From a candidate division WOR-3 bacterium (lineage in GTDB: Bacteria; Hydrothermota; Tepidihabitantia; Tepidihabitantales; Tepidihabitantaceae): a stretch of 64,000 nucleotides of DNA. The position numbers and the translations under genes were made by a program. Where the stretch lies: positions 192,001 to 256,000 of the forward strand of contig CBFGKH010000002.1 of the NCBI GenBank assembly GCA_965649295.1, written 5' to 3'. The notes below the pieces were generated by a model. That model ran no database searches. It was not told the origin of the DNA and saw only the letters and a program-made list of their open reading frames with translations. Each line of letters opens with the position of its first letter. The stretch's first letter is position 1. Below are positions 1-64,000 of the stretch, piece after piece.

Positions 1-1
1 A

Positions 2-703
2 GCGCCAGCCGCGAAGGCGGAAAGTTTCGATGGGGCGATGGCAGTCGGCCTGATGCAGGAAGAGATACGAACCGTCGAGACCGGCATCTCGCTGCAGTAT
101 GTGATACCGGGCCGCGTCAGCTTGAAGAGCGGCGAGGCAGCAAAGAAGCTACCTTTGACCACGGTCAGTCTGCCAGCCGAGTATGAATACCTGGCTGTGC
201 CGCGGATGCGCGAGCAGGCTTTCCTGACCGGCCAACTGGCCAACACCAGCGACTTTGTGTTCATGGCTGGGCAGGCTAACACCTATGTCGGTGATGAGTA
301 CACTGGCTCAACCTGGATTGGCACGGTTGCGCCGCAGGAGTCAGTTCGACTGAGCTTTGGCACCGACGATCGAGTCAAGGTAAAGCGCGAGCTAGTCAAG
401 AGCTTCAAGTCCAAAGGCGGGCTGTTCAGCAAGACCGAGAAACTGAGCTATGTGTATAAGACCACGGTCGAGAACTACCAGCCCAAGCCAATCACCATCA
501 GCATCATCGAGCAGGTTCCAATTTCGCAGCAGGGCGAGGTGAAGGTGAGCGTGACCAAGGTCGAGCCGAAGCCCTACGAGGAGAGAAAGGACATCGGCGG
601 CTATGTCTGGAAGCCGACGCTGGAGACGCGCGGCAAGTTCACAATCAACCTTGAGTTCGCGGTCGAATACCCGGCTGGCCGGCGGGTTGACGGGCTCTAC
701 TAG
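2..703 (+). CDS. DUF4139 / mucoidy inhibitor MuiA-family protein, C-terminal part (5' end outside window)
   Basis: Frame open from base 2; motifs 'YLAVPR..AFLTG.L.NTSDFVFMAG.AN.YVGDEYTG', 'LSFGTDDRVKVKR', 'IIEQVPIS' typical of DUF4139. Confidence 0.8.
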   Translation, partial: APAAKAESFDGAMAVGLMQEEIRTVETGISLQYVIPGRVSLKSGEAAKKLPLTTVSLPAEYEYLAVPRMREQAFLTGQLANTSDFVFMAGQANTYVGDEYTGSTWIGTVAPQESVRLSFGTDDRVKVKRELVKSFKSKGGLFSKTEKLSYVYKTTVENYQPKPITISIIEQVPISQQGEVKVSVTKVEPKPYEERKDIGGYVWKPTLETRGKFTINLEFAVEYPAGRRVDGLY

Positions 704-721
704 TCTTTAGCAGCCAACATT

Positions 722-748
722 GCAGGGCAGGCCACAAGCCTGCCCTGC
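722..748 (+). terminator. Probable intrinsic terminator hairpin
   Basis: GCAGGGCAGGC-CACAA-GCCTGCCCTGC, perfect 11-bp stem 19 nt after the stop; weak U tract. Confidence 0.65.
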
Positions 749-870
749 CGCTTTCTCCTGCGGCTGAACCCGGGCTACCGGGCGGTCCGGTTGAGGCCGC
801 GGGTAGTCCGTTTCGCTATAACCACCTGAACGGTAGTGGCGCATGTTTCGCCAGCGATTTTACTTGGGCT

Positions 871-1264
871 TTGCACCCTTTTTAGGGTGCAAGGCCAGTT
901 CAGATGGTTTGGGGCTAACGCTTGCTTCTGCAAGCTGATAGCTAACTTCTCCGCAAATACCCTCCCCTGTCCCGGGGATGGCTATCGGCGTTCTTAGTAA
1001 GGGTGTCTTCCGCACTGCGTGTGGAGTTCTGTCCGATTCTCTTAGCGATTGTGTCTTGGGCGGAGCGATGGGGCGAACCTGCTATTGAGCCTCTGGTTGA
1101 GCAACCGGCTGACCTTTCTAGGTTCTTCTCGATGGTCTGCCTGGTTATCTCATCGAATGACTAGTCAGAGCAGCCATTGGAGGGCTCTGGGGAGGAACGG
1201 CTGGACTTCTTGTCCAGGTAGCTGTCAGATGTGTCACTGTTGCCATGGTCCAAATGGGTTTGGA
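871..1264. repeat. 12-nt-periodic intergenic element, copy 1 (flank, anchor 967-981, about 24 degenerate units 977-1264)
   Basis: Anchor CTGTCCCGGGGATGG is identical to the reverse complement of 47787-47801; units phased from 977; flank holds inverted repeat TTGCACCCT-tttt-AGGGTGCAA (871-892). Confidence 0.65.
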
Positions 1265-1497
1265 CGGTCGAGGTGAACTACGAAGACAACAGGCACAATG
1301 ATGTCAGAATCCAGGATGCGGGTATCGGCTGGCAGAATGGAGCGGGTTCGGCGACATGAGTTCTGGTATCGGCAATCTGCTATCCTTTGTGTCTCAGTAA
1401 CCGTGGTGGTGAATCCAGGACCGGGCCGAATCGGCGTCAGTGGTGCCGGGCGTGCGGGCCGGTGGAAAGATGGCGTGGTCTGCGCTATTCTCTGGCG

Positions 1498-2796
1498 ATG
1501 TTGACGGTGACGGTGATTGGCGCTGGATTGGCCGGCTGCGAGGCGGCGTTGCAGGCGCGCAGACTGGGCGTGGCGGTGCGGCTTATCGAGATGCGGCCCG
1601 GGCGGATGACCGAAGCGCACGAGACCGGCAACGTCGCGGAGCTGGTCTGCTCGAACTCGCTCAAGTCTGATGAGCCGGGTAATGCGCACGGGCTGCTGAA
1701 GGCTGAATTGCGGCGGCTCGGTTCGAAGCTCTTGGCCAGCGCTGAGCAGGCACGGATTCCGGGTGGCAAGGCACTGGTGGTTGACCGGCAGCGGTTCTCG
1801 GCTGCGGTGCAGGCTGAGCTTGATGCGGCAGGTGTGGAGGTCGAGCGGGCTGAGATCGAGGAGTTGCCAGCCGGCGACGGCGTCACGGTCGTTGCAACCG
1901 GGCCGCTGACTTCGGCAGGGCTGGCAGCCACGCTGGGCCGGGTGCTTGGGGCAGAGCATCTGTTCTTCTATGATGCGATTGCACCGGTGGTGCTGGCTGA
2001 GTCGCTGGACCCGAGTGTCGTGTTTTCGGCGTCCCGCTATGGGGCTGGTAGTGATTATCTCAACTGCCCGCTCGATGAGGCTGAGTATGACCGATTCATT
2101 GATGCGTTGCTCACGGCTGAACTGCATCCGTTGCACGATTTCGAGGCCGGTCATTTCTTTGAGGGCTGTTTGCCGATTGAGGAGATGGCGCGTCGCGGCC
2201 GGCTGGTGCCGGCTTTTGGACCGATGAAACCGGTTGGGCTTTGTGACCCGCGCACAGGCCGGCGGCCGTTTGCGGTGGTGCAGCTTCGGCGCGAGAACAC
2301 CGAAGGTACGATGTATAACCTGGTTGGGTTCCAGACCAGATTGCGCCACTCAGAGCAGGAGCGAGTCTTTCGGCTGATTCCAGGTCTGGGCCAGGCCCGG
2401 TTCTGCCGATTTGGTTCGATGCATCGTAACACTTTCCTTGACGCGCCGAAGTGTCTGCGGCCGACATTGCAGACCAGGGTTAGCGAACAGCTACTCGTGG
2501 CCGGGCAACTGACCGGGGTTGAGGGTTATGTTGAGTCAATCGGGGCTGGGCTGGTGGCAGGATTGAACGCAGCGCGGATTGTGCGGGAGGAGGAGCCGCT
2601 GACATTGCCGGCCGAGATGATGCTGGGCGGACTCCTTTCTTACATCACCACCCCGAATCCTGGTTTCCAGCCGATGAATGCGAACTTTGGCCTGCTGCCC
2701 GCGGTTCGGGCACGAGGCCGGGAGCGGAGGTTGGTTCAGGTCGAGCAGGCGCTTGCTGCGGCCAGTCGGTTTGCCGAGCAGTTCGGGATTGCCTGA
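1498..2796 (+). CDS. trmFO: FAD/folate-dependent tRNA (uracil-5-)-methyltransferase TrmFO (Gid)
   Basis: GAGLAGCEAA FAD motif, ELVCSNSL, FFYDAIAP, FEGCLPIE, YNLVGFQTRL, GSMHRNTF, FQPMNANFG. Confidence 0.96.
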   Translation: MLTVTVIGAGLAGCEAALQARRLGVAVRLIEMRPGRMTEAHETGNVAELVCSNSLKSDEPGNAHGLLKAELRRLGSKLLASAEQARIPGGKALVVDRQRFSAAVQAELDAAGVEVERAEIEELPAGDGVTVVATGPLTSAGLAATLGRVLGAEHLFFYDAIAPVVLAESLDPSVVFSASRYGAGSDYLNCPLDEAEYDRFIDALLTAELHPLHDFEAGHFFEGCLPIEEMARRGRLVPAFGPMKPVGLCDPRTGRRPFAVVQLRRENTEGTMYNLVGFQTRLRHSEQERVFRLIPGLGQARFCRFGSMHRNTFLDAPKCLRPTLQTRVSEQLLVAGQLTGVEGYVESIGAGLVAGLNAARIVREEEPLTLPAEMMLGGLLSYITTPNPGFQPMNANFGLLPAVRARGRERRLVQVEQALAAASRFAEQFGIA

Positions 2797-2802
2797 AAAA
2801 GG

Positions 2803-2836
2803 ACTGCCGGGCCACAACAGTGTGCGGCCCGGCAGT
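2803..2836. terminator. Terminator hairpin between convergent genes
   Basis: ACTGCCGGGCC...GGCCCGGCAGT 11-bp stem; A5 at 2796-2800 gives a U tail for the minus-strand transcript. Confidence 0.7.
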
Positions 2837-2850
2837 AGTAGCGCGAGATG

Positions 2851-4773
2851 CTAGTGGGTCAGAATCAGTTTGGCCTCGGTCTGCTTACCGGCGGAGTTAG
2901 CACGGCAGAAGTAGATGCCAGGCGAGACCAACTGGCCGTGGTCGTCTCGGCCATCCCAGATTGCTGTTCCGGGTTCGAGCTGGCGAATCTGGCGACCGAT
3001 TGCATCACAGATGGTGAAGCCGGTGGGATTAGTAGTTGCAAGCCTGACGGTCTGACCGATGCGGCCAGGATTGGGCCAAGCCTGAATCCGGGCCCGCTGC
3101 GGCTGAGCCGGTATTTCGGCAATCCAGGTGAGCGGATCGTCGGTCACGTATTTGATTGCCCGGCCCGGAGCAAGACGGGCTGCGCCACGATGGTAGGTTC
3201 CGTCAAAGAGGCACTGGATGGCAATCGTGGCGGTCGGGTCCTGGATGCCGACTGTGGCTGAGCCGTAGCCGTTGGTGGTCAGGTATTGGGCGATGAGGAC
3301 GTTGTCGCCGGTAGTAGTGTGGACCGTGGTGTCGTAGATGATGAGCTGGAAGGTCTCCCAGGTGGTGCGCGATGCATAGGTGGGGATGCTGTCGTATTCG
3401 ATAATCAGCCGGTGGTTTTCCGGTTCATGGCGATACCAGATACCGCGGCCTTCAGGCGGATAGAGGTCGTCCCAGTTGAGACAGACCATTGGTGGCATAC
3501 CGGCTGCCGGTAGTGCGGCATTGGTGTAGGTGGCGATGCTGGTACTGCCCGGAGCGACAAAACCGTTGCTGCAGATTGAGAACTGGGTGTAGGTCTGACC
3601 GTAGTAACGCCAGACAAAGCCGGCTGGCAATGGGAAAGTCAGGGTCTGGTCGTCGCCCAAGATGACCTGGGTGCTTGGCATGCCGGCAATCTCAACCCAA
3701 CTGAACTGGGGATGGTTGGGATAGAGCGTGTCACATTCGTCGTAGGCCCAGTAGCGGGGCGGCTGGCGCGGGCCGTCAGGAATCGGGTCCTGAGCGCGGA
3801 TTTCGCCAACCACGACGCGCAGCGTGATGGTATCGTTCCAGGTGCCGGAGATGAGGAGCTGAAGCTCGGCGCTGTGCTCCAGCGGGCAGTTCGGCGCCGC
3901 GGCTAGGCGGAAGGGGGTCGCGGCGTTGTTGCGGGTTGAATCGGGCAGGATGGCAGGATAGGTACAGGTCGAGTCGAGTACGCTGACAAACGGGTCACTC
4001 GTGCGCAGCCGAGCATTGACGACTGTTGCCGGCTGGGTGCCGACATTGCGCAGGCCGATAATATAGCTGGCAGTCTCGCCCGGGTCGAGCTTGCGGTCGT
4101 TGTTGCCGCCGGGCGGCGGGTCGTAGATTGTTCGCTCGCTACAGACGAGATACGGGCCGCTAGCAGTTGAGACTAGGGAGATGTCGTCGGCGAAGACCTT
4201 CGCCGTCGGCGTCCCTCAGCCGGAGTAGGTGTAGCTGTAGAGCGCTACCTCAATCTGGGCGATGTCGCCGGGATTGACGCCCGGCAGGTTCTGGCTGACC
4301 TCGTCAACGACGTTGAGGGTGTAGCGCTGCCAGGCCGGATTGGTGATGCGGTAGAGACTGAGGGTTGGGCTCGGCACCCAGTTGGCATAGGTGGAATAGT
4401 AGTACCGGGTCTCGCCGAGCAGGTTTGAGGCTAGGTCGTAGTAGCAGACGCTGAAACAGGCTGCCGGCCAGCAGGTCGAGACCCCGCCGCTTTCGGCAAA
4501 ACTGGCCCAGAACTCAAGCTGAACAAGCGGACCAGGAACCATTACGGTTTGGCCCAGGCGTGCCCAGCCCGGGTTGTCGTATTGTCGGGTCATCGCCTCG
4601 TAGTCTGGGTCAGGGTGATAGGTGGTCGAGCGGTCGGCTGAGGGCGTGCCAGTGCCGCCGTAGGTGAATGTCCAACCGACCGTCAGCGGTTGTTCAAAGT
4701 CGCCATTGGTCAGCAGATTCTGACCGCCGGCAACCGCCAATAGTAGCGGTAGGAGTAGAATAGTCTTCTGCAA
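2851..4773 (-). CDS. Secreted protein, about 640 aa if the in-frame UGA at 4216-4218 (codon 186) is recoded: signal peptide, CBM4/9-like jelly-roll, Ig-like domain, further beta domain, FlgD/T9SS-like tail
   Basis: ORFs 4216..4773 and 2851..3813 are in the same frame; the 134 codons between them are open and protein-like (GTPTAKVFADDISL...GNNDRKLDPGET...LRNVG); SD AGGAGG before TTG; tail IWDGRDDHG..VSPGIYFCR..KLILTH. Confidence 0.85.
4188..4205 (-). promoter_or_regulatory. Candidate bacterial SECIS hairpin
   Basis: mRNA UGA-GGGACGCCGA-CGGCGAA-GGUC-UUCGCCG: 7-bp stem with GGUC loop starting 10 nt after the UGA. Confidence 0.65.
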
Positions 4774-4797
4774 GGTGCCTCCTTTTTGGCTGAGTAG

Positions 4798-4826
4798 ATT
4801 CTCGCCTGAATCGGCAATCTAGTCAA
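4798..4826 (-). promoter_or_regulatory. Sigma70-type promoter
   Basis: TTGACT-N17-GAGAAT upstream of the AGGAGG SD of the 4773 gene. Confidence 0.6.
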
Positions 4827-4860
4827 GCATCCGAGTGCGACGGGCTTTGGCTGGCCTCCG

Positions 4861-5226
4861 TCAGTCTGGTGCTCGCTTTTCTGGCTGGCGGGCGTCGCGA
4901 ATCATCTCCTCGACACGCTCCTGCTGCGGTTTCTCTTCGGCAATCCGCTGGACATGCTCGAACTCAGCAGCGACCATTGCCCCAAACTCTTCAATCTCGG
5001 CCAGGCAGCGCTTGCCCGACCGGTGGGCAAAACCGCGCAGCGACTCGAGCAGTGATTCGTAACCGCGGTCAGAGGTGTAGCGGGAAAGGACATAGCGGGC
5101 AACAAAGGCACCACAGGCCGCGCACTTGACATAGACACAGGTGTCCTGGCCGGTGCGGACATAGACCAGGTTGGTCATCTGGGTGCCGTGGCAGCGGGGG
5201 CAGCATTCAGCCTTGGCCTTTTCCAT
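4861..5226 (-). CDS. Small zinc-ribbon hypothetical protein
   Basis: CPRC...CAAC pairs, acidic helical C-terminus; SD AGGAG directly after the transporter stop. Confidence 0.75.
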   Translation of the reverse strand: MEKAKAECCPRCHGTQMTNLVYVRTGQDTCVYVKCAACGAFVARYVLSRYTSDRGYESLLESLRGFAHRSGKRCLAEIEEFGAMVAAEFEHVQRIAEEKPQQERVEEMIRDARQPEKRAPD

Positions 5227-5235
5227 AATTGTCTC

Positions 5236-6597
5236 CTACAGATAGCCGAACAGCTTCGACAGGGCCAGGACCACACCGAGCACGACGAACAGGCCAGCGG
5301 CGCAGACGATAGCGCCAGTTAGGGCCATTGTCCGGACCTTGATGAGGCCAGAGCCATAGGCGATAGCGTTGGGTGGTGTTGATATCGGCAGAATCATTGA
5401 CAAGGAGACTGCGATGCCGGCAGCGAGGACAAGCGGGACCGGATGGCCAGAGAGGCCGGCAACGAGCGGCAGCAGCATTGCAGCGGCGGATGTATTGGAG
5501 ATGAAGGTTGTCACGACGATTGCCGCCAGCATTACGACGCCGGCAAGCAGCAGGGGACTGAGGCCGTCGAGGTGGAGCGAGCTGAGCAGCCAATTGGCAA
5601 GGCCGCTACTACGAATTGCAACGCCAAGCGACAGCCCACCGCCCATCAGGATGAGAATATCCCAGCCGATGCGACCGAAGTCCTCGCTATCGAGGAACCC
5701 GAAGCCGGTGAAAATCAGTGCGGGAATGGTGGCAATCACGGCGGACGGAACGTGATGGAGTTCGGTTGTGAGCCAGAGCAGGACAGTGATGGCAAAGACG
5801 GCGATGATTACCTGCTGGTGCCGGTTCAGCGGCTCACGCCGCGACGGGGGCAGGGCCAGTGACCCAGTTCGGGCTGGGAAGCGGCGTAGCAGCAGCCACC
5901 AGATAAACAGAAAAAGCAGCACGGTCACCGGCAATCCGAAGAGCATCCACTGGCTGAAAGAAATGCGGATGCCCTGTCGAGCCAGGATGCCGATGGCGAT
6001 AGCATTGGGTGGTGAGCCGATAGGGGTGGCGATGCCGCCGATGTTGGCGGCGAACGGAATGCCAAGAATTAGGGCGGTGCGGAATGGCTCGTCGTCAGGC
6101 AGGCCGCGGATGATGGTCAGGCCCATGCCGATGAGCAGGGCGGTGGCGGCGGTGTTGGACATCCACATCGAGAGGAACGCGGCGACAAACATCATCCCGA
6201 GCAGGACCCGGCTGGGCCGAGTGCCAGTCCGTTCGAGAATCAGGCCGGCAAGCAGAGTGTCGAGGCCGAACTTACCGAGTGTCTCGGACAGCACAAATCC
6301 GCCGAGGAAGAGCATGATGACGTTGTCGAAGAACGGAGCAATGAAGACCGCCGGTTCGAGTCGCAACGGGCCGGCGAGCAGGAGCACTTCGAGCAGAACG
6401 ACGAGGAATGAGGTCGAGTAGAGCGGAATTGCCTCAGTGACCCAGAGATAGGCAGCCACGCCAATAATGGCGAGACAGCGCCGAGCCGGTTCGGGCAGCC
6501 CAGGCAGCGGCAGGAAGTAGGCAACAACGCCGCAGAGGAGCGCAGCACCGGCGTGCACCAGCCGGCGCCTGAAGGTTGGTTCGGTGGCGTGGGACAT
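5236..6597 (-). CDS. DASS/SLC13-family sodium:anion (di/tricarboxylate or sulfate) symporter
   Basis: Many TM segments; SMWMSNTAATA, ANIGGIATPIGSPPNAIA, FISNTSAAA, LPISTPPNAIAY. Confidence 0.92.
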   Translation of the reverse strand: MSHATEPTFRRRLVHAGAALLCGVVAYFLPLPGLPEPARRCLAIIGVAAYLWVTEAIPLYSTSFLVVLLEVLLLAGPLRLEPAVFIAPFFDNVIMLFLGGFVLSETLGKFGLDTLLAGLILERTGTRPSRVLLGMMFVAAFLSMWMSNTAATALLIGMGLTIIRGLPDDEPFRTALILGIPFAANIGGIATPIGSPPNAIAIGILARQGIRISFSQWMLFGLPVTVLLFLFIWWLLLRRFPARTGSLALPPSRREPLNRHQQVIIAVFAITVLLWLTTELHHVPSAVIATIPALIFTGFGFLDSEDFGRIGWDILILMGGGLSLGVAIRSSGLANWLLSSLHLDGLSPLLLAGVVMLAAIVVTTFISNTSAAAMLLPLVAGLSGHPVPLVLAAGIAVSLSMILPISTPPNAIAYGSGLIKVRTMALTGAIVCAAGLFVVLGVVLALSKLFGYL

Positions 6598-6699
6598 CGC
6601 GTCTTTGGCGTAGTCTAGCCAAAGAGTAGCGGCAGGCAAGCAGCGGTTGCTAGAGGTTGGCCTGCGGGTTGTTGGGGCCTCTGGCGAGTGGTGTTCGGG

Positions 6700-7926
6700 T
6701 CAGTAGCGCCAGCTCAGTTCGAGGCTGAAGAGAGCAGTCGTGATGTTGTCGGTCGGCTCACTGTGCCATTCGGGACCGAGGTCGAGGGTGCCGGTCATTG
6801 CGAGCGCACCCGAACTGGTCCTGGTGATTGTCCAGTCGAGTAGGAGGGAGAGGTTGTCGAATAGGTAGTTGGTGGCGAGGACAGTGGTCTCGGTGAGGTA
6901 TTGACGTTGGCCCAGCCGGTTTTCCAGGGTGAGAGACGCGCGGTCGGTCTCGACAAAGTCTAGCCCAACGACGAGGGCCGGTTCGTTGAAGTTGTCCTCG
7001 GCGATACCGGAAAGGCTGCGGCTGTGACCGATTTCGAATCCAGCATACCAGTTGAGAGCGGTGTTGGGCTGCATTTTCGCCTCGAACCGGAGACGATTCT
7101 CGGCGGTGCCACCGTAGGCTGGCGATGCCGTATCATACGAGACCAGCAACAGCTCGTCGCTAATAGTCAGAGCCAGGTTGTTGGCAAGGCCAAACTCGAG
7201 GCCGGCATCGGCGGCGAGGTCCCAGCAAGCGGGGGTGGTGCCAACTTGGGTGCGACGGGCAATCTCGGCAGTGGTGAGGTAGTGGGGACCTGGGTCAAAG
7301 TAGTAGTCAACCGCAAGTCGTCCAGACTGCTCAACGTAGCCGAGCCGCGGGCTGAACCGGCGACGATGAGAATAGCCAAGCCCGAAACTGGAGAGTTCAG
7401 TGCGGACGAGTTCGAAGTCAGCATCGAACCGGTTGGTCAGATGGTCCTGATTCAGGCTGTCGGGGTTGAGAAAGTGGCCGTATTCGAGTTCGTCAGTGGT
7501 ACGGATGGTCAAGTTGCTGCTGGGTCGAAACGCAAGACTGAGTCGGCCGGTGTTACCCAGGGTACTCTGCTGCCAGTTAGTGTCAATAAGGCTGGGCAGT
7601 AGCCGGTGAAAGATGCGGGCGTCAGCAGCGCTGGCCAGCTTGAGGTCGAACCAGGTTGCCGGACTGAGCGCGAGTTCAAGCCGGGGCTGTTCGACAACGG
7701 CAGCCGAGCCGACGTCAAGGCTGTTGTCAAAGCTAAGGAGCGGGCCGCTGGCGACTGCATTCCAGAATAGGCGGGCTTCTGTTTCGAGCTTGGCAGTGTC
7801 TTTGCTGAAGAGGCGACGGCGAAGAGTATCTTCCTCGATAGTGACATAGCGCTGATTGGTATAGTCGAAGCCAAGGCCAAAGTCGCCGGTCAACCCGACT
7901 GCTAGCAGTAATAGAAGACCGAACAC
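6700..7926 (-). CDS. Probable outer-membrane beta-barrel protein
   Basis: Short signal peptide, alternating amphipathic beta strands, C-terminal ..FSLELSWRY beta-signal-like end. Confidence 0.65.
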   Translation of the reverse strand: MFGLLLLLAVGLTGDFGLGFDYTNQRYVTIEEDTLRRRLFSKDTAKLETEARLFWNAVASGPLLSFDNSLDVGSAAVVEQPRLELALSPATWFDLKLASAADARIFHRLLPSLIDTNWQQSTLGNTGRLSLAFRPSSNLTIRTTDELEYGHFLNPDSLNQDHLTNRFDADFELVRTELSSFGLGYSHRRRFSPRLGYVEQSGRLAVDYYFDPGPHYLTTAEIARRTQVGTTPACWDLAADAGLEFGLANNLALTISDELLLVSYDTASPAYGGTAENRLRFEAKMQPNTALNWYAGFEIGHSRSLSGIAEDNFNEPALVVGLDFVETDRASLTLENRLGQRQYLTETTVLATNYLFDNLSLLLDWTITRTSSGALAMTGTLDLGPEWHSEPTDNITTALFSLELSWRY

Positions 7927-7930
7927 CCGG

Positions 7931-8725
7931 CTATGGGTTTTTCGGTTCCTGGACGATTTCGACTGCCCGATTCAACAGGCGTCGTGCCAGGCCAGCGTCA
8001 GCAAGTGCTGCCTGGTATTGGCCCTGAGCAAAGCTGGTCTGGGCGTTGGCGAGATGAGACTTAGCCTGGTTGAGGAGGGCTGTCGCGGCTGGGGTCGCCG
8101 CCTCCTCGATCACTGCCGACCACTCGCTTATCAGGGCGTTCGCCTCGGCGATGGCCTGTTCAGCCAGGTCTGGGCCGCTGCGAACGGTCTCCCAGGCACG
8201 CAGGGCAAGGTCGCGAGCGGCGAAGGTGAGCTTCAGTGCCCGGCCGAACTGGCGGCTGCGGAGATGAGTGCGCGATTGGGACTGCCAGCGGCGAGCACGG
8301 TTGAGCAGGTCGCGGCCCCGGCTGTTCTTGCTTTGGTCTATCGGCACGCTGACCCGTTCGAGCAGGGCGTCGGTGCGGTCAAGCTCGCGGTTGATTCGTT
8401 CTGGGTTCGACTGCTGACGGACGAGCCGCAAGGCCGACTTGCCGTGCTCACGAGCAGCCAATGTGAACCGGGCAGCAAGTCGGTAGCGACCCCGGCCGAA
8501 GTGGGATTCGGCCGTTGCCTGTTCAGACTGGGCGATGCGCCAGAGCTGCTGGGCTTCGGGAATGCCGGAGCTGTTCACAATCGGCGTGAATTGGGCAATC
8601 AGTTCAGCAGTTCGTCTCACCTCGGCGCGAACACGCTCACGGTTCTGCTGTTGGCCCGAAACGAGTCCAACAGTAAGCAGCAGGGAGATGGTCACTAGTC
8701 GGGCCAGTCGCTGGTAGCTCATCAT
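7931..8725 (-). CDS. Exported alpha-helical repeat protein (three ~75-aa helical repeats)
   Basis: Signal peptide; repeated 'L..A...Q..A......G.Y..A.....AAR' units; start could be 8722, 8725 or 8740. Confidence 0.75.
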   Translation of the reverse strand: MMSYQRLARLVTISLLLTVGLVSGQQQNRERVRAEVRRTAELIAQFTPIVNSSGIPEAQQLWRIAQSEQATAESHFGRGRYRLAARFTLAAREHGKSALRLVRQQSNPERINRELDRTDALLERVSVPIDQSKNSRGRDLLNRARRWQSQSRTHLRSRQFGRALKLTFAARDLALRAWETVRSGPDLAEQAIAEANALISEWSAVIEEAATPAATALLNQAKSHLANAQTSFAQGQYQAALADAGLARRLLNRAVEIVQEPKNP

Positions 8726-8739
8726 TTCAGCTAGCTCCA

Positions 8740-8756
8740 TTGCACGACCCGTGCCG
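8740..8756 (-). promoter_or_regulatory. Probable sigma54 (-24/-12) promoter
   Basis: CGGCACGGGTCGTGCAA (GG-N10-GC); IHF-like TTCAACCGGTTA just upstream (8761-8772); lies directly downstream of the NtrC-type regulator gene. Confidence 0.55.
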
Positions 8757-8853
8757 CACGTAACCGGTTGAAGTTGCTGATGGTCGGCACGGTCAGCGCT
8801 GACCCAATCGGTGCGCGGCTGAACCCGTTAGTCCAGAACTGGCCCACTTCTGG

Positions 8854-10190
<1,337 letters not shown>

Positions 10191-10194
<4 letters not shown>

Positions 10195-11459
10195 AATGGC
10201 AGTCGCACCGTAACAGTTGTACCAGCACCCGGCTGGGAGTCAATTGCCACCTGGCCGCCCAGGCCGGTAATGATGCGACGCACCGAGAAGAGACCAAGAC
10301 CAGACCCCTTCTCTTTGGTGGTAAAGAACGGTTCGAAGACGCGGCGGCGGTGTTCAGGGGGTATGCCGGGACCGTGGTCGTGAACTGTGGCCACGAGCCA
10401 GCGCCGGCGGCCACTGGTCTCAATGCGGGTAGCAATATCAATCGCCCCACCGTCGGGTTGGGCCTGGATTGCATTGAGCAGGATGTTGAGAAACGCCTGG
10501 CGCAGTTCCACCCGACCGGCATTGACCGGCGGTGCTGGCGCAAGGCTGGTTGTCAGGCGGATGGCGTGGTGACTGAGCTCAGAACTGAGGTCGGCGGCAA
10601 GTTCGCCCAGCAGTGCCGGAAGGTCAACCGGTTCAGGGGTACTGGCGCGGGCTGAGCCAAGAGTCAGGTAGTTGCTGATGATTGTATTGAGGCGGTCAAC
10701 TTCCTCGGGGATGTAGTCGAACTGGGGGTCAGGTCCTTGGGCGTAGCGCCGTTTCAGACGCTCGGCCGTTGTCCGGATGATTGCCAATGGATTGCGCAGG
10801 TCATGGGCAACCGCGGCAGATAGCTGCCCGAGCAGGGCCAGGGCATTGGCTCGGCCGGCTGCCTGTTCGAGAGCTATTGCCCGTCGGGTCAGGCCAGCCG
10901 CCACCAGCACCACGGCAACAATTGCCAGCAGACTGAAGAGATTGATGATGAGAACCGTTTGCTGAAAACTGGTCAGCGTGCCAAAGAAGCGAGCGTCGGC
11001 CTCGATGCCGACAACCGCGGCAACGGCACCAAGGGAGTCGGTCAGCGGCGCGTAGGCGGTCTTCAGCCGGGCTCGGCCGGCTGAATAGAGCTGGGATTGG
11101 GCCGGCAGACCGGCAAAGGCAGCAATGATTTCTGCCGCGTCGAGTTCGAGGGTAGCGTCAGTTGAGTCAACGAGATTCGGGTCGCGGGCATTAGCTACGT
11201 AGCGTAGGTCTTCACTCACAATAAAGGCGTTGAACAGTTCGTTCTGGTCGAGCAGTGACTTGAGCAGGTTGGTTACACCGGCCGACTGCCAGTTGGCGCC
11301 GACAGTTGCTGCGAAGGTGACGGCAATAGCCTGCAGTCGGTCACCAAGCTCGGCTTCGAGTGTGGTCCGGGTACGATTGAGCAGCAGCCAGGCCTGGAGA
11401 TTGGCCAGCAGGATGACCACCGCTAGGAGCAGGCCAATCCAGAACAGGGTGCGACGCAT
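10191..11459 (-). CDS. Membrane sensor histidine kinase
   Basis: Two TM helices; H-box AHDLRNPL, N-box NILLNAIQA, DHGPGI, FFTTK, GSGLGL; ATGA overlap with the regulator. Confidence 0.95.
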
Positions 11460-11552
11460 CAGTCACAAGCCTAGAACCAGGCTGCCGTGGGGTCAAGGCA
11501 GATGGTTGTGCACTGGCTTGACTTGTGCAAGCAAAGAGGCAGGATTGACGGC

Positions 11553-12452
11553 GTGAATGCGGAGGCAGTGGCAATCCTCAATCCGGCTGCTGGCCGCGGC
11601 CGCGGCGAAAAGCTGGAGCCGCGCATTCGGGCCGAGCTGGAGCGCTACTTTCCTGGCCTTGAGATACTGCGAACCGACGGGCCGGGTCACGCGACTGAAC
11701 TAGCCCGGCAGACAGCCGCGGCCGAGGTTGTTATCGCCATTGGCGGCGATGGCACCGTTCGTGAAGTTGCGTCTGGCCTGGTTGGCTCAAAGGCCGAGCT
11801 GGCAGTTGTGCCAGTTGGGTCGGGCAATGATCTTTTGAAGACGTTGGGGTGCAGCAGCAAGCTTGCGGACTCGTGCCGACGGGCACGGTATGGCCGGCCG
11901 CGACTCATTGACGTCAATCGCATCACTGTCAGCGACGACCAGGGCGAGCGACGGCTGCATTCAATCAACGCCGCTGGTTTTGGATTCGACGCGGCAGTCG
12001 TGACCGAGGCGATGAAGCTGCGCTGGCTGCGGGGTCTGCCTTTGTACGCGGTGGCAGTCTATCAGGCGGTGAGGAACCTGACTTGTCCGCTTGTGCGCAT
12101 CACTGCCAACGGCCAGACCTGGGAACAGCCTATCCTGCTCCTGGCGGCAACTAACGGCAAGTTTTACGGTGGCGGGATGAAGATTGCGCCGGCGGCTGAA
12201 ATTGATGACGGAATGATGGATGTCTGCATCATCGAGGCGGTCAGCAAGTTGTTTGTGATGAGAAAGCTGCCCAACTTCATCGCTGGCACTCACGTTACGA
12301 TGAAGCAGACGCGGCTACTGCGGCTGCGCGAGTTCAGGCTTGAGCTGCTAGAACCAGCGCCGTTCCAGCTCGATGGTGATGTGCTCAGTGCTGCTGGTCT
12401 GCCCAAGTTTCAGCTTGAAGTCCTGCCTCGGGCACTGACAATCCGGGCCTAG
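11553..12452 (+). CDS. Diacylglycerol/lipid kinase family protein (YegS/BmrU)
   Basis: NPAAGRG, GGDGTVREV, PVGSGND, GFGFDA, NGKFYGGG, QLDGD. Confidence 0.93.
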   Translation: MNAEAVAILNPAAGRGRGEKLEPRIRAELERYFPGLEILRTDGPGHATELARQTAAAEVVIAIGGDGTVREVASGLVGSKAELAVVPVGSGNDLLKTLGCSSKLADSCRRARYGRPRLIDVNRITVSDDQGERRLHSINAAGFGFDAAVVTEAMKLRWLRGLPLYAVAVYQAVRNLTCPLVRITANGQTWEQPILLLAATNGKFYGGGMKIAPAAEIDDGMMDVCIIEAVSKLFVMRKLPNFIAGTHVTMKQTRLLRLREFRLELLEPAPFQLDGDVLSAAGLPKFQLEVLPRALTIRA

Positions 12453-12548
12453 GCCGGTTGAACCGAAGCGAACAACTCTGGTCGGGCCGGTGCAGCCAGC
12501 ACGCACGGTGTTAGCGTCCAACAGGCGCAGCGACAAGGGGTTGGCACC

Positions 12549-12564
12549 TGGCACCATAGTTGCA
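12549..12564 (+). promoter_or_regulatory. Sigma54 promoter
   Basis: TGGCAC-CATAG-TTGCA, exact match to TGGCAC-N5-TTGCW, 48 nt before the lipoprotein ATG. Confidence 0.8.
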
Positions 12565-12611
12565 AATCGCTGAGTATGGTGAAGTCAGAGCACACTAGAC
12601 CGGAGGTAAGA

Positions 12612-13577
12612 ATGAAGCGTCTGTCTGCAACAGTCTTTGCTGCGCTACTCTTAGTCGGCGCCGGGATGCTCGGCTGTGATACTGCTCGTACGAGTGACGA
12701 GGAGTCGGTCCGCGCCTTGCTCGATGCGTCAGAGTACACCGATGAGGAAAGCTCAGTCCGCTACGGTTCAGCCGATTCCACGCTTGGTGCCGGCAATGGT
12801 GCAGAACTGCCGATACTCGCCGGCTATCAGTATCTCCCATTTGTCAGGTTTCATCGCTACATCCCCAGAACCGGGATTACGAGAACCGTTGAGGTGACGA
12901 TTCCGGCCTACCCTGGTTACGACGATACAACCGCCTTGGCGACGATAACAACCGACATCGTTGGCGAACTACGCGTGACCACCGATACCAGCACCAATCC
13001 GATTCTTGTCTGGCGCAAGCCGTTTCACGATGTCTCAGTGCGTCGTGTCTATCTGACCAAGACTCGGGCTAACCGGCGGACACCACGCGGTGGCTGGCAT
13101 ATCGTCAAGGTATCGCCGGTTCAGATTACGACCCAGAATCCCGACTACAACCTGCGTATCGTCCGGCTGCGGGCAACTGCCCGCCCGTCCGGTGCGAACT
13201 TTGAGCTGGTGACTGCTGACACGCTGCTGGCCAAAGACGAATTGCCAATTTTCCGGCCGAATGATACCGTCACTCTGCAGCTGGAGATGGCGAGCGACGG
13301 TGACTCCTGCTGGGCGTTTCTGCACCCTGGTCGGGTCGGCAACGAACGGCCGCGCTACTGGCGTCAGGCCTACTGGAAGACCGGCACCTTGACGTTCGAG
13401 CGGGTCTGGGTAGTTGGCGAAGAGCAGTATGACCGGCCGCGAGTCAGACCGAGTGTTCACGATGCGATTGGCTGGGGCACGCTCTGGGGTGACACTACTC
13501 AGCGCTATGTGGCTACTGCCTGGGGTATACCTTGCATTGTACGCCAGCCTGGGCAGCGGATTCCCGACGACGAATAG
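12612..13577 (+). CDS. Hypothetical lipoprotein
   Basis: SD GGAGG; MKRLSATVFAALLLVGAGMLG-C lipobox. Confidence 0.8.
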   Translation: MKRLSATVFAALLLVGAGMLGCDTARTSDEESVRALLDASEYTDEESSVRYGSADSTLGAGNGAELPILAGYQYLPFVRFHRYIPRTGITRTVEVTIPAYPGYDDTTALATITTDIVGELRVTTDTSTNPILVWRKPFHDVSVRRVYLTKTRANRRTPRGGWHIVKVSPVQITTQNPDYNLRIVRLRATARPSGANFELVTADTLLAKDELPIFRPNDTVTLQLEMASDGDSCWAFLHPGRVGNERPRYWRQAYWKTGTLTFERVWVVGEEQYDRPRVRPSVHDAIGWGTLWGDTTQRYVATAWGIPCIVRQPGQRIPDDE

Positions 13578-13595
13578 CGATAGCGCCAAGAACGA

Positions 13596-13627
13596 GCTAG
13601 GCCGGGGCCAACATGCCCCGGCCTAGC
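13596..13627. terminator. Terminator hairpin between convergent genes
   Basis: GCTAGGCCGGGGC-caacat-GCCCCGGCCTAGC 13-bp stem. Confidence 0.7.
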
Positions 13628-13640
13628 GTTATGGTCCTGA

Positions 13641-16600
13641 TTAGTGTTCAATAACGAGCTTGCGGGTAATGGTGTTACTACCGGATTCAAGTTGCAGTAG
13701 ATAGACGCCGGACGGCAGCGAACCGAGCGCTAGGTCCCAGTGTCCAGCCGACAGCGCCGAAGCCGGTAGGGAACGGCTGAGTACGCAGCGGCCGAGAGCA
13801 TCGTAGATGGACAGTGTGGTTGAGTTGCCCAGTCGTTCAGTGGCCAAGCGGATGAGGCCAGAGCGGAGAGGATTGGGGCCGCGGATTGAAGATTGAGAAT
13901 CGGAGGTAGCTACCGTGTTCGCGCCACTGCGGCTGGGGCGAAGAGAGTAGGCCATAGGCCAGTCAACCCAGCGCCAGCATTCGAGGGTTTTGTTGCCCTT
14001 GAGCGCAAAGAGGATGCCAGCAGCGTAGCTCGTGATGTCCGCTCCAGACTTCACCTTCTTTTTTCGTTGCGTGTAACCCCATTGTGGTAGCGTGTCGAGT
14101 TCCTGCCAGGAGTCGTGCTGGGGCAGGTAGCGGTAGTACTCTTGGGTGTTGCCGCCCTTGAGAGCATAGATGCAACCGTTAGACCAGGCTGCGCAGCCGC
14201 CATCATTAGACTTCCTGGTTCGGTTGAAGTAGCGGGAGACAAAAGGCATTCCGTGCAGCACGTCGGCGCTCCACGACCGGGTTGGAACATCGTAGCGGTA
14301 GAGTTTGTGGTATTTGGCTTGGTGAGCATAGAGGACGCCCGAGCCATCGCTGACCAAAAATGAGCCCTTGTCGTACTTCGGGCTGGCATCGGCCGGGGCT
14401 GGCCTTTCGGTCTCCCAACGCAGTGTCGTCGTGTTGAAGCGGTAGAACTCGTTTCTGTAGCCTTTGAGCAGATAGACGTAGCCGGTGTCGTGGTGCACGA
14501 CATAGGCAAGGTCGGTGCCGCCCTTGACAGGATGGGTACCGGCCGGGACCGGCTCGAGTTCGTGCCAGGAGTCCTGAACGATATCGTAGCGGTAGAACTC
14601 AAGGGTCTTATTGCCCTTGACCGTGTAGATGTATCGATCGCCGTCGGCTATGCCCGACGCACCTTTGCCGACGGCTCGATTGATGGGGCCGGCGGGAATG
14701 CTCGCTTTGGCGAGCCAGGTGTTGGCAATCGGGTCGAAGGCGTAGAAGTCGCGGGTCTTGTTACCGCGGCTAGCGTAGATTCTCTGATTGGGACTAGTGT
14801 AGGCGAGCCAGCCACCGTCCTGTATCAAGCGTGCTTGGCTGCCGGGCGGTATCGCGGCAACTTCGTGCCAGCCGCCTGGCCAGTTTGGGCCAGCGACGAC
14901 TGTGAATTGTCGGCTGATGGTGTCGTTGGCCGGATTCTGGTCACCAGCCAGCACTAGTGAGCAGCGACCGACATAACTGCCGGTGTCGTGGGGATGCGGC
15001 CACTCGGCGAAGGTGAGAGTTGTGCTAGCACCCGGGCCAAGGTTGGCCACTGATTGCAAACTCGTATAGACCTCGCTGCCGTGGCGCAGGATGCAAAAGA
15101 CCGCATTGAAGCTGGCAGGTAGGTCACCTTCATTGCTTACAATTGCCTGTGGGATGACTCTAACACCAGTATCAATTGTGCCAACTGGAGCGATGATGCT
15201 CGTGACACCGACGTCGAGCCTACCCGCGGCCGTAACGCGGCAGTTGGTGTTAGCCGTGTCGTTGGCCGGCAGCAGGTCATCGGCTGAAACTGTCCAGGCT
15301 ACTACCGAGTAATCGCCAACTGGTGTTGCCAGCCATTCAGGTGGAAGCTCGACATCAGCCAGTCCGCCAAGCGGCACGGTCAAGCCGGTCAGTTCGCGGC
15401 TGGCCACGATTGTGCCGCCGGTGTCGAGAATGGCAAGCCCGAGGCTGCCGACAATAGCAGTGTTACCATAGTTGGCAATATCAACCCGGGGCGTGACCAG
15501 CGTGCTCTCAACGAGAGTGCCATTGGGAATGTCAATACTGGCCACGCCGATGTCGCGCACGGCGACGAATACCGAGCCACTGAGGGTGTCGTTGGCTGGG
15601 ACCATGTCACCGGCGAGGGTGGTGATAAGCTGCAGGGCGTGAGTGCCGCGCTGCGGCTGCCAGGTTGGGCTGCAATCAATGGTGGCAGCAAGGCCTGGGC
15701 CCAGTCCGCTCACGGTCGCGGTGCCGATGTAACCGGTGCCAATCGTCAGTTGGGAAGTGAAGCTAGCGGCGGTGTTGCCATTGTTACGGACTCTGACCCG
15801 AGGCGTAATTGGGCCAGAGGAGTCAATGGCCGCACCGGGAACCTCAATCGCCAGTGGCTGAACATCGCGCAGGCGGACAAACACCGACTCGCGGTGCCAA
15901 TACCGGCCTTCTGGTCCGGCAAAGCCGGTTGCTGGTTCGTATTTGATGTCCTGAATGCGGTCATTGGCCCAACTGCGGAAAAGGATTGGCTGATGTCCGC
16001 TAGCCTTGGGCCTGACCACCAGCCAGTAGTCGAAGGTTGTGCCAACTGCCAGCCGGTTGCCCCAGGTGTAGCCGCCCTGCCATTCGAGAATCCGATACTG
16101 GCCGTTCGTTCGGGTCGTGACCTGGCCGATGCCGGTGCCAGTAGTCTGCCAGTCAACAATGCTAAAGCGAGTCGTGTCACAGGCCACGGTCAGGCCATAG
16201 CGCCAGGGTGAGAAGCCGGCTGTGCAACTGAGCCGCAGCCGGAGCGTCTCAGGCTGCAGCAGATTGACCGAGTCAGGCCAGTTGCGGCGCTGGCTCAGCA
16301 GGCTGATTGGCCCAAGCTCATAGTCCGGATAGTTGACATAGATAGCGTTGGTCAGCAGCTCAGGGTCGTTGACGCTGTTCTCAAGGTAGGCGCGGACAAA
16401 GTCGGTGCTGGTGGCGTTGTAGGTGACAGTCCATTCGTAGGCGTAGTCGTAGGACCCGAACGGATTCCAGAACCAGTGGTTGTGAACCGTGCCGGTCTTG
16501 TTGTAAACCCAGAAGTCGTCCAAGTAGTCGGCGTCCTCGATCTCAGCCCGGAACTTGATGGTCTTGGTGCCGGTAACGCGGATGTGCTGGCCCATTACCA

Positions 16601-17681
16601 AGTCCCATTGATTGTTGTTGTTGGTGTCGGCATAGAGCCAAATCTGGCCGTCATCAAGCTCGTCAATAACCATTGCCCGGCCGAGCTTGGCATATTTCAG
16701 GATTGAGTCAGGATGGTTCGAAGGGGCAAAGACCCGGGTATGGGAAGTCATCACTCCCTCGCCCGGCATATTGCCATGATAGTCGGCATTGCCGACCGCG
16801 GCGATGGTCTTGCCTTGGACCAGCAGGCTGTGCCACCAGCTTACTGCCTCGACGTCGCGGTCGCGGCCGCGGTCCTTGCCGGGCGGAAACCAGGTCGGGC
16901 CGTTGAAGACCTCAATCATATCCACGCTCGAATCGAGCACCGGGTAGTTGTCCCAGCCGAACCCGAGCTCGTCATCGCAGGGATGGTTAATCTGCACCAG
17001 TCCGCCGCGCCAGGAAGCGTCGTCAAGAAGCTGGCGCACCGTGCCGAGGGAGAAGACCTGACTGCCCTCAAATCCAAGCACGTTAGCATGGCCGAGGTCG
17101 CTTGACCATTCGGTGCCGCGAATCGGCTGCAACGTTCCGACCGGATGAAAGGCGGTGTCGTAGCACTGGGCAGTTTGGTCGTGGTCGGTAATGGCATAGG
17201 CGTGGGCGCCGGCACCGAGCGCAAGCTGGAGCAGGTTGTGCACCGAGTTGGTGCCGTCCGAGTAGGTGGTATGGGCATGGAAGTTTGCCTTGTACCAGGC
17301 ATTGTCACTCGTCCACATCCGCAACCAGAACTTTTGGGCCTTGCCGGTACGGAGTTCAATTTCGTTCTGGCCAGAGCGGAGCAGGCCTGAGTAGTCAGAA
17401 AGGTCGAGTCCGCCAATCCGGCTGCGCGGCAGTTCTTTGTGGCCGAAGGCAGCGACAAACTGGCCATTGGCCCAGACTGCCAGAGATTCAACACCCTCAA
17501 TGTTTGCATACCAGCCGGCAATGCGCCGACCAGCCGGTATCGTGGCCTGTAGCCGTAGCCGACCGTCACGGGCCAGGGCATCACCGTCAAATAGGATGCA
17601 GTCTGATTCTAACGGCGAAATGGCGGCTGCGAACGATAGTAGCAGCCCCAACAAAACTAGCAGTCTTCTACCAGAGCACAT
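13641..17681 (-). CDS. Large secreted PHP-domain (CehA/McbA-like) metallohydrolase with CARDB-like domains, Kelch-like propeller and T9SS-like tail
   Basis: Signal peptide; NFHAHTTYSDG, AITDHD, GTEW, HAN, INHP, EVFNG, GNADYH; repeated 'D..PANDT' Ig-like units; KGNKT.EFY.YD repeats; PSGVYLLQL...TRKLVIEH. Confidence 0.88.
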   Translation of the reverse strand: MCSGRRLLVLLGLLLSFAAAISPLESDCILFDGDALARDGRLRLQATIPAGRRIAGWYANIEGVESLAVWANGQFVAAFGHKELPRSRIGGLDLSDYSGLLRSGQNEIELRTGKAQKFWLRMWTSDNAWYKANFHAHTTYSDGTNSVHNLLQLALGAGAHAYAITDHDQTAQCYDTAFHPVGTLQPIRGTEWSSDLGHANVLGFEGSQVFSLGTVRQLLDDASWRGGLVQINHPCDDELGFGWDNYPVLDSSVDMIEVFNGPTWFPPGKDRGRDRDVEAVSWWHSLLVQGKTIAAVGNADYHGNMPGEGVMTSHTRVFAPSNHPDSILKYAKLGRAMVIDELDDGQIWLYADTNNNNQWDLVMGQHIRVTGTKTIKFRAEIEDADYLDDFWVYNKTGTVHNHWFWNPFGSYDYAYEWTVTYNATSTDFVRAYLENSVNDPELLTNAIYVNYPDYELGPISLLSQRRNWPDSVNLLQPETLRLRLSCTAGFSPWRYGLTVACDTTRFSIVDWQTTGTGIGQVTTRTNGQYRILEWQGGYTWGNRLAVGTTFDYWLVVRPKASGHQPILFRSWANDRIQDIKYEPATGFAGPEGRYWHRESVFVRLRDVQPLAIEVPGAAIDSSGPITPRVRVRNNGNTAASFTSQLTIGTGYIGTATVSGLGPGLAATIDCSPTWQPQRGTHALQLITTLAGDMVPANDTLSGSVFVAVRDIGVASIDIPNGTLVESTLVTPRVDIANYGNTAIVGSLGLAILDTGGTIVASRELTGLTVPLGGLADVELPPEWLATPVGDYSVVAWTVSADDLLPANDTANTNCRVTAAGRLDVGVTSIIAPVGTIDTGVRVIPQAIVSNEGDLPASFNAVFCILRHGSEVYTSLQSVANLGPGASTTLTFAEWPHPHDTGSYVGRCSLVLAGDQNPANDTISRQFTVVAGPNWPGGWHEVAAIPPGSQARLIQDGGWLAYTSPNQRIYASRGNKTRDFYAFDPIANTWLAKASIPAGPINRAVGKGASGIADGDRYIYTVKGNKTLEFYRYDIVQDSWHELEPVPAGTHPVKGGTDLAYVVHHDTGYVYLLKGYRNEFYRFNTTTLRWETERPAPADASPKYDKGSFLVSDGSGVLYAHQAKYHKLYRYDVPTRSWSADVLHGMPFVSRYFNRTRKSNDGGCAAWSNGCIYALKGGNTQEYYRYLPQHDSWQELDTLPQWGYTQRKKKVKSGADITSYAAGILFALKGNKTLECWRWVDWPMAYSLRPSRSGANTVATSDSQSSIRGPNPLRSGLIRLATERLGNSTTLSIYDALGRCVLSRSLPASALSAGHWDLALGSLPSGVYLLQLESGSNTITRKLVIEH

Positions 17682-17751
17682 CTGAGCCTCCCAGCTTCTA
17701 TTCCACAGGCTGTGGTCTAGCAAGGCCGATACTTCAGCCTTGAGCCGGCCA

Positions 17752-17782
17752 ATTATACTTCGGCCGCCTATCCTGCTGTCAA
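17752..17782 (-). promoter_or_regulatory. Possible sigma70 promoter
   Basis: TTGACA-N19-TATAAT: consensus hexamers, long spacer. Confidence 0.45.
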
Positions 17783-17843
17783 ATCTAGCGGCAAAGAGCT
17801 GAGGCGGCCAACCGGCCGCCCCAGCAGTGATGCTAGCCGAAGG

Positions 17844-20800
17844 TTAGTGCTCGATAACGAGCTTGCGCGTCAGCACATTGTTACTCGACTCGAGCCGAAC
17901 GAGATAGACGCCTGCCGGCAACTGGCGAAGGTCAAGAGCCATTGGCCCGGAACCGGTACCTACCAGTTGGCGAATGAGGACTCGCCGGCCAAGCGGGTCG
18001 AAGAGCGAAATCGTGGCTGTGCGGCCAGGTAAGCCAGCAGTGATGTTGAGAATGCCGGAACGGAGCGGATTGGGTGCTATTATCAATCGCCACTCGTCGG
18101 CTAGTGGGCCGTGTTGAGTCACGCCGTCGGCCTGGGGCCGGCCGGAGTAGAGGTCGGTAGTCGGCGTGTAGCGCCAGAACTCGCGGGTCTTGTTGCCTTT
18201 GAGGGCGTAGATGATGCCGTCAGCGCGAGCCGCAATCCCGGCTCCACCCTTGACCAGCCGGCGCTTGCGGGTAACCGGGCTGTAGCTGGGCAGAGATTCG
18301 AGTTCGGTCCAGGAGTCCCTGCTGATCCGGTAGCGGAAGAAGTCCTGACTGTTGGCTCCCTTGAGCGAGTAGATGTCGCCGGCGTAGTAGGTGGCGCAGC
18401 CGCCTTCTTTTGACTTCCGCGTCCGGCCGTAGCGGTTCGTGAGCGGCATTCCGGTCAGCATTCGGCTTGTGTCCCAGCGGCCAGTTGCCAGGTCAAACCG
18501 CCAGAGTTCGTGGTAGCGGGCCTTGTGCAAGTAGAGGCTCATCGTACCGTCAAAGACAAGCCAGGAGCCGTACTCAATCTTCGGCCCGCGACCGACGGGA
18601 ATGCCGGGTAATTCTTGCCAAGTGTCAGCGGTGATGTCATAGCGGTAGAACTCAAGGGTACCGCTGCCTTTGGCAAGATAGACCGACTGTTGGCCACCGT
18701 AGTCAACGTAGGCCATGGCAGTGCCGCCCTTCAGTTTGCGGCGCCTCACTCCCAAGGGGATTGATTCGAGCTCAAGCCAGCTATCACCACTGATGCTGTA
18801 GCGATAGAACTTACTCGTGTTGTTACCCTTGGCCGTATAGATGTAGTTGTCACCGTCAGTAGTCGCGCCCGAGCCTTTGGCTGGCGGCCTGTCCTCGCGG
18901 CCACGCTCATACGGGTTGCGCAGAGTCCAGCCGCCGCCGACAGGATCGAAGCAGTAGAAGTCTTCGGTCTTGTTGCCTTTGGCGGCAAAGAACCGGTCGT
19001 GGTTGCGATTATAGACGAGCCAGCCACCATCACCGACTGGTTTGTTGGAGTTGTCGAGCGGGACCGGATTCAGCTCCACCCAGCCGGCTGGTGCCGGCGC
19101 GCGCACAGCGAGCCAGGTTCGGGCAGTATCGTTGCTGCGGCGAGTATCAGTACCCAGCAGCGTTATGCCGACAACACTGTGGAGGCCGGCCGGACCAGCA
19201 GCCCAGGTCGGGAAGACAACCTGCTGATAGCTGCCGGGTGCATGGTTGACCACATCTACCGAGCAGTCATAGACCGTGCCGATGCGTACGAGAGCGCGAT
19301 AGCTCTCAGTCGTGTTGCCGTAGTTATAAAGCGAGCAGACCGGCGCTATCACTCGTCCCAACGGAATGTGGCCCGCCGGCACCAGTACCCGGGTGCAGCC
19401 GACGTCTGGTCGCGGATAGAGGACGCGCACCTCGGTGACCTGACGGTCGTCCTCAGGCGTATTGTCTCCAGCCAACCGAGTCGAGCAGGAGACAACGATT
19501 ACCCCAGTCGGTGACGCAACCCAGTTCGGGAAGGTTACCTCCCAGGTCACGCCGGCCGGATGGTTGCTGACCCATACTGACTCACGGTAGATGAGCGGGC
19601 CACCGATGTCCATCACGACAAAGTAGGATTCGGTGAACGAACCGTAGTTACGAACCGAGCAGGCCGGCGTTATCACCGCGCCGGAGTCAACTGTGCCGGT
19701 AGGTCTGACAATGAACGAGCAGCCGACATCGTGGCCGCCTGGCCGGCGCACGACGCAATGACCGGTGACTGAGTCGTTCGGAACGAGGTCCGGGCTGTAG
19801 ATAGTGCGGGCCTCCAGCGGAGTCACTCCGACAGTGGTGGCGGTCCAGTCGGGGAACGGCCCGACTTCGATTCTGTCACCCGGTCCCAAGTCGCTAACCC
19901 ACAGCGATTCGCGGTAGGCGCCGATTCTCAGTCTGGCCCAGAACGAGGCCGGTACGTTGCCAAAGTTGGCAACCGAGCAGGCCGGCGTTATCACCGTGCC
20001 CGAGTCAATCACCGCGCCGTCAGCGGGAGCGACGAGCGCCGTTGCTCCAACATCCCGTACCCGCACCATCACCGGCTGGGTCAGCGTGTTGTCGTCAGGC
20101 CTCACATCGTTGGGGATGATCGCGCTGGCAGTGGCAGTCCAATCCCCGCGCTGCCACCCGTCGAAGGCGCCGAAGCTGATGGTCAGTCGCTCGCCGGGTA
20201 GGGCCGAGACAGTCTGGGTCGCGTTGTAGTTCGCCAGATCGAATGTGACACCAAACGTCTCGGGTACGTTGCCCTGATTACCCACAGTGACTACCGGCGC
20301 GACAAGCTGGGTCGAGTCAATCGTATCGGTCGGTGCAACAATGTCCTCGACACTCACGTCTCGCACACGAACAAAGACCGAGTCAAGGGCAACGTTGTTC
20401 AGAAGATTGGTGTCACCATCGAGCGTAGTTGTGGCGATGACAAGATGTCGGCCCCGCGGCCAGTCGCTGTAAGCCGGGAAGGTGACGCGGGCACCGGTTC
20501 CTGGGGCCAGGCCGAACACAGTCTCGGTTGCCACATAGAACGGCGGCATGGTCGCGCCGATGCTGATTGTCACCGGAATGTCAATTGGGAAGTTGCCGTG
20601 ATTATGGACCGAGCAGGCCGGGGCAACAGTCTGAGTCGAATCAATCGTGTCGGTCGGTGCAAATATCCGCCAAGAGCCGCCGTCACGGATTTCCGGGCAG
20701 ATGTCAACCCGGCTGACACCAAAGTCGGCAACCGTCATTACCGACATGGCATAGGTTTCGATGACACTGGTGATGACACTGAAACCGGCCCCAATGTTGA

Positions 20801-22091
20801 GGCTAGCCAGGACCAGGGTGTCAATCACGCAGACCGGCCGGTTGCCATTGGTGTCGAGGGTGACAAAGTGGGCGTCGTCCTGGCCGATGGCCCAGGGGCT
20901 ATTAGTGTAACCGGCAATGGCATAACGGATGGTATCGCGGACAATGGCAAAGGCCTTCTCGTCCTGGGCCCCGGGCTGACTGGGATGAACCCGCGACCAG
21001 ACCGGGTTGCCGTTGACTGGTTCAACCTTCAGCGCCAGCATGTTGAAGTTCGGCACCCCTGGCCCGGCGCCGTTGGTCCAGCCGGCAACGGTGTAGCCCC
21101 GGAGCGAATCAACGACAAGACAGCGCTCGCCCATCGCTTTCTCTTCAGACAGGTCCCAGCCATAGACCCTTGCCCAGCTCGTGACGCCAGCCGGCGAAAG
21201 TTTCCAGAGCAGAATGTTGTCGCTGAGCGAGCCACCCGCGCCCCAGTTACCGCTCCAGCCGGCAACGATGATGTCCTTGCCGTCATACGCCACTGACCAA
21301 GCCTCGGTACTGGAAGCAGCGCTGGTGATTACTGGCTGATTGGCAGCCGGCCAGACCAGATTGCCGTTCAGAGCATCAACCTTCATCACAAAGGCGTTGG
21401 TCGTGCCGAGACCGCTGAACGGCTTGAACCGGCCGCAGACCACATAGGACGGATTGAGTGGACTTGGCACCTCGCAGATGCTCAGGCCTTCGGTCCAGTC
21501 GCTGCCCAGCAGATAGTTCCTTGCCCAGATCGGTGTACCAGTTCCGTTCAGCTTCAGCACCACTGCCTGGCGTATACCGCCTAGCTCGGAGTAGCCGGTA
21601 ACCGCATAACCACCGTCAGCAGTCGGGATCACCGCCATCGCCTTGTCATCACCGCCGCGGCCAAAAGTCTGGCCCCACATCAGGTTGCCGTCAGCCGCGA
21701 GCTTGACCACAAAGATATCGGCGCTGGGCGGGTTGAGGTTGCGGGTCCAGCCAGCGATAACGCAGCCGCCGTCAGCAGTCGCGGCGACCGATTGAACAAC
21801 GTCGGCAAAGTTACCCGGCGGTATTGGCCCGGTTGTTCGCGCCCAGGAGACAGCGCCGTTCGGCTTCACCTTGAAGACGAGTAGGTTAGTGTCAGCCGGG
21901 CCGCCAGTCGCCATGGTCGTGTAACCGGCCACAAACCAGCCCGAATCAGCAGCAGCGGCAATACTCAGCGCGCGCTCGCTGAGCTGGGTGCCATAGCAGC
22001 CGCACGGCAGCGGCACCGCAGTAGCAGCAGCCGGCAGCAAGAAACTAAGAAAGACAAGAAGGAGAAGGTGCTGAAGGCAGAAGCGGCTCAT
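17844..22091 (-). CDS. Large secreted protein: N-terminal beta-propeller, five CARDB-like domains, Kelch-like propeller, T9SS-like tail
   Basis: SD GGAGG; signal peptide; 'TADGG..AG.T' and 'K....G...W' blades; 'PACSV.N.G' repeats; PAGVYLVRL...TRKLVIEH. Confidence 0.88.
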   Translation of the reverse strand: MSRFCLQHLLLLVFLSFLLPAAATAVPLPCGCYGTQLSERALSIAAAADSGWFVAGYTTMATGGPADTNLLVFKVKPNGAVSWARTTGPIPPGNFADVVQSVAATADGGCVIAGWTRNLNPPSADIFVVKLAADGNLMWGQTFGRGGDDKAMAVIPTADGGYAVTGYSELGGIRQAVVLKLNGTGTPIWARNYLLGSDWTEGLSICEVPSPLNPSYVVCGRFKPFSGLGTTNAFVMKVDALNGNLVWPAANQPVITSAASSTEAWSVAYDGKDIIVAGWSGNWGAGGSLSDNILLWKLSPAGVTSWARVYGWDLSEEKAMGERCLVVDSLRGYTVAGWTNGAGPGVPNFNMLALKVEPVNGNPVWSRVHPSQPGAQDEKAFAIVRDTIRYAIAGYTNSPWAIGQDDAHFVTLDTNGNRPVCVIDTLVLASLNIGAGFSVITSVIETYAMSVMTVADFGVSRVDICPEIRDGGSWRIFAPTDTIDSTQTVAPACSVHNHGNFPIDIPVTISIGATMPPFYVATETVFGLAPGTGARVTFPAYSDWPRGRHLVIATTTLDGDTNLLNNVALDSVFVRVRDVSVEDIVAPTDTIDSTQLVAPVVTVGNQGNVPETFGVTFDLANYNATQTVSALPGERLTISFGAFDGWQRGDWTATASAIIPNDVRPDDNTLTQPVMVRVRDVGATALVAPADGAVIDSGTVITPACSVANFGNVPASFWARLRIGAYRESLWVSDLGPGDRIEVGPFPDWTATTVGVTPLEARTIYSPDLVPNDSVTGHCVVRRPGGHDVGCSFIVRPTGTVDSGAVITPACSVRNYGSFTESYFVVMDIGGPLIYRESVWVSNHPAGVTWEVTFPNWVASPTGVIVVSCSTRLAGDNTPEDDRQVTEVRVLYPRPDVGCTRVLVPAGHIPLGRVIAPVCSLYNYGNTTESYRALVRIGTVYDCSVDVVNHAPGSYQQVVFPTWAAGPAGLHSVVGITLLGTDTRRSNDTARTWLAVRAPAPAGWVELNPVPLDNSNKPVGDGGWLVYNRNHDRFFAAKGNKTEDFYCFDPVGGGWTLRNPYERGREDRPPAKGSGATTDGDNYIYTAKGNNTSKFYRYSISGDSWLELESIPLGVRRRKLKGGTAMAYVDYGGQQSVYLAKGSGTLEFYRYDITADTWQELPGIPVGRGPKIEYGSWLVFDGTMSLYLHKARYHELWRFDLATGRWDTSRMLTGMPLTNRYGRTRKSKEGGCATYYAGDIYSLKGANSQDFFRYRISRDSWTELESLPSYSPVTRKRRLVKGGAGIAARADGIIYALKGNKTREFWRYTPTTDLYSGRPQADGVTQHGPLADEWRLIIAPNPLRSGILNITAGLPGRTATISLFDPLGRRVLIRQLVGTGSGPMALDLRQLPAGVYLVRLESSNNVLTRKLVIEH

Positions 22092-22357
22092 ACAAACCTC
22101 CGGAGAGCTAGAGCTTGGCAGCCAGTCCCGCAGTCGCGCTGCGGGCAACGACGCAACTAAAGTCTAACTTGCCCGCTGGGAGTGTCAATCAGCCCAACCG
22201 CGGCCCGACGACATCACTATACAAACAGACGGTGTTCGAGCAGAAGTCGCTTCCCGGCGTGGTAACGCGTTGGGTTCTGCTGGTGGTCATGCACCTTCGC
22301 TGTCCTTGATGCAGAAGACTGTTGCTGCTATATTCGGGGAAATCGGCCCCAACGGCG

Positions 22358-22516
22358 ATGGCACTTGATGTCTTTCAGCTCCGCAACGAAGTAGTCAACG
22401 AGTACGCCGCTTACGTCCAGGGTTTTCTCAATATCCGTGATGCAAGAATCGGTCAAGCGGTTCAGGCGGCGTTGGCGTCAGGCGCCCTCTGGCCCGAGCC
22501 GCTGACGGGAAGGTGA
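22358..22516 (+). pseudogene. 5' stub of a large defence-associated DEAD/DEAH-box helicase
   Basis: MALDVFQLRNEVVNEYAAYVQGFLNIRDARI...GALWPEPL resembles the N-terminus I recall for DUF1998-containing helicases; ends after 52 codons. Confidence 0.65.
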
Positions 22517-22532
22517 GGGTGAGGGTGAAGGT

Positions 22533-23741
22533 GTGAGTACGACATTCACGTGGCTATCTTTCTCTGAGAAGGAACGACGGCGGGCACTTGATATCATTAG
22601 TCAGTTCAGAGAGCAGGAAACGCGCGATGAGTTGGGGATAGGGTCGGTCCGCGATGCCTATGCAGAGATACTCTTCCCCGGCACCGGAACCGTGCAGACC
22701 CGAGCCAAGTACTTTCTGTTCATTCCGTGGATCTACTTGGCGCTGGAGCGCAAGCAGGTGAAGGGCGTTGATTTTGAATCTCGGGCACGGAGGGCAGAGA
22801 TTGCTCTGATTGAGAGTCTCAGAAAGTCCGGCGACCGGGCCGGTCTCATCGGCGTCGATGCGAGGGCATCGCTGAAGCGCCTACCCAGCGAGATTTACTG
22901 GAGCGGGTTACGGACATGGGGCATCAGGCTTTTCCCGGGCGCGCGGTATCAGTACTTCCGGTACATCGACCGTTTCTATGAGCACCAGCGATGTGGTCAA
23001 GCTGACGGCGACGACCAAGAGAGCGGCAGCGCTGTTCGAGGGAACTGGCACAGCGGCCTGCCGGAACCTGACCCTGGTTTTCCGACAAATGCGGAATTCG
23101 CCCTCTCGCGTGACCAGGCCGTCTACCTCAAGGAGCAGGTGATGTTGAGGGCACCAAACTCCATGCTGGCCTTTCTTGTCGACAGGGGTAAGCCGGTTGG
23201 TGAGGAGGTGAGGTTTCCTTGGGAGCACCCTCAATATGCCGAGATGGGTGACGTCATACAAAGTGAACTTGGGCACGCCCGGCGCTTCTCAGACGCTATG
23301 TACGGAGCCACCATGCTCTATAACCTGATGCTTGCGGAGAAGCGAAGAGAAGGCGAGTGGCGGGAGTCTTACCGTGAAGAACTGGATGGTTGGCGCGACG
23401 ACATCAGCAAGAGGCGGCGCGAGTTCAGGGCGTGGGATATGACCGCATTATGGCACATCGCTGGCAAGAGTGGGATCGTGATTCCGCGACTTGCCAAACT
23501 GTTCACCGAGAGCTGGGTTACCCTTGCCATCCAGAGCGGTCTGTCGGAAACGAACTGGGAGCAGCGTGCACGGCAGATGGTCCATGATCGTGAGCGGCAA
23601 GTGAAGGGGGCGGCCGCTCGGCTTGACGACTCGCGAAAGCTGGAAAGATGGTCAGGTGCTTCGGCGGCCTTCCGAATCAACTACCGCTGGCCACAGGCCA
23701 GGAGAATCACAAACGACATCTTGGCGGGGCTCGGAAGATGA
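22533..23741 (+). CDS. DUF6361-like protein; first gene of a three-gene defence operon (Azaca-like)
   Basis: N-terminal 'WL.FS..ERRRALD...ETRDELGIG.VRDAYA..LFPGT.TVQTRAKYFLFIPW', 'PS.IYWSGL..WGI'. Confidence 0.8.
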   Translation: MSTTFTWLSFSEKERRRALDIISQFREQETRDELGIGSVRDAYAEILFPGTGTVQTRAKYFLFIPWIYLALERKQVKGVDFESRARRAEIALIESLRKSGDRAGLIGVDARASLKRLPSEIYWSGLRTWGIRLFPGARYQYFRYIDRFYEHQRCGQADGDDQESGSAVRGNWHSGLPEPDPGFPTNAEFALSRDQAVYLKEQVMLRAPNSMLAFLVDRGKPVGEEVRFPWEHPQYAEMGDVIQSELGHARRFSDAMYGATMLYNLMLAEKRREGEWRESYREELDGWRDDISKRRREFRAWDMTALWHIAGKSGIVIPRLAKLFTESWVTLAIQSGLSETNWEQRARQMVHDRERQVKGAAARLDDSRKLERWSGASAAFRINYRWPQARRITNDILAGLGR

Positions 23742-25597
23742 ACAGTCTGCTTGCTCCACAGGACCGAACCGGTCTGTTGGAAATGCTGCGGCCGCCCGAT
23801 GGTTACCACATCACCGACGCCATCGGCGCCACCTATTCGCTTGACCTTGCCACCTTGCTTTCGATCCCGGTGGCAATGACATTTCCGTACTGGGAAGATG
23901 ACAGTCATAGCTCAGAGACTTCCTCCTTAGTGGTCTTACAATCACTGCGGCGCCAGGCGGACCGGATTACGGTGTTTTGCCAGGCAGGGGGCATCAAGTT
24001 GCCCACACGCAACAAACTCCTGTTGAGCTACCTCGAGAAATCGGTATACGATGTCACCGCGAGGAGCCGTTTCGGAGTCTTCCACCCAAAAGTATGGGTA
24101 ATCCGGTTCGAAGGGCAGAAGAAGAGCATACGCTATCGGCTGCTCTGTCTTACCAGGAATCTCACGTTTGACCAGTCGTGGGACACGGCGCTGGCGATGG
24201 ACGGCGAACTCACTGGCCGCAGCAAGCCCTACGCGAAAAACCACGGCATATGCGACCTCCTAGGTGCTCTACCAACCCTTGCTCTCGCCCGACCCGTGCC
24301 GCGGGAGCGGGTGTCGGCTATCAGGCGTATTGTGCACGAGCTCCGAGTCGTCGATTTCGAGGTACCGGACGGCTTCGATGATTACGTTACCTGGTCGTCC
24401 GGAATCGGACGGCGCAGTTCGTGGCCATTTGAACGCTGGTGCGACCGCTTCCTAGTAGTGTCGCCATTCCTGTCGGACGTGGTTCTTCGTCGTCTTGTCA
24501 AGAACAGCAGCGAACGGCGGTCATTACTGATTTCGCAGCCTGCCGCCATCGATTCGCTGCCTTCCAGCACCAGGGCGGCGTTCAAGAAGACCTTCGTTCT
24601 CAATCCAGCGGCTGAACTCGATGGCGCGGCAATGGTTGAGTCTGAAGAAGATATTGCCCAAGCCGGCGGTCTCCACGCCAAGCTGTACCTGCAGGAGAAA
24701 GGCTGGTATGCCACAGTCTGGACCGGCTCAGCCAATGCAACCGATGCCGCGTTCGAACAAAACGTTGAGTTCATGGTGGGGCTGAAGGGAATGCGTAGCC
24801 GAGTTGGGATAGACGTTCTCTTGGCCAAGGACAAGAACCAAACCAGTCTGTTCGATATGCTGGAGGAATATTCACCCGAAAGCGACAATCAGCCAGCGGG
24901 TGATGTGCAAGCGCGGCTCGACAGAGCGGCCGCTGACGCCGCACGCTCGCTGGCTGAATCCCGACCGGAGTGCAGGGTCAGCCGCAGGCAGAGAGGGTGC
25001 TTCACGATGCAAGTCAGAACAACGAGGGGCAGGTGGCATCCGTCCGACTCCATTTGTGCCGTCTGCTGGCCGGTCAGTCTACAGGAATCGTCGGCCGTCA
25101 CCCTAGACAGAACTGGCTCCGCTACGTTTGAGAACGTGACGATAGAGGCACTCACTTCGTTCTTTGCCTTTGACGTAACCTTCTCTGAGGGCCCACGCCG
25201 TTCGCTCCATCGCCGGTTTGTCCTGAACCTGCCGCTGGTCGGTGTGCCGGCAGAAAGAGAGGATGTTGTTCTGCGAACGCTCTTATCCTCTCACGGCCAC
25301 GTGCTGCGGTTCCTGTTGCTGCTCCTGGGCAATGACGAAGTAGGTGGTCCTGACCATCACACGGGCTGGTCGTGGTCCCAAGACCCGTGCGGCGTTCGAT
25401 CGGAATCCGTAGTTACTGAGCCAACGTTGTTTGAGTTGCTGGTACGCACGCTGGTGCGAGACCGTGACCGTCTCAAGGAAGTCGCTCGCCTGGTTGATGA
25501 CCTGCGTCGGACTGATGAAGGAACCAAGTTACTACCACCGGGCTTTGACAGCATTTGGGATCCGGTCTGGGAAGCGTATCAGAGGACCCGCCGATGA
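23738..25597 (+). CDS. Phospholipase D-superfamily (nuclease-like) protein
   Basis: Two HxK motifs (FHPKVW...TRNLT; LHAKLY...GSANAT...NVE); ATGA overlaps on both sides. Confidence 0.85.
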   Translation: MNSLLAPQDRTGLLEMLRPPDGYHITDAIGATYSLDLATLLSIPVAMTFPYWEDDSHSSETSSLVVLQSLRRQADRITVFCQAGGIKLPTRNKLLLSYLEKSVYDVTARSRFGVFHPKVWVIRFEGQKKSIRYRLLCLTRNLTFDQSWDTALAMDGELTGRSKPYAKNHGICDLLGALPTLALARPVPRERVSAIRRIVHELRVVDFEVPDGFDDYVTWSSGIGRRSSWPFERWCDRFLVVSPFLSDVVLRRLVKNSSERRSLLISQPAAIDSLPSSTRAAFKKTFVLNPAAELDGAAMVESEEDIAQAGGLHAKLYLQEKGWYATVWTGSANATDAAFEQNVEFMVGLKGMRSRVGIDVLLAKDKNQTSLFDMLEEYSPESDNQPAGDVQARLDRAAADAARSLAESRPECRVSRRQRGCFTMQVRTTRGRWHPSDSICAVCWPVSLQESSAVTLDRTGSATFENVTIEALTSFFAFDVTFSEGPRRSLHRRFVLNLPLVGVPAEREDVVLRTLLSSHGHVLRFLLLLLGNDEVGGPDHHTGWSWSQDPCGVRSESVVTEPTLFELLVRTLVRDRDRLKEVARLVDDLRRTDEGTKLLPPGFDSIWDPVWEAYQRTRR

Positions 25598-28500
25598 AAC
25601 GACACTCAGGGCTGGTGGACGTCGAGAAGGTCTTGTCCGTGCTCAAACGCTTTCAGCGCGACACCGTGGACTACGTCTTCGGTCGGATGTATCTTGACAA
25701 CGACAAGACACGGCGGTTTCTGGTAGCCGATGAGGTCGGCCTCGGGAAGACACTCGTGGCACGCGGAGTCATCGCGCGCGTGATAGAGCATCTGGACAAA
25801 GAAGGACTTCCGCGGATAGACATAGTCTATATCTGCTCTAATGCCGATATCGCCCGTCAGAACATCGCGCGACTGAACGTAACCGGCAAGGATGACTTTG
25901 AGTTCACCTCGCGAATCACGATGCTGCCCGATGTCCTGCGCGACCTGAATGCTAACCGCGTTAATCTGGTGTCATTTACCCCGAGTACGTCATTTGACTT
26001 GGAGTCCGGCACCGGCCGAGCCGAGGAGCGAGCACTAATGTGCCGGTTGCTGGGTGGCGCATTCGACCTGCCGAGAACCGGTCTGATGAACGTCCTGCAG
26101 GTGAAAAAGGAGACCGGCGACTTCCGCTGGCTGGTTCGTAAGTACGAAGGCTGCGATTTGAGTAAGGAGATTTCTGATAGCTTCCCCCGCGCCGTAAAAC
26201 GGGCTTCCGACATTCTCCCGCAGCTACGTGAGCTCTGTCGAGCATTTCGCCGGACACGTAAGAACATCCCTCCTGATGAGCGGAACGCGTGCAGGATGAT
26301 AGTTGGCAAGTTGCGTGCGCTGCTGGCAGCTACGTGTCGTGAAGTGCTGAAACCCGCCCTCATTATTCTCGACGAATTCCAGCGGTTCAGGTACCTCCTT
26401 GAAGGTACCAGTGAAGCAGGACTGCTCGCCCGTGAGATGTTCGAGTATTCCAAGGGAGAAACCCAAGCACGGGTTCTACTTCTCTCGGCGACTCCGTACA
26501 AGATGTACACGATCGACGGAGTTGATGACGAGGATCACTACAAGGATTTTCAGCACACGCTCCAATTCCTGGCAGAGGGTTGCGAAGATGCCCCCGACTT
26601 CGAGTTGCTGCTGCGAGAATACCGCAGCGAACTACTAAGGCTGAACCATCCCAGAGGGCGATTCCAGGAGGCCAAAGAGCGACTGGAGAAGGCCCTGCGT
26701 AAGGTGATGGTGCGAACCGAGCGGCTGGCCGTGACTCCGGACCGCAGCGGAATGCTCAACTTCTCGACTGAGCTGCCAGTTCGCCTGCGGGCCTCCGATC
26801 TCTCAGCGTACGTCGCCACACAACGGCTGGCCACAGAACTTCGTTGCGGAGACGTACTGGAACTGTGGAAATCGACACCCTATATGCTGAATTTCATGGA
26901 GGGGTACAAGCTGAAGCAGCTTCTGCGGGAGCGCGTCGAAAAGAACGGAGGCGGGGCAGCGATCGTCCGGGCAATCGAAGGGTTACCCGACTTGCTGGCG
27001 CGTGCTGATATCGAGCGCTACCGGGCAATCGACCCTGGCAACGCCCGGCTTCGGGCGCTGGTGGAAGACATCCTTGACAAGGGACTTTGGAAACTGCTCT
27101 GGGTTCCGCCTGCCCTTCCTTATTACGACTTAGGCGGTCCGTTCTCCGACGAGGCGGCCCAGCGGTTCACAAAGAGGCTTGTATTCTCCACTTGGCGGCT
27201 GGTGCCACGGGTCATCTCGGCCGTGCTCAGCTACGAAGCTGAGCGACGAATGGTCACCTCCTTTTTCCCCCGTGCCGTCAATCCGCAAGGTGAGAGAAGA
27301 CGTCGTCCGCCCCTGCTCAGATTCAGCAAGACCGATGGCAGGTTGACCGGCATGCCAGTCCTTGGCCTGGTCTACCCATGTTTCACTTTGGTGCGCGAGT
27401 GTGATCCACTGCAGTTCTTTATCGAACGAGGCCAACGGCCTTCTCTCCAGCTGCTGATGCACGAAATGGAGCACAGAATCCAGCGGATGTTGGGCAGACT
27501 GAGGGTGCGTAATGTCGAAGATGGTCGCGAAGATGAGACTTGGTACTGGCTTACGCCCTTGCTGCTCGACTACGAGCACAACCCGCGGGCATTCTCGTCC
27601 TGGTTCGATCGCGACGACCTGGCACAACGCTGGAGTCGCGGTCTCACCGACGAGGTGTCAGCATATTGGGAAGATCACGTGAACGAGGCACGTCGCCGTG
27701 TTGACGAGTACCGGGCGGGAAAGCAGGTGCTCGGGCGCCGCCCAGCGGACTTGGCAGAGGTCTTGGCACAGTCGGGGATTGCCGGGTTCGGCACCGTCGT
27801 CCTGCGGGCACTGTGCCGCGTTGCCGGCAGTAGAAGGGCCGCTACTAATGTACTGGTTCGCGACGCGAGCGCAGCGCCGGCGCACTCATTTCTCTCCCTT
27901 TTTAACGCGCAGGACGCCATGCCGATGATCAGAGGGTTGACCAAGAGAGGAAACGCCAAGGGCCAGCCCTACTGGCGACTTGTCATTAAGTATGCCCTTG
28001 AAGGGGGACTGCAAGCGGTGATGGACGAGTACGTTCACTTACTGCATGATTCGCCCGAGTATGTCGACCACGCCCCTGAAAGAGCTGTCGCGGCTGTAGC
28101 TGAAGCAGTGCAAACCGCGATGGCGCTTAGGCCAGCACAGCCAGGTATAGACTGGGTCAGCGTCACCCCCCGCAGCCGTAAGGTCAGAATCGAGGGCGGG
28201 AGACTACGGAACAGGTTCGCAGTGCGGTTCGGCGACGATGAGGCGGATCTGGCACGCGAAGGCGTGCGTGCCGAACAGATTCGCAAGGCCTTCAATTCGC
28301 CGTTCTGGCCATTTGTGCTGGCAACGACTTCGGTCGGCCAGGAAGGCCTTGACTTTCATTGCTATTGCCATGCGGTGGTGCACTGGAACCTGCCAGCTAA
28401 CCCTGTTGACCTGGAGCAACGCGAGGGACGCGTACACCGCTACAAAGGACTCGCGGTTCGCCGCAACCTGGCGGTCCGCTACGGGTCCGGCAGGTTGCTG

Positions 28501-28812
28501 GCGGGCGGAGCCGATCCGTGGGCCACGATGTTCCAACTTGCGGTACGCGACCAACCGCCGGGGCGCGGCGACATTTGGCCCTATTGGGTTTGTACCTGCG
28601 AGAAAGGGGTAATGATTGAGCGCCACGTGCCAATGCTACCACTAAGTCGAGAATCCGATCGGCTAAGCTGGCTCCAACGCTCGCTGGCCGCCTATCGCAT
28701 GGTCTTTGGTCAGGCCCGCCAAGAGGACCTGCTGCAGTACCTCATGGCGAGCGGAGCGGCTGACAACGTTGCAGACTTGACAATGGACCTGAGTCCACCG
28801 GGTCAACGCTAG
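25594..28812 (+). CDS. SF2 helicase
   Basis: ADEVGLGKT, LDEFQ, LLSATPY, FNSPFWPFVLATTSVGQEGLDFH, DLEQREGRVHRY. Confidence 0.92.
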   Translation: MKRHSGLVDVEKVLSVLKRFQRDTVDYVFGRMYLDNDKTRRFLVADEVGLGKTLVARGVIARVIEHLDKEGLPRIDIVYICSNADIARQNIARLNVTGKDDFEFTSRITMLPDVLRDLNANRVNLVSFTPSTSFDLESGTGRAEERALMCRLLGGAFDLPRTGLMNVLQVKKETGDFRWLVRKYEGCDLSKEISDSFPRAVKRASDILPQLRELCRAFRRTRKNIPPDERNACRMIVGKLRALLAATCREVLKPALIILDEFQRFRYLLEGTSEAGLLAREMFEYSKGETQARVLLLSATPYKMYTIDGVDDEDHYKDFQHTLQFLAEGCEDAPDFELLLREYRSELLRLNHPRGRFQEAKERLEKALRKVMVRTERLAVTPDRSGMLNFSTELPVRLRASDLSAYVATQRLATELRCGDVLELWKSTPYMLNFMEGYKLKQLLRERVEKNGGGAAIVRAIEGLPDLLARADIERYRAIDPGNARLRALVEDILDKGLWKLLWVPPALPYYDLGGPFSDEAAQRFTKRLVFSTWRLVPRVISAVLSYEAERRMVTSFFPRAVNPQGERRRRPPLLRFSKTDGRLTGMPVLGLVYPCFTLVRECDPLQFFIERGQRPSLQLLMHEMEHRIQRMLGRLRVRNVEDGREDETWYWLTPLLLDYEHNPRAFSSWFDRDDLAQRWSRGLTDEVSAYWEDHVNEARRRVDEYRAGKQVLGRRPADLAEVLAQSGIAGFGTVVLRALCRVAGSRRAATNVLVRDASAAPAHSFLSLFNAQDAMPMIRGLTKRGNAKGQPYWRLVIKYALEGGLQAVMDEYVHLLHDSPEYVDHAPERAVAAVAEAVQTAMALRPAQPGIDWVSVTPRSRKVRIEGGRLRNRFAVRFGDDEADLAREGVRAEQIRKAFNSPFWPFVLATTSVGQEGLDFHCYCHAVVHWNLPANPVDLEQREGRVHRYKGLAVRRNLAVRYGSGRLLAGGADPWATMFQLAVRDQPPGRGDIWPYWVCTCEKGVMIERHVPMLPLSRESDRLSWLQRSLAAYRMVFGQARQEDLLQYLMASGAADNVADLTMDLSPPGQR

Positions 28813-28813
28813 C

Positions 28814-28981
28814 ATGCTGTCTCGCCCTTTTGAGTACACTCGCGTGGAGCTGCCGTTCATCGAGTAGCTCAAGGGCATGGGCTGGCAGCACGTGGAGGGC
28901 GATACCTAAGTTCCGGGCCTGAGTCCCAGCGGCAAGGAGAGCTTCCGCGAGGTGTTGCTGGTTGACCGGCTGTTTGGCTAA
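28814..28981 (+). pseudogene. hsdR: Decayed 5' fragment of type I restriction endonuclease R subunit
   Basis: MLSRPFEYTRVELPFIE*LKGMGWQHVEGDT*VPGLSPSGKESFREVLLVDRLFG*, HsdR-like N-terminus with stops at 28865 (TAG) and 28907 (TAA). Confidence 0.7.
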
Positions 28982-29011
28982 AGCCTGACCGGCTGGCAAC
29001 GAGGCCGGCGG

Positions 29012-30820
29012 TTATGCTGGCTGAGCTTGGGATTCGAGGACTTCGGCGCAGGGAACGCCGTCAACGAGGCTGACCCGCACTGCGGTTGCTGTTTCCCATT
29101 CGGGTTTTGTCCGCAGCCGGGCTAGGGCAGTGCCGACGACTTGGTCAAAGGCTCGGTTGAGCGGCCGGGCACCGTATTCCGGGTCAAACCCCTGTTTGCG
29201 AATGAGCTTGCGGACAGCGTCGTCGAGGACGATGCGGCGGCGGGTCAGTTCGCCAAGGCGCAGTAGCTTCTGGTCAATGAAGCGGGTCATCATCTCGCTG
29301 GTGAGCGGTCGGAAGACAAGGACGCCGTCAAGCCGGCCGAGAAACTCGGCCGGAAACTTCAGTTTGGTGGCGGTGAGAAACTGGCGCACGGCCTCGCTGG
29401 TCGGCTCGGGCCCGAAGCCGCGGACTCGGGTCCATTGTTCGCGCTTGTCGAAGCCGACGTTGCAGGTCATCAGCACGATGTAGGACCCAAGGTGAAGGAC
29501 GTTGCCCTGCAGGTCGGTCATCCGGCCATAGTCGAACGCCTGCAGAAATGCTGTCCAGACCTCTTCGTCGGCCTTCTCGAACTCGTCGAGCAGCAGCACG
29601 CCATAGGGATGGCTGCGCAGTCCGAGGGTGAGCGGCGGCAGGTATTCTGGACTTTCCGGGCTGGGGGTTCCGGGTCGGCCGAGGAGCGAATAGAGCTGTT
29701 TGTGGACCGACATGTCAATGCGAATCAGGTGTTCTTCGCTGCCCATATAGACGCTGGCCAGAGCCTTGGCCAGTTCGGTCTTGCCGACGCCGCTCGGCCC
29801 GGTGCACATAAAGACGGCGAGTGGCCGTTCGGGGTTCAGTTGTACCCGGTTGCGCGTGACCTGCAGCCGGCGGCAGATGGCGGCGATGGCCTCTTCCTGG
29901 CCGAGCACGCGCCGGTTGAGCTCGGCTTCGAGGGCGTCGGCGTGTTCGTCACCGGTGACCCGGCCGGCGTCCGGGATGCCGGTCAGCTCGGCCACGGCCG
30001 TGCGCAGCTCCTGTTCGCCGACGGTCGGCTGCCCGGTTGTGCCGGCCAAGACAAACGCGCCTTCGAGCAGGTCAACGGCCTTGTCCGGCTGGCAGCGAAA
30101 CGGCAGGTATTCGTCGGCCAGTCGTATCGCGGTGCGGGCGAGTTGGGGACGGGCCGTGATGCCAAAGTGGCGTTCGAGCACCCGACATTCGGCCTCAACA
30201 ATCCGTTCGAGCACCGGGCCTTCAGGCGGCAGGATATAGACCGGCTGAAAACGGCGCACCAGCGCGTCCTCGCGGCCGAGCAGGCGGTGAAACTCGGCTG
30301 TGGTCGTTGCGCCGATAATCTTCAGTCGGCCGTCGGCGAGATAGGGCTTGATGACGTTGGAGCTGATTTCAAACCAGCGGATGGTATGGAACTCGTCGAA
30401 GAATAGTACGACCGGAGTCTGGACCGCCTCTTTGAGCAGCCGGGAGAGAAGCCGCATGTAGCTGTTGAACTCCCAGGTGCTGCTATCGGCTGCGCCGTGA
30501 ATCTGCTGAAAGCTGGTGCGGATTACTTTTCGACCCTGCAGCCACTTGGGCACCTGGTTCTGGACAATGCGCCAGGCAAGACAGCGGACAAGAGACGACT
30601 TGCCGACACCGGCGTCGCCAAGAATGACCGGGTTGGCCTTGGTGCGGCGGCCAAGAATCCGTATCAACTGGTCCAGCGCTTCCTCGCGGCCAACCACATC
30701 GTCGGCAGTCAGGTCCTTCACCGCCACCGTCAAGTCCTCGCCGCACTTGTAGAAGACCGAATCATCGGGCAAAGGCTGGGTGGGAAAGAAGGCATCGGCG
30801 AATAGCTCACCGGTAACCAT
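29012..30820 (-). CDS. ClpA/B/C-family double AAA+ ATPase lacking the N-terminal Clp-repeat domain
   Basis: VVGRE..RRTKANPVILGDAGVGKS, FFDEFH, IGATT, RRFQ, PDKAVDL, LGQEEAI, GPSGVGKTELAK, LLDEFEKA, YGARPL. Confidence 0.9.
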   Translation of the reverse strand: MVTGELFADAFFPTQPLPDDSVFYKCGEDLTVAVKDLTADDVVGREEALDQLIRILGRRTKANPVILGDAGVGKSSLVRCLAWRIVQNQVPKWLQGRKVIRTSFQQIHGAADSSTWEFNSYMRLLSRLLKEAVQTPVVLFFDEFHTIRWFEISSNVIKPYLADGRLKIIGATTTAEFHRLLGREDALVRRFQPVYILPPEGPVLERIVEAECRVLERHFGITARPQLARTAIRLADEYLPFRCQPDKAVDLLEGAFVLAGTTGQPTVGEQELRTAVAELTGIPDAGRVTGDEHADALEAELNRRVLGQEEAIAAICRRLQVTRNRVQLNPERPLAVFMCTGPSGVGKTELAKALASVYMGSEEHLIRIDMSVHKQLYSLLGRPGTPSPESPEYLPPLTLGLRSHPYGVLLLDEFEKADEEVWTAFLQAFDYGRMTDLQGNVLHLGSYIVLMTCNVGFDKREQWTRVRGFGPEPTSEAVRQFLTATKLKFPAEFLGRLDGVLVFRPLTSEMMTRFIDQKLLRLGELTRRRIVLDDAVRKLIRKQGFDPEYGARPLNRAFDQVVGTALARLRTKPEWETATAVRVSLVDGVPCAEVLESQAQPA

Positions 30821-31312
30821 CGTCTGCTCCCTTCTGGCGAGCGGCCGGCAGGAGTGGCCGGAAAGCGCTGATGCTGGCATCGGAACCGACTGCGGCCTTG
30901 ACAATAGCAGTAGCCCGGGCCGCTAATAGGCTGGTGACTTTTGGTCTTTGGTGGTCGCGACTACGGTCTGAGCCGTCACCCTGAAAGGGGACAACCTCGC
31001 GGGCAAAGTCCGGTCGTGCGCCCCGTGTTGTAGCCCCAGAAAGGCCAGAATCGGTGAGAATATCCGTGCTCTCCACTGCCGTCTCCAATCTAGCGCGAAG
31101 TTCAGGGCAGGATAGCAACCGTATAGCCAAGGTCAAGAAAATAATGCCCGAAGTCCCATCTTCATCAACTGCACCCGACCACGAAGGCGAAAGTTAACAT
31201 ACCGGCTACCTCCAGAAGTATAAAGTTAGTACCACTGCCAAAGACGGGCCGGAATGGTGTAAAGGATTGTATCTTGGAGCCTTAGACCGAATCGGCCAAA
31301 CTACCCTAGGGC

Positions 31313-31620
31313 GTCCCGGGGGTCACTCCCCCAGTTGTCCCAGTAGCGGCCTCCCGAGCTACTCTGGCCGTTGCTTGACCGGCTGTTGGTGGAGCTATCC
31401 TTCGAGCTACTGGCCGGGCTGCTTTAGGGGTTGTCTGACCCAGGGTTTGGCGCGCTCTTGGGAGGAGAGTCTCGGGCGCTCTTCGGGGCTGGGCTTGGGC
31501 AGTGGCTTGGGCCGCTCTCTGCTCAGGAGCCTGCCCAGCTCTTTAGCGCTCTCTCCCTTCGGCTCTTCTGTGAGCTGCTCGACACGCGCTCTTAGCAGCC
31601 TACTGTCTTCTAGTGTTCTT
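31313..31620. repeat. 12-nt-periodic intergenic element, copy 2 (about 25 units)
   Basis: Anchor GTCCCGGGGG, then units such as agctactctggc, ggctgttggtgg, agctatccttcg, agctactggccg, ggctgctttagg, cgctcttgggag, cgctcttcgggg, agctctttagcg, ggctcttctgtg. Confidence 0.75.
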
Positions 31621-31705
31621 GGCGGGTGAGAGAAGGGCGGCCACTGTCCTTGCGGTGCTGATGGTCTCTGCACTAACCCGAGACAGTTGCCACCCGTTTC
31701 GGCAA

Positions 31706-31779
31706 TGGGCCCGGTCCGGGTCGAACGGACGACCGGCTGATTATGAGTCAGCTGCTCTTACCAACTGAGCTACGGGCCC
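31706..31779 (-). tRNA. tRNA with CAU anticodon, most likely tRNA-Ile2 (lysidine); CCA not encoded
   Basis: GGGCCCG-TAGCTCAGTTGGTAAGAGCA-GCTGA-CTCATAA-TCAGC-CGGTC-GTCCG-TTCGACC-CGGAC-CGGGCCC-A; full cloverleaf; G1:C72 pair and no GGG/CCC anticodon stem, so not initiator. Confidence 0.93.
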
Positions 31780-31812
31780 GCGGGCAAATGGTAATCAAAA
31801 GGGAGCAGCGGG

Positions 31813-32547
31813 TCAAGGCTGGGTTGGCTTCGTTCGTCTGGCGAGGGCGGTGCGGAAGAAGTGGTTGACGGCGAGGATGTAGAGCCGGCGGGGGACGAGG
31901 TCCCGTGTGATGCGGGCTTGGGTCAGTTCGGAGATTTTGCCGGTGCGGACGAACTCGCTGCCGGCGTCAGCGCAGGCGGCAAGAACTTCCTTGACCGGCA
32001 GGCCGAGCTTGGCGATTTCGGAGAGGGAAGAGGCGTAGGGCCGCAGGACCGCACCCGAGTATTCGAGTCCCATGTTCAGGCAGGCGGCTTTGATGTGGGA
32101 GAGGAGCGGGTCGAAGTTGTCGGGTTCGGTGAACCCGCAGACCGAGACAAGTACAGCCCGGGTCGGCTTGAACTCGGGGCGGCGGGGATGCCGGCAGTGG
32201 CCGGCGCGGACCTCGAACCAGGGTTCGATGAGCGGTAGGCAGCGGTCGAGGAAGAGTTTCATCGTGCCGTTCATGCCGTCAACGTAGAGCGGCGTGGCAT
32301 ACACCAGCGCGTCGGCGGCGGCGACTTTGGGTAGTAGTTCGGCCATTGCATCGTGCTGGACGCAGCGGCCCGGAGTTGCTAGCCAGCAGGTGAGGCAGCC
32401 AAGGCAGGGCTTGATTTCAAGGCCGTGAAGGTGAACTAGTTCAACCTGGGCGCCGGCAGCCTGGGCGCCTTGGAGAAAGTGGCCAAGCACGAGGCCGGTG
32501 CCGCCTTGGTCTTTGTGCGGGCTGGAGTTGATGGCGAGTAGCTGCAT
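31813..32547 (-). CDS. Flavodoxin-fold iron-sulfur flavoprotein / NADPH-dependent FMN reductase family
   Basis: AINSSPH..GGT, IKPCLGCLTCW..TPGRC..HD, ADALVYATPLY. Confidence 0.88.
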   Translation of the reverse strand: MQLLAINSSPHKDQGGTGLVLGHFLQGAQAAGAQVELVHLHGLEIKPCLGCLTCWLATPGRCVQHDAMAELLPKVAAADALVYATPLYVDGMNGTMKLFLDRCLPLIEPWFEVRAGHCRHPRRPEFKPTRAVLVSVCGFTEPDNFDPLLSHIKAACLNMGLEYSGAVLRPYASSLSEIAKLGLPVKEVLAACADAGSEFVRTGKISELTQARITRDLVPRRLYILAVNHFFRTALARRTKPTQP

Positions 32548-32709
32548 CGGCGAGATTGTCGGCAGGCGTAGATGACTGTCAACCCCGAGGCGGGCAACGA
32601 TGGGCATTGTGCCGGCGGTGGCTTCTTGACTCGCTTGCACCAGCAATCTACGATTGTGCAGCCGGAGAGGTCATTCCGAACATGAGCTGCTGATAAGGAG
32701 CGTGATGAT

Positions 32710-34926
32710 ATGAGCCGAGCAAGCGTAGTCTTCTGTCTGCTGGCGCTGGCAGCGGTGGCCTGGGCAGACTGGACGAGCATCGGGCCAGAAGGCGGGCCAA
32801 TCTACAGCGGCGTGGCGACAGCGACGAGTCCGCCAACTGTTTATGCTGCGCCGACCGGTTACAACCGGCCGCTATACCGAACCCGCAACGGTGGTGTAAA
32901 CTGGACACCTACTGCCAGTGCGCCGGTGTATGGGCCGACAGTGATGGCCGCTCATCCGACCGATACCAACCGGCTCTATGGCATCTACAGTTCGCTCTTT
33001 TTCCGGACAACTGACGCGGGCGCAACCTGGACCCAGACATCGCTGGGAACAAACACGGTCGGGTACGATATCGCGGTCAATCCGCAGAATCCGCAGGTTA
33101 TTTACTCAGTCGGCTATCGCTACGACGGTTCGGCCTGGCGGCTGACGAGTATCAAGACGACTGATGGCGGCGCAACCTGGACCCCGACTCAGCTCGATAC
33201 GGCGAGGACTGCTTATGGCTATGCCTGTGCAATTGACCCGGTTGATACCAATGTTGTCTATGCGGGCGGCTATGCCGATACCATGACCGCGTTCTACAAG
33301 TCCACTGACTGCGGTGCTACTTGGACGAAGATTGCCTGGCCCCGGAATGACTATTATCTATACTCGATTGCGGTCAGTCCGGTTGACCACAACATCGTTT
33401 TTGCCGGAACGCTGTATGGCATCTACCGCTCGACTGACGCTGGCCTGACCTGGACCCGGCAGAGCACGAGCATCTATAACTACCGCATTGTCTTTGCGCC
33501 CGACAACCCGAACGTGATGTACTCGGCCGCCTACAGTGGTGTTTATCGTTCGACTGATGGCGGCCGCACCTGGACCATCTCGACTGCCGGCATCCAAGGC
33601 TCGAACCTGCGTTTTGTCGTGACGGTGCCGGGCCAAGCTGGCGTTGTTTTCTGCGGCACGACTGCAGGGATGCACAAGTCAACTGACTATGGCCAGACCT
33701 GGACACCGGTCAACAGCGGCGTCTTGGTCGGTTCTATCCCGGCGATTGCCTTTGACCCGAGCGCTCCCGGCACCGCTTTTGCCGAGTTCATTGACAACGC
33801 CATCTTCAAGACGACCGACGACGGCGTCACCTGGGAGCGGCAGCCGACCGTGCTTTCCTGTGGCAATGTCTGTAGTATCATCATCGAGCCTGCGAACCCA
33901 CAACGACGCTGGATGTTCGAAGCTTCGGGCTGAGGGACCGCTGAGCTCTTCCGGAGCACAGACGGCGGGTCCGTCTGGACAGTAATCGAAAGCTGGATGA
34001 ATGATGGCGGAGCGATGGCAGTCTCTTTGCTCAACCCGAACTATGTCTTCTGTACCGGCAACATCTATGTGTCTGGGCAGTGGTGCATTGCGGTCTCGCA
34101 TTCAAGTGACGGTGGTACGACTTGGGAACATGATACGATTCCTGGGGGCAGCAACGGCTTTGCCGTGGCCTTTGATGCGGTTGACCCGAACCTGGTCTAT
34201 GTCGGCGGCGACAGCGCCTACAGCTACACCTATCCGCAGTTGCTGGTCTCTACTGACCTTGGGGTAACCTGGACGCCGCGGCACGCTGGTCTGAATGGTC
34301 GGGTCTGGGCAATTGCGGCTGATCCGGTTCAGTCCGGTGTTGTCTATTGCGGCACCTACCGCGGTGTGTTCAAGTCCACCAACGCCGGAGCAAGCTGGAC
34401 TGCCACGCCGCTCGCTTACGAAACCCGCGCTCTTGTCGTTGACCCGACTGACCCGGCAAAGCTCTATGCCGGCACCTATGGCAACGGCGTCTATGTCTCA
34501 ACCAATGCCGGTGCGACTTGGACAGCGATGAACACCGGGCTTGGCTGCCTTCGGATACTGTCACTAGGGTTGCGGCCCGGGCCTGGCAGTGTGCTCTATG
34601 CCGGCACGGATGGTGGCGCAGTCTATCGCACCGACATCCTGACCAGCGTCACTGACCAGCCGGCGAGCGAAGTTCGGGCCGCGAGGTTCGAGATTACCCC
34701 CAATCCATGCCGCGACCGTGCCTTTGTTCGTCTCCTCACTCAGGCGCACGATAGTTCAATTACTGCGACTGTCTCCCTCTTTGATGTCACTGGCAAGCGG
34801 GTGCTATCTACCAAAGGCGCTGGGTTCTGGGAACTCGATGTCTCTGCGCTGGCACCCGGTAGCTATTTTGTCTCGCTTGCCGGGCCAGGTCAGCGCCTGA
34901 TAGCGCGGCTAATAGTGACGCGGTAG
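32710..34926 (+). CDS. Secreted BNR/Asp-box (VPS10/Ycf48-like) beta-propeller protein with T9SS-like tail, about 738 aa if the in-frame UGA at 33931-33933 (codon 408) is recoded
   Basis: ORFs 32710..33933 and 33997..34926 are in the same frame; intervening codons GTAELFRSTDGGSVWTVIESW contain an Asp-box; S/T-x-D-x-G-x-T-W repeats on both sides; tail PNPC...LAPGSYFV...RLIVTR. Confidence 0.85.
33959..33977 (+). promoter_or_regulatory. Candidate bacterial SECIS hairpin
   Basis: CAGACGG-CGGGU-CCGUCUG, 7-bp stem with loop 33 nt after the UGA; an alternative longer fold spans 33935-33972. Confidence 0.45.
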
Positions 34927-34944
34927 CTTCTGTTCAACAGCAAG

Positions 34945-34974
34945 CCGCGGGGCGGCCATTCGGCCGCCCCGCGG
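34945..34974. terminator. Terminator hairpin between convergent genes
   Basis: CCGCGGGGCGGCC-attc-GGCCGCCCCGCGG 13-bp stem. Confidence 0.7.
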
Positions 34975-34992
34975 TGCTCGTTCTGCTCAGTG

Positions 34993-36261
34993 TTATTTCA
35001 GGACGAAGATGTTGTGCTTCTCGCAGATTTCGTGGAGCTGTTTCGGCCAGACCGTGACCGTCACCTCGCCGATATGAGCCTTGCGCAGGAGGAGCATCTG
35101 CAACCGGCCCTGACCGATGCCGCCACCAATCGAGAGCGGTATCTCGTCGTTCATTATCATCTGGTGATAGGGCAGCGTCAGCCGGTCGAGCTGGTTTGAG
35201 AGCTCAAGCTGCAGGCGCAGGGTCTCCTTGGTGACGCGGATACCCATTGACGACAGCTCGTGTCGCCGCTTGGTGACGTGGTTCCAGACAAGGATGTCGC
35301 CGTTAAGGCCGTGGGTGTCCTTGCCGGTCTCTTTGGATGTGTCGGTGACCCAGTCATCGTAGTCGGCGGCCCGCATCTCGTGCGGGTAGCCGTCTTTGAG
35401 CACCCAGCCGATGCCGATGATGAAGATGGCCGGCGCGTAGTCCTGGAGGATGCGGGTCTCGCGCTGCTTGCGCGGCAGGTCTGGATACCGTTCGAGAATC
35501 TCTTCAGCGTGGATGAAGACCAGTTCCTTGGGCAGGTTCGGATAGCGGGGGTCCTTCAGTTGCGGGTACATTTGCTGGACATAGTCCTCAGCGCCGGTGA
35601 TGACCTTCCAGATTTTCCGTACCGTGTCCTTGAGATACTCAAGGTTGCGCTGTTCTGGGGTGATGACCTTTTCCCAGTCCCACTGGTCAACGTAGCTGGA
35701 GTGGTCATGGTCGAGGAAGTAGTCCTTGCGGACGGCCCGCATGTCGGTATTGATGCCCTCGCCGACCTGACAGCCGTATTGCTTCAGCGCCCACCGCTTC
35801 CACTTGGTCGCAGCCTGAACAATCTGGGCATTGATGCGGGGGCTGATGCCAAGTCCGCAGGGAAACTCGACCGGCGTGCGTGAACCGTCGCGGTCGAGAT
35901 TGTCGTTCATGCCGCTCTCGCGTTCGACAATCAGCGGCACCTGCACCATCTGCAGGTTAAGTTCTTTGGCCAGGCCGTCTTCGACGAAGCGCTTGACCGC
36001 ATAGATGGCGCGCTGGGTTTCTTTGTTGTCGAGAATTGAGCGGTAGCCAACGGGCAGGACCTTTTCGACTTCCTCGTAGGTCGAGACGCCGGGACCGGCC
36101 AAGTCGGCGGCCTTGCCGACCTTACCCGGCTTGGGCATGAAGCTTGCGCCCTTTTTCTTGGCTGGCCGGGCAAGCTTCTTGGCGACCTTCTTGCCGACAG
36201 GCCGGCGGGCTGGTTTCTTGGCTGCTTTCTTGACTACCTTCTTCGCTGCCTTCTTTGCCAT
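34993..36261 (-). CDS. asnA: Aspartate--ammonia ligase with Lys/Ala-rich N-terminal extension
   Basis: SGMNDNL, ATKWKRWAL, HSSYVDQWDWEKVI, RAADYDDW, LNGDIL, ELSSMGIRV, SIGGGIGQ.R, HIGEV. Confidence 0.94.
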   Translation of the reverse strand: MAKKAAKKVVKKAAKKPARRPVGKKVAKKLARPAKKKGASFMPKPGKVGKAADLAGPGVSTYEEVEKVLPVGYRSILDNKETQRAIYAVKRFVEDGLAKELNLQMVQVPLIVERESGMNDNLDRDGSRTPVEFPCGLGISPRINAQIVQAATKWKRWALKQYGCQVGEGINTDMRAVRKDYFLDHDHSSYVDQWDWEKVITPEQRNLEYLKDTVRKIWKVITGAEDYVQQMYPQLKDPRYPNLPKELVFIHAEEILERYPDLPRKQRETRILQDYAPAIFIIGIGWVLKDGYPHEMRAADYDDWVTDTSKETGKDTHGLNGDILVWNHVTKRRHELSSMGIRVTKETLRLQLELSNQLDRLTLPYHQMIMNDEIPLSIGGGIGQGRLQMLLLRKAHIGEVTVTVWPKQLHEICEKHNIFVLK

Positions 36262-36388
36262 CGCTTAGCTCCTTAGGAATAGTGTATTTTGGGCCGGAAT
36301 TCCCGCTTTGCTCGGGGCCGGCTGACTATTGGGATTGAACGGGTTAGCAACTTCCGCGGGCCAAAGGATAACGCCCCGGCAATCGCTG

Positions 36389-38173
36389 TCAAGCTGACGG
36401 CCGTTCGCCGGCGAGCTGCTGGTGATAGAGCTGCCAGTATAGTCCCCGGCGGTTGAGCAGTTCGGTAGGGGTGCCGGACTCGACGACCGAGCCGGCATCG
36501 AGCACATAGACAAAGTCGCAGGCGGCCAGGATTGAGAGCCGGTGCGAGATGATGACCACAGTTAGGTCCGCGGTGTGTTCGAGCACCGCCTTCATGAACT
36601 CTTGTTCGGTTGCGGCATCGAGGCTCGAAGTGACGTCGTCAAGCACGAGTATCTCTGGTCGGCCGTATAGTGCCCGCGCGATTGCCATCCGGCCCCGTTG
36701 ACCGCCGGAGAGCCGGAGTCCAGCCTCGCCAATCGGTTCGTCAAGGCCGCTGGGCATTGCTTTGATTTCGGCATCAAGCTGGGCGACCGCTAGGACTTTC
36801 TCTAGCTGCTCGCTGTCGAGCGGTCGGCCGAGCAGGATGTTATCGCGGACAGTGCCCGAGAAAAGGCCGGGCTCCTGTGGTGCATAGCCAATGCGGTCAC
36901 GCAGCTGAACGAGGTCATATTCGGCCAGGTCACGGCCGTCATAACCGACGACGCCAGCGTCAGGGTCAACTAGGCGCAGGAGCAGCCGGGCAATCGTGGT
37001 CTTGCCCGAACCGACAGTGCCGGCGATGCCGATGCGCGTGCCGGCCGGGACCGAGATTGTTACCCGATTCAGCGCCGGCCTTGGTTCACCGGCACAGAGA
37101 TAACCATAGCTTACCTTGTCCAACTTGATGTTGGCCCGGGCGGGTGGCGATGCGCTGCCGTGGGGCCGCAGTTCGGTAGGATACTCGGCTAGTTCACGCA
37201 ACCGCTGTTCCTCAACGCCGGTCTGTTTGATCCAGACAAACATGTCGCCGATGCCCATCATCGGCCAGATGAGCATCTGGACATAGGCATTGAAGGCGAC
37301 GAACTCACCCAAGGTCAGTCTTCCTTGGATGACCGCGATGCCGCCAGCACCAAGAACCAGCAGGGCGCCGAAGTCGCTGATGCTAGAGAAGAGGGTGTTG
37401 AAGAGCGCGCCCATCTTTGCTCCGCGCAGGGCTGCCCGGATTCGCTTGTCGAGCACCGCTCGGAACCGGGTCGCGGTGCGGTCTTCGAGGGCGTAGGCCT
37501 TGATGAGGCGGCTGCCTGAGTAGGCGGCCTCGAGGAAGTTATTGGTTTGTGACATCATCTCGCGCCAGTCGCGCCACCACTTGTCCCAGACTGGGCCGAG
37601 CCGCAGCCAGACTACCGTCATCAGCGAAACTGGGACCGCGCAGTAGAGGGTGAGCTGCCAGTTGATGCGCAGCAGGATGGCGAGGGTCAGAATAAGCATC
37701 AGCAGCGAGCGGAGTGGCCAGAAGATGCCGGTGGAGACAAAACTGCCGACATCGGTCAGGTCCGCATCGAGCCGAGAGAGGACGTCGCCCGAGGGCAGGC
37801 GGTTGAGGAAGCCGAATCCCTTGTCAAGCAGCCGGCGAAAGATGGTGACGCGGAGCTGGCGGATGAAGCGTTGACTCGTTTCGGTCCACAGGTACGGCTC
37901 GAAGTCTTGAACCAGGGCGTTGCCGATGCCGATACCCAGTAGCACCAGCACCAGTTGTCCGAGTCGCTGGGCTGCGGCCGGGCCAGGAGTGCGCAGACCA
38001 GCAGCGATGGCATCAACGATGAAACCGAGTAGCCGCGGGTAGGCGAGGGCCAGGCCGGTTGTCAGAATGGCGAAGCCGACAAGGCCGACCAGCCGCAACC
38101 GGTGGCGGGACCAGAAGTCGGTCACGAGTTTCATGTCAAGGACGGTTCGGGCACCGGCTGGTCTGGTCATCAT
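36389..38173 (-). CDS. ABC exporter, fused permease/ATPase (MdlA-like)
   Basis: TM domain plus GTVGSGKT, LSGGQ, LVLDD (degenerate Walker B), ISHR. Confidence 0.92.
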   Translation of the reverse strand: MMTRPAGARTVLDMKLVTDFWSRHRLRLVGLVGFAILTTGLALAYPRLLGFIVDAIAAGLRTPGPAAAQRLGQLVLVLLGIGIGNALVQDFEPYLWTETSQRFIRQLRVTIFRRLLDKGFGFLNRLPSGDVLSRLDADLTDVGSFVSTGIFWPLRSLLMLILTLAILLRINWQLTLYCAVPVSLMTVVWLRLGPVWDKWWRDWREMMSQTNNFLEAAYSGSRLIKAYALEDRTATRFRAVLDKRIRAALRGAKMGALFNTLFSSISDFGALLVLGAGGIAVIQGRLTLGEFVAFNAYVQMLIWPMMGIGDMFVWIKQTGVEEQRLRELAEYPTELRPHGSASPPARANIKLDKVSYGYLCAGEPRPALNRVTISVPAGTRIGIAGTVGSGKTTIARLLLRLVDPDAGVVGYDGRDLAEYDLVQLRDRIGYAPQEPGLFSGTVRDNILLGRPLDSEQLEKVLAVAQLDAEIKAMPSGLDEPIGEAGLRLSGGQRGRMAIARALYGRPEILVLDDVTSSLDAATEQEFMKAVLEHTADLTVVIISHRLSILAACDFVYVLDAGSVVESGTPTELLNRRGLYWQLYHQQLAGERPSA

Positions 38174-40026
38174 CCCTCGCGACTATTAGAACTTTGGGCC
38201 GGGCAGTCGGTCGCAGTCAGATATTGGAGCCGAAACAACTGCTGATACTGGCCGTCCTGGGCCAGTAGTTCAGCGTGAGTGCCCTGTTGTACCACCCGGC
38301 CGGCTGCGACGACGAGGATGCGGTCAGCCATTTGGACTGTTGCCAGACGGTGGGCGATGAGGATGGCGGTTCGGCCCGCGAGCAGTTCCCTGATGCCTTC
38401 TTGAATCAGTCGCTCGGTCTCGGGGTCAACCGACGAGGTTGCCTCGTCGAGGATGAGAATCTCGGGGTCGAGGACGAAGGCTCGCGCAATCGCCAAGAGT
38501 TGGCGCTCACCGAGGGAGAGATTGAGACCGCGTTCGACAAGATTGGTTTCGTAGCCATCCGGGAGTGCGACCAGCCGTTCGTGAATCCGGGCACGGCGGG
38601 CCGCGGCCAAGACCCGCTCGGCCGGAATCGTCTCATCAAAGAGACGCAAGTTATCAAGCACGGTGCCGGGAAAGAGCATCACCTCCTGGGGGACGAATCC
38701 GATTCGCTGGCGCAAGGAGCGAGCATCGAGGTCACGGATATCGGTGCCGTCAAATAGAATCCGGCCGCTCTGCGGCTGGTAGAGTTTGAGGGCGAGGGCG
38801 ACAATCGAGGTTTTGCCACCGCCGGTCTCTCCGACTAAGGCTACGCGTTCGCCGCGGCGGACAGTGAAGCTGACATTGGCAAGCGCGGCGGGCCGGCCCG
38901 GATAGGCGAAGGTTACGTCCTCGAAGCGTAGTTCGCTACTCAGCCGTTCGAAGTGCTGGCCGGCAAGCGGTTCTTCGGGTTGGTCGAGCAAGCCGAACAC
39001 CCGCTGGGCCGAAGCCACAGCGCGTTGGGCAACGTTGACCTGCTGGGAAAGGCCGCGCAGGGGTCCAAACAGCCGGCTGATGTAGGAGTAGAAAAGAAAA
39101 AGGCCGCCGACAGTCAGCGAACCGCGTAGAGTCCAGAGACCGCCCAAGCCAAGGACAGCGGCAAGGGCGGCAACCTCGCCGATGTCCAGTAGCAGCCAGA
39201 AGAAGAGCCAGAGTTGCTGGCCGCGCAGCTCCTGTTGGTAGCGGTGGCGGTTGAGTTCATCGAACCTGGCACCAAACCAGTCCTGGCGATTGAAGGCCTG
39301 CACTACCGGCAACGCGTGCAGCGCCTCGGTGATGAAATTGTTTACCGCGGCCGCGGTCTTGCGAATGGCAAGATAGAGTGGCTGGACCCGACGCTGCAGC
39401 AAGAGGAGTCCAGCGGCGAAGATTGGCAGTAGCGAGAAGACAATCAGGAATAGCCGCCAGTTGACCGTTGCCATCACGATGCCCATCCCGACGACGAGGA
39501 CGAGATTGCGGGCGAGGGAGGTGACGGTTGTGGCGAAGAGCTCGCGTAGTGCCTCGCAGTCGCCTTCGGTGCGGGTGATGAGCTTGCCGACAGCAAGGCT
39601 ATCGAGCGTGGTTGTCGGTAACCGGAGAACGTGATGGAAGATGGCGTGCTTCAGATCAGCGGTCGCCCTTTCGCCGACCCGGGCAAGAACAAGCGCCTGG
39701 GCGTAACCGGTTGCACCAGTGCCCAGCAGAACGAGCAGGTAATAACCGGCGGTGCGCAGTAGCCCGGGTAGGTTCTTGCTGGCGATGTCAACGTCAATTG
39801 CGTGCTTGACGATAATCGGGCCGAGCAGGCCGAGCAGGGCCGAGGCCAGCAGCAGGCCGGCAGCGAGAATGACCAGCCCCAGATGACGACGAAAGTAAGG
39901 CCAGGCCCGGCCCAGATAGGAGATACCAGCACCGGTTCGTGCTGGCACCGATTCGCTATCGAACTCCTCTTTGAACAAAAGGCGCTCCCGGTCGAGAATC
40001 CTAGCTACCGGCAGCGCTTCAGTCAA
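38170..40026 (-). CDS. ABC exporter, fused permease/ATPase (MdlB-like)
   Basis: TM domain plus GETGGGKT, LSLGERQ, ILDEATSSVD, IAHRL; ATGA overlap with partner. Confidence 0.92.
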   Translation of the reverse strand: MTEALPVARILDRERLLFKEEFDSESVPARTGAGISYLGRAWPYFRRHLGLVILAAGLLLASALLGLLGPIIVKHAIDVDIASKNLPGLLRTAGYYLLVLLGTGATGYAQALVLARVGERATADLKHAIFHHVLRLPTTTLDSLAVGKLITRTEGDCEALRELFATTVTSLARNLVLVVGMGIVMATVNWRLFLIVFSLLPIFAAGLLLLQRRVQPLYLAIRKTAAAVNNFITEALHALPVVQAFNRQDWFGARFDELNRHRYQQELRGQQLWLFFWLLLDIGEVAALAAVLGLGGLWTLRGSLTVGGLFLFYSYISRLFGPLRGLSQQVNVAQRAVASAQRVFGLLDQPEEPLAGQHFERLSSELRFEDVTFAYPGRPAALANVSFTVRRGERVALVGETGGGKTSIVALALKLYQPQSGRILFDGTDIRDLDARSLRQRIGFVPQEVMLFPGTVLDNLRLFDETIPAERVLAAARRARIHERLVALPDGYETNLVERGLNLSLGERQLLAIARAFVLDPEILILDEATSSVDPETERLIQEGIRELLAGRTAILIAHRLATVQMADRILVVAAGRVVQQGTHAELLAQDGQYQQLFRLQYLTATDCPAQSSNSREG

Positions 40027-40146
40027 ACAGGCACGAAGCCTGGTACTGCCGGTCGGACATGACGATTACTGAATGTAACGTCGCGGCCACCCGATTCAGC
40101 CTTCTAGCACGGGGTTTGCGAGGTTACGTCCAGAAATACCCCTGAG

Positions 40147-42765
40147 CTAGCGCAGAAGCCTTATTTCGGCTGTTGCCGCCTGTCCGTTACCTTTGGCCCG
40201 AACCAGATAGACGCCAGCCGGCAATTGGCGGCCGTCCGCGTCAGTACCGTCCCAGCAGAACTCAGGGTCGCGAATCTCGCGGACAGTGCGTCCCTGGACG
40301 TCATAGATTCGTGCTGACCAACCAGCCGGCAGACGAATGAGCGTGCTGGTCCTGAATACACTGGGGCTTGCCGCAACTGGCAATCGTCTCGGGGACGGCG
40401 CCCGGGCTTCGGCGACACCGGGAAACGGCCCGAACTTGCCAAACACCCGCCAGGTGTTGTAGGTTCGGCCATTGACGAACCCGGCCCAGTCGGTCCAGGT
40501 CAGGAGCAACTCGCTGCAACAGCCGCGAGTGTAAACTGGGTACATCGCCTGGCCAAGACGGAGGATGGTGAAGGTGTCACGAACGGTTCCGTCAATGCGC
40601 AGCCGGACACCGCGCAGACCACCTTCGCTAATCCAGACCAGTTGATGGTCAGTGGCGTCGAATTCCATTGCCAATTGACGATAGTCCCGGAAGTCCATTG
40701 GCCCGCCGACTCTGATGCCGCTAGGGTCGAGCACGGTGCCGGCTCGACTCACTCGAGCAGCATAGACCCAGGGCTCACCAGTGCGAAAGTCTTGCCAGGC
40801 GACCGCGTAGTTGGCGCCGTCGAAACTGACCGCCGGGAAAACCTGGTAGTCAGGCGCGACGCTGATAGGAATTCCGGCGGTGTCAAGAATCCGGCCATCC
40901 TGGCTGACGCGGGTGCCATAGACCTCGGGATAGTCAATGTCGTGGCCGTCGGTCCAGACTACAAGCCAGTTCTGACCGTCGAAGGCGGCACTGCTGTAGG
41001 CCCGCGGTAAGTCAGGAGAGCCGACAGCAATCCCGGCCGGGTCAAGGACCCGGCCGGCTCGGCTCACCCTACCGACCTTGACATTAGCCCAGGTCATTTC
41101 CGAATACTCTGTCCACGTCACAAGATAGCAGGTGTCGCCGAACACGACATCGGGCATCAGAATGTAGGTTCCGGGCTCGGTTGGTACGAAGAGTCGCAGC
41201 TCGTTCGTATCAATCACGACTCCGTCTGGCGTAACTCTCGCACCCCGAATCTCATAGGTGTAGGTCGTTTCGTCCTCTTGAATCCAGACCACGAGATAGT
41301 TCGTGCCATCGAACGCTACCCGCGCATCATGCTGCCAACCTGGTGCGCGGCTGACTGGGAATGAACGGGGGTCAAGCTGGACACCGGTCTGACTCAGTCT
41401 GATGCCGTTGATGTGGGTGTTTGGGGACTGTCCCTGCTCAGAGAAGACAATCAGGTAGTTCGTGCCGTCAAACGCGCCATCGGCCATGGCCTGAGGGTTG
41501 GCAGCGATAATCACGCCAAAGCCGCCTGGGTCCGGGGTGGTGCCGGCTTGGGTTACCCGCCCAGCAAAGACCGCGGCGTCATCCGTCCATACCACAAGCC
41601 AGCCAACTGCCAATTGTGGCCGGCCGCGGTAGCTACCCGGAAAGGGATTGGTCATCACAATGCCGGCTGAATCGAGTCTGATTCCCTGTTCAGTCAACCG
41701 GCTGGCCACGATGTTCCATACACTTATCGAGTCAACGGCAAGCCAAGCGATGAGATAGCTTGACCCGGTCCACTCAATCGCCGCCTGCAGTTCCCAGTCA
41801 CCGTCTTCGGTTAGAGCGATGCCTTGGGGGTCGAGCACAACTCCTGCCCTGGTCACCCGTGCACCAGCAATGCAGTATGCCCAGTTGAGCGTGTCGTCCT
41901 GAGTCCAGACCACAAATGAACCGGCCGGTCCGGAAGCTACAGCCGGCATCATCCGCCAGAACTGTCCGATTGCGATGCCGATGCCCTGGGGATCAAGCAC
42001 GATTCCGGCGGGACTCACCCGCGCGCCGTAGATGTCGCTACCCGAGTTGCGCTGGTCCTCCCAGACAACGAGCCAGTTTTCGCCGTCGAAGCTGACATCA
42101 GGATACTGCTGAGTTTCGGCGGTAACGCCAATCGGTAGTCCGCTCGGGTCGAGCACAATCCCGTCCTGAGTCACTCGGGCACCGTAGATGTCATCGAGGG
42201 TGGTCGCATAATTGCGGTCGTCAACCCAAACGACTAGTGCCTCGTCGCCATTGCTGGCCACCGCCGGCGAATAGACGTTCCACCAGCCAGTAGCGATGGT
42301 GAAGCCGTCGGGATCGAGCACCACTCCGTCCGGGCTGATTCTGGCACCACGTATTTCCCCGGGCTCTGTCCAAACAGTTAGGAAGTTTTCGCCATCATAG
42401 GCTACCGTTGGCCAGGAACCGGTTGCGCTGATGGCGATGCTTGTTGTATCAACGACCACTCCGGACGGTTCAATCCGTGCACCGCGAATACCACCGCTCA
42501 TGTAGTCTTGCCAGACAACAAACCAGCAGCCAGCGCCCCAGGCCGCAACGGGTGCATCCCCAGAGCCTGGGCGGTGGACAATTGCGGTGTCAACAAGGAA
42601 CTCGCCCCAGTTGCGACTCGAGCTGCTGTCGGGATGCTTTGCCAACTGTCTGTTGGCTGGCAGCCGCCAGTCAAACGGCTTCTTGTTGGCTCGAACGCTT
42701 TCGCCCGCAGCCGCGATTGCGATCAGAGCCAGTAGCGAAGACCAGACCATGACCTGCCGCTGCAT
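40147..42765 (-). CDS. Secreted repeat protein with FlgD/T9SS-like tail
   Basis: Signal peptide; about 11 repeats of 'P.V.FDG.N.LVVW.D....I.GARV...G.VLDP.G..I'; CWDGTDADGRQLPAGVYLVR. Confidence 0.88.
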   Translation of the reverse strand: MQRQVMVWSSLLALIAIAAAGESVRANKKPFDWRLPANRQLAKHPDSSSSRNWGEFLVDTAIVHRPGSGDAPVAAWGAGCWFVVWQDYMSGGIRGARIEPSGVVVDTTSIAISATGSWPTVAYDGENFLTVWTEPGEIRGARISPDGVVLDPDGFTIATGWWNVYSPAVASNGDEALVVWVDDRNYATTLDDIYGARVTQDGIVLDPSGLPIGVTAETQQYPDVSFDGENWLVVWEDQRNSGSDIYGARVSPAGIVLDPQGIGIAIGQFWRMMPAVASGPAGSFVVWTQDDTLNWAYCIAGARVTRAGVVLDPQGIALTEDGDWELQAAIEWTGSSYLIAWLAVDSISVWNIVASRLTEQGIRLDSAGIVMTNPFPGSYRGRPQLAVGWLVVWTDDAAVFAGRVTQAGTTPDPGGFGVIIAANPQAMADGAFDGTNYLIVFSEQGQSPNTHINGIRLSQTGVQLDPRSFPVSRAPGWQHDARVAFDGTNYLVVWIQEDETTYTYEIRGARVTPDGVVIDTNELRLFVPTEPGTYILMPDVVFGDTCYLVTWTEYSEMTWANVKVGRVSRAGRVLDPAGIAVGSPDLPRAYSSAAFDGQNWLVVWTDGHDIDYPEVYGTRVSQDGRILDTAGIPISVAPDYQVFPAVSFDGANYAVAWQDFRTGEPWVYAARVSRAGTVLDPSGIRVGGPMDFRDYRQLAMEFDATDHQLVWISEGGLRGVRLRIDGTVRDTFTILRLGQAMYPVYTRGCCSELLLTWTDWAGFVNGRTYNTWRVFGKFGPFPGVAEARAPSPRRLPVAASPSVFRTSTLIRLPAGWSARIYDVQGRTVREIRDPEFCWDGTDADGRQLPAGVYLVRAKGNGQAATAEIRLLR

Positions 42766-42928
42766 AACGCCTCCTGATTACAGTCTGGGCACCTCTAGGA
42801 CGGTAGCGATGCTGATTGCCTGCCTGTCAGCCCCGACTGCTACCCAATTATTGAGCGCTACTGGCGGCTGTCAACCTGCTATTGGTCTGATTTCGGTCGG
42901 CCGGTGCCCGCGCCTGTCGGTAGTCCTG

Positions 42929-43330
42929 CTACTGAATGAAGCCGTGCGAGCGGAACCGGCCGACGATGGTGTCTTTGGGCACGGCGCCGACGATGCGCGA
43001 CAGCTCGTTGCCGTCTTTGTCGAGGAAGACCAGCGTCGGCACGGCCTGAATACCGAACTTGCTGGCCAGCTCGCCGTTCTTATCAACGTCAATTGACTTA
43101 ATCTCAATCTTGCCGGCGTATTCGGTTTCGAGCGCCTCAATGGTTGGCTTGAGCGCCTTGCAGGGCGGGCACCAGGTGGCCCAAAAGTCCCAGAGCTTGG
43201 GCAGACCGGCTGTTTCGGTCTGAGGCTTGGTTGTTTCCTCTTTGGCAGTTGGTGCGGGAGTGTTTTTGGCGCCGCTGCAGCCAGCTAAGGTCAGCATGAG
43301 TACAGCGAGGCCGGTTAGCATCAGTCTCAT
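42929..43330 (-). CDS. Thioredoxin-family lipoprotein
   Basis: Lipobox LAG-C; DFWATWCPPCK; VPTLVF; SD AGGAGG. Confidence 0.9.
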   Translation of the reverse strand: MRLMLTGLAVLMLTLAGCSGAKNTPAPTAKEETTKPQTETAGLPKLWDFWATWCPPCKALKPTIEALETEYAGKIEIKSIDVDKNGELASKFGIQAVPTLVFLDKDGNELSRIVGAVPKDTIVGRFRSHGFIQ

Positions 43331-43350
43331 TTGGTTCCTCCTTATTCGCT

Positions 43351-45363
43351 TTAGTCGGTCAGCACGAACTTCGTCAGCGGCCCGGTCTCGGTGCCGCTGG
43401 CTTGAACAAAATAGACGCCAGCCGGTAGCGCTGGCCGCCAATACAGTTCTCGTCCGGTCACTGGAAGTTGCGCTCGGGCACGGCCAGATAGGTCGAGAAC
43501 CCTGAACTGCCGGACTTCGGTCTGGTCGAACTTCAGGTGTACTGGCATCCCGCGTCGCGCCGGACTGGGCAGCGTTGAAAGCAGTCGCGGGCCATGGAAT
43601 GGGTTCTGCCCCGGCTCGGCAATGCCGGTGACATAGCAGCTATCCAGAATCCAGTTATCCGGGTCAAAGGTCAGGCCTTGCGGTTGGGTAGGGACCAGGA
43701 ACGTGTCGGTCTGGGGATTGGTCTGGGGCCGCAGGGTGATTAGCGTGCTCTCGCCAGGGCAGTTCACTCGCACCGGCAGGGGCATCCGGTAGCAGACCGG
43801 GCCACCTGGGCCATTGGTCTGGCTGAGGGTCGTGATAATGCGGAACGAGTCGCCAGCCGGCTGAACTGACCAGTTGAGATAGTATTTGGGGTAGCCAGCC
43901 GCATAGACCCAGTCGTCGAAGAACCAGACGAGGTCTTGACCAAGCTCCTGTTCGCAGATGCGGCGCAGGTCGTCAGTCGAAGCCGTGCCGTAGCGGAATG
44001 AGTCAGCATAGACCCGCAAGGCCCGAAACAGTCTGCCGGGCTGTTCCCAAGCGGTGTCGCCGGCCACGAACTGCAGCATCCGCAGCACCCAGGCGCCTTT
44101 GCAGTAGATGGTGCCGTAGTTGTAGATTTCGGCCTCAGGCGGGTTGTACATTGAGAACCGACGCGAGCGGTCCTGACTGAAAACCGAGCGGGCCAGGCCG
44201 GCAATGTAGGTGTTGAACGCGGCCCGGCCACGTTGATAACCGTAGAAGAGACACTCTGCCCAGGTTGCGAACCCCTCGTTGAGCCAGACGTTGCGGAAGT
44301 CAACGCAGGTGACCATATCCCCGAACCACATATGCGACATTTCGTGGGCCATGCCGATGTCGTTGCCGTTGAGCCACTGGGCATTAATCATCGTCAGGGT
44401 TTGATTCTCCATCCCGCCCCAGGGAAAGGCGTAATAGCCGACAGTCTGGCCGTATTTCTCGAACGGATAAGCGCCGAATCGCAGGGTGTCTGAGTAGTAG
44501 CGCATTATCTCGGGCAGCCGGGCAAAGGCGATGTGGGACTGGGCTGAGTCGCCCGGCCAGATGAAATGGAGGGCCGGTACGATTACGCCGGTGCCGGTAG
44601 GCAGGGCCTGTTGCCATGACGCGAACCTTGATGCACTGAAGGTTATGAGGTAGGTGGCAATCGCGTAGCGGTGGCTCCACCAGTAGGTCTTGGTGCCGTT
44701 GCCGTTGTCGGTCACGCTGTCGAGCAGGCCGTTGGCACAGGTCTGGAAGGTATCGGGCACGGTCAGGTTCAGCTCGACGCCCCGCTCGGCCTTGTCCAGG
44801 GGCTCATCATAGCACGGCAGCCAGTAGCGGCAGTCGCGCGGCGGAGTGCAGGTCATCGCAAACGCCCGGTAGATTCGGGGTGGTTTGGCAAAGTAGTAAC
44901 CCCGCAGCGGCGTGTTGGGCAGCCGGCGGTAGTAGATGTCAATGACCGTTGAGTCGCCTTGGGCCAGACTGGCGTCAAGGAAGACGGCGAGGGTCGTATC
45001 AGTGGTGATAAACCGCAGCGGCACGCCATTCCGCTTTACCGAGTCGCAGGTGAGGTTGCAGAAGTGGAGCGTGAAGGAGTCGAGCAGCGGCACGTCGCTG
45101 CGAATAGCGATGCCGGCGTGGGCAGTATAGGAGCTGTCGGTCATCGGTAGGTCTATATCAATCCGATAATGCCGGACGTTATAGGAGTGGAGCGACTCGG
45201 CAACGGTCGCGCCCTGATAGCGGAGCCTTGCCGCTCCGCACGGTGGCCCCAGCTCGGTTGTCGGCCTTGGCCCGAGCAGCCAGTCGTCATCAGCCTGTGC
45301 CGAAACCCGGCTCGCCAACAAGCCAGCAAGAACGCAAAGCACACCAAGACTGATACGTTTCAT
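43351..45363 (-). CDS. Secreted M1-family metalloaminopeptidase with short T9SS-like tail
   Basis: GGMEN, HEMSHMWFGD...WLNEGFATW, YCKGAWVL; LPAGVYFV...KFVLTD. Confidence 0.92.
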   Translation of the reverse strand: MKRISLGVLCVLAGLLASRVSAQADDDWLLGPRPTTELGPPCGAARLRYQGATVAESLHSYNVRHYRIDIDLPMTDSSYTAHAGIAIRSDVPLLDSFTLHFCNLTCDSVKRNGVPLRFITTDTTLAVFLDASLAQGDSTVIDIYYRRLPNTPLRGYYFAKPPRIYRAFAMTCTPPRDCRYWLPCYDEPLDKAERGVELNLTVPDTFQTCANGLLDSVTDNGNGTKTYWWSHRYAIATYLITFSASRFASWQQALPTGTGVIVPALHFIWPGDSAQSHIAFARLPEIMRYYSDTLRFGAYPFEKYGQTVGYYAFPWGGMENQTLTMINAQWLNGNDIGMAHEMSHMWFGDMVTCVDFRNVWLNEGFATWAECLFYGYQRGRAAFNTYIAGLARSVFSQDRSRRFSMYNPPEAEIYNYGTIYCKGAWVLRMLQFVAGDTAWEQPGRLFRALRVYADSFRYGTASTDDLRRICEQELGQDLVWFFDDWVYAAGYPKYYLNWSVQPAGDSFRIITTLSQTNGPGGPVCYRMPLPVRVNCPGESTLITLRPQTNPQTDTFLVPTQPQGLTFDPDNWILDSCYVTGIAEPGQNPFHGPRLLSTLPSPARRGMPVHLKFDQTEVRQFRVLDLSGRARAQLPVTGRELYWRPALPAGVYFVQASGTETGPLTKFVLTD

Positions 45364-45375
45364 CGCTCCGCCCGC

Positions 45376-46380
45376 TTACTTCTGCCCGGGAACCTTCTCT
45401 GCGAGTGCCTCGGCAATCTGCACCGCATTGGTGGCTGCGCCTTTGCGCAGGTTGTCGGTAACAATCCAGAGACTGATTTCGTCCGGGTCAGCACCCTGCC
45501 TTACCCGGCTGACATAGACATTGTCGTTGCCACGGGCCAGCACCGGCGTCACATACCGGTCACGGTCATAGAGCACGACGCCGGGAGCATGCCGCAAGGC
45601 CTCCAAGGCATCCTTGACCTTGACCGGTTGGCTGAACTTGGCAGTGACCGCCAGAGCGTGGCCAATTGACACCGGTACCCGCACGCAGGTGGAGTTCACG
45701 CGCAGCTCGGGCAGGCCAAGAATCTTGGCGGTCTCCTTGATTGTTTTCAGTTCCTCGCCGGTGTTGCCGTGGCTGTCAAAATCGTCAATCTGCGGGATGA
45801 CGTTGTCGGCAAGCTGGGTCGGCAACGGGCTTGGTCGGGTGTCAGGTTGCTGGTCCATGGCCACAAACTCGATCTCGTAGCGGAGCTGGCGCATGGCATC
45901 ACGGCCGGCGCCGGACGCCGACTGATAGGAGGCAATCCAGAGTTTCTCAAGACCGAACCGCTGGTGCAGTGGGTTGATGGCAACAACCAATGGTATGGTC
46001 GTGCAGTTGGGGTTGGCGATGATGTTATGGTGGGAACGGAGGGCGGCCTTGTTCACCTCAGGCACGACGAGCGGCACGTCCTCACGCAACCGGAAGTTAC
46101 TCGACTTGTCAATGACCGGGCAGTGCTTTGCTACCTCGGGCACGAGCCGCTTTGCCAAGCCTGGTTCAAGACAGAAGAAGGCGACGTCCAGGCCACGGAA
46201 GGCGTCGGCCCGGACTTCCTGTACTTCATACTCCTGGTCGCGGAACCGCAGCTTGGTCCCGGCACTCTTGGCTGATGCGAAAAGTCGCAATTCCTCAATT
46301 TCGCTAGCCCGTTGCTCCAGTACCCGGAGCAATGTCTCGCCAACTAGACCAGTTGCACCGGCAATTCCGATTCGCTTCAT
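45376..46380 (-). CDS. asd: Aspartate-semialdehyde dehydrogenase
   Basis: GATGLVG, PLVVPEVN, IANPNCTT, YQSASGAG, TCVRVPV..GH, DNLRKGAATNAVQI. Confidence 0.97.
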   Translation of the reverse strand: MKRIGIAGATGLVGETLLRVLEQRASEIEELRLFASAKSAGTKLRFRDQEYEVQEVRADAFRGLDVAFFCLEPGLAKRLVPEVAKHCPVIDKSSNFRLREDVPLVVPEVNKAALRSHHNIIANPNCTTIPLVVAINPLHQRFGLEKLWIASYQSASGAGRDAMRQLRYEIEFVAMDQQPDTRPSPLPTQLADNVIPQIDDFDSHGNTGEELKTIKETAKILGLPELRVNSTCVRVPVSIGHALAVTAKFSQPVKVKDALEALRHAPGVVLYDRDRYVTPVLARGNDNVYVSRVRQGADPDEISLWIVTDNLRKGAATNAVQIAEALAEKVPGQK

Positions 46381-46509
46381 GCTAGACTCCCGATTCCTGA
46401 TTCCACCACCAAGGCACCAAGGTCCGACTCGGCCCGGAGCACCGCCGCGCCTCGTCTCTTTGGATGCCTGGTGTTTCTTCTATCTCTGGCTGGCACTACT
46501 GTTTCCCTG

Positions 46510-47484
46510 CTATTCCGTGTAACCGCGCGGATACTGCTGATGAAAGTGCCAAGCGTCAGCAATCATGTCATCGAGCGTCTTTTCCGGTCGCCAGCCCAGT
46601 TCAGCTCGAATCCGAGCCGACGAAGCGAGGAGTATCGCCGGGTCGCCCTGCCGCCGGCCAACGGTTTCAATCCGCAGCCTGCGGCCGGTTATCCGCTCGA
46701 CCGCGGCGAAGACCTCTTTGACGGAAAAGCCCTGCTCGCTACCAAGATTATAGACTACACTTCGGTCAGCAGTGGCGCTGATTGCCAGCAGATGGGCGCG
46801 GGCCAGATCGTAAACATGGAGGTAGTCGCGGACACAGGTGCCATCGTGGGTGGGGTAGTCGTCGCCGAATATCTGAAAGACCCGGTTTGGTTCCAATGCG
46901 GCGGCGAGCAGCTTCGGTATGAGGTGGGTCTCGGGCCGATGGTCCTCACCGAGTCCGCCATAGGCACCAGCCACATTGAAGTAACGCAGGGCCGCATAGC
47001 GCAGGCCAGTTGCCCGGGCGTACTCTTCGAGCAGGGCCTCGAACACACGCTTGGTCCCGCCATAGGGATTGACCGGCCGCAACGGTGCGTCCTCGGTAAT
47101 CGGGACCTTTTCCGGCTCGCCATAGACCGCGGCTGATGAGGAGAAGACAAATCGCTTGACCTTGTGCTGGCTTACGGCGTTGAGCAGGTTGATGCCGCAG
47201 GCAACGTTATTGTAGAAGTAGCGCTCTGGTTTCAGCACTGACTCGGCGACCAGCGAGAACGCAGCAAAGTGGATTACGCATTCGGGCCGCGCCAGCTCAA
47301 AGGCGGCGGTCAGGGCATTGGTATCAGCGAGGCTGCCGACAAAGAGTCGGGCCGGCGCCAGCACCGCCTGTCGGTGCCCAAGCGACAGGTTGTCAAAGAC
47401 GGTGACATCGTGGCCGGCCTCAACCAGCACCTTGGTTGTGATGCTGCCAATATAGCCGGCACCACCGGTAACGAGTATCCGCAC
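46510..47484 (-). CDS. galE: UDP-glucose 4-epimerase
   Basis: VTGGAGYIGS, IHFAA, FSSSAAVYG, NPYGGTK, LRYFNVAGA, DGTCVRDYLHV. Confidence 0.95.
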   Translation of the reverse strand: MRILVTGGAGYIGSITTKVLVEAGHDVTVFDNLSLGHRQAVLAPARLFVGSLADTNALTAAFELARPECVIHFAAFSLVAESVLKPERYFYNNVACGINLLNAVSQHKVKRFVFSSSAAVYGEPEKVPITEDAPLRPVNPYGGTKRVFEALLEEYARATGLRYAALRYFNVAGAYGGLGEDHRPETHLIPKLLAAALEPNRVFQIFGDDYPTHDGTCVRDYLHVYDLARAHLLAISATADRSVVYNLGSEQGFSVKEVFAAVERITGRRLRIETVGRRQGDPAILLASSARIRAELGWRPEKTLDDMIADAWHFHQQYPRGYTE

Positions 47485-47515
47485 GTCGAGACTATAACGG
47501 CTGGCCAGCGGGCTG

Positions 47516-47870
47516 ACAAGGGCAGGTTGCAAGGGACTGGCCCAAGCTCAGGGCCGAACTGATTCGGCAGCCAGCACCGAGGCCCAATCAGTGGCTGGGC
47601 CGCCGAGGTCGGCGCAAAGTCTCCTAGGAAGAGTTCGACCGGTGGTGGCAAAGGCGCAGTGAAGGAGACTGACAGTCGCTTTCTCACCAGGAGCGTGACG
47701 AGGAGCGATTGGGGCCGGGCCGGAATGAGACCCAGTAATTGCCAGAGAGACTCTTTGGGCAACTCCTTGTGAATCTCTGGGGGTAACCATCCCCGGGACA
47801 GTATAGGGGGTGGGGCGCAAATCGCAATATCGTGCTGATAGGTGGTGAGTTAGGGCCGTTGGTAACTGGC
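47516..47870. repeat. 12-nt-periodic intergenic element, copy 3 (inverted relative to copies 1 and 2)
   Basis: Anchor CCATCCCCGGGACAG (47787-47801); about 23 phased units 47516-47791; flank AGGG-N19-TATC-N17-GTTAG...AACTGGC matches copy 1. Confidence 0.65.
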
Positions 47871-47956
47871 ATCCGCCGGGTTGGGAAACTGCTAGTATTC
47901 CGGCCTGGTTGCAGTGTTGTTGACTTGGGATTGAACCTAGTGTAAGTTGCGCAGAG

Positions 47957-48829
47957 ATGAGTCGCGGTGAACTGCGCGAACTGACGCCGCTACTGTCGGT
48001 TCTGCATCTCGGCGAGATGAGCTACAATGCCGGTATCTTTGCTGCCGGCGGTGAGGCCTGCTTAGTTGACCCAGGACTAGGGTGGGCAGACATGAGGCTG
48101 CTTGCCGAGGCAATTGGCAGTCGGCAGGCGCGGCCACGCTGGCTGGTACTTACCCATAGCCACTGGGACCACGTGCTGGGGCCGGATTTCTTTGCGGGGG
48201 TGCCAGTGGTGCAGCAGCAGGCAGCAGTGGCAGTGGCAGCCGAGTTTGGTTCGGCTATTGAACGGCAGGTGTCAGAATGGCGGGCGCAGGCCGGTGAGAG
48301 TCCAACCGAGTTCAGCCTCGCTGAGCCGGATGGGACGTTTGGTGAGCGACTGGAGCTGGTGGTGGGTGGCGAGCGATTGGAACTGTTGCACGCACCCGGC
48401 CACGCTGAGGAACAACTGGTAGTCTATCATGCGGCCAGTGGCCTGCTCTGGGCTGGGGACATGTTGAGTGATATTGAGATTCCGTTTGTGATGCAGAGTC
48501 TGCGTGATTATCGGGCGACGTTGGGCCGGCTGGCAGAACTGGAGATTCGGGTGCTCGTGCCCGGCCATGGCCGGCCGACAACCGACCAGACGGAAATCCG
48601 GCGGCGGCTGGCTGAGGACAGTCGGTATCTTGACGAACTGGCTGAGCGAGTGGAGGCAGCAGTGCGGGCCGGCCGTGATGTCCGGGAGGCGGTGCTGGAC
48701 TGTCAGGGGATGCGGTTTCGGCTGCGCGACAGCAATCAGGGCGCACACGAGCTGAATGTGGCGACCGCCTTTTACGAGCTGGGTGGCAGTGAGACGGCGG
48801 GAGTGAGGGGCTGGAACAGGCTGCAGTGA
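47957..48829 (+). CDS. MBL-fold metallo-hydrolase
   Basis: LVDPG, THSHWDHVLG, APGH, AGD, VPGHG. Confidence 0.92.
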   Translation: MSRGELRELTPLLSVLHLGEMSYNAGIFAAGGEACLVDPGLGWADMRLLAEAIGSRQARPRWLVLTHSHWDHVLGPDFFAGVPVVQQQAAVAVAAEFGSAIERQVSEWRAQAGESPTEFSLAEPDGTFGERLELVVGGERLELLHAPGHAEEQLVVYHAASGLLWAGDMLSDIEIPFVMQSLRDYRATLGRLAELEIRVLVPGHGRPTTDQTEIRRRLAEDSRYLDELAERVEAAVRAGRDVREAVLDCQGMRFRLRDSNQGAHELNVATAFYELGGSETAGVRGWNRLQ

Positions 48830-48861
48830 CCGGTAGTTGAAGTGATGCGGGAGCGGGTGCG

Positions 48862-49548
48862 ATGAGGCTGTGGGGAACACTGTTGAATGTTGGAACCGTG
48901 ATTATCGGCAGCTTGATTGGTCTGTTCTTTCACGCGCGGCTGCCGAGGCGACTGGTGCAGGTTGCGTTTGCCGGGATTGGGCTATTCACGCTCTTCATTG
49001 GTTTCACGATGGCGGCGAAGACAAAGAACTTCGTCGTGCTGGTATTTGCCATCGTGCTGGGCGCGATTGCTGGCGAGCTGCTGGCGATTGAAGAGCGACT
49101 GGCAGGATGCGGCGAGTGGCTGAAGCAGCGGCTGGGCTCGGCGAACGAGCGGTTTGCTGAAGGGCTGGTGACAGCGTTTCTGCTCTTCTGTATGGGTTCG
49201 ATGACTGTTCTCGGAGCAATCGAGGAAGGAATGGGTGGCAAGCCAAATCTGCTGGTGGCCAAGTCGGTATTGGATGGCTTTGCGTCGCTGGCCCTGGCCG
49301 CGTCAATGGGAGTCGGCGTACTCTTCTCGGTGGTGCCGCAGTTGCTGTATCAAGGTGGATTGACAGCGGCAGCATGGCTAGTGGGACGGGCGCTGGCGCC
49401 GACAGTGGTGAACGAGGTGTCGGCAGCGGGCGGCTTGATTCTCATTGGGTTGGGGATCAGGATTCTGGAGATAAAGCAACTGAAGGTGCTGAACATGCTG
49501 CCGGCGCTGGTCGTGGCCGGTGTCCTGGCAGCGCTGCTTGTGAGATAG
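48862..49548 (+). CDS. DUF554 membrane protein
   Basis: GTLLN...GSLIG, FLLFCMGSM..LGAI, KSVLDG, GVLFS, NMLPAL. Confidence 0.9.
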   Translation: MRLWGTLLNVGTVIIGSLIGLFFHARLPRRLVQVAFAGIGLFTLFIGFTMAAKTKNFVVLVFAIVLGAIAGELLAIEERLAGCGEWLKQRLGSANERFAEGLVTAFLLFCMGSMTVLGAIEEGMGGKPNLLVAKSVLDGFASLALAASMGVGVLFSVVPQLLYQGGLTAAAWLVGRALAPTVVNEVSAAGGLILIGLGIRILEIKQLKVLNMLPALVVAGVLAALLVR

Positions 49549-49572
49549 CGGCGAGCAGAGAGGAGTGAGGCG

Positions 49573-51276
49573 ATGAAGCGGACTGTTCTCGTGCTGGCTT
49601 TGCTGGTGATGGCCGGACTGGGGGCGCCGGTGGTGCGGTTTGCGGTTATCGGTGACCGAACCGGTAATGCCCAGCCCGGGGTGTATGAGTCAATAGTGGC
49701 CGAGATCGAGCGGCTGCGGCCGGACTTCGTTTTCTCGGTCGGCGACCAGATTCAGGGTTACACCAAGGACACGGCAGTGCTTGGGCAGCAGTGGCGCGAG
49801 TATCGTTCAATAATGGCCGGTCTTTCAGTGCCGCTTTACATCACTGCCGGCAACCATGACATAAGAGACGAAAGTCACCTGGGGCCGTTTCTTCAGTACA
49901 ACGGTCGGCCCTACTACAGCCTCGAGCGACAAGGACTCTACTTCATTGTCCTCGACAACAGCCGCTGGGAGGCGAGCAGCGAACTGCCGGAAGAACAGCT
50001 TGACTGGCTGCAGGCTGAGCTCAGACGGTCGCGGCGGGCACGATACACTTCTGTCATCATGCACAAGCCGTTCTGGGAGAATACCACGGCCCGAGGTCGG
50101 CCAGACACGTTGCACAGCCTGTTCCGACGCTACGGCGTGGACGCGGTTTTTGCCGGGCACCGCCACCAATACTTCAGCGGCCTTTACGACGGCATTAGCT
50201 ATACCGCGGTGGGTAGTTCTGGTGGCGCCACAATTCCGGGGCCGACCGGGATTCTTTACCACTTCACCTGGGTGACGGTTGACGATGCTGGTATTCACAT
50301 CGCGCCAATTCTGGCTGGCACGATACGGCCATGGGATGATGTCACTGCTACTGACCGGCAGGCAATCGAGAAGAACGAGCGAGACGGAATCCGTTTCCCA
50401 GCGCCGGTGCTCGTTGATGGAAGATTGGCAGTCAACGGGGACGCCGAGCTGGTGGTGGTGAACTTCTCGGCGACCGATACCTTGATTGACACGCTACGTT
50501 GGGAGGTGCCGGCTGGCTGGAGTGTGGAGCCAGACCAGGCGATTCTGACAGTAGCACCCGGAGCAACCGTATCGGTCACGGCCAGGGTCGCTTGCGCAGG
50601 CCGGCCTTTTCCGGTGCCGATTGCTAAGGTGAGGCTGCCCTATCGGCCGGGCCGAACGAGTCTTGTCTCGCGGCAGTTGCGGGTGGCCCGGACCGCGGTT
50701 AGCAGCCGGCTGGCTGACATTGTGATTGACGGTCGGCCGACCGAGAGAGAGTGGCAGCAGCCGGAGACCTATTTCTTCGGCCCGGACGGCGGGCCAGCCC
50801 AAACCGACTCGACACGGTTCTATTTCGGATGGGACGATTCGAGTCTCTATATCAGTGCTGTTTGCTTTGACCCGGCGGTTACCACCGTCAAGGCGCAGGC
50901 CGAGCAGCAGGATGAGGCGGTGTACAACGACGATTGCGTTGGGTTCTTTCTGCAGCCGGACACGAGCACCGGTGTCATCTACCAAATCTACTTCAATCCG
51001 AATGGCGTTGCATTTGACCAGCAGCTAGTCGCCGTTACTGGCGGCGTTGAGGCCAACCCGAAGTGGAACGGCAGCTACACGGTCGCCACCGCTTTGGGGC
51101 CGGACCGCTGGTCAATTGAGGCACGGATACCGCTTGGGCAGCTCGGGGCCAAGGCAGGGGCCGGCCAAGTATGGGGCCTCAACTTTCGGCGCAAGCAGCC
51201 GGGCCGTAAGGCCAACGGTGACTGGCAGCCGATTAGCTATGACCGCGACGGCCTAGGCTGGCTGCTTTTCCGCTAA
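49573..51276 (+). CDS. Exported calcineurin-like metallophosphoesterase with C-terminal CBM9-like domain
   Basis: IGD, VGD, GNHD, MHKP, FAGH.H; C-terminal IVIDG...EW, WD...LY, W.IEARIP, WGLNF.R. Confidence 0.88.
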   Translation: MKRTVLVLALLVMAGLGAPVVRFAVIGDRTGNAQPGVYESIVAEIERLRPDFVFSVGDQIQGYTKDTAVLGQQWREYRSIMAGLSVPLYITAGNHDIRDESHLGPFLQYNGRPYYSLERQGLYFIVLDNSRWEASSELPEEQLDWLQAELRRSRRARYTSVIMHKPFWENTTARGRPDTLHSLFRRYGVDAVFAGHRHQYFSGLYDGISYTAVGSSGGATIPGPTGILYHFTWVTVDDAGIHIAPILAGTIRPWDDVTATDRQAIEKNERDGIRFPAPVLVDGRLAVNGDAELVVVNFSATDTLIDTLRWEVPAGWSVEPDQAILTVAPGATVSVTARVACAGRPFPVPIAKVRLPYRPGRTSLVSRQLRVARTAVSSRLADIVIDGRPTEREWQQPETYFFGPDGGPAQTDSTRFYFGWDDSSLYISAVCFDPAVTTVKAQAEQQDEAVYNDDCVGFFLQPDTSTGVIYQIYFNPNGVAFDQQLVAVTGGVEANPKWNGSYTVATALGPDRWSIEARIPLGQLGAKAGAGQVWGLNFRRKQPGRKANGDWQPISYDRDGLGWLLFR

Positions 51277-51346
51277 ACCCTACTCAATTCCTGACCTTGT
51301 CAAGGTGAAGATTTGACAGTCAGTCACCGGCCGATAAGATGAGCCG

Positions 51347-52387
51347 GTGGCTGCCTATCAGGCAAAGAAGACCCGCAAGCCAGCCCAGGTGCTGGCTGAT
51401 ATTGCTGCCGGTCGGATTGAACCGGTCTATATCCTGTTCGGCGATGACACGGCGATGGCCGAGGAGATTATCGAGGCGCTGCGGGCGCGGTTGATTGAGC
51501 CTGGTTTTGGAACGATGACTTTTAGCAATCTCCACCCACCCAAGCTGAACGAGGCCGGGGCCAGTGCTTGGCCGACAGAACTACTCCAACTGGTGAACAC
51601 GCCGCCAATGGGCGCGGCGCGACGGCTGGTGGTCATTCGCGGCTTCGATGTGCTTGATAAACAGCGGGCCGAGGCTGTCGGCAGTGGCCTGGCCAAGACA
51701 CCTGATTTTACCACGGTAGTCGCGACCTGCGAGTATGATCGAACCCGCGAACGACTCTTCAACCAGACCGGTCTGGCCCGTTTTGTTGTTGACTTGCGTT
51801 CGCCGTCGGCTGGCGACCGGATTACGATGCTGCGGCGGTGGGCAAAGGAGCGGGGGATTGAGCTGGACGAGAAGGCCGCCGCCTTGCTGGTGGAGATTGC
51901 CGGCACCGATACGGCTTTGCTCAAGACTGAGATTGAGAAGCTGGCGACCTTGCTGGGTAAAGGCGGTCGGGCGACGGTTGAGGTCGTGGGTGAACTGGCG
52001 GCTGACTCGCGGGAGTACAGCCTGCGCGAATACACGATGGCGACCTTGGGTCGCAATCTCAAGCCGGCCCTGACCGAGCTGCGGCGGCTGCAGGATTGGG
52101 GCGAGGAGCCGATTCGGATTGTTGGCTGGCTGGCGCCGGCACTGATTCGGCTGGCCAGCGAGGCGCGCGGTGATGCGGCCCGGCTGTTCAATCGGGCCTT
52201 GCACCGGCTGTATGAAATCAACCGTGAGATTGTGTCGGGCGGAGCCGAGCCGTTTTTGCTGCTGGAGCTGTTTACAATCTGTTTGGCCTGTAGTGGTCGC
52301 ACCTGCCGGCTCGCCGGTCAACCGAATGCTCCGAACTTCTGCCTGCATCGGCTACCGCCAGCAAGGAGGAAAGCAGTCAATGAGTGA
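51347..52387 (+). CDS. holA: DNA polymerase III delta subunit
   Basis: PVYILFGDD, PPM....RLVV, 'A..LLVEIAG.D...L..EIEKL'; adjacent to leuS. Confidence 0.8.
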   Translation: MAAYQAKKTRKPAQVLADIAAGRIEPVYILFGDDTAMAEEIIEALRARLIEPGFGTMTFSNLHPPKLNEAGASAWPTELLQLVNTPPMGAARRLVVIRGFDVLDKQRAEAVGSGLAKTPDFTTVVATCEYDRTRERLFNQTGLARFVVDLRSPSAGDRITMLRRWAKERGIELDEKAAALLVEIAGTDTALLKTEIEKLATLLGKGGRATVEVVGELAADSREYSLREYTMATLGRNLKPALTELRRLQDWGEEPIRIVGWLAPALIRLASEARGDAARLFNRALHRLYEINREIVSGGAEPFLLLELFTICLACSGRTCRLAGQPNAPNFCLHRLPPARRKAVNE

Positions 52388-54887
52388 GAGAGCCGATCAA
52401 ACCCCGGAACGTACGCGCGTCGCTTACCCGGCTCGCGAGATCGAGCAGCGGTGGCAGCAATACTGGAACGAACAGCAGACCTTCCGTACCAACCCTGATC
52501 CGAGCCGCAAGTTCTATGTGCTGGTGATGTTCTTCTATCCGTCGGGCGATGTCCACATGGGGCACTGCCGCAACTATGTCATCGGCGATGTGTTGTGTCG
52601 GTTTCGCAAGATGCAGGGCTACGATGTGCTCCATCCATTCGGCTGGGACGCGTTTGGGCTGCCGGCCGAGAACGCGGCAATTGCCCATGGTAATCACCCA
52701 AGCTACTGGACGTTCAAGTCAATCGAAACTGCCCGGCGCAGCTTGAAGCTGTTGGGTATCGGCTATGACTGGGAACGGGAGGTGACGACCTGTCTGCCTG
52801 AGTACTACCGCTGGAACCAGTGGTTGTTTCTGCGGTTCTGGGAACGGGGTCTGGCCTATCGCAAGGAGGCGCAGGTCAACTGGTGTCCCCAGTGTCAGAC
52901 TGTGTTGGCAAACGAGCAAGTAAACGATGGGGTCTGCTACCGCTGTAAGGCGGTTGTCGGCAAGCGGAAACTGGCCCAGTGGTTTCTGCGTATCACCAAT
53001 TATGCCGAGGAGCTGCTGCGGGGCATTGACGAGCTAACAGCCTGGCCAGAACCGGTGCGGGTGATGCAGCGAAACTGGATCGGCCGGTCCGAAGGCGTTG
53101 AGGTTGACTTTACGCTCGAAGGGTCGAACGAGAAGATACCGATCTTCACCACTCGGCCGGACACTCTTTATGGGGTGACGTTTCTCGCCCTAGCACCAGA
53201 CGCACCACTGGCGGAGACGATTGCCAAAGGTACCGAACAGGCGGCGGCGGTTGCCGAGTTCTGCCAGCGGGTGGTAATGCGGCCGGAGATTGAGCGGATT
53301 GCCGCGACCGGTGACAAGGAGGGTGTCTTCACCGGTCGCTATGCGGTCAACCCATTGACCGGTGACCGCGTGCCGATCTATGTCGCCGATTTCGTGCTCG
53401 CGTCCTATGGCACGGGGATGATTATGGCGGTGCCGGCCCACGACCAGCGTGACTTTGAGTTTGCGCGTAAGTATGGAATTCCGATCAAGGTTGTGATTCA
53501 GCCGGCGGACCGGGTGCTCAGGCCGGAGGAGATGACAGCGGCATTCACGGAAGTGGGGACGATGGTCAATTCGGGGCAGTTTGATGGTCTGCGGTCAGAC
53601 GAAGGCGTTAGCCGGGTGACCGATTATCTGGTCGAGCACGGGCTCGGCCGCCGGACAGTGAACTACCGGCTGAAGGACTGGCTCGTGTCGCGGCAGCGCT
53701 ACTGGGGTACGCCAATTCCGATGATTCACTGCGAGCGGTGCGGGATTGTGCCGGTACCGGATGAGCAGTTGCCGGTTCTGCTGCCGGAGACGGTGAAAGA
53801 CTTCAAACCCAAGGGCAAGTCAGTGCTGGCCGGTGTGCCGGAGTTCTACGAGACGAGCTGTCCTCGGTGTGAAGGCGCGGCCCATCGTGACCCGGATACG
53901 ATGGATACCTTCGTTGACTCGTCCTGGTACCATCTGCGCTACACCGATGCCCACAACGACAAGCTACCGTTCCGCAAGTCTGAGGCAGACAAGTGGCTGC
54001 CGATTGATGAGTATATCGGCGGCATTGAGCACGCAACCGGCCATCTGATCTTCTTCCGGTTCTTCACGCGAGCGCTGCACGACATGGGCATGGTCGGTGT
54101 CAAGGAGCCGTGCCGGGTGCTGCACACGCAGGGCATGGTCAGCCTCAATGGCGTGACGATGTCGAGCTCAAAGAACGTCGGTGTCTGGGTGGGGCCGTTT
54201 GTCGAGAGCCAGGGCGCGGACATTGCGCGGATTACAATTCTCTTTGCCGCGCCGCCGGAGAAGCCGATGGACTGGACTGACGATCTAGTCACCGGTAGCA
54301 CCCGGTTCCTCAACCGACTGTGGCGGCTCTACGAGGAGAATCTCGGGGTGGTGCGGTTCGAGCCGCCAGACACCGAGCGACTGTCAACGGCCGAGCGGCA
54401 GCTCTATATCCGGCTTAATCAGACCCATCAGAAGGTCATCCATGATGCGGAGGCATTTCAGTTCAACACGGCAATTGCTGCGCAGATGGAGTTTCTCAAT
54501 GACCTCTGCGCGTTTGCAGACCGCCAGTCGCCGGTCTTCGGCTTTGCTCTGGGGCGGCTTATCTATCTACTGGCGCCGTTTGCGCCGCATCTGGCCGAAG
54601 AACTCTGGCACCGGGCCAGGCCGGCTGCAGGTTCATTGTTCAACGAACGATTTCCGGACTACGACAGTCGGTTCTTAGCATTCGACGAGATGGAGATACC
54701 GGTGCAGATTGACGGTCGGCTGCGGGGTAAGGTGACGGTGGCACGCGGTGCTGATGACGAGACCGTCAAGCAGACCGCGTTGGCCGCACCAGCAATTGCC
54801 GGACTTTTGGCCGGCCGCCAGGTTGTCAAAGTTATCTATGTCAAGAATCGGCTCGTGAGTGTCGTTACTGCCGAGGAGGCGAAATGA
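52380..54887 (+). CDS. leuS: Leucine--tRNA ligase
   Basis: MFFYPSG..HMGH.RNY, GWDAFGLPAENAA, FTTRPDT, VPAHDQRD, SRQRYWG.PIP, DTMDTF.DSSWY, YIGGIEHA. Confidence 0.98.
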   Translation: MSERADQTPERTRVAYPAREIEQRWQQYWNEQQTFRTNPDPSRKFYVLVMFFYPSGDVHMGHCRNYVIGDVLCRFRKMQGYDVLHPFGWDAFGLPAENAAIAHGNHPSYWTFKSIETARRSLKLLGIGYDWEREVTTCLPEYYRWNQWLFLRFWERGLAYRKEAQVNWCPQCQTVLANEQVNDGVCYRCKAVVGKRKLAQWFLRITNYAEELLRGIDELTAWPEPVRVMQRNWIGRSEGVEVDFTLEGSNEKIPIFTTRPDTLYGVTFLALAPDAPLAETIAKGTEQAAAVAEFCQRVVMRPEIERIAATGDKEGVFTGRYAVNPLTGDRVPIYVADFVLASYGTGMIMAVPAHDQRDFEFARKYGIPIKVVIQPADRVLRPEEMTAAFTEVGTMVNSGQFDGLRSDEGVSRVTDYLVEHGLGRRTVNYRLKDWLVSRQRYWGTPIPMIHCERCGIVPVPDEQLPVLLPETVKDFKPKGKSVLAGVPEFYETSCPRCEGAAHRDPDTMDTFVDSSWYHLRYTDAHNDKLPFRKSEADKWLPIDEYIGGIEHATGHLIFFRFFTRALHDMGMVGVKEPCRVLHTQGMVSLNGVTMSSSKNVGVWVGPFVESQGADIARITILFAAPPEKPMDWTDDLVTGSTRFLNRLWRLYEENLGVVRFEPPDTERLSTAERQLYIRLNQTHQKVIHDAEAFQFNTAIAAQMEFLNDLCAFADRQSPVFGFALGRLIYLLAPFAPHLAEELWHRARPAAGSLFNERFPDYDSRFLAFDEMEIPVQIDGRLRGKVTVARGADDETVKQTALAAPAIAGLLAGRQVVKVIYVKNRLVSVVTAEEAK

Positions 54888-55288
54888 GGACAATCCTCTG
54901 GTTGGGCGTGTTGATTGTCGTTGGGCTGCTTGGCTACCTGCTGCACGGCTTCATCGAGCGGCGCAAGGCCCAGGTTGAGTACTACTACTACGAGGTCAGT
55001 GCCGACGTCATTGCCCGCTATTCGGCTGAGGCGGACTCACTGGAGCAGGTTGCCAACCGGTTGCGGCAGCGACTCGATTCTGCTGGGCTATTGCGGCGGG
55101 CGGCAGTCCGGCAGCATCTGACCCTGGTTGAAGACGAGATTGCCGCACTACGGCGAACAATTGAGCTCTGGCGCAAGTCGCGACCGGGCCGGGCTGGTAT
55201 TGATCTCTACCGTCAGGTAGTACTACTCTACGGCGAGGCGTTGGCAGCAGCTCGGGCCTTGGCCGCTGATACCCTAGCGGATCGCTGA
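54884..55288 (+). CDS. Membrane-anchored coiled-coil hypothetical protein (paralog 1)
   Basis: N-terminal TM helix; ATGA overlap with leuS; similar to the next gene. Confidence 0.8.
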   Translation: MRTILWLGVLIVVGLLGYLLHGFIERRKAQVEYYYYEVSADVIARYSAEADSLEQVANRLRQRLDSAGLLRRAAVRQHLTLVEDEIAALRRTIELWRKSRPGRAGIDLYRQVVLLYGEALAAARALAADTLADR

Positions 55289-55294
55289 GGCAAG

Positions 55295-55693
55295 ATGAAA
55301 GCGATATTCTGGCTGCTACTACTGATTTTTGTCGGACTACTGGGCTGGTTGAGCTATGACTTCATCGTCAACCGCCGGGCCCAGGCCGATGTCGTGCGGT
55401 TTGATTCTCACCCGGATTCAATCGCGGCCTATCAACAGCGACTGGCCGAGCTTGAGGCCCGAGCCGAGTCGCTCCGCCAGCGATTCAACGCGACCAACAT
55501 TCTGCGCCGGCCAGCGGTCAATGCCCGGCTGATGCAGCTTGAGGAGGATATCGCGGCTCTGCGGCGGGCGATCGAGGCTTGGGAAGCAGCCAGTCGCAGC
55601 ACCGACCTGTATCGTCAGTGCATTCTGATGTACGGCAAGGCCTCCGGTGTCTGCGATGCCCTTGCTTTGGATACGCTGCCGATCAGCGAGTAG
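55295..55693 (+). CDS. Membrane-anchored coiled-coil hypothetical protein (paralog 2)
   Basis: Shares VGLLG.L...FI..R.AQ, LRQR, IAALRR.IE.W, DLYRQ...YG.A, LA.DTL with 54884..55288. Confidence 0.8.
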   Translation: MKAIFWLLLLIFVGLLGWLSYDFIVNRRAQADVVRFDSHPDSIAAYQQRLAELEARAESLRQRFNATNILRRPAVNARLMQLEEDIAALRRAIEAWEAASRSTDLYRQCILMYGKASGVCDALALDTLPISE

Positions 55694-57226
55694 TTGTTGG
55701 ATCGAGTCCTCGTTCTTGATTTCGGGTCCCAGTACAACCAGCTCATTGCTCGGCGGGTGCGCGAGCTTTCGGTTTACTCCGAGATCGTCCGGCACGATAT
55801 TACCGCCGAGGAAATACTGGCCCGGGGCGCGCGGGCGCTGATTCTTTCGGGCGGGCCGGCTAGCGTTCGGCAACCGCGGCCGCCGCTGCCCGACCCGGCA
55901 ATCTTCAACATCGGCGTGCCGGTCTTGGGTATCTGCTATGGGATGCAGGCCATGGCCCGGTTACTCGGTGGCCGCGTTGTGACTGGCGAGAAGCGGGAGT
56001 ATGGTTTTGCCCAGGTGCAGGTGGTGGGGAAGTCGCCGCTGTTCGCCGGCCTTGGGCAAAGGTTTCAGGCCTGGATGAGCCACGGCGATACCGTCACCAG
56101 TCTGCCCAAAGGGTTCCGCGTCATTGGCCGCACCGCCAGCATCAATTGCGCCGCGTTTGCCGACGACTCCCGGCGCAGCTATGGAGTCCAGTTCCATCCC
56201 GAAGTGGAGCACACGCCGCTTGGCCGGCAGCTACTCGCCAACTTCGTGCTCAAGATTGCCGGCGCCGAGCCGAACTGGACGATGCAGTCGTTCATCCGCG
56301 AGAAAGTTGCGGAGATTGCCGCTCGCGTTGGTCAGGAGAAAGTCCTCTGCGCAGTCTCGGGCGGCGTTGATTCTTCGGTAATGGCGGCCTTGCTGGCAAG
56401 AGCAGTCGGCCGCCGGCTCGTGGCTGTCTTTGTGGATAACGGGCTACTCCGGAAGGGTGAGGCCGGACAGGTGCGTAGGGCGCTTGGCTCACGACTCGGG
56501 CTTGTTGTCGTGGATGCCCGCGAACGATTTCTTGCCCGGCTGCGTGGTGTTACCAACCCCGAACGCAAACGCCGAATTATCGGCCATGAGTTCATCCGGG
56601 TTTTTGAGGAGCAGGCAGCAAAGTATGGGCCGATACGGTTCCTCGCTCAGGGCACGCTCTACCCTGACCTGATTGAGTCGCGCTCAGCCTTCGGTGGCCC
56701 ATCGGCAACGATCAAGACCCATCATAACGTTGGCGGTCTGCCCAAGAAGATGCGGCTGGAACTGATTGAGCCGCTGCGGGAACTGTTCAAGGACGAGGTG
56801 CGCGAACTGGGCCGGGCGCTCGGGCTGCCTGATGAGCTGATTCACCGGCACCCGTTTCCCGGGCCCGGGCTGGCAGTGCGGGTGCTTGGTGCGGTGACCG
56901 CGGAGCGGGTGCGACTGCTGCAGGAAGCCGACGCCATCTTCATCGCCGAACTGCGCCAGCAAGGGCTTTATGACAAAGTCTGGCAGGCGCTGGCAGTGTT
57001 ACTGCCGGTCCGGTCGGTCGGGGTGATGGGCGACGAACGAACCTACGAGAACGTTATCGCCCTGCGGGCTGTCACTTCGACCGACGCGATGACCGCGGAC
57101 TGGGCGCGGCTGCCTAGTGACTTTCTCGCGCGGGTGAGCAACCGCATCATCAATGAGATTCGCGGCATCAACCGCGTCGTTTACGACATCTCGTCCAAGC
57201 CGCCGGCAACAATTGAGTGGGAATAG
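55694..57226 (+). CDS. guaA: GMP synthase (glutamine-hydrolysing)
   Basis: [56 protein letters not shown]. Confidence 0.98.
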
Positions 57227-57367
57227 GCGGCCCCTGTCGGACGGCCGGGCGCAAGTTTCTTGGTAGCGGTTGACCGGTGACTTGACACGAGGGTAGGGAG
57301 TGCTACAGTAAGCCGTGCTGTCGTCAGGGGAGCGTTCGCATTTGTCCGCGATGGCCAGGGGTCAGTG

Positions 57368-60133
57368 ATGACTGGACCTTGGTGGTCCTTACTTAGTTAC
57401 ACCGCGTTTCTCACCTACCTGGTGCTCGCAGTCGTGGTACTGCGGCGGGGGCCACGTGCGGCTCTCAACTGGTCGTGTGCGCTCTTTCTATTGGCGCTTG
57501 CCTGCTGGAGCCTCGAGGATGTCTTTCACGGTAATCCGGCGCTGGCCGAAAACTATGTCCGAATGTTCTCACACATCGGCACGGTCGGCCGGGCCAGCGG
57601 CGGCAGCCTCTTTCTCTGGTTTGTTCTCCTGCTGACAGGGCGCGAGTGGCTTCTCCGTCGCTGGTGGCTCTACCCCTTGCTGATTGGTGCGCCAGTCGCG
57701 TTTGCGGTCGGACTCTGGACCGGCGCGTTTCCGGCGGTAGCAAGGCTTCACAGTTTCGGCTGGGTTGTCTTCTGGCCGAACTCGGCTTGGTCGGTTGCCT
57801 ACTACGGCTATCTCGTGCTTACCTTGACAATTGCCATCGGCCTGCTCTGGCAGGCCCGGCAGCGGGCGACCGAACCGAACGTCCGGCGTCGGCTCGGTTT
57901 GATTATTGCCACAACGGTACTGGCGTTCTTGCTGGCGGTGCTCTTTGATGTGGTGCTCTCTTCGTCGCCGCGGCCGCTGCCCGAACTCGGGAGTTCGCTG
58001 GCGCTTATCTGGGCAATCGGTCTGACCGTGAGCATGACCCGACATGGACTCTTGGCGGTCGAGCCGGAGAGGGCAGCACGGGAGACATTGGCAACGATTC
58101 CCGATGCGGTGCTACTGCTCGGTGCTGATGGCCGAATCAGCTCGGCCAATCCGGCTCTTGCCGGGCTGACCGGCCAACCGGTTGAGGCCGCTATCGGTCG
58201 TCCGGTGACCGAGCTGTTCACTCATCCCGAACTGGCGGCTGAAGAACTGGCCGAGACCTGGGTCGCGCAGCGGCGGCGGACGTTCGCGCTGGAGTGCCGG
58301 GCCGCTGACGGTTCGGTTGTGCCGGTGAGTGTCAAGGATCAGGCGATTCGGGCCGGCAAGCGGCTGGTCGGCGCGGTTTGGATACTGCACGACGAGCGCG
58401 ACCGGGTCCAGGCCGAGCTGGCACGACGGGTCAGCGCCGAAAACTACCGTTCCTTTGTCCAGAACTTTGCCGGCATTGCCTTTGAGGCCGATCTTGACTT
58501 CCGAATCCGGTTCCTGCACGGTGCGGTGCGCGAGATTACCGGGTATGATGCGGCCGAGTTTGAATCAGGGCGGGTGCGCTGGCGGGACATCATCCATCCT
58601 GACGATGTGGCACGGCTGCGGGCCGGTACCAAGCGGCTGCGCACCGTGGCCAACTGTACGGTGGTGCGTGACTATCGCATCATTCGTCAGGACGGTTCGA
58701 TTGGCTGGGTGCAGGAGCGGCTCTGGAATGTCACCGGCCCGGATGGCCAGCCGGTTCGCATCCACGGCACGGTGACCGACGTGACCGAGCAGCGGCGCAC
58801 CATGGAAGAACTTGCTGAACTCAACCGGTTTCGAGCGAGCATCATTGATAACGCGAACATCCTCTTGGTGGTCGTTGACCCCGAGATGCGGGTTGTGGTT
58901 TGGAACAAGGCGGCAGAGCGGATTACCGGCTACCAGCAGGCGGAGGTGGTCGGTCGGGTGGATATCTGGCGGCGACTATTCCCGGACGAAGGAGAGCGCC
59001 GGCGCTTGCAGGCGGAGAATCGGTCGTTCATCGAGCAGGGGCTGGCGCGGAGCAATGTTGACGCGCCAATCGTCTGTGCCGATGGCCGGCAGCGGGAGGT
59101 CAACTGGACGTTTCAGCCGATGGTCGGGCCTGACGGCAAGTTGAGCAACTTTGTGATGCTGGGCGAGGATGTGACCGAGCTGCGGCAGGCTCAGCGGGAG
59201 CAGGACCGGCATCTTCGGGACCTGACGTTGCTTGCCCAGACCGCGATGGAGCTGACCGACATCGCGCTGGAGGCCGATATCTACGGGCTTGTTGCCGAGC
59301 GGCTGCAGCAGTTGACCGGCGCGGCGCTGGTCTTTGTCAATACCTTTGACGCGGCCACGAGCCTACTGACGGTTCGCGCTGCGTTTGGGCTTGACGCAAA
59401 GCAGGCGACCGGACTTATCGGTCAGCCGCCGTTTGGTTTCACCATTAGGATTGACGCCGAACGGCGCGAGCTGCTGCGCAGCGGGACGTTGGTCCCGATA
59501 CCCGGCGGGCTGCGTCAGGTGGGCACGGGCGTGCTGCCCGACATTGCCTGTCAGGTCCTGGAGCAGTTCTATGGACTGGGCCAGGCGTATGCAATCGGCT
59601 TTGTCTGGCAGGGCGAGCTCGTGGGCAATGCCATCATCCTGCTGCCGGCCGGCGCGAAGCTTACTGACCCGAGTGCGGTGGAAGCGCTGGTCCGGCAGGC
59701 GGCCAGTGCGATGCGCCGCCGCGCTGCCGAGGCAGCCTTGCGCGAGAGCGAGCAGCGCTACCGGGCCGTGGTTGAGAATGCCGGAGACGGGATTGCGATT
59801 GTTCAGGACGGCTTGGTCGTCTATGCCAACCCCAGTCTCTGTCGGCTGGCCGGCCGCGAGCCGGCCGAGGTTATCAACCGGCCTTTCACCGAGTTTCTGG
59901 CAGCAGAAAGCCGGGCAACGGTTCTCGACTACTACCAACGCCGGATGGCGGGTGAGGCGGTGCCGGCCGACTATCAGGCGGTGCTTGGTCTTGCTGACCT
60001 TCGGGCCAATGTCGAAATCAGTGCCCGAGTGATAGACTACGGTGGCAGGCCGGCTGACCTCGTGGTCGTGCGCGGTGTTGGTCTGGCGGCGCGGTCAGCT
60101 AGCGCGGCTTCTCACCAAAAACCTGACCGGTAA
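57368..60133 (+). CDS. 7TM (HisKA_7TM-like) membrane sensor with four PAS domains and a GAF-like domain; no output domain
   Basis: About seven TM helices; IPDAV..ANPA, IIHPDD, WNKAAERITGY, YANP; ends right after the last PAS. Confidence 0.85.
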   Translation: MTGPWWSLLSYTAFLTYLVLAVVVLRRGPRAALNWSCALFLLALACWSLEDVFHGNPALAENYVRMFSHIGTVGRASGGSLFLWFVLLLTGREWLLRRWWLYPLLIGAPVAFAVGLWTGAFPAVARLHSFGWVVFWPNSAWSVAYYGYLVLTLTIAIGLLWQARQRATEPNVRRRLGLIIATTVLAFLLAVLFDVVLSSSPRPLPELGSSLALIWAIGLTVSMTRHGLLAVEPERAARETLATIPDAVLLLGADGRISSANPALAGLTGQPVEAAIGRPVTELFTHPELAAEELAETWVAQRRRTFALECRAADGSVVPVSVKDQAIRAGKRLVGAVWILHDERDRVQAELARRVSAENYRSFVQNFAGIAFEADLDFRIRFLHGAVREITGYDAAEFESGRVRWRDIIHPDDVARLRAGTKRLRTVANCTVVRDYRIIRQDGSIGWVQERLWNVTGPDGQPVRIHGTVTDVTEQRRTMEELAELNRFRASIIDNANILLVVVDPEMRVVVWNKAAERITGYQQAEVVGRVDIWRRLFPDEGERRRLQAENRSFIEQGLARSNVDAPIVCADGRQREVNWTFQPMVGPDGKLSNFVMLGEDVTELRQAQREQDRHLRDLTLLAQTAMELTDIALEADIYGLVAERLQQLTGAALVFVNTFDAATSLLTVRAAFGLDAKQATGLIGQPPFGFTIRIDAERRELLRSGTLVPIPGGLRQVGTGVLPDIACQVLEQFYGLGQAYAIGFVWQGELVGNAIILLPAGAKLTDPSAVEALVRQAASAMRRRAAEAALRESEQRYRAVVENAGDGIAIVQDGLVVYANPSLCRLAGREPAEVINRPFTEFLAAESRATVLDYYQRRMAGEAVPADYQAVLGLADLRANVEISARVIDYGGRPADLVVVRGVGLAARSASAASHQKPDR

Positions 60134-61613
60134 AGACAAAGAGCTGGGCGTCTTTGTCGAGGTAGGCGTTGCGCGGCAGTCCGGCTTTGAGGCAGGTGTG
60201 TTCGAGGAATTGCTGGCGGTTCCAGCCCTGTTCAACCGGCACCTGGGGCAGTAGCAGGCCGGAGCGGTAGCCCTTGCGAATGACGAGACCGTGCTTGCCG
60301 ACGACGACTGACTCGGGCGAGGCAATGGGCCGCAGCGGACTGAGGACGGTGATTTCGATGTCAATTGCCCCAAGCTCATCGGGTTTGACCGGAGAAAAGC
60401 GCGGGTCCTCGGTTGCCGCGGCGATGGCCATGTCGCGGACTGCCTGATACAACGGCTTATAGGCCTCGACATAGCCGATGCAACCGCGCAGCTCGCCACC
60501 TTTGTGCAGGGTGACAAAGACACCGCGCGGCTCGCGGAGTCGCTCGGTCACCGCCTCCGGTTCGGGCACGGCCTGACCGCGGACGTGGCTTTCGATTGTC
60601 GTGCGGGCAATTCGCAACAGACTCTGCTGCTCTTGGGGGGTCAGCTCGTCGCCGTGCTCGTCAGCGGGCTTGCCTTTGGCGGCGATGAACGCCACCGCGC
60701 TGTAGCCGACGCAGTAGCCGCCCCGTTCGCCGATGACATCGTTCGAATTGGTCTGACCGAGCAATACCGCCCGGCCCGCACCCAGTTCCCGGGCCGCGAC
60801 CTCTACCGTCACGACCGCATAGCCGCCGCAGGCTTGGGCCGCGTCGGTGGCGAGCTTGTCGTAGAGCGCTTTCGGGTTGAAGTCGAGAATCGCCTTCACC
60901 GTGACGCTGTCAATTGCCCGGGCCGCAGTGTAGGACTCGCCGTGGTAGAGGTCGGTTGAGGCAACGAGGACAACCTGCCGGCCTTGGCTCGCAGCAGCAA
61001 TCGCCCGGCCGAGTTCCTGACACTCCCCAAAGGTCGGCTGCAGCAGCATTATTGGCACGAGCTTGAAGCTGGCGATAACCCGCTGCAGAAACGGCAACTG
61101 GACCTCAATCGAGTGCTCGGCCGCATGGGCCTCGGGTAGCTCAGCCGCATAGGCGCACCGGCGGAGGATCTCCCGGGCCAGCTCCTCATCAATCGGTACG
61201 TCGCCAAGCGGGGTTCGCCACGCGCCGCGAGCATAGACCGCTGCCTTTCTAATCAACGCCCGGTGGCTCGTACCGACGATGATAACGGTGACGCCCTCGC
61301 GGCCGCGCAGCAGCCGAAAGGCGCGCGCCGCGGTTGGCCCGGAATAGGGATAGCCGGCATGGGGAACCTGAATTGCCACAATCTCGCCTTCAGCGGCCAG
61401 CGATTCGACCGCGGCCGCATTATCAATCAGCGCATCAACCATCGCGGCCAGTTGCCGACTCTCGGCCGGATAGAACTGGCCGGCTACTGCCGGTTGCCGA
61501 ATCATAGCCACCTCCTGCTTCGGGACCGGCGCAGCGCACGTTGCGGCCACAAGCAGTGCCAGCAACACCGGCACCGGCCGGGTGGGCTGGTGACGCTGGC
61601 TGATTGGCAGCAT
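60099..61613 (-). CDS. amrB: AmmeMemoRadiSam protein B (MEMO1-like) fused to protein A (AMMECR1-like)
   Basis: RQPAVAGQFYP, PHAGY.YSG, EHSIEVQLPFLQ, STDL.H, VGY; then GVFVTL..GELRGCIG, DPRF, GLLLPQV, KAGL; start 61613 or 61505. Confidence 0.92.
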   Translation of the reverse strand: MLPISQRHQPTRPVPVLLALLVAATCAAPVPKQEVAMIRQPAVAGQFYPAESRQLAAMVDALIDNAAAVESLAAEGEIVAIQVPHAGYPYSGPTAARAFRLLRGREGVTVIIVGTSHRALIRKAAVYARGAWRTPLGDVPIDEELAREILRRCAYAAELPEAHAAEHSIEVQLPFLQRVIASFKLVPIMLLQPTFGECQELGRAIAAASQGRQVVLVASTDLYHGESYTAARAIDSVTVKAILDFNPKALYDKLATDAAQACGGYAVVTVEVAARELGAGRAVLLGQTNSNDVIGERGGYCVGYSAVAFIAAKGKPADEHGDELTPQEQQSLLRIARTTIESHVRGQAVPEPEAVTERLREPRGVFVTLHKGGELRGCIGYVEAYKPLYQAVRDMAIAAATEDPRFSPVKPDELGAIDIEITVLSPLRPIASPESVVVGKHGLVIRKGYRSGLLLPQVPVEQGWNRQQFLEHTCLKAGLPRNAYLDKDAQLFVFTGQVFGEKPR

Positions 61614-62566
61614 CAGAGCTTGCTCCACTTGCCGCAACGGTCACCGTGGCGGTCAATAACAGTGTTCTCACGCAAGGTCTCAACCACCTCGCAACGGTTC
61701 GGACAGCCCTCACACTCAAAAGCTCGGGTCGAGAAGCCGATGTCGGCGACCGCAAACCCGGCAAAGCGCGACTCTTGATTAGCGGTTCGCTCGGCCGCGA
61801 GCAGGGCAGCGCCGAGTGCGCCCATTACCAAGAAGTGCTCGGGCACCACCACTTCCTGGCCGAGCATCTGTTCAAATGAACGGCGGACCCCGATATTGGC
61901 GGCCACCCCGCCCTGGAAAAGAATCGTCGGCTGGAGTTCTTTGCCTTTGGCCACCGTGTTCAGGTAGTTGCGGACAATCGCATCGCACAACCCGGCGATG
62001 ATATCCTCGGTGGCGATTCCGAGCTGGGCCTTGTGCACCATGTCGCTTTCGGCAAAAACGGTGCAGCGGCCAGCAATATTGACCCGATTCTTGGCCCGCA
62101 GGGCCAGCCCCCCAAACTCCTCAATCGGAATCCCGAGCCGGGTAGCCTGATGGTCAAGAAACGAGCCGGTGCCGGCAGCACAGACCGTATTCATCGCAAA
62201 GTCAACCGGAATGCCGTCGCGGAGAATGATAATCTTTGAGTCCTGCCCGCCAATCTCGATGACCGTTCTGACGTCGGGATAGAAGTGGCCGGCCGCGACC
62301 GCGTGGGCGATGATTTCGTTCTTGACGATATCGGCCTGAATCATCACTCCGGCAAGCCGTCGGGCCGAGCCGGTCGTGCCGGCACCGCGGATCCGGACAC
62401 CGTTGACCTGAGTACCAAGCTCGGCGAGCAGGGTGCGAATCGAGTTTATCGGATTGCCCTGAGTGCGCAGGTAGCGGGTGGCAATCACATTGAAGTCCCG
62501 GTCCAGCACCACCCCTTTGGTCGAAATCGAGCCGACGTCAATGCCGACAAAACCGTCGGTGGGCAT
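61613..62566 (-). CDS. 2-hydroxyacyl-CoA dehydratase activase (HgdC/BadF-type ASKHA ATPase)
   Basis: GIDVGSISTK, GTTGS, IEIGGQDSK, MNTVCAAGTGSFL, RCTVFAESD, QGGVAAN, C-terminal CEGCPNRC. Confidence 0.92.
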   Translation of the reverse strand: MPTDGFVGIDVGSISTKGVVLDRDFNVIATRYLRTQGNPINSIRTLLAELGTQVNGVRIRGAGTTGSARRLAGVMIQADIVKNEIIAHAVAAGHFYPDVRTVIEIGGQDSKIIILRDGIPVDFAMNTVCAAGTGSFLDHQATRLGIPIEEFGGLALRAKNRVNIAGRCTVFAESDMVHKAQLGIATEDIIAGLCDAIVRNYLNTVAKGKELQPTILFQGGVAANIGVRRSFEQMLGQEVVVPEHFLVMGALGAALLAAERTANQESRFAGFAVADIGFSTRAFECEGCPNRCEVVETLRENTVIDRHGDRCGKWSKL

Positions 62567-62569
62567 AAC

Positions 62570-63658
62570 CTAGCCCTCGGCCACGCACACCACCGGCCGC
62601 GTGCCGGTCTTTGTCCCGAGCTTACGGCGTTGCACGAGGTCAACAAAGGCTTCGAGCCGGGTGAGTAGGCCGGTTCGCGAAGTGTGCTCGTCAAACGAAA
62701 GCGACAGCACCGGCACGCCGGTACGGGCCGAAAGCCGCTCCAGCGCCGAAAGAGCGATGTTCTCGGGCATACAGGTGAAGGGAAAGATGTGAACGATACC
62801 GTCAACCGGCTGGCGCGAGAAATAGACCGCCTCGCCAACAGTGCGATAGGCCTCGCCACCCGGACACTCGGCCAGATACTCTCTTGCCAACCGCGCCGAG
62901 CGGGCAAACTTCGGGTCAATCAGGAGTAGGTGGCGCAGGTGGCGATAAAGACTGCGCTCAAACACCACCTCGACCCCCAGCCGGCCCAGCTCCTTCTCAA
63001 TCTCCTGATTCGCAAACTGCTCAATCATAAAATAGATTTCACCCACCAGCGCCAATCTCGCTGCCGGCTTGCGGCTAGCGGTGCAAAACCGACGCTCCAG
63101 CTCAAAACGGGCCTTGCGAATCGCCGCGCTCGTCCGCACTCGCTCAAGCAACGGCAGCGCCTGCCTCCGCAGCGCCTCGGCCCCGGCAAAATCAACTGCC
63201 CGCCGCCGGTTGAGTAACTCCCGAAACCGCTGGGCGAGAAAGCTCTTTTGGAGCAGCAACGCGGTTGCCCGGACAACCCGGCTTGCCGGTACCCCAAAGA
63301 GCGCCGGCAAAACCCGAAACGCGCACTCCAACGGCGAATACTGGGCAATCGGAATCAAGCGGCAGCCCAGCCCGAGCCGCTGTAGCGTCTCGCCCTGCAA
63401 GTAGTGATAATACCCAAACCGGCACTTGCGCGCGCCGGCCGCCATCAGAATAGTATCAGCACCAAGCTCGGCCGCCTCAATCATATTGCCCAAGGTCAGC
63501 TTATAAGGCAGGCAAATCAGCTCCGGCGAATGGAGCACCCCCAGTTCCATTGTCCGGCGCGAGTTTGGCGGCGGCAGCACCACTTCGGCGCCCAGTTCCT
63601 CGACAAAAGTCTTCAGGGCATAAGTGTCGTAGCCAAACCGGGGAAAAGAGACCTTCAC
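62570..63658 (-). CDS. CoA-substrate enzyme activase-associated protein (DUF2229-like)
   Basis: SPELICLPYKLTLGN, CRFGYY, LVGEIY, PFTCMPE, DEHTS..G..TRLEAFVD. Confidence 0.85.
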   Translation of the reverse strand: MKVSFPRFGYDTYALKTFVEELGAEVVLPPPNSRRTMELGVLHSPELICLPYKLTLGNMIEAAELGADTILMAAGARKCRFGYYHYLQGETLQRLGLGCRLIPIAQYSPLECAFRVLPALFGVPASRVVRATALLLQKSFLAQRFRELLNRRRAVDFAGAEALRRQALPLLERVRTSAAIRKARFELERRFCTASRKPAARLALVGEIYFMIEQFANQEIEKELGRLGVEVVFERSLYRHLRHLLLIDPKFARSARLAREYLAECPGGEAYRTVGEAVYFSRQPVDGIVHIFPFTCMPENIALSALERLSARTGVPVLSLSFDEHTSRTGLLTRLEAFVDLVQRRKLGTKTGTRPVVCVAEG

Positions 63659-63676
63659 GCTGCTGGCGGTAAAGGA

Positions 63677-64000
63677 CTAGGTCGGCCGGTTCCGTGCCTG
63701 CCGGCGCTCGGTCAACTCCAAAAAAGCCTCGATTCGGGTCACGAGCCCGGCCGTACCGGTGTGCTCGTCAATCACCAGCTCCAAAAACGGCACATCCCGT
63801 TCGGTCGCCTCTTTCCGCATAAACTCGGCCACTAGCGAATCCGGGCCGCAACCCATCGAAACGAGGAGGCAGATGCCATCCACCCGCGGCAACAGGAACC
63901 GGAAGGCATTATAAAGCTCGCGCTCATAGGCCCAGCGAATCTTGCCAGCAAGCCCGTCGCGCGAAGCGAGTAACCTTTGGGGCAGCTCATCCTTCGTACA
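63677..64000 (-). CDS. DUF2229-like activase-related protein, C-terminal part (5' end outside window)
   Basis: Frame open to the window edge; VDGI...SMGCGPDS, IDEHTG.AGL.TRIEAF. Confidence 0.85.
   Translation of the reverse strand, partial: CTKDELPQRLLASRDGLAGKIRWAYERELYNAFRFLLPRVDGICLLVSMGCGPDSLVAEFMRKEATERDVPFLELVIDEHTGTAGLVTRIEAFLELTERRQARNRPT

Follow-up and report, generated by a model that had tools for sequence, protein, structure and literature searches.

Two genes of an uncultured hot-spring-type WOR-3 bacterium, here called gene A and gene B and both contained in one 64,000-nt window of DNA (the whole stretch analysed), each carry an in-frame UGA codon that is very probably decoded by selenocysteine (Sec) insertion. 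A first-pass annotation had proposed recoding of both codons, in proteins that are exported, have a non-redox fold, and contain cysteines nearby. We found this proposal strongly supported because the TGA is conserved, the hairpins behind it covary, the Sec machinery is complete, and this machinery is co-distributed with the genes.

The in-frame UGA codons and their conservation

The read-through frames and their UGA codons, the latter assigned from the sequence and from TGA conservation, are as follows.

2851-4773, minus strand: gene A, read-through frame of 640 codons
4216..4218, minus strand: UGA of gene A, proposed selenocysteine U186
32710-34926, plus strand: gene B, read-through frame of 738 codons
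33931..33933, plus strand: UGA of gene B, proposed selenocysteine U408

Re-reading of the sequence gave a single internal stop in each frame, in the S-G-*-G-T context first annotated: TCC GGC TGA GGG ACG in gene A, with 185 codons before the TGA and 454 after it, and TCG GGC TGA GGG ACC in gene B, with 407 before and 330 after. The pentapeptide S-G-U-G-T thus stands for A and B, but it failed as a general signature, since it is confined to close clades; the element common to families A and B was U-G alone, mostly as G-U-G. A six-frame scan of the genome for such junctions, as had been suggested, found 75,080 TGA triplets, 80 of them in G-TGA-G with at least 30 open codons per side, and both flanks were long solely in A (200/454) and B (415/330).

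Homologs were surveyed in 201 genomes of the phylum. For the gene A domain, 115 of the best 122 rows had exactly one TGA; identity fell as low as about 30%, and 56 genomes were represented. For gene B, exactly one TGA stood at the site in 53 of the 58 rows. In both families the homologs aligned the TGA at the same codon position, which bore out the expectation of conservation. A motif scan of public genomes, using N-terminal motifs that excluded the Sec site, located 70 family A loci, and the TGA was found in all of the 63 analysed. The same single TGA being kept across homologs, the two codons are neither errors nor marks of pseudogenes, and independent nonsense mutations are improbable, as had been argued.

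Public annotation treats the TGA as a true stop, which would make the halves two separate genes or decaying pseudogenes. Family A appears there as split ORFs, with at least 188 clusters of N-terminal "hypothetical proteins" of about 185 aa and dozens of ORFs of ~450 aa that begin a few codons past the TGA; the database orthologs of gene B, P0125, P0163, P0207, and P0208, stop exactly at the UGA. We consider separate or decaying genes extremely unlikely, as one TGA is kept over 56 genomes of several labelled phyla without other stops or frameshifts, the last strand of the domain is encoded after the TGA, and synonymous sites past it are constrained into a hairpin. Further, signal peptides were recognized by eye at the N-termini of A and B and none on the downstream parts, in line with the earlier description.

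No Cys-for-Sec form of family A was found among the genome rows, the motif-scan loci, or the protein databases, and the CBM-like domain had none in about 180 TGA-bearing sites. In family B, one homolog, P0241, has Cys where Sec would be. Almost all selenoproteins have Cys homologs, as described in PMC12013277, and family A is atypical because such homologs are near-universal.

Downstream hairpins and the selenocysteine machinery

The stem-loops noted earlier behind both UGA codons were present, with a second one in gene B.

4189..4204, minus strand: SECIS-like hairpin of gene A, 6-bp stem GGCGAA/UUCGCC, beginning 11 nt after the UGA
33945..33957, plus strand: hairpin 1 of gene B, 5 bp, beginning 11 nt after the UGA
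33959..33977, plus strand: hairpin 2 of gene B, SECIS candidate, 7-bp stem with a CGGGU loop at 33966-33970

Covariance analysis, proposed as a check, revealed compensatory changes in the hairpins of both genes. In the first 30 sequences of family A, 99.4% of the cells were paired, with two compensatory pairs (AU in 16 and GC in 14; AU in 26 and GC in 3), and the GGUC loop (4198-4195 in gene A) was invariant throughout; the motif-scan loci gave additional compensatory variants. Hairpin 1 of gene B was invariant, including its synonymous sites, and four of its five pairs never varied. Hairpin 2, starting 25 nt past the UGA, had 93.9% of its cells paired, three compensatory pairs (GC 22/AU 6; AU 22/GC 2/CG 1; CG 27/UA 1), and a variable loop (CGGGU, CGGCG, CGGAG). 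A genome search with a covariance model of the gene A hairpin recovered only its own paralogs, and neither gene B nor selD.

The E. coli SECIS is described as having 11-nt spacing and a G and a U in its apical loop (PMC8659212). The gene A stem-loop resembles this fdhF-type element in spacing and in its apical G and U, and the in-frame UGA and a host with tRNA-Sec, SelA, SelB, and SelD are likewise shared. Unlike the E. coli element, however, the hairpin of gene A lacks a bulged U, neither hairpin matched any Rfam family, SECIS included, and the gene B candidate lies 25 nt past the UGA behind a second, invariant hairpin. The proteins themselves also differ, as A and B are not redox enzymes and are probably exported.

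The window holds no sel genes, as reported earlier; the search of the whole genome then called for located them elsewhere, all above their curated cut-offs. These were tRNA-Sec (72.9 bits against a cut-off of 47), SelA (575.6 bits), SelB (345.3 bits over the full length), and two SelD genes, each with its own in-frame TGA. By hand count over the 201 genomes, SelA was present in 55 of 56 genomes with TGA-bearing members, against 12 of 145 others, and only 1 of 134 SelA-negative genomes has a family member. The exception is G157, an assembly in about 300 contigs, where a TGA-bearing member was found and SelA gave no hit.

In programmed readthrough, a near-cognate tRNA for Trp, Cys, or Arg would decode the stop independently of the Sec machinery, and a W at the site would favor this. 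Such a residue occurs in P0004, the sole protein of 352-1,120 aa that matched over the gene A domain when 5.8 billion proteins were searched. This W is most likely an artefact of table-4 style translation by the source, because P0004 matches locus L038 through and after the site, and the DNA of L038 has TGA. Readthrough without Sec, offered earlier as an alternative, became highly improbable because the hairpin is SECIS-type in position and loop and the family is almost confined to SelA-positive genomes. Among the 47 tRNAs of the genome, there was no suppressor tRNA(UCA) besides tRNA-Sec.

A lineage-wide code change with UGA as Gly or Trp (NCBI tables 25 or 4) was also considered. Gly would suit G-x-G loops, yet TGA serves as an ordinary stop that ends 430 of 1,149 long frames. 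In the window, it closes 13 of the 32 ORFs (228-1,434 aa); all 32 are open under table 11, and Pfam families were matched by 27. In-frame TGAs are limited to a few genes of the genome. A sense reading of UGA is contradicted by this stop-codon usage and by the intact ordinary genes, and we ruled it out as having next to no probability.

Domain architecture and candidate cysteine partners

The upstream cysteines (STCWPAAC in A, LSCGNVC in B) and the sorting tails named in the first-pass annotation were all found, and the features of the two read-through proteins are listed below.

4159..4722, minus strand: predicted N-terminal beta-sandwich of gene A, residues about 18-205 (AlphaFold2 and Foldseek)
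4456..4473, minus strand: Cys101...Cys106 of gene A (T-C-W-P-A-A-C), Cys101 being the candidate Sec partner
2863..3078, minus strand: C-terminal sorting-type domain of gene A, residues 566-637 (sub-threshold TIGR04183)
33859..33873, plus strand: Cys384 and Cys388 of gene B (S-C-G-N-V-C), 24 and 20 residues N-terminal of Sec
34699..34917, plus strand: T9SS C-terminal sorting domain of gene B, residues 664-736 (above both curated cut-offs)

Gene A comprises a signal-peptide-like N-terminus, the Sec-containing CBM-like beta-sandwich, a module of ~450 aa that also occurs in WOR-3 peptidases, and a T9SS/FlgD-Ig-like tail. The read-through domain was modeled by AlphaFold2 as a continuous fold (pLDDT 93.3), with strands 156-166 and 173-185 on either side of residue 169, the Sec position in fragment numbering; in this model, Sec is in the loop joining the last two strands of the beta-sandwich, ahead of the final strand. 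Foldseek matched the domain to CBM11, CBM61, CBM4, and CBM16 (E 1e-7 to 1e-8), and the predicted fold is a jelly-roll beta-sandwich like theirs. The match is moderate (TM about 0.5, 12-18% identity), the domain had zero Pfam matches and hence no sequence-profile CBM membership, and sugar binding is putative. One UniRef record names a truncated homolog "CBM-cenC domain-containing protein". To our knowledge, no CBM containing selenocysteine has been described. The tail of gene A scored 17.7 bits against TIGR04183, under the cut-off of 23, and homologs of gene A bear PF18962/PF13860.

In gene B, a signal-peptide-like N-terminus is followed by a sortilin-Vps10-like propeller of the BNR/Asp-box type, and the protein ends in a T9SS tail. 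The propeller matched PF15902 (134 bits) and NF045728 (211.4 bits against a cut-off of 175), which together with the propeller fold places gene B in the F510_1955 glycosylhydrolase family, with a putative enzyme activity. The AlphaFold2 read-through model is a continuous, all-beta fold with repeated blades, has a pLDDT of 92.0 across the UGA, and puts Sec in the middle of a blade. The tail scored 28.7 bits against PF18962 (cut-off 27) and 30.1 against TIGR04183 (cut-off 23). The genome itself encodes the SprA translocon of T9SS (445.8 bits summed, cut-off 200) and two full-length PorU-like genes (369.5 and 340.4 bits, under the cut-off of 420).

The first-pass annotation had suggested a selenium-dependent secretion switch, in which the UGA is selected as a choice between termination, giving a short form that lacks the tail, and recoding, giving the full-length protein that can be sorted. 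In its favor, A and B each encode the sorting domain beyond the UGA, and selenium shortage would inevitably cut the product short ahead of it. However, the UGA falls within a folded domain in A as well as in B, so that termination would leave an incomplete domain, missing a strand or half a blade, and not a functional short form. Moreover, the paralog C11:6188-6877 has a Sec site and hairpin as in gene A, yet ends only 26 codons later and has no tail. The co-variation of the Sec position with cysteines also argues for a role in protein chemistry. We therefore regard gating of the tail as very unlikely.

The T-C-W cysteine was present in 25 of 30 family A sequences, and all of the other five have a Cys immediately before Sec (C-U); a non-Sec paralog also lacks the cysteines. 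All 28 of the gene B orthologs have the first Cys, typically near -24 and ranging from -22 to -25, and 25 of the 28 have the second, near -20; the non-Sec homologs lack both the loop and the upstream cysteines. This co-variation suggests that the conserved Cys and Sec form a Cys-Sec centre; taken with the predicted topology, it would place the two residues close together in both proteins.

The same genome encodes additional secreted selenoprotein candidates. C6:70561-72030 is a secreted thioredoxin-like protein with UxxC (U-G-T-C), a signal peptide, and an FlgD-Ig/T9SS-type tail. The TGA was present in 15 of the best 16 rows of its family, Sec-less families have no stop there, and lineages alternate between Sec and Cys forms, as is classical for selenoproteins. 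C6:70561-72030 and gene B have the nucleotides UGA-GGG-ACC in common.

Proposed mechanism and biological meaning

Taken together, we hold it highly likely that A and B are genuine selenoproteins made as follows. During translation, Sec-tRNA(Sec), brought by SelB, would read the UGA as selenocysteine, with SelB recruited by the SECIS hairpin within the coding sequence, 11 nt past the UGA in A and 25 nt in B. The full-length proteins would then be exported, as the signal peptides seen by eye suggest, and passed to type IX secretion via the C-terminal domain. Sec would occupy an exposed loop of a non-redox fold, within the CBM-like beta-sandwich of A and within a blade of the BNR propeller of B, and adjoin a conserved Cys. 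The two residues may form a selenenylsulfide-type centre at the cell surface that is redox-active or binds soft metal or sulfur species. SelB binding, selenium incorporation, export, and the Cys-Sec chemistry are the steps that we infer.

The nearest parallel is MccSep, a periplasmic multiheme cytochrome c selenoprotein of Geobacter sulfurreducens with demonstrated polysulfide reductase activity, as described in bioRxiv 10.1101/2025.11.18.688581. In that description, MccSep is exported with a signal peptide, as A and B probably are, and it further resembles them in an earlier annotation that divided it at the UGA into two ORFs, in having a SECIS-like element just downstream, and in a Sec that works with Cys, as it may in A and B. 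In contrast, it is a periplasmic heme enzyme, whereas A and B have no cofactor motifs and combine CBM-like or propeller folds with T9SS tails; it also has many Cys-type homologs, unlike family A. The thioredoxin-fold UxxC selenoproteins (thiol:disulfide oxidoreductase, AhpC/TSA, and Redoxin type) are represented in the same genome by C6:70561-72030. A and B differ from them in having neither a thioredoxin fold nor CxxU/UxxC, and in a candidate Cys partner that lies far from Sec in the sequence or, among the distant members of family A, is adjacent as C-U.

If correct, the Sec assignment would reveal two selenoprotein families that are large and so far unannotated, probably with several others in this genome, that lie outside the usual redox-enzyme folds and on or beyond the cell surface. 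These genes are divided in hundreds of public records, so the surface proteomes of WOR-3-type genomes would be wrongly described there. Homology-based selenoprotein predictors depend on Cys homologs, as described in PMC12013277, and families that violate this rule, as family A does, would be systematically missed. With its E. coli-type spacing and loop, the gene A hairpin makes Sec insertion directly testable in a laboratory host. A carbohydrate-binding-type scaffold that bears a Cys-Sec centre would put selenium to a new use. As a tentative reading, WOR-3 and allied candidate phyla might keep a T9SS-exported extracellular selenoproteome with an obligately Sec-containing CBM-like domain at its core, whose exposed Cys-Sec centre, often a vicinal C-U, would perform selenium chemistry at the cell surface. 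Such a centre might capture or reduce soft metal(loid)s, elemental sulfur, or polysulfide; alternatively, it might act as an Se-S lock that withstands reduction and so suits proteins working in water that is hot, sulfidic, and anoxic. The Sec trait would then be kept largely for surface proteins, not for cytoplasmic redox enzymes.

In-frame TGA codons and their conservation

Translation with table 11 confirmed the single internal TGA that the first-pass annotation had placed in each of the two genes. In gene A (2851-4773, minus) it follows ...YSYTYSG and precedes GTPTAKVFADD, and in gene B (32710-34926, plus) it lies between ...MFEASG and GTAELFRSTDGG, the proposed selenocysteines (Sec) being U186 and U408, respectively.

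4218-4216, minus: TGA of gene A
33931-33933, plus: TGA of gene B

Among the 75,080 TGA triplets of the 2.28-Mb genome, 80 were G-TGA-G sites flanked on each side by 30 or more open codons, and within these only genes A and B had long frames on both flanks. TGA is not reassigned in the source genome. It terminates 13 of the 32 window ORFs and 430 of the 1,149 frames that are 300 codons or longer; read with table 11, the 32 window ORFs are uninterrupted, with Pfam family matches in 27 of them. In small shares of four DNA runs from two studies, contigs span the gene B site, and none of the listed differences falls within 33906-34047.

In a search of 201 genomes of the phylum with the 241 N-terminal residues of the read-through gene A product, homologs of this domain (family A) carried exactly one TGA in 115 of the best 122 rows and two TGAs in one more. 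The TGA-bearing rows reach down to approximately 30% identity and come from 56 genomes, in which several paralogs occur side by side in a genome; the 30 sites that were retrieved have the TGA at the same aligned codon. A second scan, which took a single genome from each species and used two N-terminal motifs lying outside the Sec site, gave 70 loci, and the TGA was present in all 63 that were analysed. The labels of these loci were "bacterium", Stahlbacteria, Cloacimonadota, Latescibacterota, Eisenbacteria, TA06, Thermoanaerobaculales and a Desulfuromonas bin, and some of these names may stem from errors in binning or naming. For family B, the homologs of gene B, exactly one TGA was found in 53 of 58 rows, and four database orthologs stop exactly at ...EGSG. 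The comparison with homologs on which the first-pass annotation had made its claim depend thus found the TGA kept in both families, and these alignments indicate that the codon is conserved rather than accidental. The identical S-G-U-G-T context that it had stressed holds in close clades, where relatives of gene A read Y-S-G-U-G-T-P, but varies beyond them, with S-G-S-U, G-T-U-G-G, N-G-C-U-Q-G-H-C, H-T-C-U-G-A and Y-H-C-U-A in distant members of family A.

Public annotation divides genes of this kind at the TGA. The family A domain up to the TGA is covered by 188 clusters of ORFs of approximately 185 aa, the named ones being hypothetical, "CBM-cenC" or "DNRLRE" proteins, and dozens of database ORFs of approximately 450 aa begin a few codons past it. 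The only full-length family A record, P0004, has W at the Sec site. We rejected it as a Trp homolog, because its sequence through and past the site matches that of a locus (L038, G056:C51) whose DNA reads TGA; most likely the W arose from the choice of translation table, the source's gene caller having probably used a table with UGA as Trp. Records of this sort can mislead comparisons of Sec, Cys and Trp at such sites.

SECIS-like hairpins and the selenocysteine machinery

Hairpins follow the TGA in both genes:

4204-4189, minus: gene A hairpin GGCGAA-GGUC-UUCGCC, starting 11 nt after the UGA
33945-33957, plus: gene B hairpin 1, invariant even at synonymous sites
33959-33977, plus: gene B hairpin 2, loop CGGGU, 93.9% of cells paired

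Over the 30 family A sites, 99.4% of cells were paired, the GGUC loop was invariant, and two pairs alternated between A-U and G-C (16/14 and 26/3). When the 3' partner was slid by 1-3 columns as a control, pairing was only 18-67%. The 63 motif-scan loci added changes in three more stem pairs, including a stem-base G-C replaced by C-G and by A-U, and at the protein level the covariation appears as A-K-V-F-A, A-E-V-S-A and A-R-V-L-A. The SECIS element of E. coli is described in PMC8659212 as a stem-loop of 17 nt that lies 11 nt from the UGA and carries G23 and U24 in its apical loop; the gene A hairpin has G22 and U23. Hairpin 2 of gene B, in which three pairs show compensatory changes (e.g., GAC/GUC, AGC/GCU and ACU/AGU), is a candidate SelB-binding element. 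In four hot-spring metagenome runs from two studies, many different contigs match only 33925-33994, the stretch that holds the TGA and both hairpins, and diverge on either side, with a 4- to 17-fold rise in summed depth; this pile-up fits nucleotide-level conservation of the stretch among many genes. Rfam scans of both hairpin regions returned no SECIS family and only chance-level matches. A covariance model trained on the aligned gene A hairpins recovered only the three paralogs and, weakly, the one on contig C11, and did not find gene B or selD; it was rejected as a general SECIS model for being too sequence-specific.

The source genome is 100% complete in 19 contigs (handles C1, C2 and so on), and database homologs are labelled candidate division WOR-3. 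It encodes the following components of Sec synthesis and insertion:

C5:88305-88399: tRNA-Sec, 72.9 bits against a gathering score of 47
Source genome: selA, 575.6 bits
Source genome: full-length selB, 345.3 bits, directly beside one of the two selD genes
C1:318451-319377 and C1:355394-358244: two selD copies, each with its own in-frame TGA

The first-pass annotation was correct that the window holds no sel genes, a caveat that is answered at the genome level, since tRNA-Sec, selA, selB and selD are all present. SelA was detected in 67 of the 201 phylum genomes, including, by hand count, 55 of the 56 with a TGA-bearing family A member; the lone exception, G157, is a genome of approximately 300 contigs. 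Family A was absent from 12 SelA-positive genomes, and 133 genomes had neither, among them the whole families f8, f9, f12, f14, f16, f17, f19 and others. This co-distribution is a descriptive pattern, since the genomes are related and do not count as independent cases.

Protein folds, sorting tails and putative cysteine partners

Gene B encodes a BNR/Asp-box, sortilin-Vps10-like propeller (PF15902, 134 bits; NF045728, 211 bits against a cut-off of 175) with a T9SS tail scoring over both cut-offs. Gene A had no Pfam match. Its first 200 or so residues, folded with the 30-sequence alignment, form a beta-sandwich (pLDDT 93.3) resembling CBM11, CBM61, CBM4 and CBM16 (E 1e-7 to 1e-8, TM ~0.5), and its remaining ~450 residues are a module that in WOR-3 proteins also comes after peptidase domains of types M14, S8 and C25 and that has a FlgD-Ig/T9SS-type tail at its end. 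An SprA translocon scores over the cut-off in the genome, and two PorU-like genes score just under theirs. T9SS cargo is abundant in the window, and tandem giant proteins of 1,360 and 1,434 aa at 13641-22148 carry Kelch repeats and T9SS tails, with CARDB in the first.

In the gene A model, U186 corresponds to residue 169 of the folded fragment and sits in the loop that joins the final two strands (156-166 and 173-185). In the gene B model, U408 falls between two strands of a single blade, 381-385 and 394-397, with a pLDDT of 92.0 across the site. Since both residues are placed within folded domains, termination at either UGA would yield an incomplete domain. Paralogs of the gene A domain also occur elsewhere in the genome:

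C11:6188-6877, minus: stand-alone paralog, ...C-S-G-T-S-A-C-U-G..., same hairpin
C3:253096, minus: TGA and same hairpin, within a 1,669-codon frame
C9:82600, plus: TGA and same hairpin

The C11 paralog continues for 26 codons past the TGA and has no sorting tail. The first-pass annotation had further proposed that recoding gates the sorting tail as a selenium-dependent secretion switch; the position of Sec inside the domains and this tail-less paralog, which keeps Sec and hairpin, argue against a selected switch, and that proposal found no support. It is trivially true that without selenium no sorting tail is made.

Of 30 family A sequences, 25 have the T-C-W cysteine (Cys101), and in each of the other five a Cys directly precedes Sec; one sequence has both. 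C-U-G is the dominant motif in the motif-scan loci, and a non-Sec paralog (C3:201482-202177) lacks both Sec and these cysteines. In family B, 28 of 28 orthologs have an upstream Cys at about -24 (offsets from -22 to -25), and 25 of 28 have a second one at about -20. TGA-free homologs of gene B are missing the Sec loop as a whole along with the cysteines, and one homolog, P0241, combines Cys at the Sec position with a retained upstream Cys. We infer a Cys-Sec centre in both proteins, which may act in redox chemistry, bind sulfur species or soft metals, or form a cross-link that resists reduction. A precedent is the periplasmic selenoprotein MccSep, whose Sec/Cys pair reduces polysulfide and whose gene, like A and B, was annotated as two ORFs (bioRxiv 10.1101/2025.11.18.688581).

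In one family of the class, f7 (G133, G149, G061, G161 and G137), homologs of genes A and B lie approximately 2 kb apart on the same contig, apparently adjacent; the distance is 30 kb in the source genome (G000) and approximately 15 kb in some f1 genomes. This closeness may reflect a functional link.

Further candidates and a possible wider selenoproteome

Further in-frame TGAs were collected by a six-frame codon-usage filter followed by inspection. A first ORF-flank scan (1,208 matches) had been dropped for excess noise, and the six-frame model replaced a first codon-bias score that rated antisense frames as coding.

C6:70561-72030, plus: Redoxin/AhpC-TSA-type (thioredoxin-like), W-A-S-T-U-G-T-C (UxxC), Pfam Redoxin and FlgD_ig
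C3:126546-127301, minus: candidate with C-G-G-U
C4:55328-56761, plus: candidate with G-C-U
C8:60948-61937, plus: candidate with C-U-G-D-N-C
C6:53330-54439 and C6:52038-53225, plus: two Omp28-like paralogs with U-x-T-C
C7:3187-3501, plus: candidate small ORF

All have a signal-peptide-like start. With the exception of the small C7 ORF, they also have a T9SS/FlgD-Ig-type end and, by eye, a G-loop hairpin 14-22 nt downstream. Cysteines stand close to the TGA as UxxC, CGGU, GCU and CUGDNC. Conservation was checked for two candidates: at C6:70561-72030 the TGA was kept in 15 of the best 16 rows, and Sec-less families had no stop there; at C3:126546-127301 it was kept in its three close orthologs, and of 16 weaker matches 15 had no stop and one had TAA. 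Together, these genes suggest a wider secreted selenoproteome. UGA-GGN-ACN (U-G-T) is common to four unrelated candidate genes, namely A (4213-4215), B (33934-33939), C6:70792 and C6:52281, and could be a decoding context or chance.

Same-frame neighbours were set aside, among them those at C3:194000, C3:191171, C6:117908, C9:33717, C2:105079 and C12:19702. C3:188899, 191753 and 194561 are three tandem paralogous cassettes, in each of which a ~190-aa frame ending in ...IPSVSAA-TGA is followed in the same frame by a ~750-aa T9SS-tailed protein with its own signal-peptide-like start; they were read as gene pairs and not as Sec sites. Elsewhere in the window, three plus-strand genes form a cluster at 22533-28812 that may be a defence-type island: DUF6361 (220 bits), an ORF of 649 aa that lacks annotation, and a protein of 1,085 aa bearing a helicase C-terminal domain. 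On the other strand, 29012-30904 encodes an AAA/ClpB-like ATPase.

Outside subscription journals and supplements, the papers listed in our literature search included nothing relevant linking selenocysteine to WOR-3 (judged by title) or Stahlbacteria, or selenoproteins to type IX secretion; term searches within PMC13188914 and PMC12013277 gave no pertinent mention of WOR-3, BNR, secretion, signal peptide or extracellular. Taken together, the conserved TGA, the covarying hairpins, the Sec machinery and the co-distribution with SelA uphold the claim of UGA recoding in genes A and B, and its mechanism is the known bacterial one. A and B are in all likelihood new selenoprotein families, unusual in their predicted location and in their folds, and family A is without a Cys counterpart.

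Follow-up and report, generated by a model that had tools for sequence, protein, structure and literature searches.

Gene A, a 640-codon gene of a hot-spring bacterium of candidate division WOR-3, very probably encodes a selenoprotein in which the in-frame UGA at codon 186 is read as selenocysteine (Sec), and in all likelihood represents a new family of secreted selenoproteins. We hold with the same high confidence that this family is large, that it has gone unannotated in WOR-3 and in some neighbouring candidate phyla, and that gene A is a member of it. The gene lies within the window, by which we mean the whole stretch of 64,000 nucleotides that was analysed. Its translation gives a single frame of 640 codons at 4773..2851 on the minus strand, with one TGA only (codon 186, 4218..4216), and 454 codons remain open after it. 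The features on which the argument draws are as follows.

2851..4773, minus strand: gene A frame, with a TTG start at 4773..4771, the Sec-UGA as codon 186 and a TAG stop at 2853..2851.
4778..4783, minus strand: Shine-Dalgarno-like AGGAGG, 4 nt before the gene A TTG, read directly off the sequence.
4723..4773, minus strand: putative N-terminal signal peptide, residues 1–17, hydrophobic LLLPLLLAVAGG, recognized by eye in the translation.
4168..4722, minus strand: residues 18–202, the jelly-roll domain of CBM-like fold that contains the Sec, from AlphaFold and Foldseek.
4471..4473, minus strand: Cys101 codon TGC in STCWP, candidate selenylsulfide partner, found in the sequence, with the Cys kept in 61 of 92 family sites.
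4216..4218, minus strand: UGA186, in all likelihood read as selenocysteine, from the frame, family conservation and Cys homologues.
4205..4215, minus strand: spacer of 11 nt between the UGA and the hairpin, coding for G-T-P-T, from the sequence.
4189..4204, minus strand: predicted SECIS hairpin GGCGAA-GGUC-UUCGCC, inside codons A191-K-V-F-A195, loop at 4198..4195, from pairing and covariation.
4168..4206, minus strand: last jelly-roll β-strand, residues 190–202, TAKVFADDISLVS, encoded 3' of the UGA, a DSSP strand of the AlphaFold model.
2854..4167, minus strand: C-terminal module of ~440 residues, in WOR-3 also found with M14, S8 and C25 peptidases.
2863..3078, minus strand: residues 566–637, a weak match to the type A sorting domain of T9SS cargo, TIGR04183 at 17.7 bits (cut-off 23).

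The sequence-only reading of this DNA had proposed that the UGA splits a jelly-roll domain that opens with NLLTNGDFE and closes, 7–14 codons past the UGA, with VFADDISL, and that Sec186 pairs with the Cys of STCWP. These motifs are indeed found at residues 19–27, at residues 193–200 and around Cys101 (codon 4473..4471), respectively, and the mRNA runs as described there, from the UGA through GGGACGCCGAC (11 nt, 4215..4205) to GGCGAAGGUCUUCGCC (4204..4189, loop GGUC at 4198..4195). In the AlphaFold model of the domain (pLDDT 95.8, pTM 0.90), DSSP assigns a strand to model residues 174–186, which are residues 190–202 of the full-length protein, and the Sec position falls in the turn between strands 157–167 and 174–186, before the last strand of the domain. 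Because the strand at residues 190–202 is encoded after the UGA, a stop product of 185 residues is predicted to lack the last strand, as had been expected, and in the model it is the post-UGA strand that completes the β-sandwich. The coding signal runs on in the gene A frame past the UGA, as seen in the open codons, in this strand of the fold and in third-position changes. Near relatives from hot-spring metagenome contigs differ from gene A on third codon positions of its frame in 38 of the 40 listed differences, and downstream of the UGA in 13 of 13. No RNA sequencing run was found that contains this stretch, and one raw-read run gave 0 matching reads.

Foldseek returned 281 PDB matches at E ≤ 0.001, with CBM61, CBM11 and CBM4-2 among the top; the best match is 2xom_A (E 5.7e-8, TMq 0.49), and TM values range from ~0.45 to 0.57 over the top matches. 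The gene A domain shares the β-sandwich fold with these CBM modules and opens with an NGDFE-type first strand. Unlike them, however, it matches no curated CBM sequence family. Searches of the N-terminal domain against Pfam gave 0 families at E ≤ 0.1 and against NCBIfam none, and we found no paper covering the domain. We know of no CBM that contains Sec. At the C-terminal end, where TIGR04183 scores gene A below the cut-off, the homologue P0007 reaches 38.9 bits, and PF18962 or PF13860 is present in many homologues.

Homologues of gene A occur in 107 of the 272 genomes of the phylum. One TGA is present in 149 of the 150 matches listed out of 261, and the lone match that has none spans query residues 6–121 only. 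The TGA sits at the same column in three paralogues of gene A's own genome; an own-genome paralogue without the TGA has neither the hairpin nor a Cys in the STCWP strand. A DNA-pattern scan for related loci gave 80 loci with DNA. Of these, 44 belong to the family and carry the TGA in frame; the other 36 are chance matches that lack one, mostly from Actinomycetes. The family TGA is also found in loci labelled as Eisenbacteria, Krumholzibacteriota, Cloacimonadota and Thermoanaerobaculales MAGs. Across WOR-3, a single genome can contain up to 9 family members.

The hairpin downstream of the gene A UGA comprises 16 nt with a perfect 6-bp stem, or a 7-bp stem if the outer loop bases pair. The sequence-only reading implied that homologues that keep the TGA should also keep the hairpin and show compensatory changes in its stem, and both expectations are borne out. 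Every locus retrieved shows the hairpin after its TGA, at 92 unique sites and at 3 more. Pairing statistics were computed on the set of 92 unique sites as seven pairs in 89 distinct rows, or 623 cells, of which 99.7% are paired, compared with 30–65% in slid controls. Double, compensatory changes are seen in five of the seven pairs, with 65 cells carrying one. None of 500 shuffles matches the observed paired percentage, number of double-change cells or covariation score, a control that overstates the significance of the hairpin because related genomes are not independent. Two pairs at synonymous positions illustrate the pattern across the 92 sites: pair 4–13 is G-C in 85 and A-U in 7 with no mismatch, and pair 1–16 is G-C in 85, C-G in 3, G-U in 2, A-U in 1 and A-G in 1.

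Part of the conservation of the hairpin is due to the protein, because the hairpin overlaps a conserved peptide. The peptide variants AKVFAD, AEVSAD, ARVLAD and AQVCAD in turn follow the stem, with K/F, E/S, R/L and Q/C matching pairs 5–12 and 6–11 exactly. Codon usage within the hairpin is strongly biased. For the first Ala, 85 sites use GCG and 7 use GCA, against a same-gene background of 41% GCC and 22% GCG; Val is GUC in 85 and GUU in 7, never GUG or GUA; and Lys is AAG in 38 of 38. All 92 sites have GU in the middle of the loop (GGUC in 85, AGUU in 6, GGUU in 1). Between the UGA and the hairpin, 49 sites have 11 nt, 42 have 14 nt and one has 17 nt.

We also scanned the whole genome, which has 3045 TGA sites preceded by 60 or more open codons and followed by 40 or more. 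Only 6 of these sites have, 8–23 nt downstream, a stem of 6 bp closed by an NGUN loop, and three of the 6 belong to gene A and the two paralogues of it that carry a TGA, so the genomic context places the hairpin beyond chance. The other three matches look non-coding, C1:3649-4161 giving no convincing protein when translated. The folding energy of a 76-nt stretch shows no above-chance stability (z = −0.47, with 61 of 200 shuffles folding equally well), and single-sequence folding is therefore not used as evidence here. An Rfam search of 4100–4300 at E ≤ 10 returned noise only, the best match being a microRNA model at 17 bits.

The sequence-only reading had likened the hairpin to the E. coli fdhF SECIS, giving both its letters with the AGGUCU apex and its upper stem beginning 11 nt after the UGA. 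The letters appear in PMC10945757, and PMC8659212 places the upper stem-loop 11 nt past the UGA, with a bulged U17. Compared with the element as given there, the gene A hairpin likewise lies inside the reading frame right after the UGA, at a spacing of 11 nt, with a GGUC loop and its central G-U, and it is of similar size (16 nt as against 17 nt for fdhF). The fdhF element carries the bulged U in its 5' arm, whereas the family shows a perfect 6-bp stem in 92 of 92 sites; because the bulged U is absent, the gene A hairpin resembles the fdhF element without being identical to it. The family further differs from fdhF in having no conserved lower stem, a 14-nt spacing in about half of the sites and an AGUU loop in a minority.

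The genome that carries gene A encodes selA, selB, selC and selD. The tRNA-Sec scores 72.9 bits and is called SeC with anticodon tca by ARAGORN, selA and selB matches score 576 and 345 bits, with selB at C1:356367-358244, and there are two selD genes, each with an in-frame TGA. Reassignment of TGA to Trp or Gly was considered and rejected, TGA being the stop of 430 of the 1149 frames in this genome that are 300 codons or longer.

Readthrough can be promoted by RNA structures that lie just past a stop codon. One could suppose that the hairpin merely slows the ribosome while the UGA is read by a near-cognate tRNA for Trp, Cys or Arg, or that a regulated mix of 185- and 640-residue products is made, in either case without SECIS function or selenium. 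Such SECIS-independent readthrough is improbable in our view. It would gain from the database entry P0003, which has W at the Sec column. This entry, however, is 99% identical to the locus L059 (7 of 656 residues differ), where W198 is TGA and the other 17 W are all TGG, so the W is probably the product of a table-4 translation. True Trp homologues are likewise missing among the 18 TGA-less, run-through representatives of the best 150 cluster representatives (of 407), whereas Cys stands at the Sec column in two of the 18 (P0124 and P0149); in the other 16 the column shows A, V, I, E, P or L, or is a gap. The family moreover tracks selA, which is found in 101 of 107 family-positive genomes versus 21 of 165 family-negative ones, and the invariant GU apex with its 11- or 14-nt spacing fits the E. 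coli SelB-binding element as described in the articles cited above. Six family-positive genomes have no selA at E ≤ 1e-30, and a search for tRNA-Sec in five of these six found no match above cut-off in G133 and G160, whose family genes still carry the TGA. These two genomes would speak for readthrough, but both are incomplete (G133, on one contig, 90%; G160, 76%).

Less probable still, and to our minds very unlikely, is that the UGA is a true stop dividing two genes, one for a protein of 185 residues and one for a protein translated separately further downstream, in which case the hairpin would serve coupling or regulation. Public gene calls do split the genes in this way, into an ORF of ~187 residues and one of ~450 residues: among the best 150 representatives, 103 stop at the Sec column and 17 within ~12 residues past it, and many proteins of ~450 residues begin just past the column. 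In gene A, however, no ATG, GTG or TTG occurs for 134 codons after the TGA, and the called starts of the homologues sit within the strand AEVSADD, which the model makes part of the sandwich. No frame shift occurs across the TGA in the 149 TGA-bearing matches listed, third-position substitution goes on in the same frame downstream, and the TGA-less homologues are contiguous across the column. That the TGA reflects a pseudogene or an assembly error, a recent mutation or miscall of TGG, TGC or TGT, would take only one base change, yet this idea, to which we give almost no weight, is effectively refuted by the same codon standing at the same column in 149 of the 150 matches listed and 107 genomes, in the three own-genome paralogues and in the fetched loci from the other phyla.

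We therefore favour selenocysteine at codon 186. The earlier proposal of a functional SelB-type SECIS directing Sec186 is supported by the machinery, the conservation of the TGA, the covariation, the co-occurrence with selA, the Cys homologues and the structural model.

The partner of this Sec is a separate question. In gene A the Sec lies in SGUG, with no vicinal Cys, and pairing of Sec186 with Cys101 of STCWP is a plausible candidate arrangement, drawn from a cross-tabulation of Cys positions. Of the 92 family sites, 61 (56 + 5) carry a Cys101 equivalent, and these are mostly sites without a Cys directly before the Sec; in 34 of the 92, a Cys does directly precede it (CU), as in HCUG, TCUG and GCUS. 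Mapped onto the tree, the Cys of the strand is gained or lost 6 times and the CU state 5 times. With only 2 independent pairs on supported branches, the tree-controlled test of the association has no statistical power. Thioredoxin reductase has a C-terminal Gly-Cys-Sec-Gly redox centre that forms a vicinal selenylsulfide, and the CU sites of the family share this vicinal arrangement. The settings differ, however, in that the family motif occupies a β-hairpin turn of a secreted jelly roll, and the thioredoxin reductase motif a flexible C-terminal tail of a flavoenzyme.

Taken as a mechanism, these elements suggest that during translation the hairpin 11 nt past the UGA would present its G-U apex on the 6-bp stem. 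SelB with Sec-tRNA(Sec) would bind the hairpin and deliver Sec to the UGA, and termination would be avoided. The product would be a secreted protein of 640 residues, in which a signal peptide is followed by the CBM-like jelly roll, then by a stalk and finally by a putative T9SS sorting tail, with Sec predicted in the β-hairpin turn just before the last strand of the domain. There it would most likely form a selenylsulfide with a nearby Cys, Cys101 in gene A, and in other subfamilies probably a Cys directly before the Sec (CU) or at −3 or +4. The selenylsulfide may in turn serve as a redox-active or a ligand- or metal-binding centre at the cell surface.

The evidence assembled here (UGA conservation, homologues with Cys, a SECIS of bacterial type) is of the kind used for the deep-Sep families, which in PMC12013277 include a TonB-dependent receptor, SelO-like, PyrG, Ndh, DUF523 and FDH3 beta, together with three hypothetical proteins from Desulfobacterota. 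The passages of that article on these families contain no mention of WOR-3 or of secreted or sorting-domain families. The abstract of PMC9312934 and passages of other articles consulted describe prokaryotic selenoproteins as mostly redox enzymes, and a secreted or surface family is not mentioned in them. We offer only tentatively, as a possibility that may well prove wrong, that the family comprises the first bacterial selenoproteins displayed at the cell surface by T9SS, built on a lectin-like jelly roll and not on an oxidoreductase fold, spread to other candidate phyla of the FCB group and exposing an extracellular selenylsulfide formed with a strand or vicinal Cys.

The roughly 95 sites constitute a natural SECIS data set, with compensatory and synonymous-site covariation inside a conserved peptide. 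By alignment of these sites, SelB of this lineage appears to require a stem of 6 bp with GU at its apex, placed 11 or 14 nt past the UGA. The K/F, E/S and R/L switches show a SECIS constraining the protein sequence that it overlaps. Gene calling in more than 100 genomes breaks these genes into two ORFs, the first ~187 residues long and lacking the last strand, the second ~450 residues long and starting mid-strand. Recognition of the Sec codon puts this annotation right for a multi-copy family of surface proteins in an uncultivated phylum. A secreted selenoprotein with a lectin fold would widen the known uses of Sec. Family genes lie close to selA in several genomes, which hints at a link to selenium acquisition. 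If the tentative surface assignment is true, a selenylsulfide at the cell surface could act on sulfur, selenium or soft-metal species by capturing or reducing them, or could redox-gate the binding of ligands.

Gene A runs from a TTG start codon, with AGGAGG 4 nt upstream, to a TAG stop, and the frame is broken once, by a TGA at codon 186. In the mRNA this UGA is followed directly by an 11-nt spacer, GGGACGCCGAC, and then by a 16-nt hairpin, the candidate SECIS:

4773..2851, minus strand: gene A, 640-codon frame; sole interruption TGA at 4218..4216 (codon 186)
4204..4189, minus strand: hairpin GGCGAAGGUCUUCGCC, 6-bp stem and GGUC loop, after the 11-nt spacer

The sequence-only reading took the UGA for selenocysteine (Sec), and its observations were correct as written, since the UGA, the hairpin and every peptide it quoted are present in gene A: NLLTNGDFE at residues 19-27, Cys101 within STCWP, and VFADDISL 7-14 codons past the UGA. 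The same strand encodes, upstream of gene A, a small Cys-rich protein of 121 residues (CxxC...CxxC), 4861-5226 (-), and a 467-residue membrane protein, 5236-6639 (-), which on visual inspection looks like an anion or dicarboxylate permease.

A reassigned genetic code, with TGA read as sense, is ruled out because TGA is an ordinary stop elsewhere, terminating 430 of the 1149 frames that are 300 codons or longer. The 2.28 Mb genome, which homologue names assign to candidate division WOR-3, can synthesize selenoproteins, as it contains tRNA-Sec (72.9 bits; ARAGORN call SeC, anticodon tca), selB (345 bits), selA (576 bits) and two selD genes, each with an in-frame TGA. The selD genes lie outside the window, within C1:355394-358244 and C1:318451-319377 on contig C1, with the TGA at the active-site position, and one adjoins selB; their hairpins are unlike that of the gene A family in loop (GUA/GGUAC and AGUUG) and in distance (~29 and ~18 nt past the UGA), and share with it the GU apex. 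The N-terminal domain of gene A occurs in four genes of this genome, three of which have the TGA at the same column together with the hairpin:

Gene A: 11-nt spacer, then GGCGAAGGUCUUCGCC
Paralogue with TGA on contig C3: 11-nt spacer, then GGCGAGGGUCCUCGCC
Paralogue with TGA on contig C9: 14-nt spacer, then a hairpin identical to that of gene A
Fourth gene, C3:200276-202174: lacks the TGA, the hairpin and a Cys in the strand corresponding to STCWP

Folding of a 76-nt stretch gave no stability excess against shuffles (z = -0.47), so thermodynamics by itself is no proof of the hairpin. The genomic context is what speaks against chance: of 3045 TGA sites with an open frame on both sides, just 6 are followed, 8-23 nt on, by a 6-bp stem capped by an NGUN loop, and 3 of these are gene A and its two TGA-bearing paralogues.

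A search of 272 genomes of the phylum with residues 1-230 of gene A returned 261 matches spread over 107 genomes, with as many as 9 in one genome (G193). Exactly one TGA is present in 149 of the 150 matches listed, the lone match lacking it spanning just residues 6-121; the remaining 111 include at least the TGA-less paralogue C3:200276-202174. From 95 retrieved loci, 92 unique sites passed the filter, and the three outside it carry the TGA and hairpin too. A DNA-pattern scan over all species genomes gave 80 loci with DNA, 44 of them family sites with an in-frame TGA 5-6 codons upstream; the other 36, which have no in-frame TGA, are chance matches. Since the depositors' record titles for family sites name Candidatus Stahlbacteria, Eisenbacteria, Krumholzibacteriota, Cloacimonadota and Thermoanaerobaculales MAGs, the family extends, going by these labels, past WOR-3. 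Family genes often stand in tandem (G204:C22:20572-22205, G146:C5:76709-82884, G191:C44, G113:C48), and come in two sizes: long, at ~640 residues and above, and short, with open frames of ~300-345 residues in which the Sec domain is followed by a short C-terminal region.

The family also tracks selA, which is present in 122 of the 272 genomes: it occurs in 101 of 107 genomes that have the family and in 21 of 165 that do not, in a comparison of genome lists whose entries, being related, are not independent. Of the six family-positive genomes without selA, five were searched for tRNA-Sec, which is clear in G223 (77.6 bits) and G145 (75.1 bits), borderline in G128 (48.1 bits), and gave no hit above the cut-off in G160 (76% complete) and in the single-contig G133 (90% complete). 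The family genes of the latter two keep the TGA; in G133, where no selA is found at E <= 1e-30, two of them (L128, L130) have both TGA and hairpin, whether because the assembly lacks the machinery or for some other reason. Five genomes, belonging to four families of the phylum, have a family gene and selA 3.6-10 kb apart on one contig (G113:C48, G198:C133, G197:C14, G147:C233, G162:C37), an arrangement that may have arisen by chance or may reflect a functional tie to selenium use; in the gene A genome the two are on different contigs.

The hairpin itself is paired in 99.7% of 623 alignment cells (7 pairs, 89 distinct rows). Compensatory changes among homologues are present, with both sides altered in five of the seven pairs (65 cells); none of 500 shuffles came up to the real alignment in percentage paired, in double-change cells or in covariation score, and slid controls were 30-65% paired. 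Pairs 4-13 and 1-16 connect synonymous or near-synonymous positions: the former, which couples the last base of the first Ala codon with the last base of the Phe/Ser/Leu codon, is G-C at 85 sites and A-U at 7 (on four hairpin backgrounds) with no mismatch, and the latter is G-C 85, C-G 3, G-U 2, A-U 1 and A-G 1. Covariation of two non-synonymous pairs accounts for the alternation of the peptide between AKVFAD, AEVSAD, ARVLAD and AQVCAD, where K to E/R/Q always comes with the complementary F to S/L/C; AEVFAD and ARVFAD are G-U wobble intermediates. The first Ala codon is GCG at 85 sites and GCA at 7 (elsewhere in the same genes GCC makes up 41% and GCG 22%), Val is GUC at 85 and GUU at 7, and Lys is AAG in 38 of 38. 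The loop is GGUC at 85 sites, AGUU at 6 and GGUU at 1, so that its GU never varies and the bases on either side change together. No helix conservation was detected beyond the 16 nt among the 92 sites. These patterns argue that the hairpin is under RNA-level selection. In 18 database representatives without the stop, the matching peptide is far more variable (AWAYAD, ATTYAD, AELWAD and others), which suggests, from protein sequences alone, that the protein needs only an aromatic there and the SECIS sets the rest. Contigs from hot-spring metagenomes (three runs, two studies) match the stretch at ~93-96% identity; among the 40 differences listed of 90, 38 are changes at the third position of gene A codons, among them 13 of 13 downstream of the UGA, and none falls within 4187-4218. 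No RNA run carries the stretch among the runs listed.

The hairpin had been likened to the minimal SECIS of Escherichia coli fdhF, and the likeness holds for position, for the 11-nt spacing and for the GGUC apex, as seen in passages of two papers (PMC10945757 for sequence and apex, PMC8659212 for spacing and bulged U). It fails at the bulged U, which gene A lacks, and the hairpin is therefore a relative of the fdhF element and no copy. Taken with TGA conservation, hairpin covariation, the Sec machinery and the link to selA, which support a functional SECIS, codon 186 is very probably a genuine Sec codon with a SECIS of the canonical bacterial type.

An AlphaFold model (63-sequence alignment, TGA read as Cys) gives a beta-sandwich at pLDDT 95.8 and pTM 0.90, in which residue 170 (Sec186) lies in the turn between the last two strands (model residues 157-167 and 174-186). 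The strand after the UGA is thus the last of the sandwich, and a product ending at the UGA would lose it, as had been proposed. Foldseek matches are CBM61, CBM11, CBM4-2 and phage tailspike lectin-like domains (TM ~0.5, best E 5.7e-8), and Pfam and NCBIfam hold no family matching the domain, which is predicted to be a generic carbohydrate-binding-module jelly roll.

The earlier proposal also paired Sec186 with the Cys of STCWP. All 92 sites have a Cys in one of four places: in the STCWP strand only (56), directly before Sec only (29), in both (5), or, at the two sites with neither, at -3 or +4. This near-exclusive pattern would fit a need for one selenylsulfide partner. On the tree the strand Cys changes 6 times and the Cys before Sec 5 times, with just 2 independent pairs on supported branches, so the tree test is without power. 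If the strands follow standard jelly-roll order, the start of the Cys101 strand would adjoin the end of strand 157-167, near the Sec turn. Both a selenylsulfide between Sec186 and Cys101 and any function in redox chemistry or binding are hypotheses that we consider evenly balanced.

The Sec domain sits N-terminally on a module which in WOR-3 is also found fused to M14, S8 and C25 peptidases and which has a putative T9SS sorting domain at its end; the Sec domain therefore occupies the place that a functional head would take on a secreted or surface protein. The C-terminal module, 2854-4167 (-), ~440 residues, recurs C-terminally in WOR-3 M14 carboxypeptidases and S8 and C25 peptidases (homologues P0038-P0121); outside its FlgD-Ig and putative T9SS tail, its large middle part matches no Pfam family.

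A profile search of 1.84 billion representatives returned 407 proteins at E <= 0.001. In the best 150, 103 end at the Sec column, 17 within ~12 residues after it, 12 are shorter fragments and 18 pass through it, with Cys (P0124, P0149), Ala between two Cys (P0155), Leu (P0268), or other residues or a gap. The full-length query finds many ~450-residue proteins starting MAEVSADD or VAKVFADD, which means that their gene calls begin at a start codon within the hairpin. One full-length entry, P0003, has Trp at the column and is 99% identical to locus L059; because W198 is TGA there and every other W is TGG, this Trp is probably a table-4 translation, a practice that in some pipeline would conceal the selenoprotein from searches. 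The family is not described in the portions seen of the literature on WOR-3 selenocysteine, T9SS selenoproteins and metagenomic selenoproteins or bacterial SECIS elements, nor mentioned in main-text passages of two reviews and the deep-Sep paper (PMC12013277). Gene A and its homologues very probably form a new family of secreted jelly-roll selenoproteins that is both widespread and mis-annotated.

Follow-up and report, generated by a model that had tools for sequence, protein, structure and literature searches.

Gene B and its predicted product

The 64-kb stretch of DNA analysed here (the window) carries on its forward strand a gene, gene B, in which a TGA (33931-33933) stands in frame between an ORF of 407 aa (32710-33933) and an ORF of 309 aa (33997-34926). 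Read through the TGA, gene B gives 738 aa, and no other stop interrupts the frame. Its protein-level features are:

32710-34926, forward strand: gene B, a single frame of 738 codons with stop TAG and one internal TGA, encoding a secreted tandem beta-propeller BNR/Asp-box protein
32710-32766, forward strand: putative signal-peptide segment MSRASVVFCLLALAAVAWA, from reading the sequence, with an invariant ADW directly after it
33859-33873, forward strand: CGNVC motif (Cys384...Cys388), from homolog alignments
33931-33933, forward strand: in-frame UGA at codon 408, proposed to encode selenocysteine and flanked as S-G-U-G-T (GGC TGA GGG AC)
34699-34917, forward strand: C-terminal T9SS sorting domain (Por_Secre_tail, Pfam PF18962), residues 664-736

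The N-terminus, read by eye, is a hydrophobic segment ending in AWA followed by DW and is conserved in homologs; AlphaFold2 models residues 3-13 as a helix within this signal-peptide-like segment. The body of the protein matches Pfam Sortilin-Vps10 (8.6e-39), BNR (1.2e-19), and PF14870 (E = 1.4e-15), and a scripted search for the Asp-box pattern S-x-D-x-G-x-x-W returned 12 matches. The tail, common to homologs, scores 28.7 bits against PF18962 (cut-off 27) and is the C-terminal sorting domain expected of type IX secretion cargo. The AlphaFold2 model (pLDDT 92.9, pTM 0.83) found its best PDB matches in Foldseek among GH74 tandem propellers (TM 0.57-0.64). By Pfam, Asp-boxes, AlphaFold2, and Foldseek alike, gene B belongs to the BNR/Asp-box tandem beta-propellers with a GH74-like architecture.

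The earlier note on this DNA had placed the UGA in the middle of a propeller blade, with the Asp-box after the stop, and both placements are borne out. The peptides quoted there are present: the preceding blade reads IAFDPSAPGTAFAEFIDNAIFKTTDDGVTW and the next reads IIIEPANPQRRWMFEASG, the TGA, then GTAELFRSTDGGSVW. In the AlphaFold2 model the fold is continuous across codon 408, and residue 408 falls in a turn that links two strands of the same blade, 400-405 and 412-416, in line with the loop position proposed before. An LSCGNVC motif had been reported about 19-23 residues upstream; the motif is there, but its two cysteines lie 24 and 20 residues before the TGA. Cys384 is shared by all relatives and the Cys-form homolog P0237, whereas Cys388 is missing from P0206 and P0237.

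The top Foldseek matches, GH74 xyloglucanases (PDB 5fkq, 2ebs, 6p2o), share with gene B two tandem seven-bladed BNR/Asp-box propellers; unlike gene B, the GH74 structures listed lack a T9SS tail, and identity to them is just 16-21%. Sequence alignment to GH74 chains for placing residue 408 relative to the catalytic Asp pair, which in GH74 enzymes lies in the cleft that separates the propellers, was uninformative, being repeat-driven and out of register. GH74 enzymes are not known to contain selenocysteine. PorZ of the type IX secretion system (PDB 5m11, rank 25 in the fold search) likewise combines two beta-propellers with a C-terminal T9SS domain, but its TM-score is 0.45, its identity is 16%, and there is no sign of the same role. 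BNR propeller repeats are also found in Ycf48 and the proteins called "photosystem II stability/assembly factor-like" (PF14870). Ycf48 is a single seven-bladed propeller of approximately 330 aa. Databases give the latter name to the truncated pieces by annotation transfer, and it says nothing about function here.

Conservation of the in-frame TGA among relatives

At the protein level, all 27 close clusters (59-82% identity over the covered part of the query region, residues 330-407) end in ...E[AG]SG, with lengths of 405-423 aa. Four more distant representatives (40-56% identity) terminate at the same residue; the representative search was dominated by giant multi-repeat BNR proteins, and the informative matches are the single-stretch ones. 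We then compared the DNA of 8 homologous gene copies from 7 loci (L001-L008), 49-58% identical to the window. The stop at this position is TGA in 8/8 copies and TAA or TAG in 0/8. Beyond it the frame stays open, as the earlier note had anticipated: 6 of the 8 copies reach a stop after another 312-331 codons and the other 2 are open to the end of the sequence. The in-frame sequence after the TGA reads G[TNA]AELF[RK]ST.GG..W in homologs, residues 404-423 are among the densest runs of invariant columns (homolog alignment A2), and mean pairwise identity is 0.63 upstream versus 0.62 downstream of the TGA. Gene B thus shows two marks of a selenoprotein gene, namely conservation on both sides of the UGA and a UGA at the same place in orthologs.

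A lone in-frame stop is the commonest mark of a broken gene. Nevertheless, a pseudogene or a sequencing or assembly error can practically be dismissed here, since independent assemblies give the same TGA, in the window as in 8 homolog copies, the same end point recurs in the 27 + 4 protein clusters, and conservation is equal on either side; this reading is already contradicted. A genome-wide code change that makes TGA a sense codon is ruled out as well. TGA terminates 13 of the 35 window genes, including leuS, trmFO, and holA, and the genetic code is therefore standard.

Several features of the locus also argue against a genuine stop, that is, a conserved split gene with two products, a secreted fragment of 407 aa and a protein of 309 aa with its own start. 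The break would cut a blade in two, separating its strand 2 from strand 3. The putative signal peptide is confined to the N-terminal piece and the T9SS sorting domain to the C-terminal piece, so that each half would lack what the other has. An ATG does lie 63 nt downstream of the TGA, at 33997, and gene callers annotated a split in every database entry seen; yet no part of the gene is better conserved than the 21 codons from the TGA to this ATG (57-90% identity to homologs), and in 3/8 homolog copies Leu codons replace the ATG, which disfavours it as an independent start. Moreover, the stop is always TGA, and collinear homologs have a sense codon there. We regard the split gene as very unlikely. 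The earlier note had proposed one multi-propeller protein of 738 aa, unless homologs lacked the continuation or the 33997 ATG proved to start its own gene; the frame is continuous, and both points came out in favour of the single protein.

Sense codons at position 408 are found in two homologs. P0237 (679 aa, collinear, 34% identity) has Cys at 408 (GG-C-GYDEVYRS) together with Cys at 384, whereas in P0188 (745 aa) position 408 is Leu, and Cys is absent from both 384 and 388. The Cys homolog aligned to the UGA is thus a single sequence at 34% identity, a thin basis, and no close Cys form of gene B is among the best 120 of 1948 matches. Homologs carry both thiol/selenol positions or neither, and we therefore infer that Cys384 and residue 408 form a pair.

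RNA structure following the UGA

Three structures can be drawn in the RNA after the UGA, the second and third of which are the two alternative folds described before and recovered here:

33945-33957, forward strand: hairpin 1, GCUCU-UCC-GGAGC, starting 11 nt after the UGA, invariant in 9/9 sequences
33959-33977, forward strand: hairpin 2, CAGACGG-CGGGU-CCGUCUG, the best SECIS candidate by folding, SECIS model, and covariation
33934-33972, forward strand: long interrupted stem, an alternative fold that excludes hairpin 2 and has hairpin 1 as its tip

Hairpin 2 has a 7-bp stem and a 5-nt loop, CGGGU, with G at loop positions 2-3; the UGA-loop spacing is 32 nt, and the hairpin alone folds at -9.3 kcal/mol. 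The consensus bSECIS model, as quoted in PMC13188914, has a loop of 3-9 nt with a G in its first two nucleotides and 16-37 nt from the UGA, a stem of 4-16 bp, and an MFE <= -7.5 kcal/mol. Hairpin 2 fits this model as given there, with a spacing close to the upper limit. A strict SECIS scan is passed by 7 of the 9 sequences; L002, where the hairpin is weak and bulged (-5.4), and L006, where it is borderline (-7.8), fail. As background, a simple SECIS scan is also passed by 152 of the 2034 TGA triplets in the window (7.5%).

Comparison across homologs strengthens the case for hairpin 2. Three of its 7 pairs are altered on both sides and its covariation score exceeds all 500 shuffles, the compensatory changes stemming from two of the nine sequences only (L002 and L006). 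The nucleotides of the hairpin encode the Asp-box T-D-G-G-S-V-W, and we asked whether such codons fold in this way by themselves. The post-UGA Asp-box segments (n = 9) range from -5.4 to -9.9 kcal/mol, whereas the other Asp-box segments of the same genes (n = 103) have a mean of -2.0 and none of the 103 reaches -7.5 kcal/mol, ruling out hairpin 2 as a mere by-product of Asp-box codons. The earlier note had judged the SECIS evidence of gene B to be weaker than that of gene A, described below; given the covariation and the folding of the Asp-box segments, it is not weak.

For the 60 nt after the UGA, the long interrupted stem has the lowest free energy, and RNAalifold prefers it too. As a SECIS we retained it as an alternative only: although 97% paired, it shows covariation within that of shuffles (53/500) and its tip loop has no G. 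By itself, the 60-nt fold of the window is within chance (z = -0.98; 33/200 shuffles fold as well), and it is only through the homolog comparison that the RNA structure after the UGA exceeds chance. In hairpin 1 even the synonymous sites are invariant in the codons CTC (Leu) and AGC (Ser). Among invariant residues, fully invariant codons make up 5/9 at codons +1 to +16 versus 27/157 outside codons -16 to +16; codon usage of those five gives 0.049 per sequence, and a synonymous-site permutation test after the UGA gave p = 0.055. Within the window no Rfam family, SECIS included, reached its gathering score, and there was no meaningful match at E <= 10 around the TGAs of gene B and of gene A.

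Decoding of the UGA and a second gene with the same context

The window holds a second gene for a secreted protein with an in-frame TGA:

2851-4773, reverse strand: gene A, 640 codons, interrupted in frame by the TGA at 4216-4218
4188-4205, reverse strand: gene A hairpin CGGCGAA-GGUC-UUCGCCG, with its GGUC loop 17 nt after the UGA

The 11-nt TGA context GGC-TGA-GGG-AC (peptide SG-U-GT) is identical in gene A and gene B, and both encode a putative signal peptide and the same type of C-terminal tail. The folds are unrelated: gene A has no Pfam match, and one relative is named CBM-cenC domain protein in UniRef. More than 100 relatives of gene A were found, several named candidate division WOR-3, with entries cut at the same point, and its upstream cysteine C101 is highly conserved (96%). 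A search among longer proteins revealed no Cys form of gene A and gave 2 matches, one of which, ambiguous, has W. The latter, P0389, which has its W at the TGA position, is also the one database relative that covers gene A in full length. This W is what a gene-caller table with TGA as Trp prints, so it may itself stand for TGA. A third TGA-split same-frame pair (5236-7926, reverse strand) was rejected as recoding, its halves being an unnamed protein and a DASS transporter; the sequence beyond its TGA does not look coding.

The textbook bacterial selenoprotein gene is E. coli fdhF, whose SECIS lies within the ORF and immediately follows the UGA. Gene B resembles such genes in its UGA with a hairpin loop in range, its Cys homolog, and its two-sided conservation; it differs in having two adjacent conserved hairpins rather than one. 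We propose, with a probability of roughly 0.8, that gene B is one exported protein of 738 residues and that the UGA at codon 408 is most likely decoded as selenocysteine. The identity of the residue is suggested by one Cys-bearing homolog, the SECIS-like hairpin, and analogy. A single gene would encode a Sec-type signal peptide, two seven-bladed BNR/Asp-box propellers in a GH74-like arrangement, and a type IX sorting domain. The UGA would not act as a terminator; tRNA-Sec and SelB would insert selenocysteine, SelB being recruited by mRNA structure in the next ~45 nt, comprising the invariant hairpin 1 and the 7-bp, G-rich-loop hairpin 2, the latter as the putative SelB site. Sec408 would lie in the ninth blade, in the turn that joins strands 2 and 3, and, by blade topology, on the same face as the Cys384 loop, where the two residues may be in contact and could serve as a selenylsulfide redox pair or a metal-binding pair at the propeller surface.

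The UGA may also be read through with another residue, a near-cognate or dedicated suppressor tRNA inserting Trp, Cys, Gly, or Arg and the hairpins acting as a read-through stimulator instead of a SelB site. Neither selA, selB, selD, nor tRNA-Sec was seen in the 64-kb window or the 8 homolog loci (L001-L008), the loop G of the SECIS model is absent from hairpin 1 and the long stem, and the GGC-UGA-GGG-AC common to two unrelated genes could be a read-through signal at the nucleotide level. The W of P0389 would fit as well, were it not that it may represent TGA. However, the residue found in the homolog is Cys, with the partner Cys384, and not Trp or Gly; hairpin 2 matches the SECIS model and is preserved by compensatory changes; and a need for an ordinary residue would hardly account for a TGA strictly retained in 9/9 sequences (the window plus 8 copies, 49-58% identical). 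We consider read-through of this kind improbable, though the likeliest of the rivals to selenocysteine.

Gene B probably represents a selenoprotein family hitherto undescribed. Most of the known selenoproteins of bacteria are redox enzymes of the cytoplasm or periplasm, and their Cys homologs are abundant and usually outnumber the Sec forms (PMC13188914); compared with the pattern given there, the putative Sec forms of gene B far outnumber Cys forms in the searches made. Unlike the known proteins, the family of gene B is not listed and is neither a thioredoxin-fold nor a molybdopterin enzyme. A literature search gave no relevant report of selenocysteine in WOR-3, of a bacterial BNR selenoprotein, or of work joining selenocysteine or WOR-3 with type IX secretion. 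The terms BNR, propeller, and WOR-3 are absent from the main texts of PMC13188914, PMC12013277, and PMC13326102, as are BNR and propeller from that of PMC9312934; one part of the BSepDB supplement holds no WOR-3 (its genome list included), BNR, propeller, or T9SS. If correctly read, gene B would be unusual as a type IX-exported propeller selenoprotein of which nearly all orthologs found keep the UGA.

Genes A and B together raise a broader and more doubtful possibility, to which we give somewhat less than even odds: that a lineage, probably of the WOR-3 type, exports surface selenoproteins through type IX secretion, the same Sec module having entered unrelated scaffolds independently. The scaffolds would be a tandem beta-propeller and a CBM-like jelly roll, both non-oxidoreductase. 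The module would consist of Sec in a Gly-flanked turn (S-G-U-G-T/N), a GGC-UGA-GGN context, a hairpin formed by the codons that follow, and one partner Cys, and would act as an extracellular selenylsulfide switch or metal site in which Sec is nearly obligatory and Cys forms are rare. Such proteins would amount to an unsurveyed selenoproteome. The family of gene B would also offer a clean test case for SECIS elements that double as the coding sequence of a conserved protein motif.

For gene B, each of the 27 + 4 entries inspected in the databases is a truncated half-protein, unnamed or named "photosystem II stability/assembly factor-like". With these and the >100 entries for gene A truncated at the TGA, the annotation and protein counts of the genomes concerned are therefore wrong at these genes.

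Reading frame of gene B and conservation of its TGA

Gene B (32710-34926, +) carries an in-frame TGA at 33931-33933 (codon 408) that closes a 407-codon ORF (32710-33933, +). The ORF at 33997-34926 shares this frame, and reading through the TGA gives 738 residues. The gene B peptides quoted in the earlier note and its LSCGNVC motif were found where it had placed them. Sortilin-Vps10 and BNR/Asp-box repeats flank the TGA on both sides (Pfam), and two further features are each confined to one piece.

Upstream piece only: hydrophobic leader MSRASVVFCLLALAAVAWA, read from the sequence
Residues 664-736, downstream piece only: type IX secretion system (T9SS) sorting domain PF18962 (Pfam)

The AlphaFold2 model, based on a 51-sequence alignment, has a mean pLDDT of 92.9 and a pTM of 0.83. 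Residue 408 forms the turn joining strands 400-405 and 412-416 of one blade, and a product terminated at residue 407 would, according to the model, break off mid-blade. GH74 xyloglucanases, built from two seven-bladed propellers in tandem, are the top PDB matches (TM 0.57-0.64, 16-21% identity); PorZ of the T9SS ranks 25.

Query residues 330-500 were searched against 5.8 billion proteins, and the best 120 of 1948 matches were examined. The closest 27 clusters among these 120 (59-82% identity) are 405-423 aa long throughout; in the alignment, all 27 end in ...W[ML][FL]E[AG]SG and CGNVC is invariant. Four single-stretch relatives (40-56% identity) among the 150 representative-search matches listed also stop at query residue 407. 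We then scanned GTDB genomes for gene B homologs, which yielded 39 loci, with 8 close copies in 7 of them (L001-L006 and L008); L007, whose contig ends before the site, was left out of the TGA count. The codon following E[AG]SG is TGA in 8/8 copies and TAA or TAG in none, and the frame is open beyond it: 312-331 more codons precede a stop in 6 copies, and L003 and L005 run off the locus sequence. The earlier note had set in-frame continuation of the homologs as a test; with this result, and with domains and model continuous across the TGA, its proposal of a single 738-aa propeller protein is supported. All copies with complete ends have a leader and a C-terminal sorting-type tail.

In the read-through alignment of nine sequences (the window and the 8 homolog copies), S406, G407, G409, A411, E412, L413, F414, S416, T417, G419, G420, and W423 are invariant, and mean pairwise identity is 0.63 upstream versus 0.62 downstream of the TGA. 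An independent start at the 33997 ATG, the first downstream ATG in the window, was not upheld, since Leu codons replace it in 3/8 copies and the 21 codons between it and the TGA are conserved (57-90% identity to homologs). The conserved TGA, the open frames, and the constraint across the TGA exclude a pseudogene or assembly error and, at the level of sequence comparison, make a separate downstream gene very unlikely. TGA is the ordinary stop of 13 of the 35 window genes, leuS and trmFO among them, which rules out global reassignment.

Locus L004 holds two gene B paralogs in tandem within one MAG (3580-5796 and 6001-8223), each with the TGA and the hairpin and with nearly identical C-terminal tails. 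In the L005 homolog (4145 onward), the frame stays open for 820 codons or more beyond the TGA and then runs off the locus; its C-terminal region differs, diverging from the T9SS tail.

RNA structure following the gene B UGA

The RNA evidence from the window sequence alone is not significant: the 60-nt post-UGA fold has z = -0.98, and a simple scan for SECIS, the selenocysteine (Sec)-directing hairpin, is passed by 152 of 2034 window TGA triplets (7.5%). The 67 nt following the TGA are 89% identical among the nine sequences and have two conserved foldings, tandem hairpins versus a long interrupted stem. Both folds named in the earlier note exist at its coordinates.

33945-33957, +: hairpin 1, GCUCU/RGAGC, 11 nt past the UGA
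33959-33977, +: hairpin 2, 7 bp, loop CGGNN
33934-33972, +: long interrupted stem, the fold preferred by RNAalifold

The spacing of hairpin 1 is the same as the 11 nt of the minimal E. coli fdhF element. In the tandem hairpins, 95.4% of cells are paired across the nine sequences; three pairs are altered on both sides (equalled in 5/500 shuffles), and the covariation score of 0.181 was reached in 0/500. In L006, GAC...GTC is replaced by ACT...AGT, preserving three consecutive pairs with both amino acids altered. The long interrupted stem is 97.4% paired, with covariation inside the shuffle range (53/500).

The bacterial SECIS model quoted in PMC13188914 specifies a loop of 3-9 nt, a stem of 4-16 bp, a G within the first two nucleotides of the loop, a UGA distance of 16-37 nt, and MFE <= -7.5. 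Hairpin 2 of the window (5-nt loop, 7 bp, 32-nt spacing, -9.3 kcal/mol) falls within this model. A strict SECIS scan is passed by 7/9 sequences, L002 being bulged (-5.4) and L006 borderline (-7.8). Hairpin 2 is composed of Asp-box codons, and the same 19-nt register was folded as a control at the remaining 103 Asp-boxes in these nine genes. These controls averaged -2.0 kcal/mol (minimum -6.9), with 0/103 reaching -7.5; the nine post-UGA Asp-boxes averaged -8.9 kcal/mol, with 8/9 at or below -7.5.

The codons GAG, CTC, TTC, AGC, and GGC are invariant in 9/9 sequences. Among invariant residues, fully invariant codons make up 5/9 in +1..+16 versus 27/157 outside -16 to +16. A permutation test of mean codon identity gave p = 0.055; for the five invariant codons, the figure from codon usage alone is 0.049 per sequence.

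Residue at codon 408 and proposed selenocysteine insertion

Two collinear full-length database relatives have a sense codon at site 408. P0237 has Cys (GG-C-GYDEVYRS), plus a second Cys in register with Cys384; in P0188 the residue is Leu (EGSG-L-GAAELFKSTDGG), and neither 384 nor 388 is Cys. A third relative, P0206, keeps Cys384 and has lost Cys388. These patterns suggest that positions 384 and 408 are coupled and that Cys is the sense equivalent of the UGA, the usual selenocysteine signature, here represented by a single sequence with Cys. Close Cys forms of gene B were absent from the best 120 of 1948 matches and from 268 collected proteins, and no selA, selB, selD, or tRNA-Sec was found within the 64-kb window or the flanks of L001-L008.

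In the proposed mechanism, when the ribosome arrives at UGA408, Sec would be inserted by SelB and Sec-tRNA-Sec, which the downstream hairpin(s) would hold in place, and export of the full-length protein would proceed through the Sec system followed by the T9SS. Cys384 lies in the loop entering strand 1 and the Sec408 position in the strand 2-3 turn of the same blade. Propeller topology would place both loops on one face, so that Cys384 and Sec408 may form a selenylsulfide or a metal site. The protein may bind or hydrolyse glycans like the GH74 enzymes, or have some other activity.

UGA-Sec recoding is already known; the gene B family appears unreported. Targeted literature searches found no relevant report of such a selenoprotein family. 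BNR, propeller, and WOR-3 are absent from the main texts of PMC13188914, PMC12013277, and PMC13326102; the supplements of PMC13188914 may still list the family. BNR and propeller are absent from the main text of PMC9312934. The examined part of the BSepDB genome list contains no WOR-3 entry.

Gene A and other loci of the window

Another secreted-protein gene in the window is a second candidate selenoprotein.

2851-4773, -: gene A, with leader, C-terminal tail, and in-frame TGA at 4216-4218

Its TGA context, GGC-TGA-GGG-AC, is identical to that of gene B over 11 nt (peptide SG-U-GT), and the pattern GGNTGAGGNAC has 3 window matches versus 0.74 expected. In the gene A hairpin, CGGCGAA-GGUC-UUCGCCG (-9.7 kcal/mol), 17 nt separate the UGA from the loop. 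Gene A has no Pfam match; one relative is a CBM-cenC domain protein by UniRef name. The 185-aa upstream piece has 132 relatives, several named candidate division WOR-3, the sole ground for assigning the window's organism to WOR-3; among the 120 listed, 108 terminate in [SGD]G near 185 aa, and 117 were compared at Cys101, which is 96% conserved in that set. P0389, the only strong longer relative and the only full-length database form of gene A, has W at the TGA site. This letter is ambiguous, since gene calling with a TGA=Trp table yields the same W; P0389 was probably called with such a table on a short contig, though the codon may be a true TGG. The distant relatives P0381, P0383-P0385, P0387, and P0388 terminate in ...TC, ...GC, or ...WC, not ...SG, which would put a Cys directly ahead of the presumed TGA and could make a C-U dyad in this subgroup.

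At 5236-7926 (-), one TGA (6700-6702) parts two same-frame ORFs, encoding a 408-aa unnamed protein and a DASS/CitMHS transporter; the pair resembles two ordinary neighbouring genes and was rejected as a recoding site. Secreted proteins are abundant around 13641-22148 (-), where two very large T9SS-tailed proteins are encoded (13641-17723 and 17844-22148, both -), one carrying a CehA/McbA metallohydrolase domain, the other SBBP/delta-60 repeats. Three overlapping or abutting ORFs at 22533-28812 (+) end with an SNF2-like helicase weakly matching DpdE and DISARM DrmD, and may be a defence locus. At 60099-63658 (-), a fused AmmeMemoRadiSam A+B protein adjoins an acyl-CoA dehydratase activase-like gene, a pair consistent with an anaerobe.
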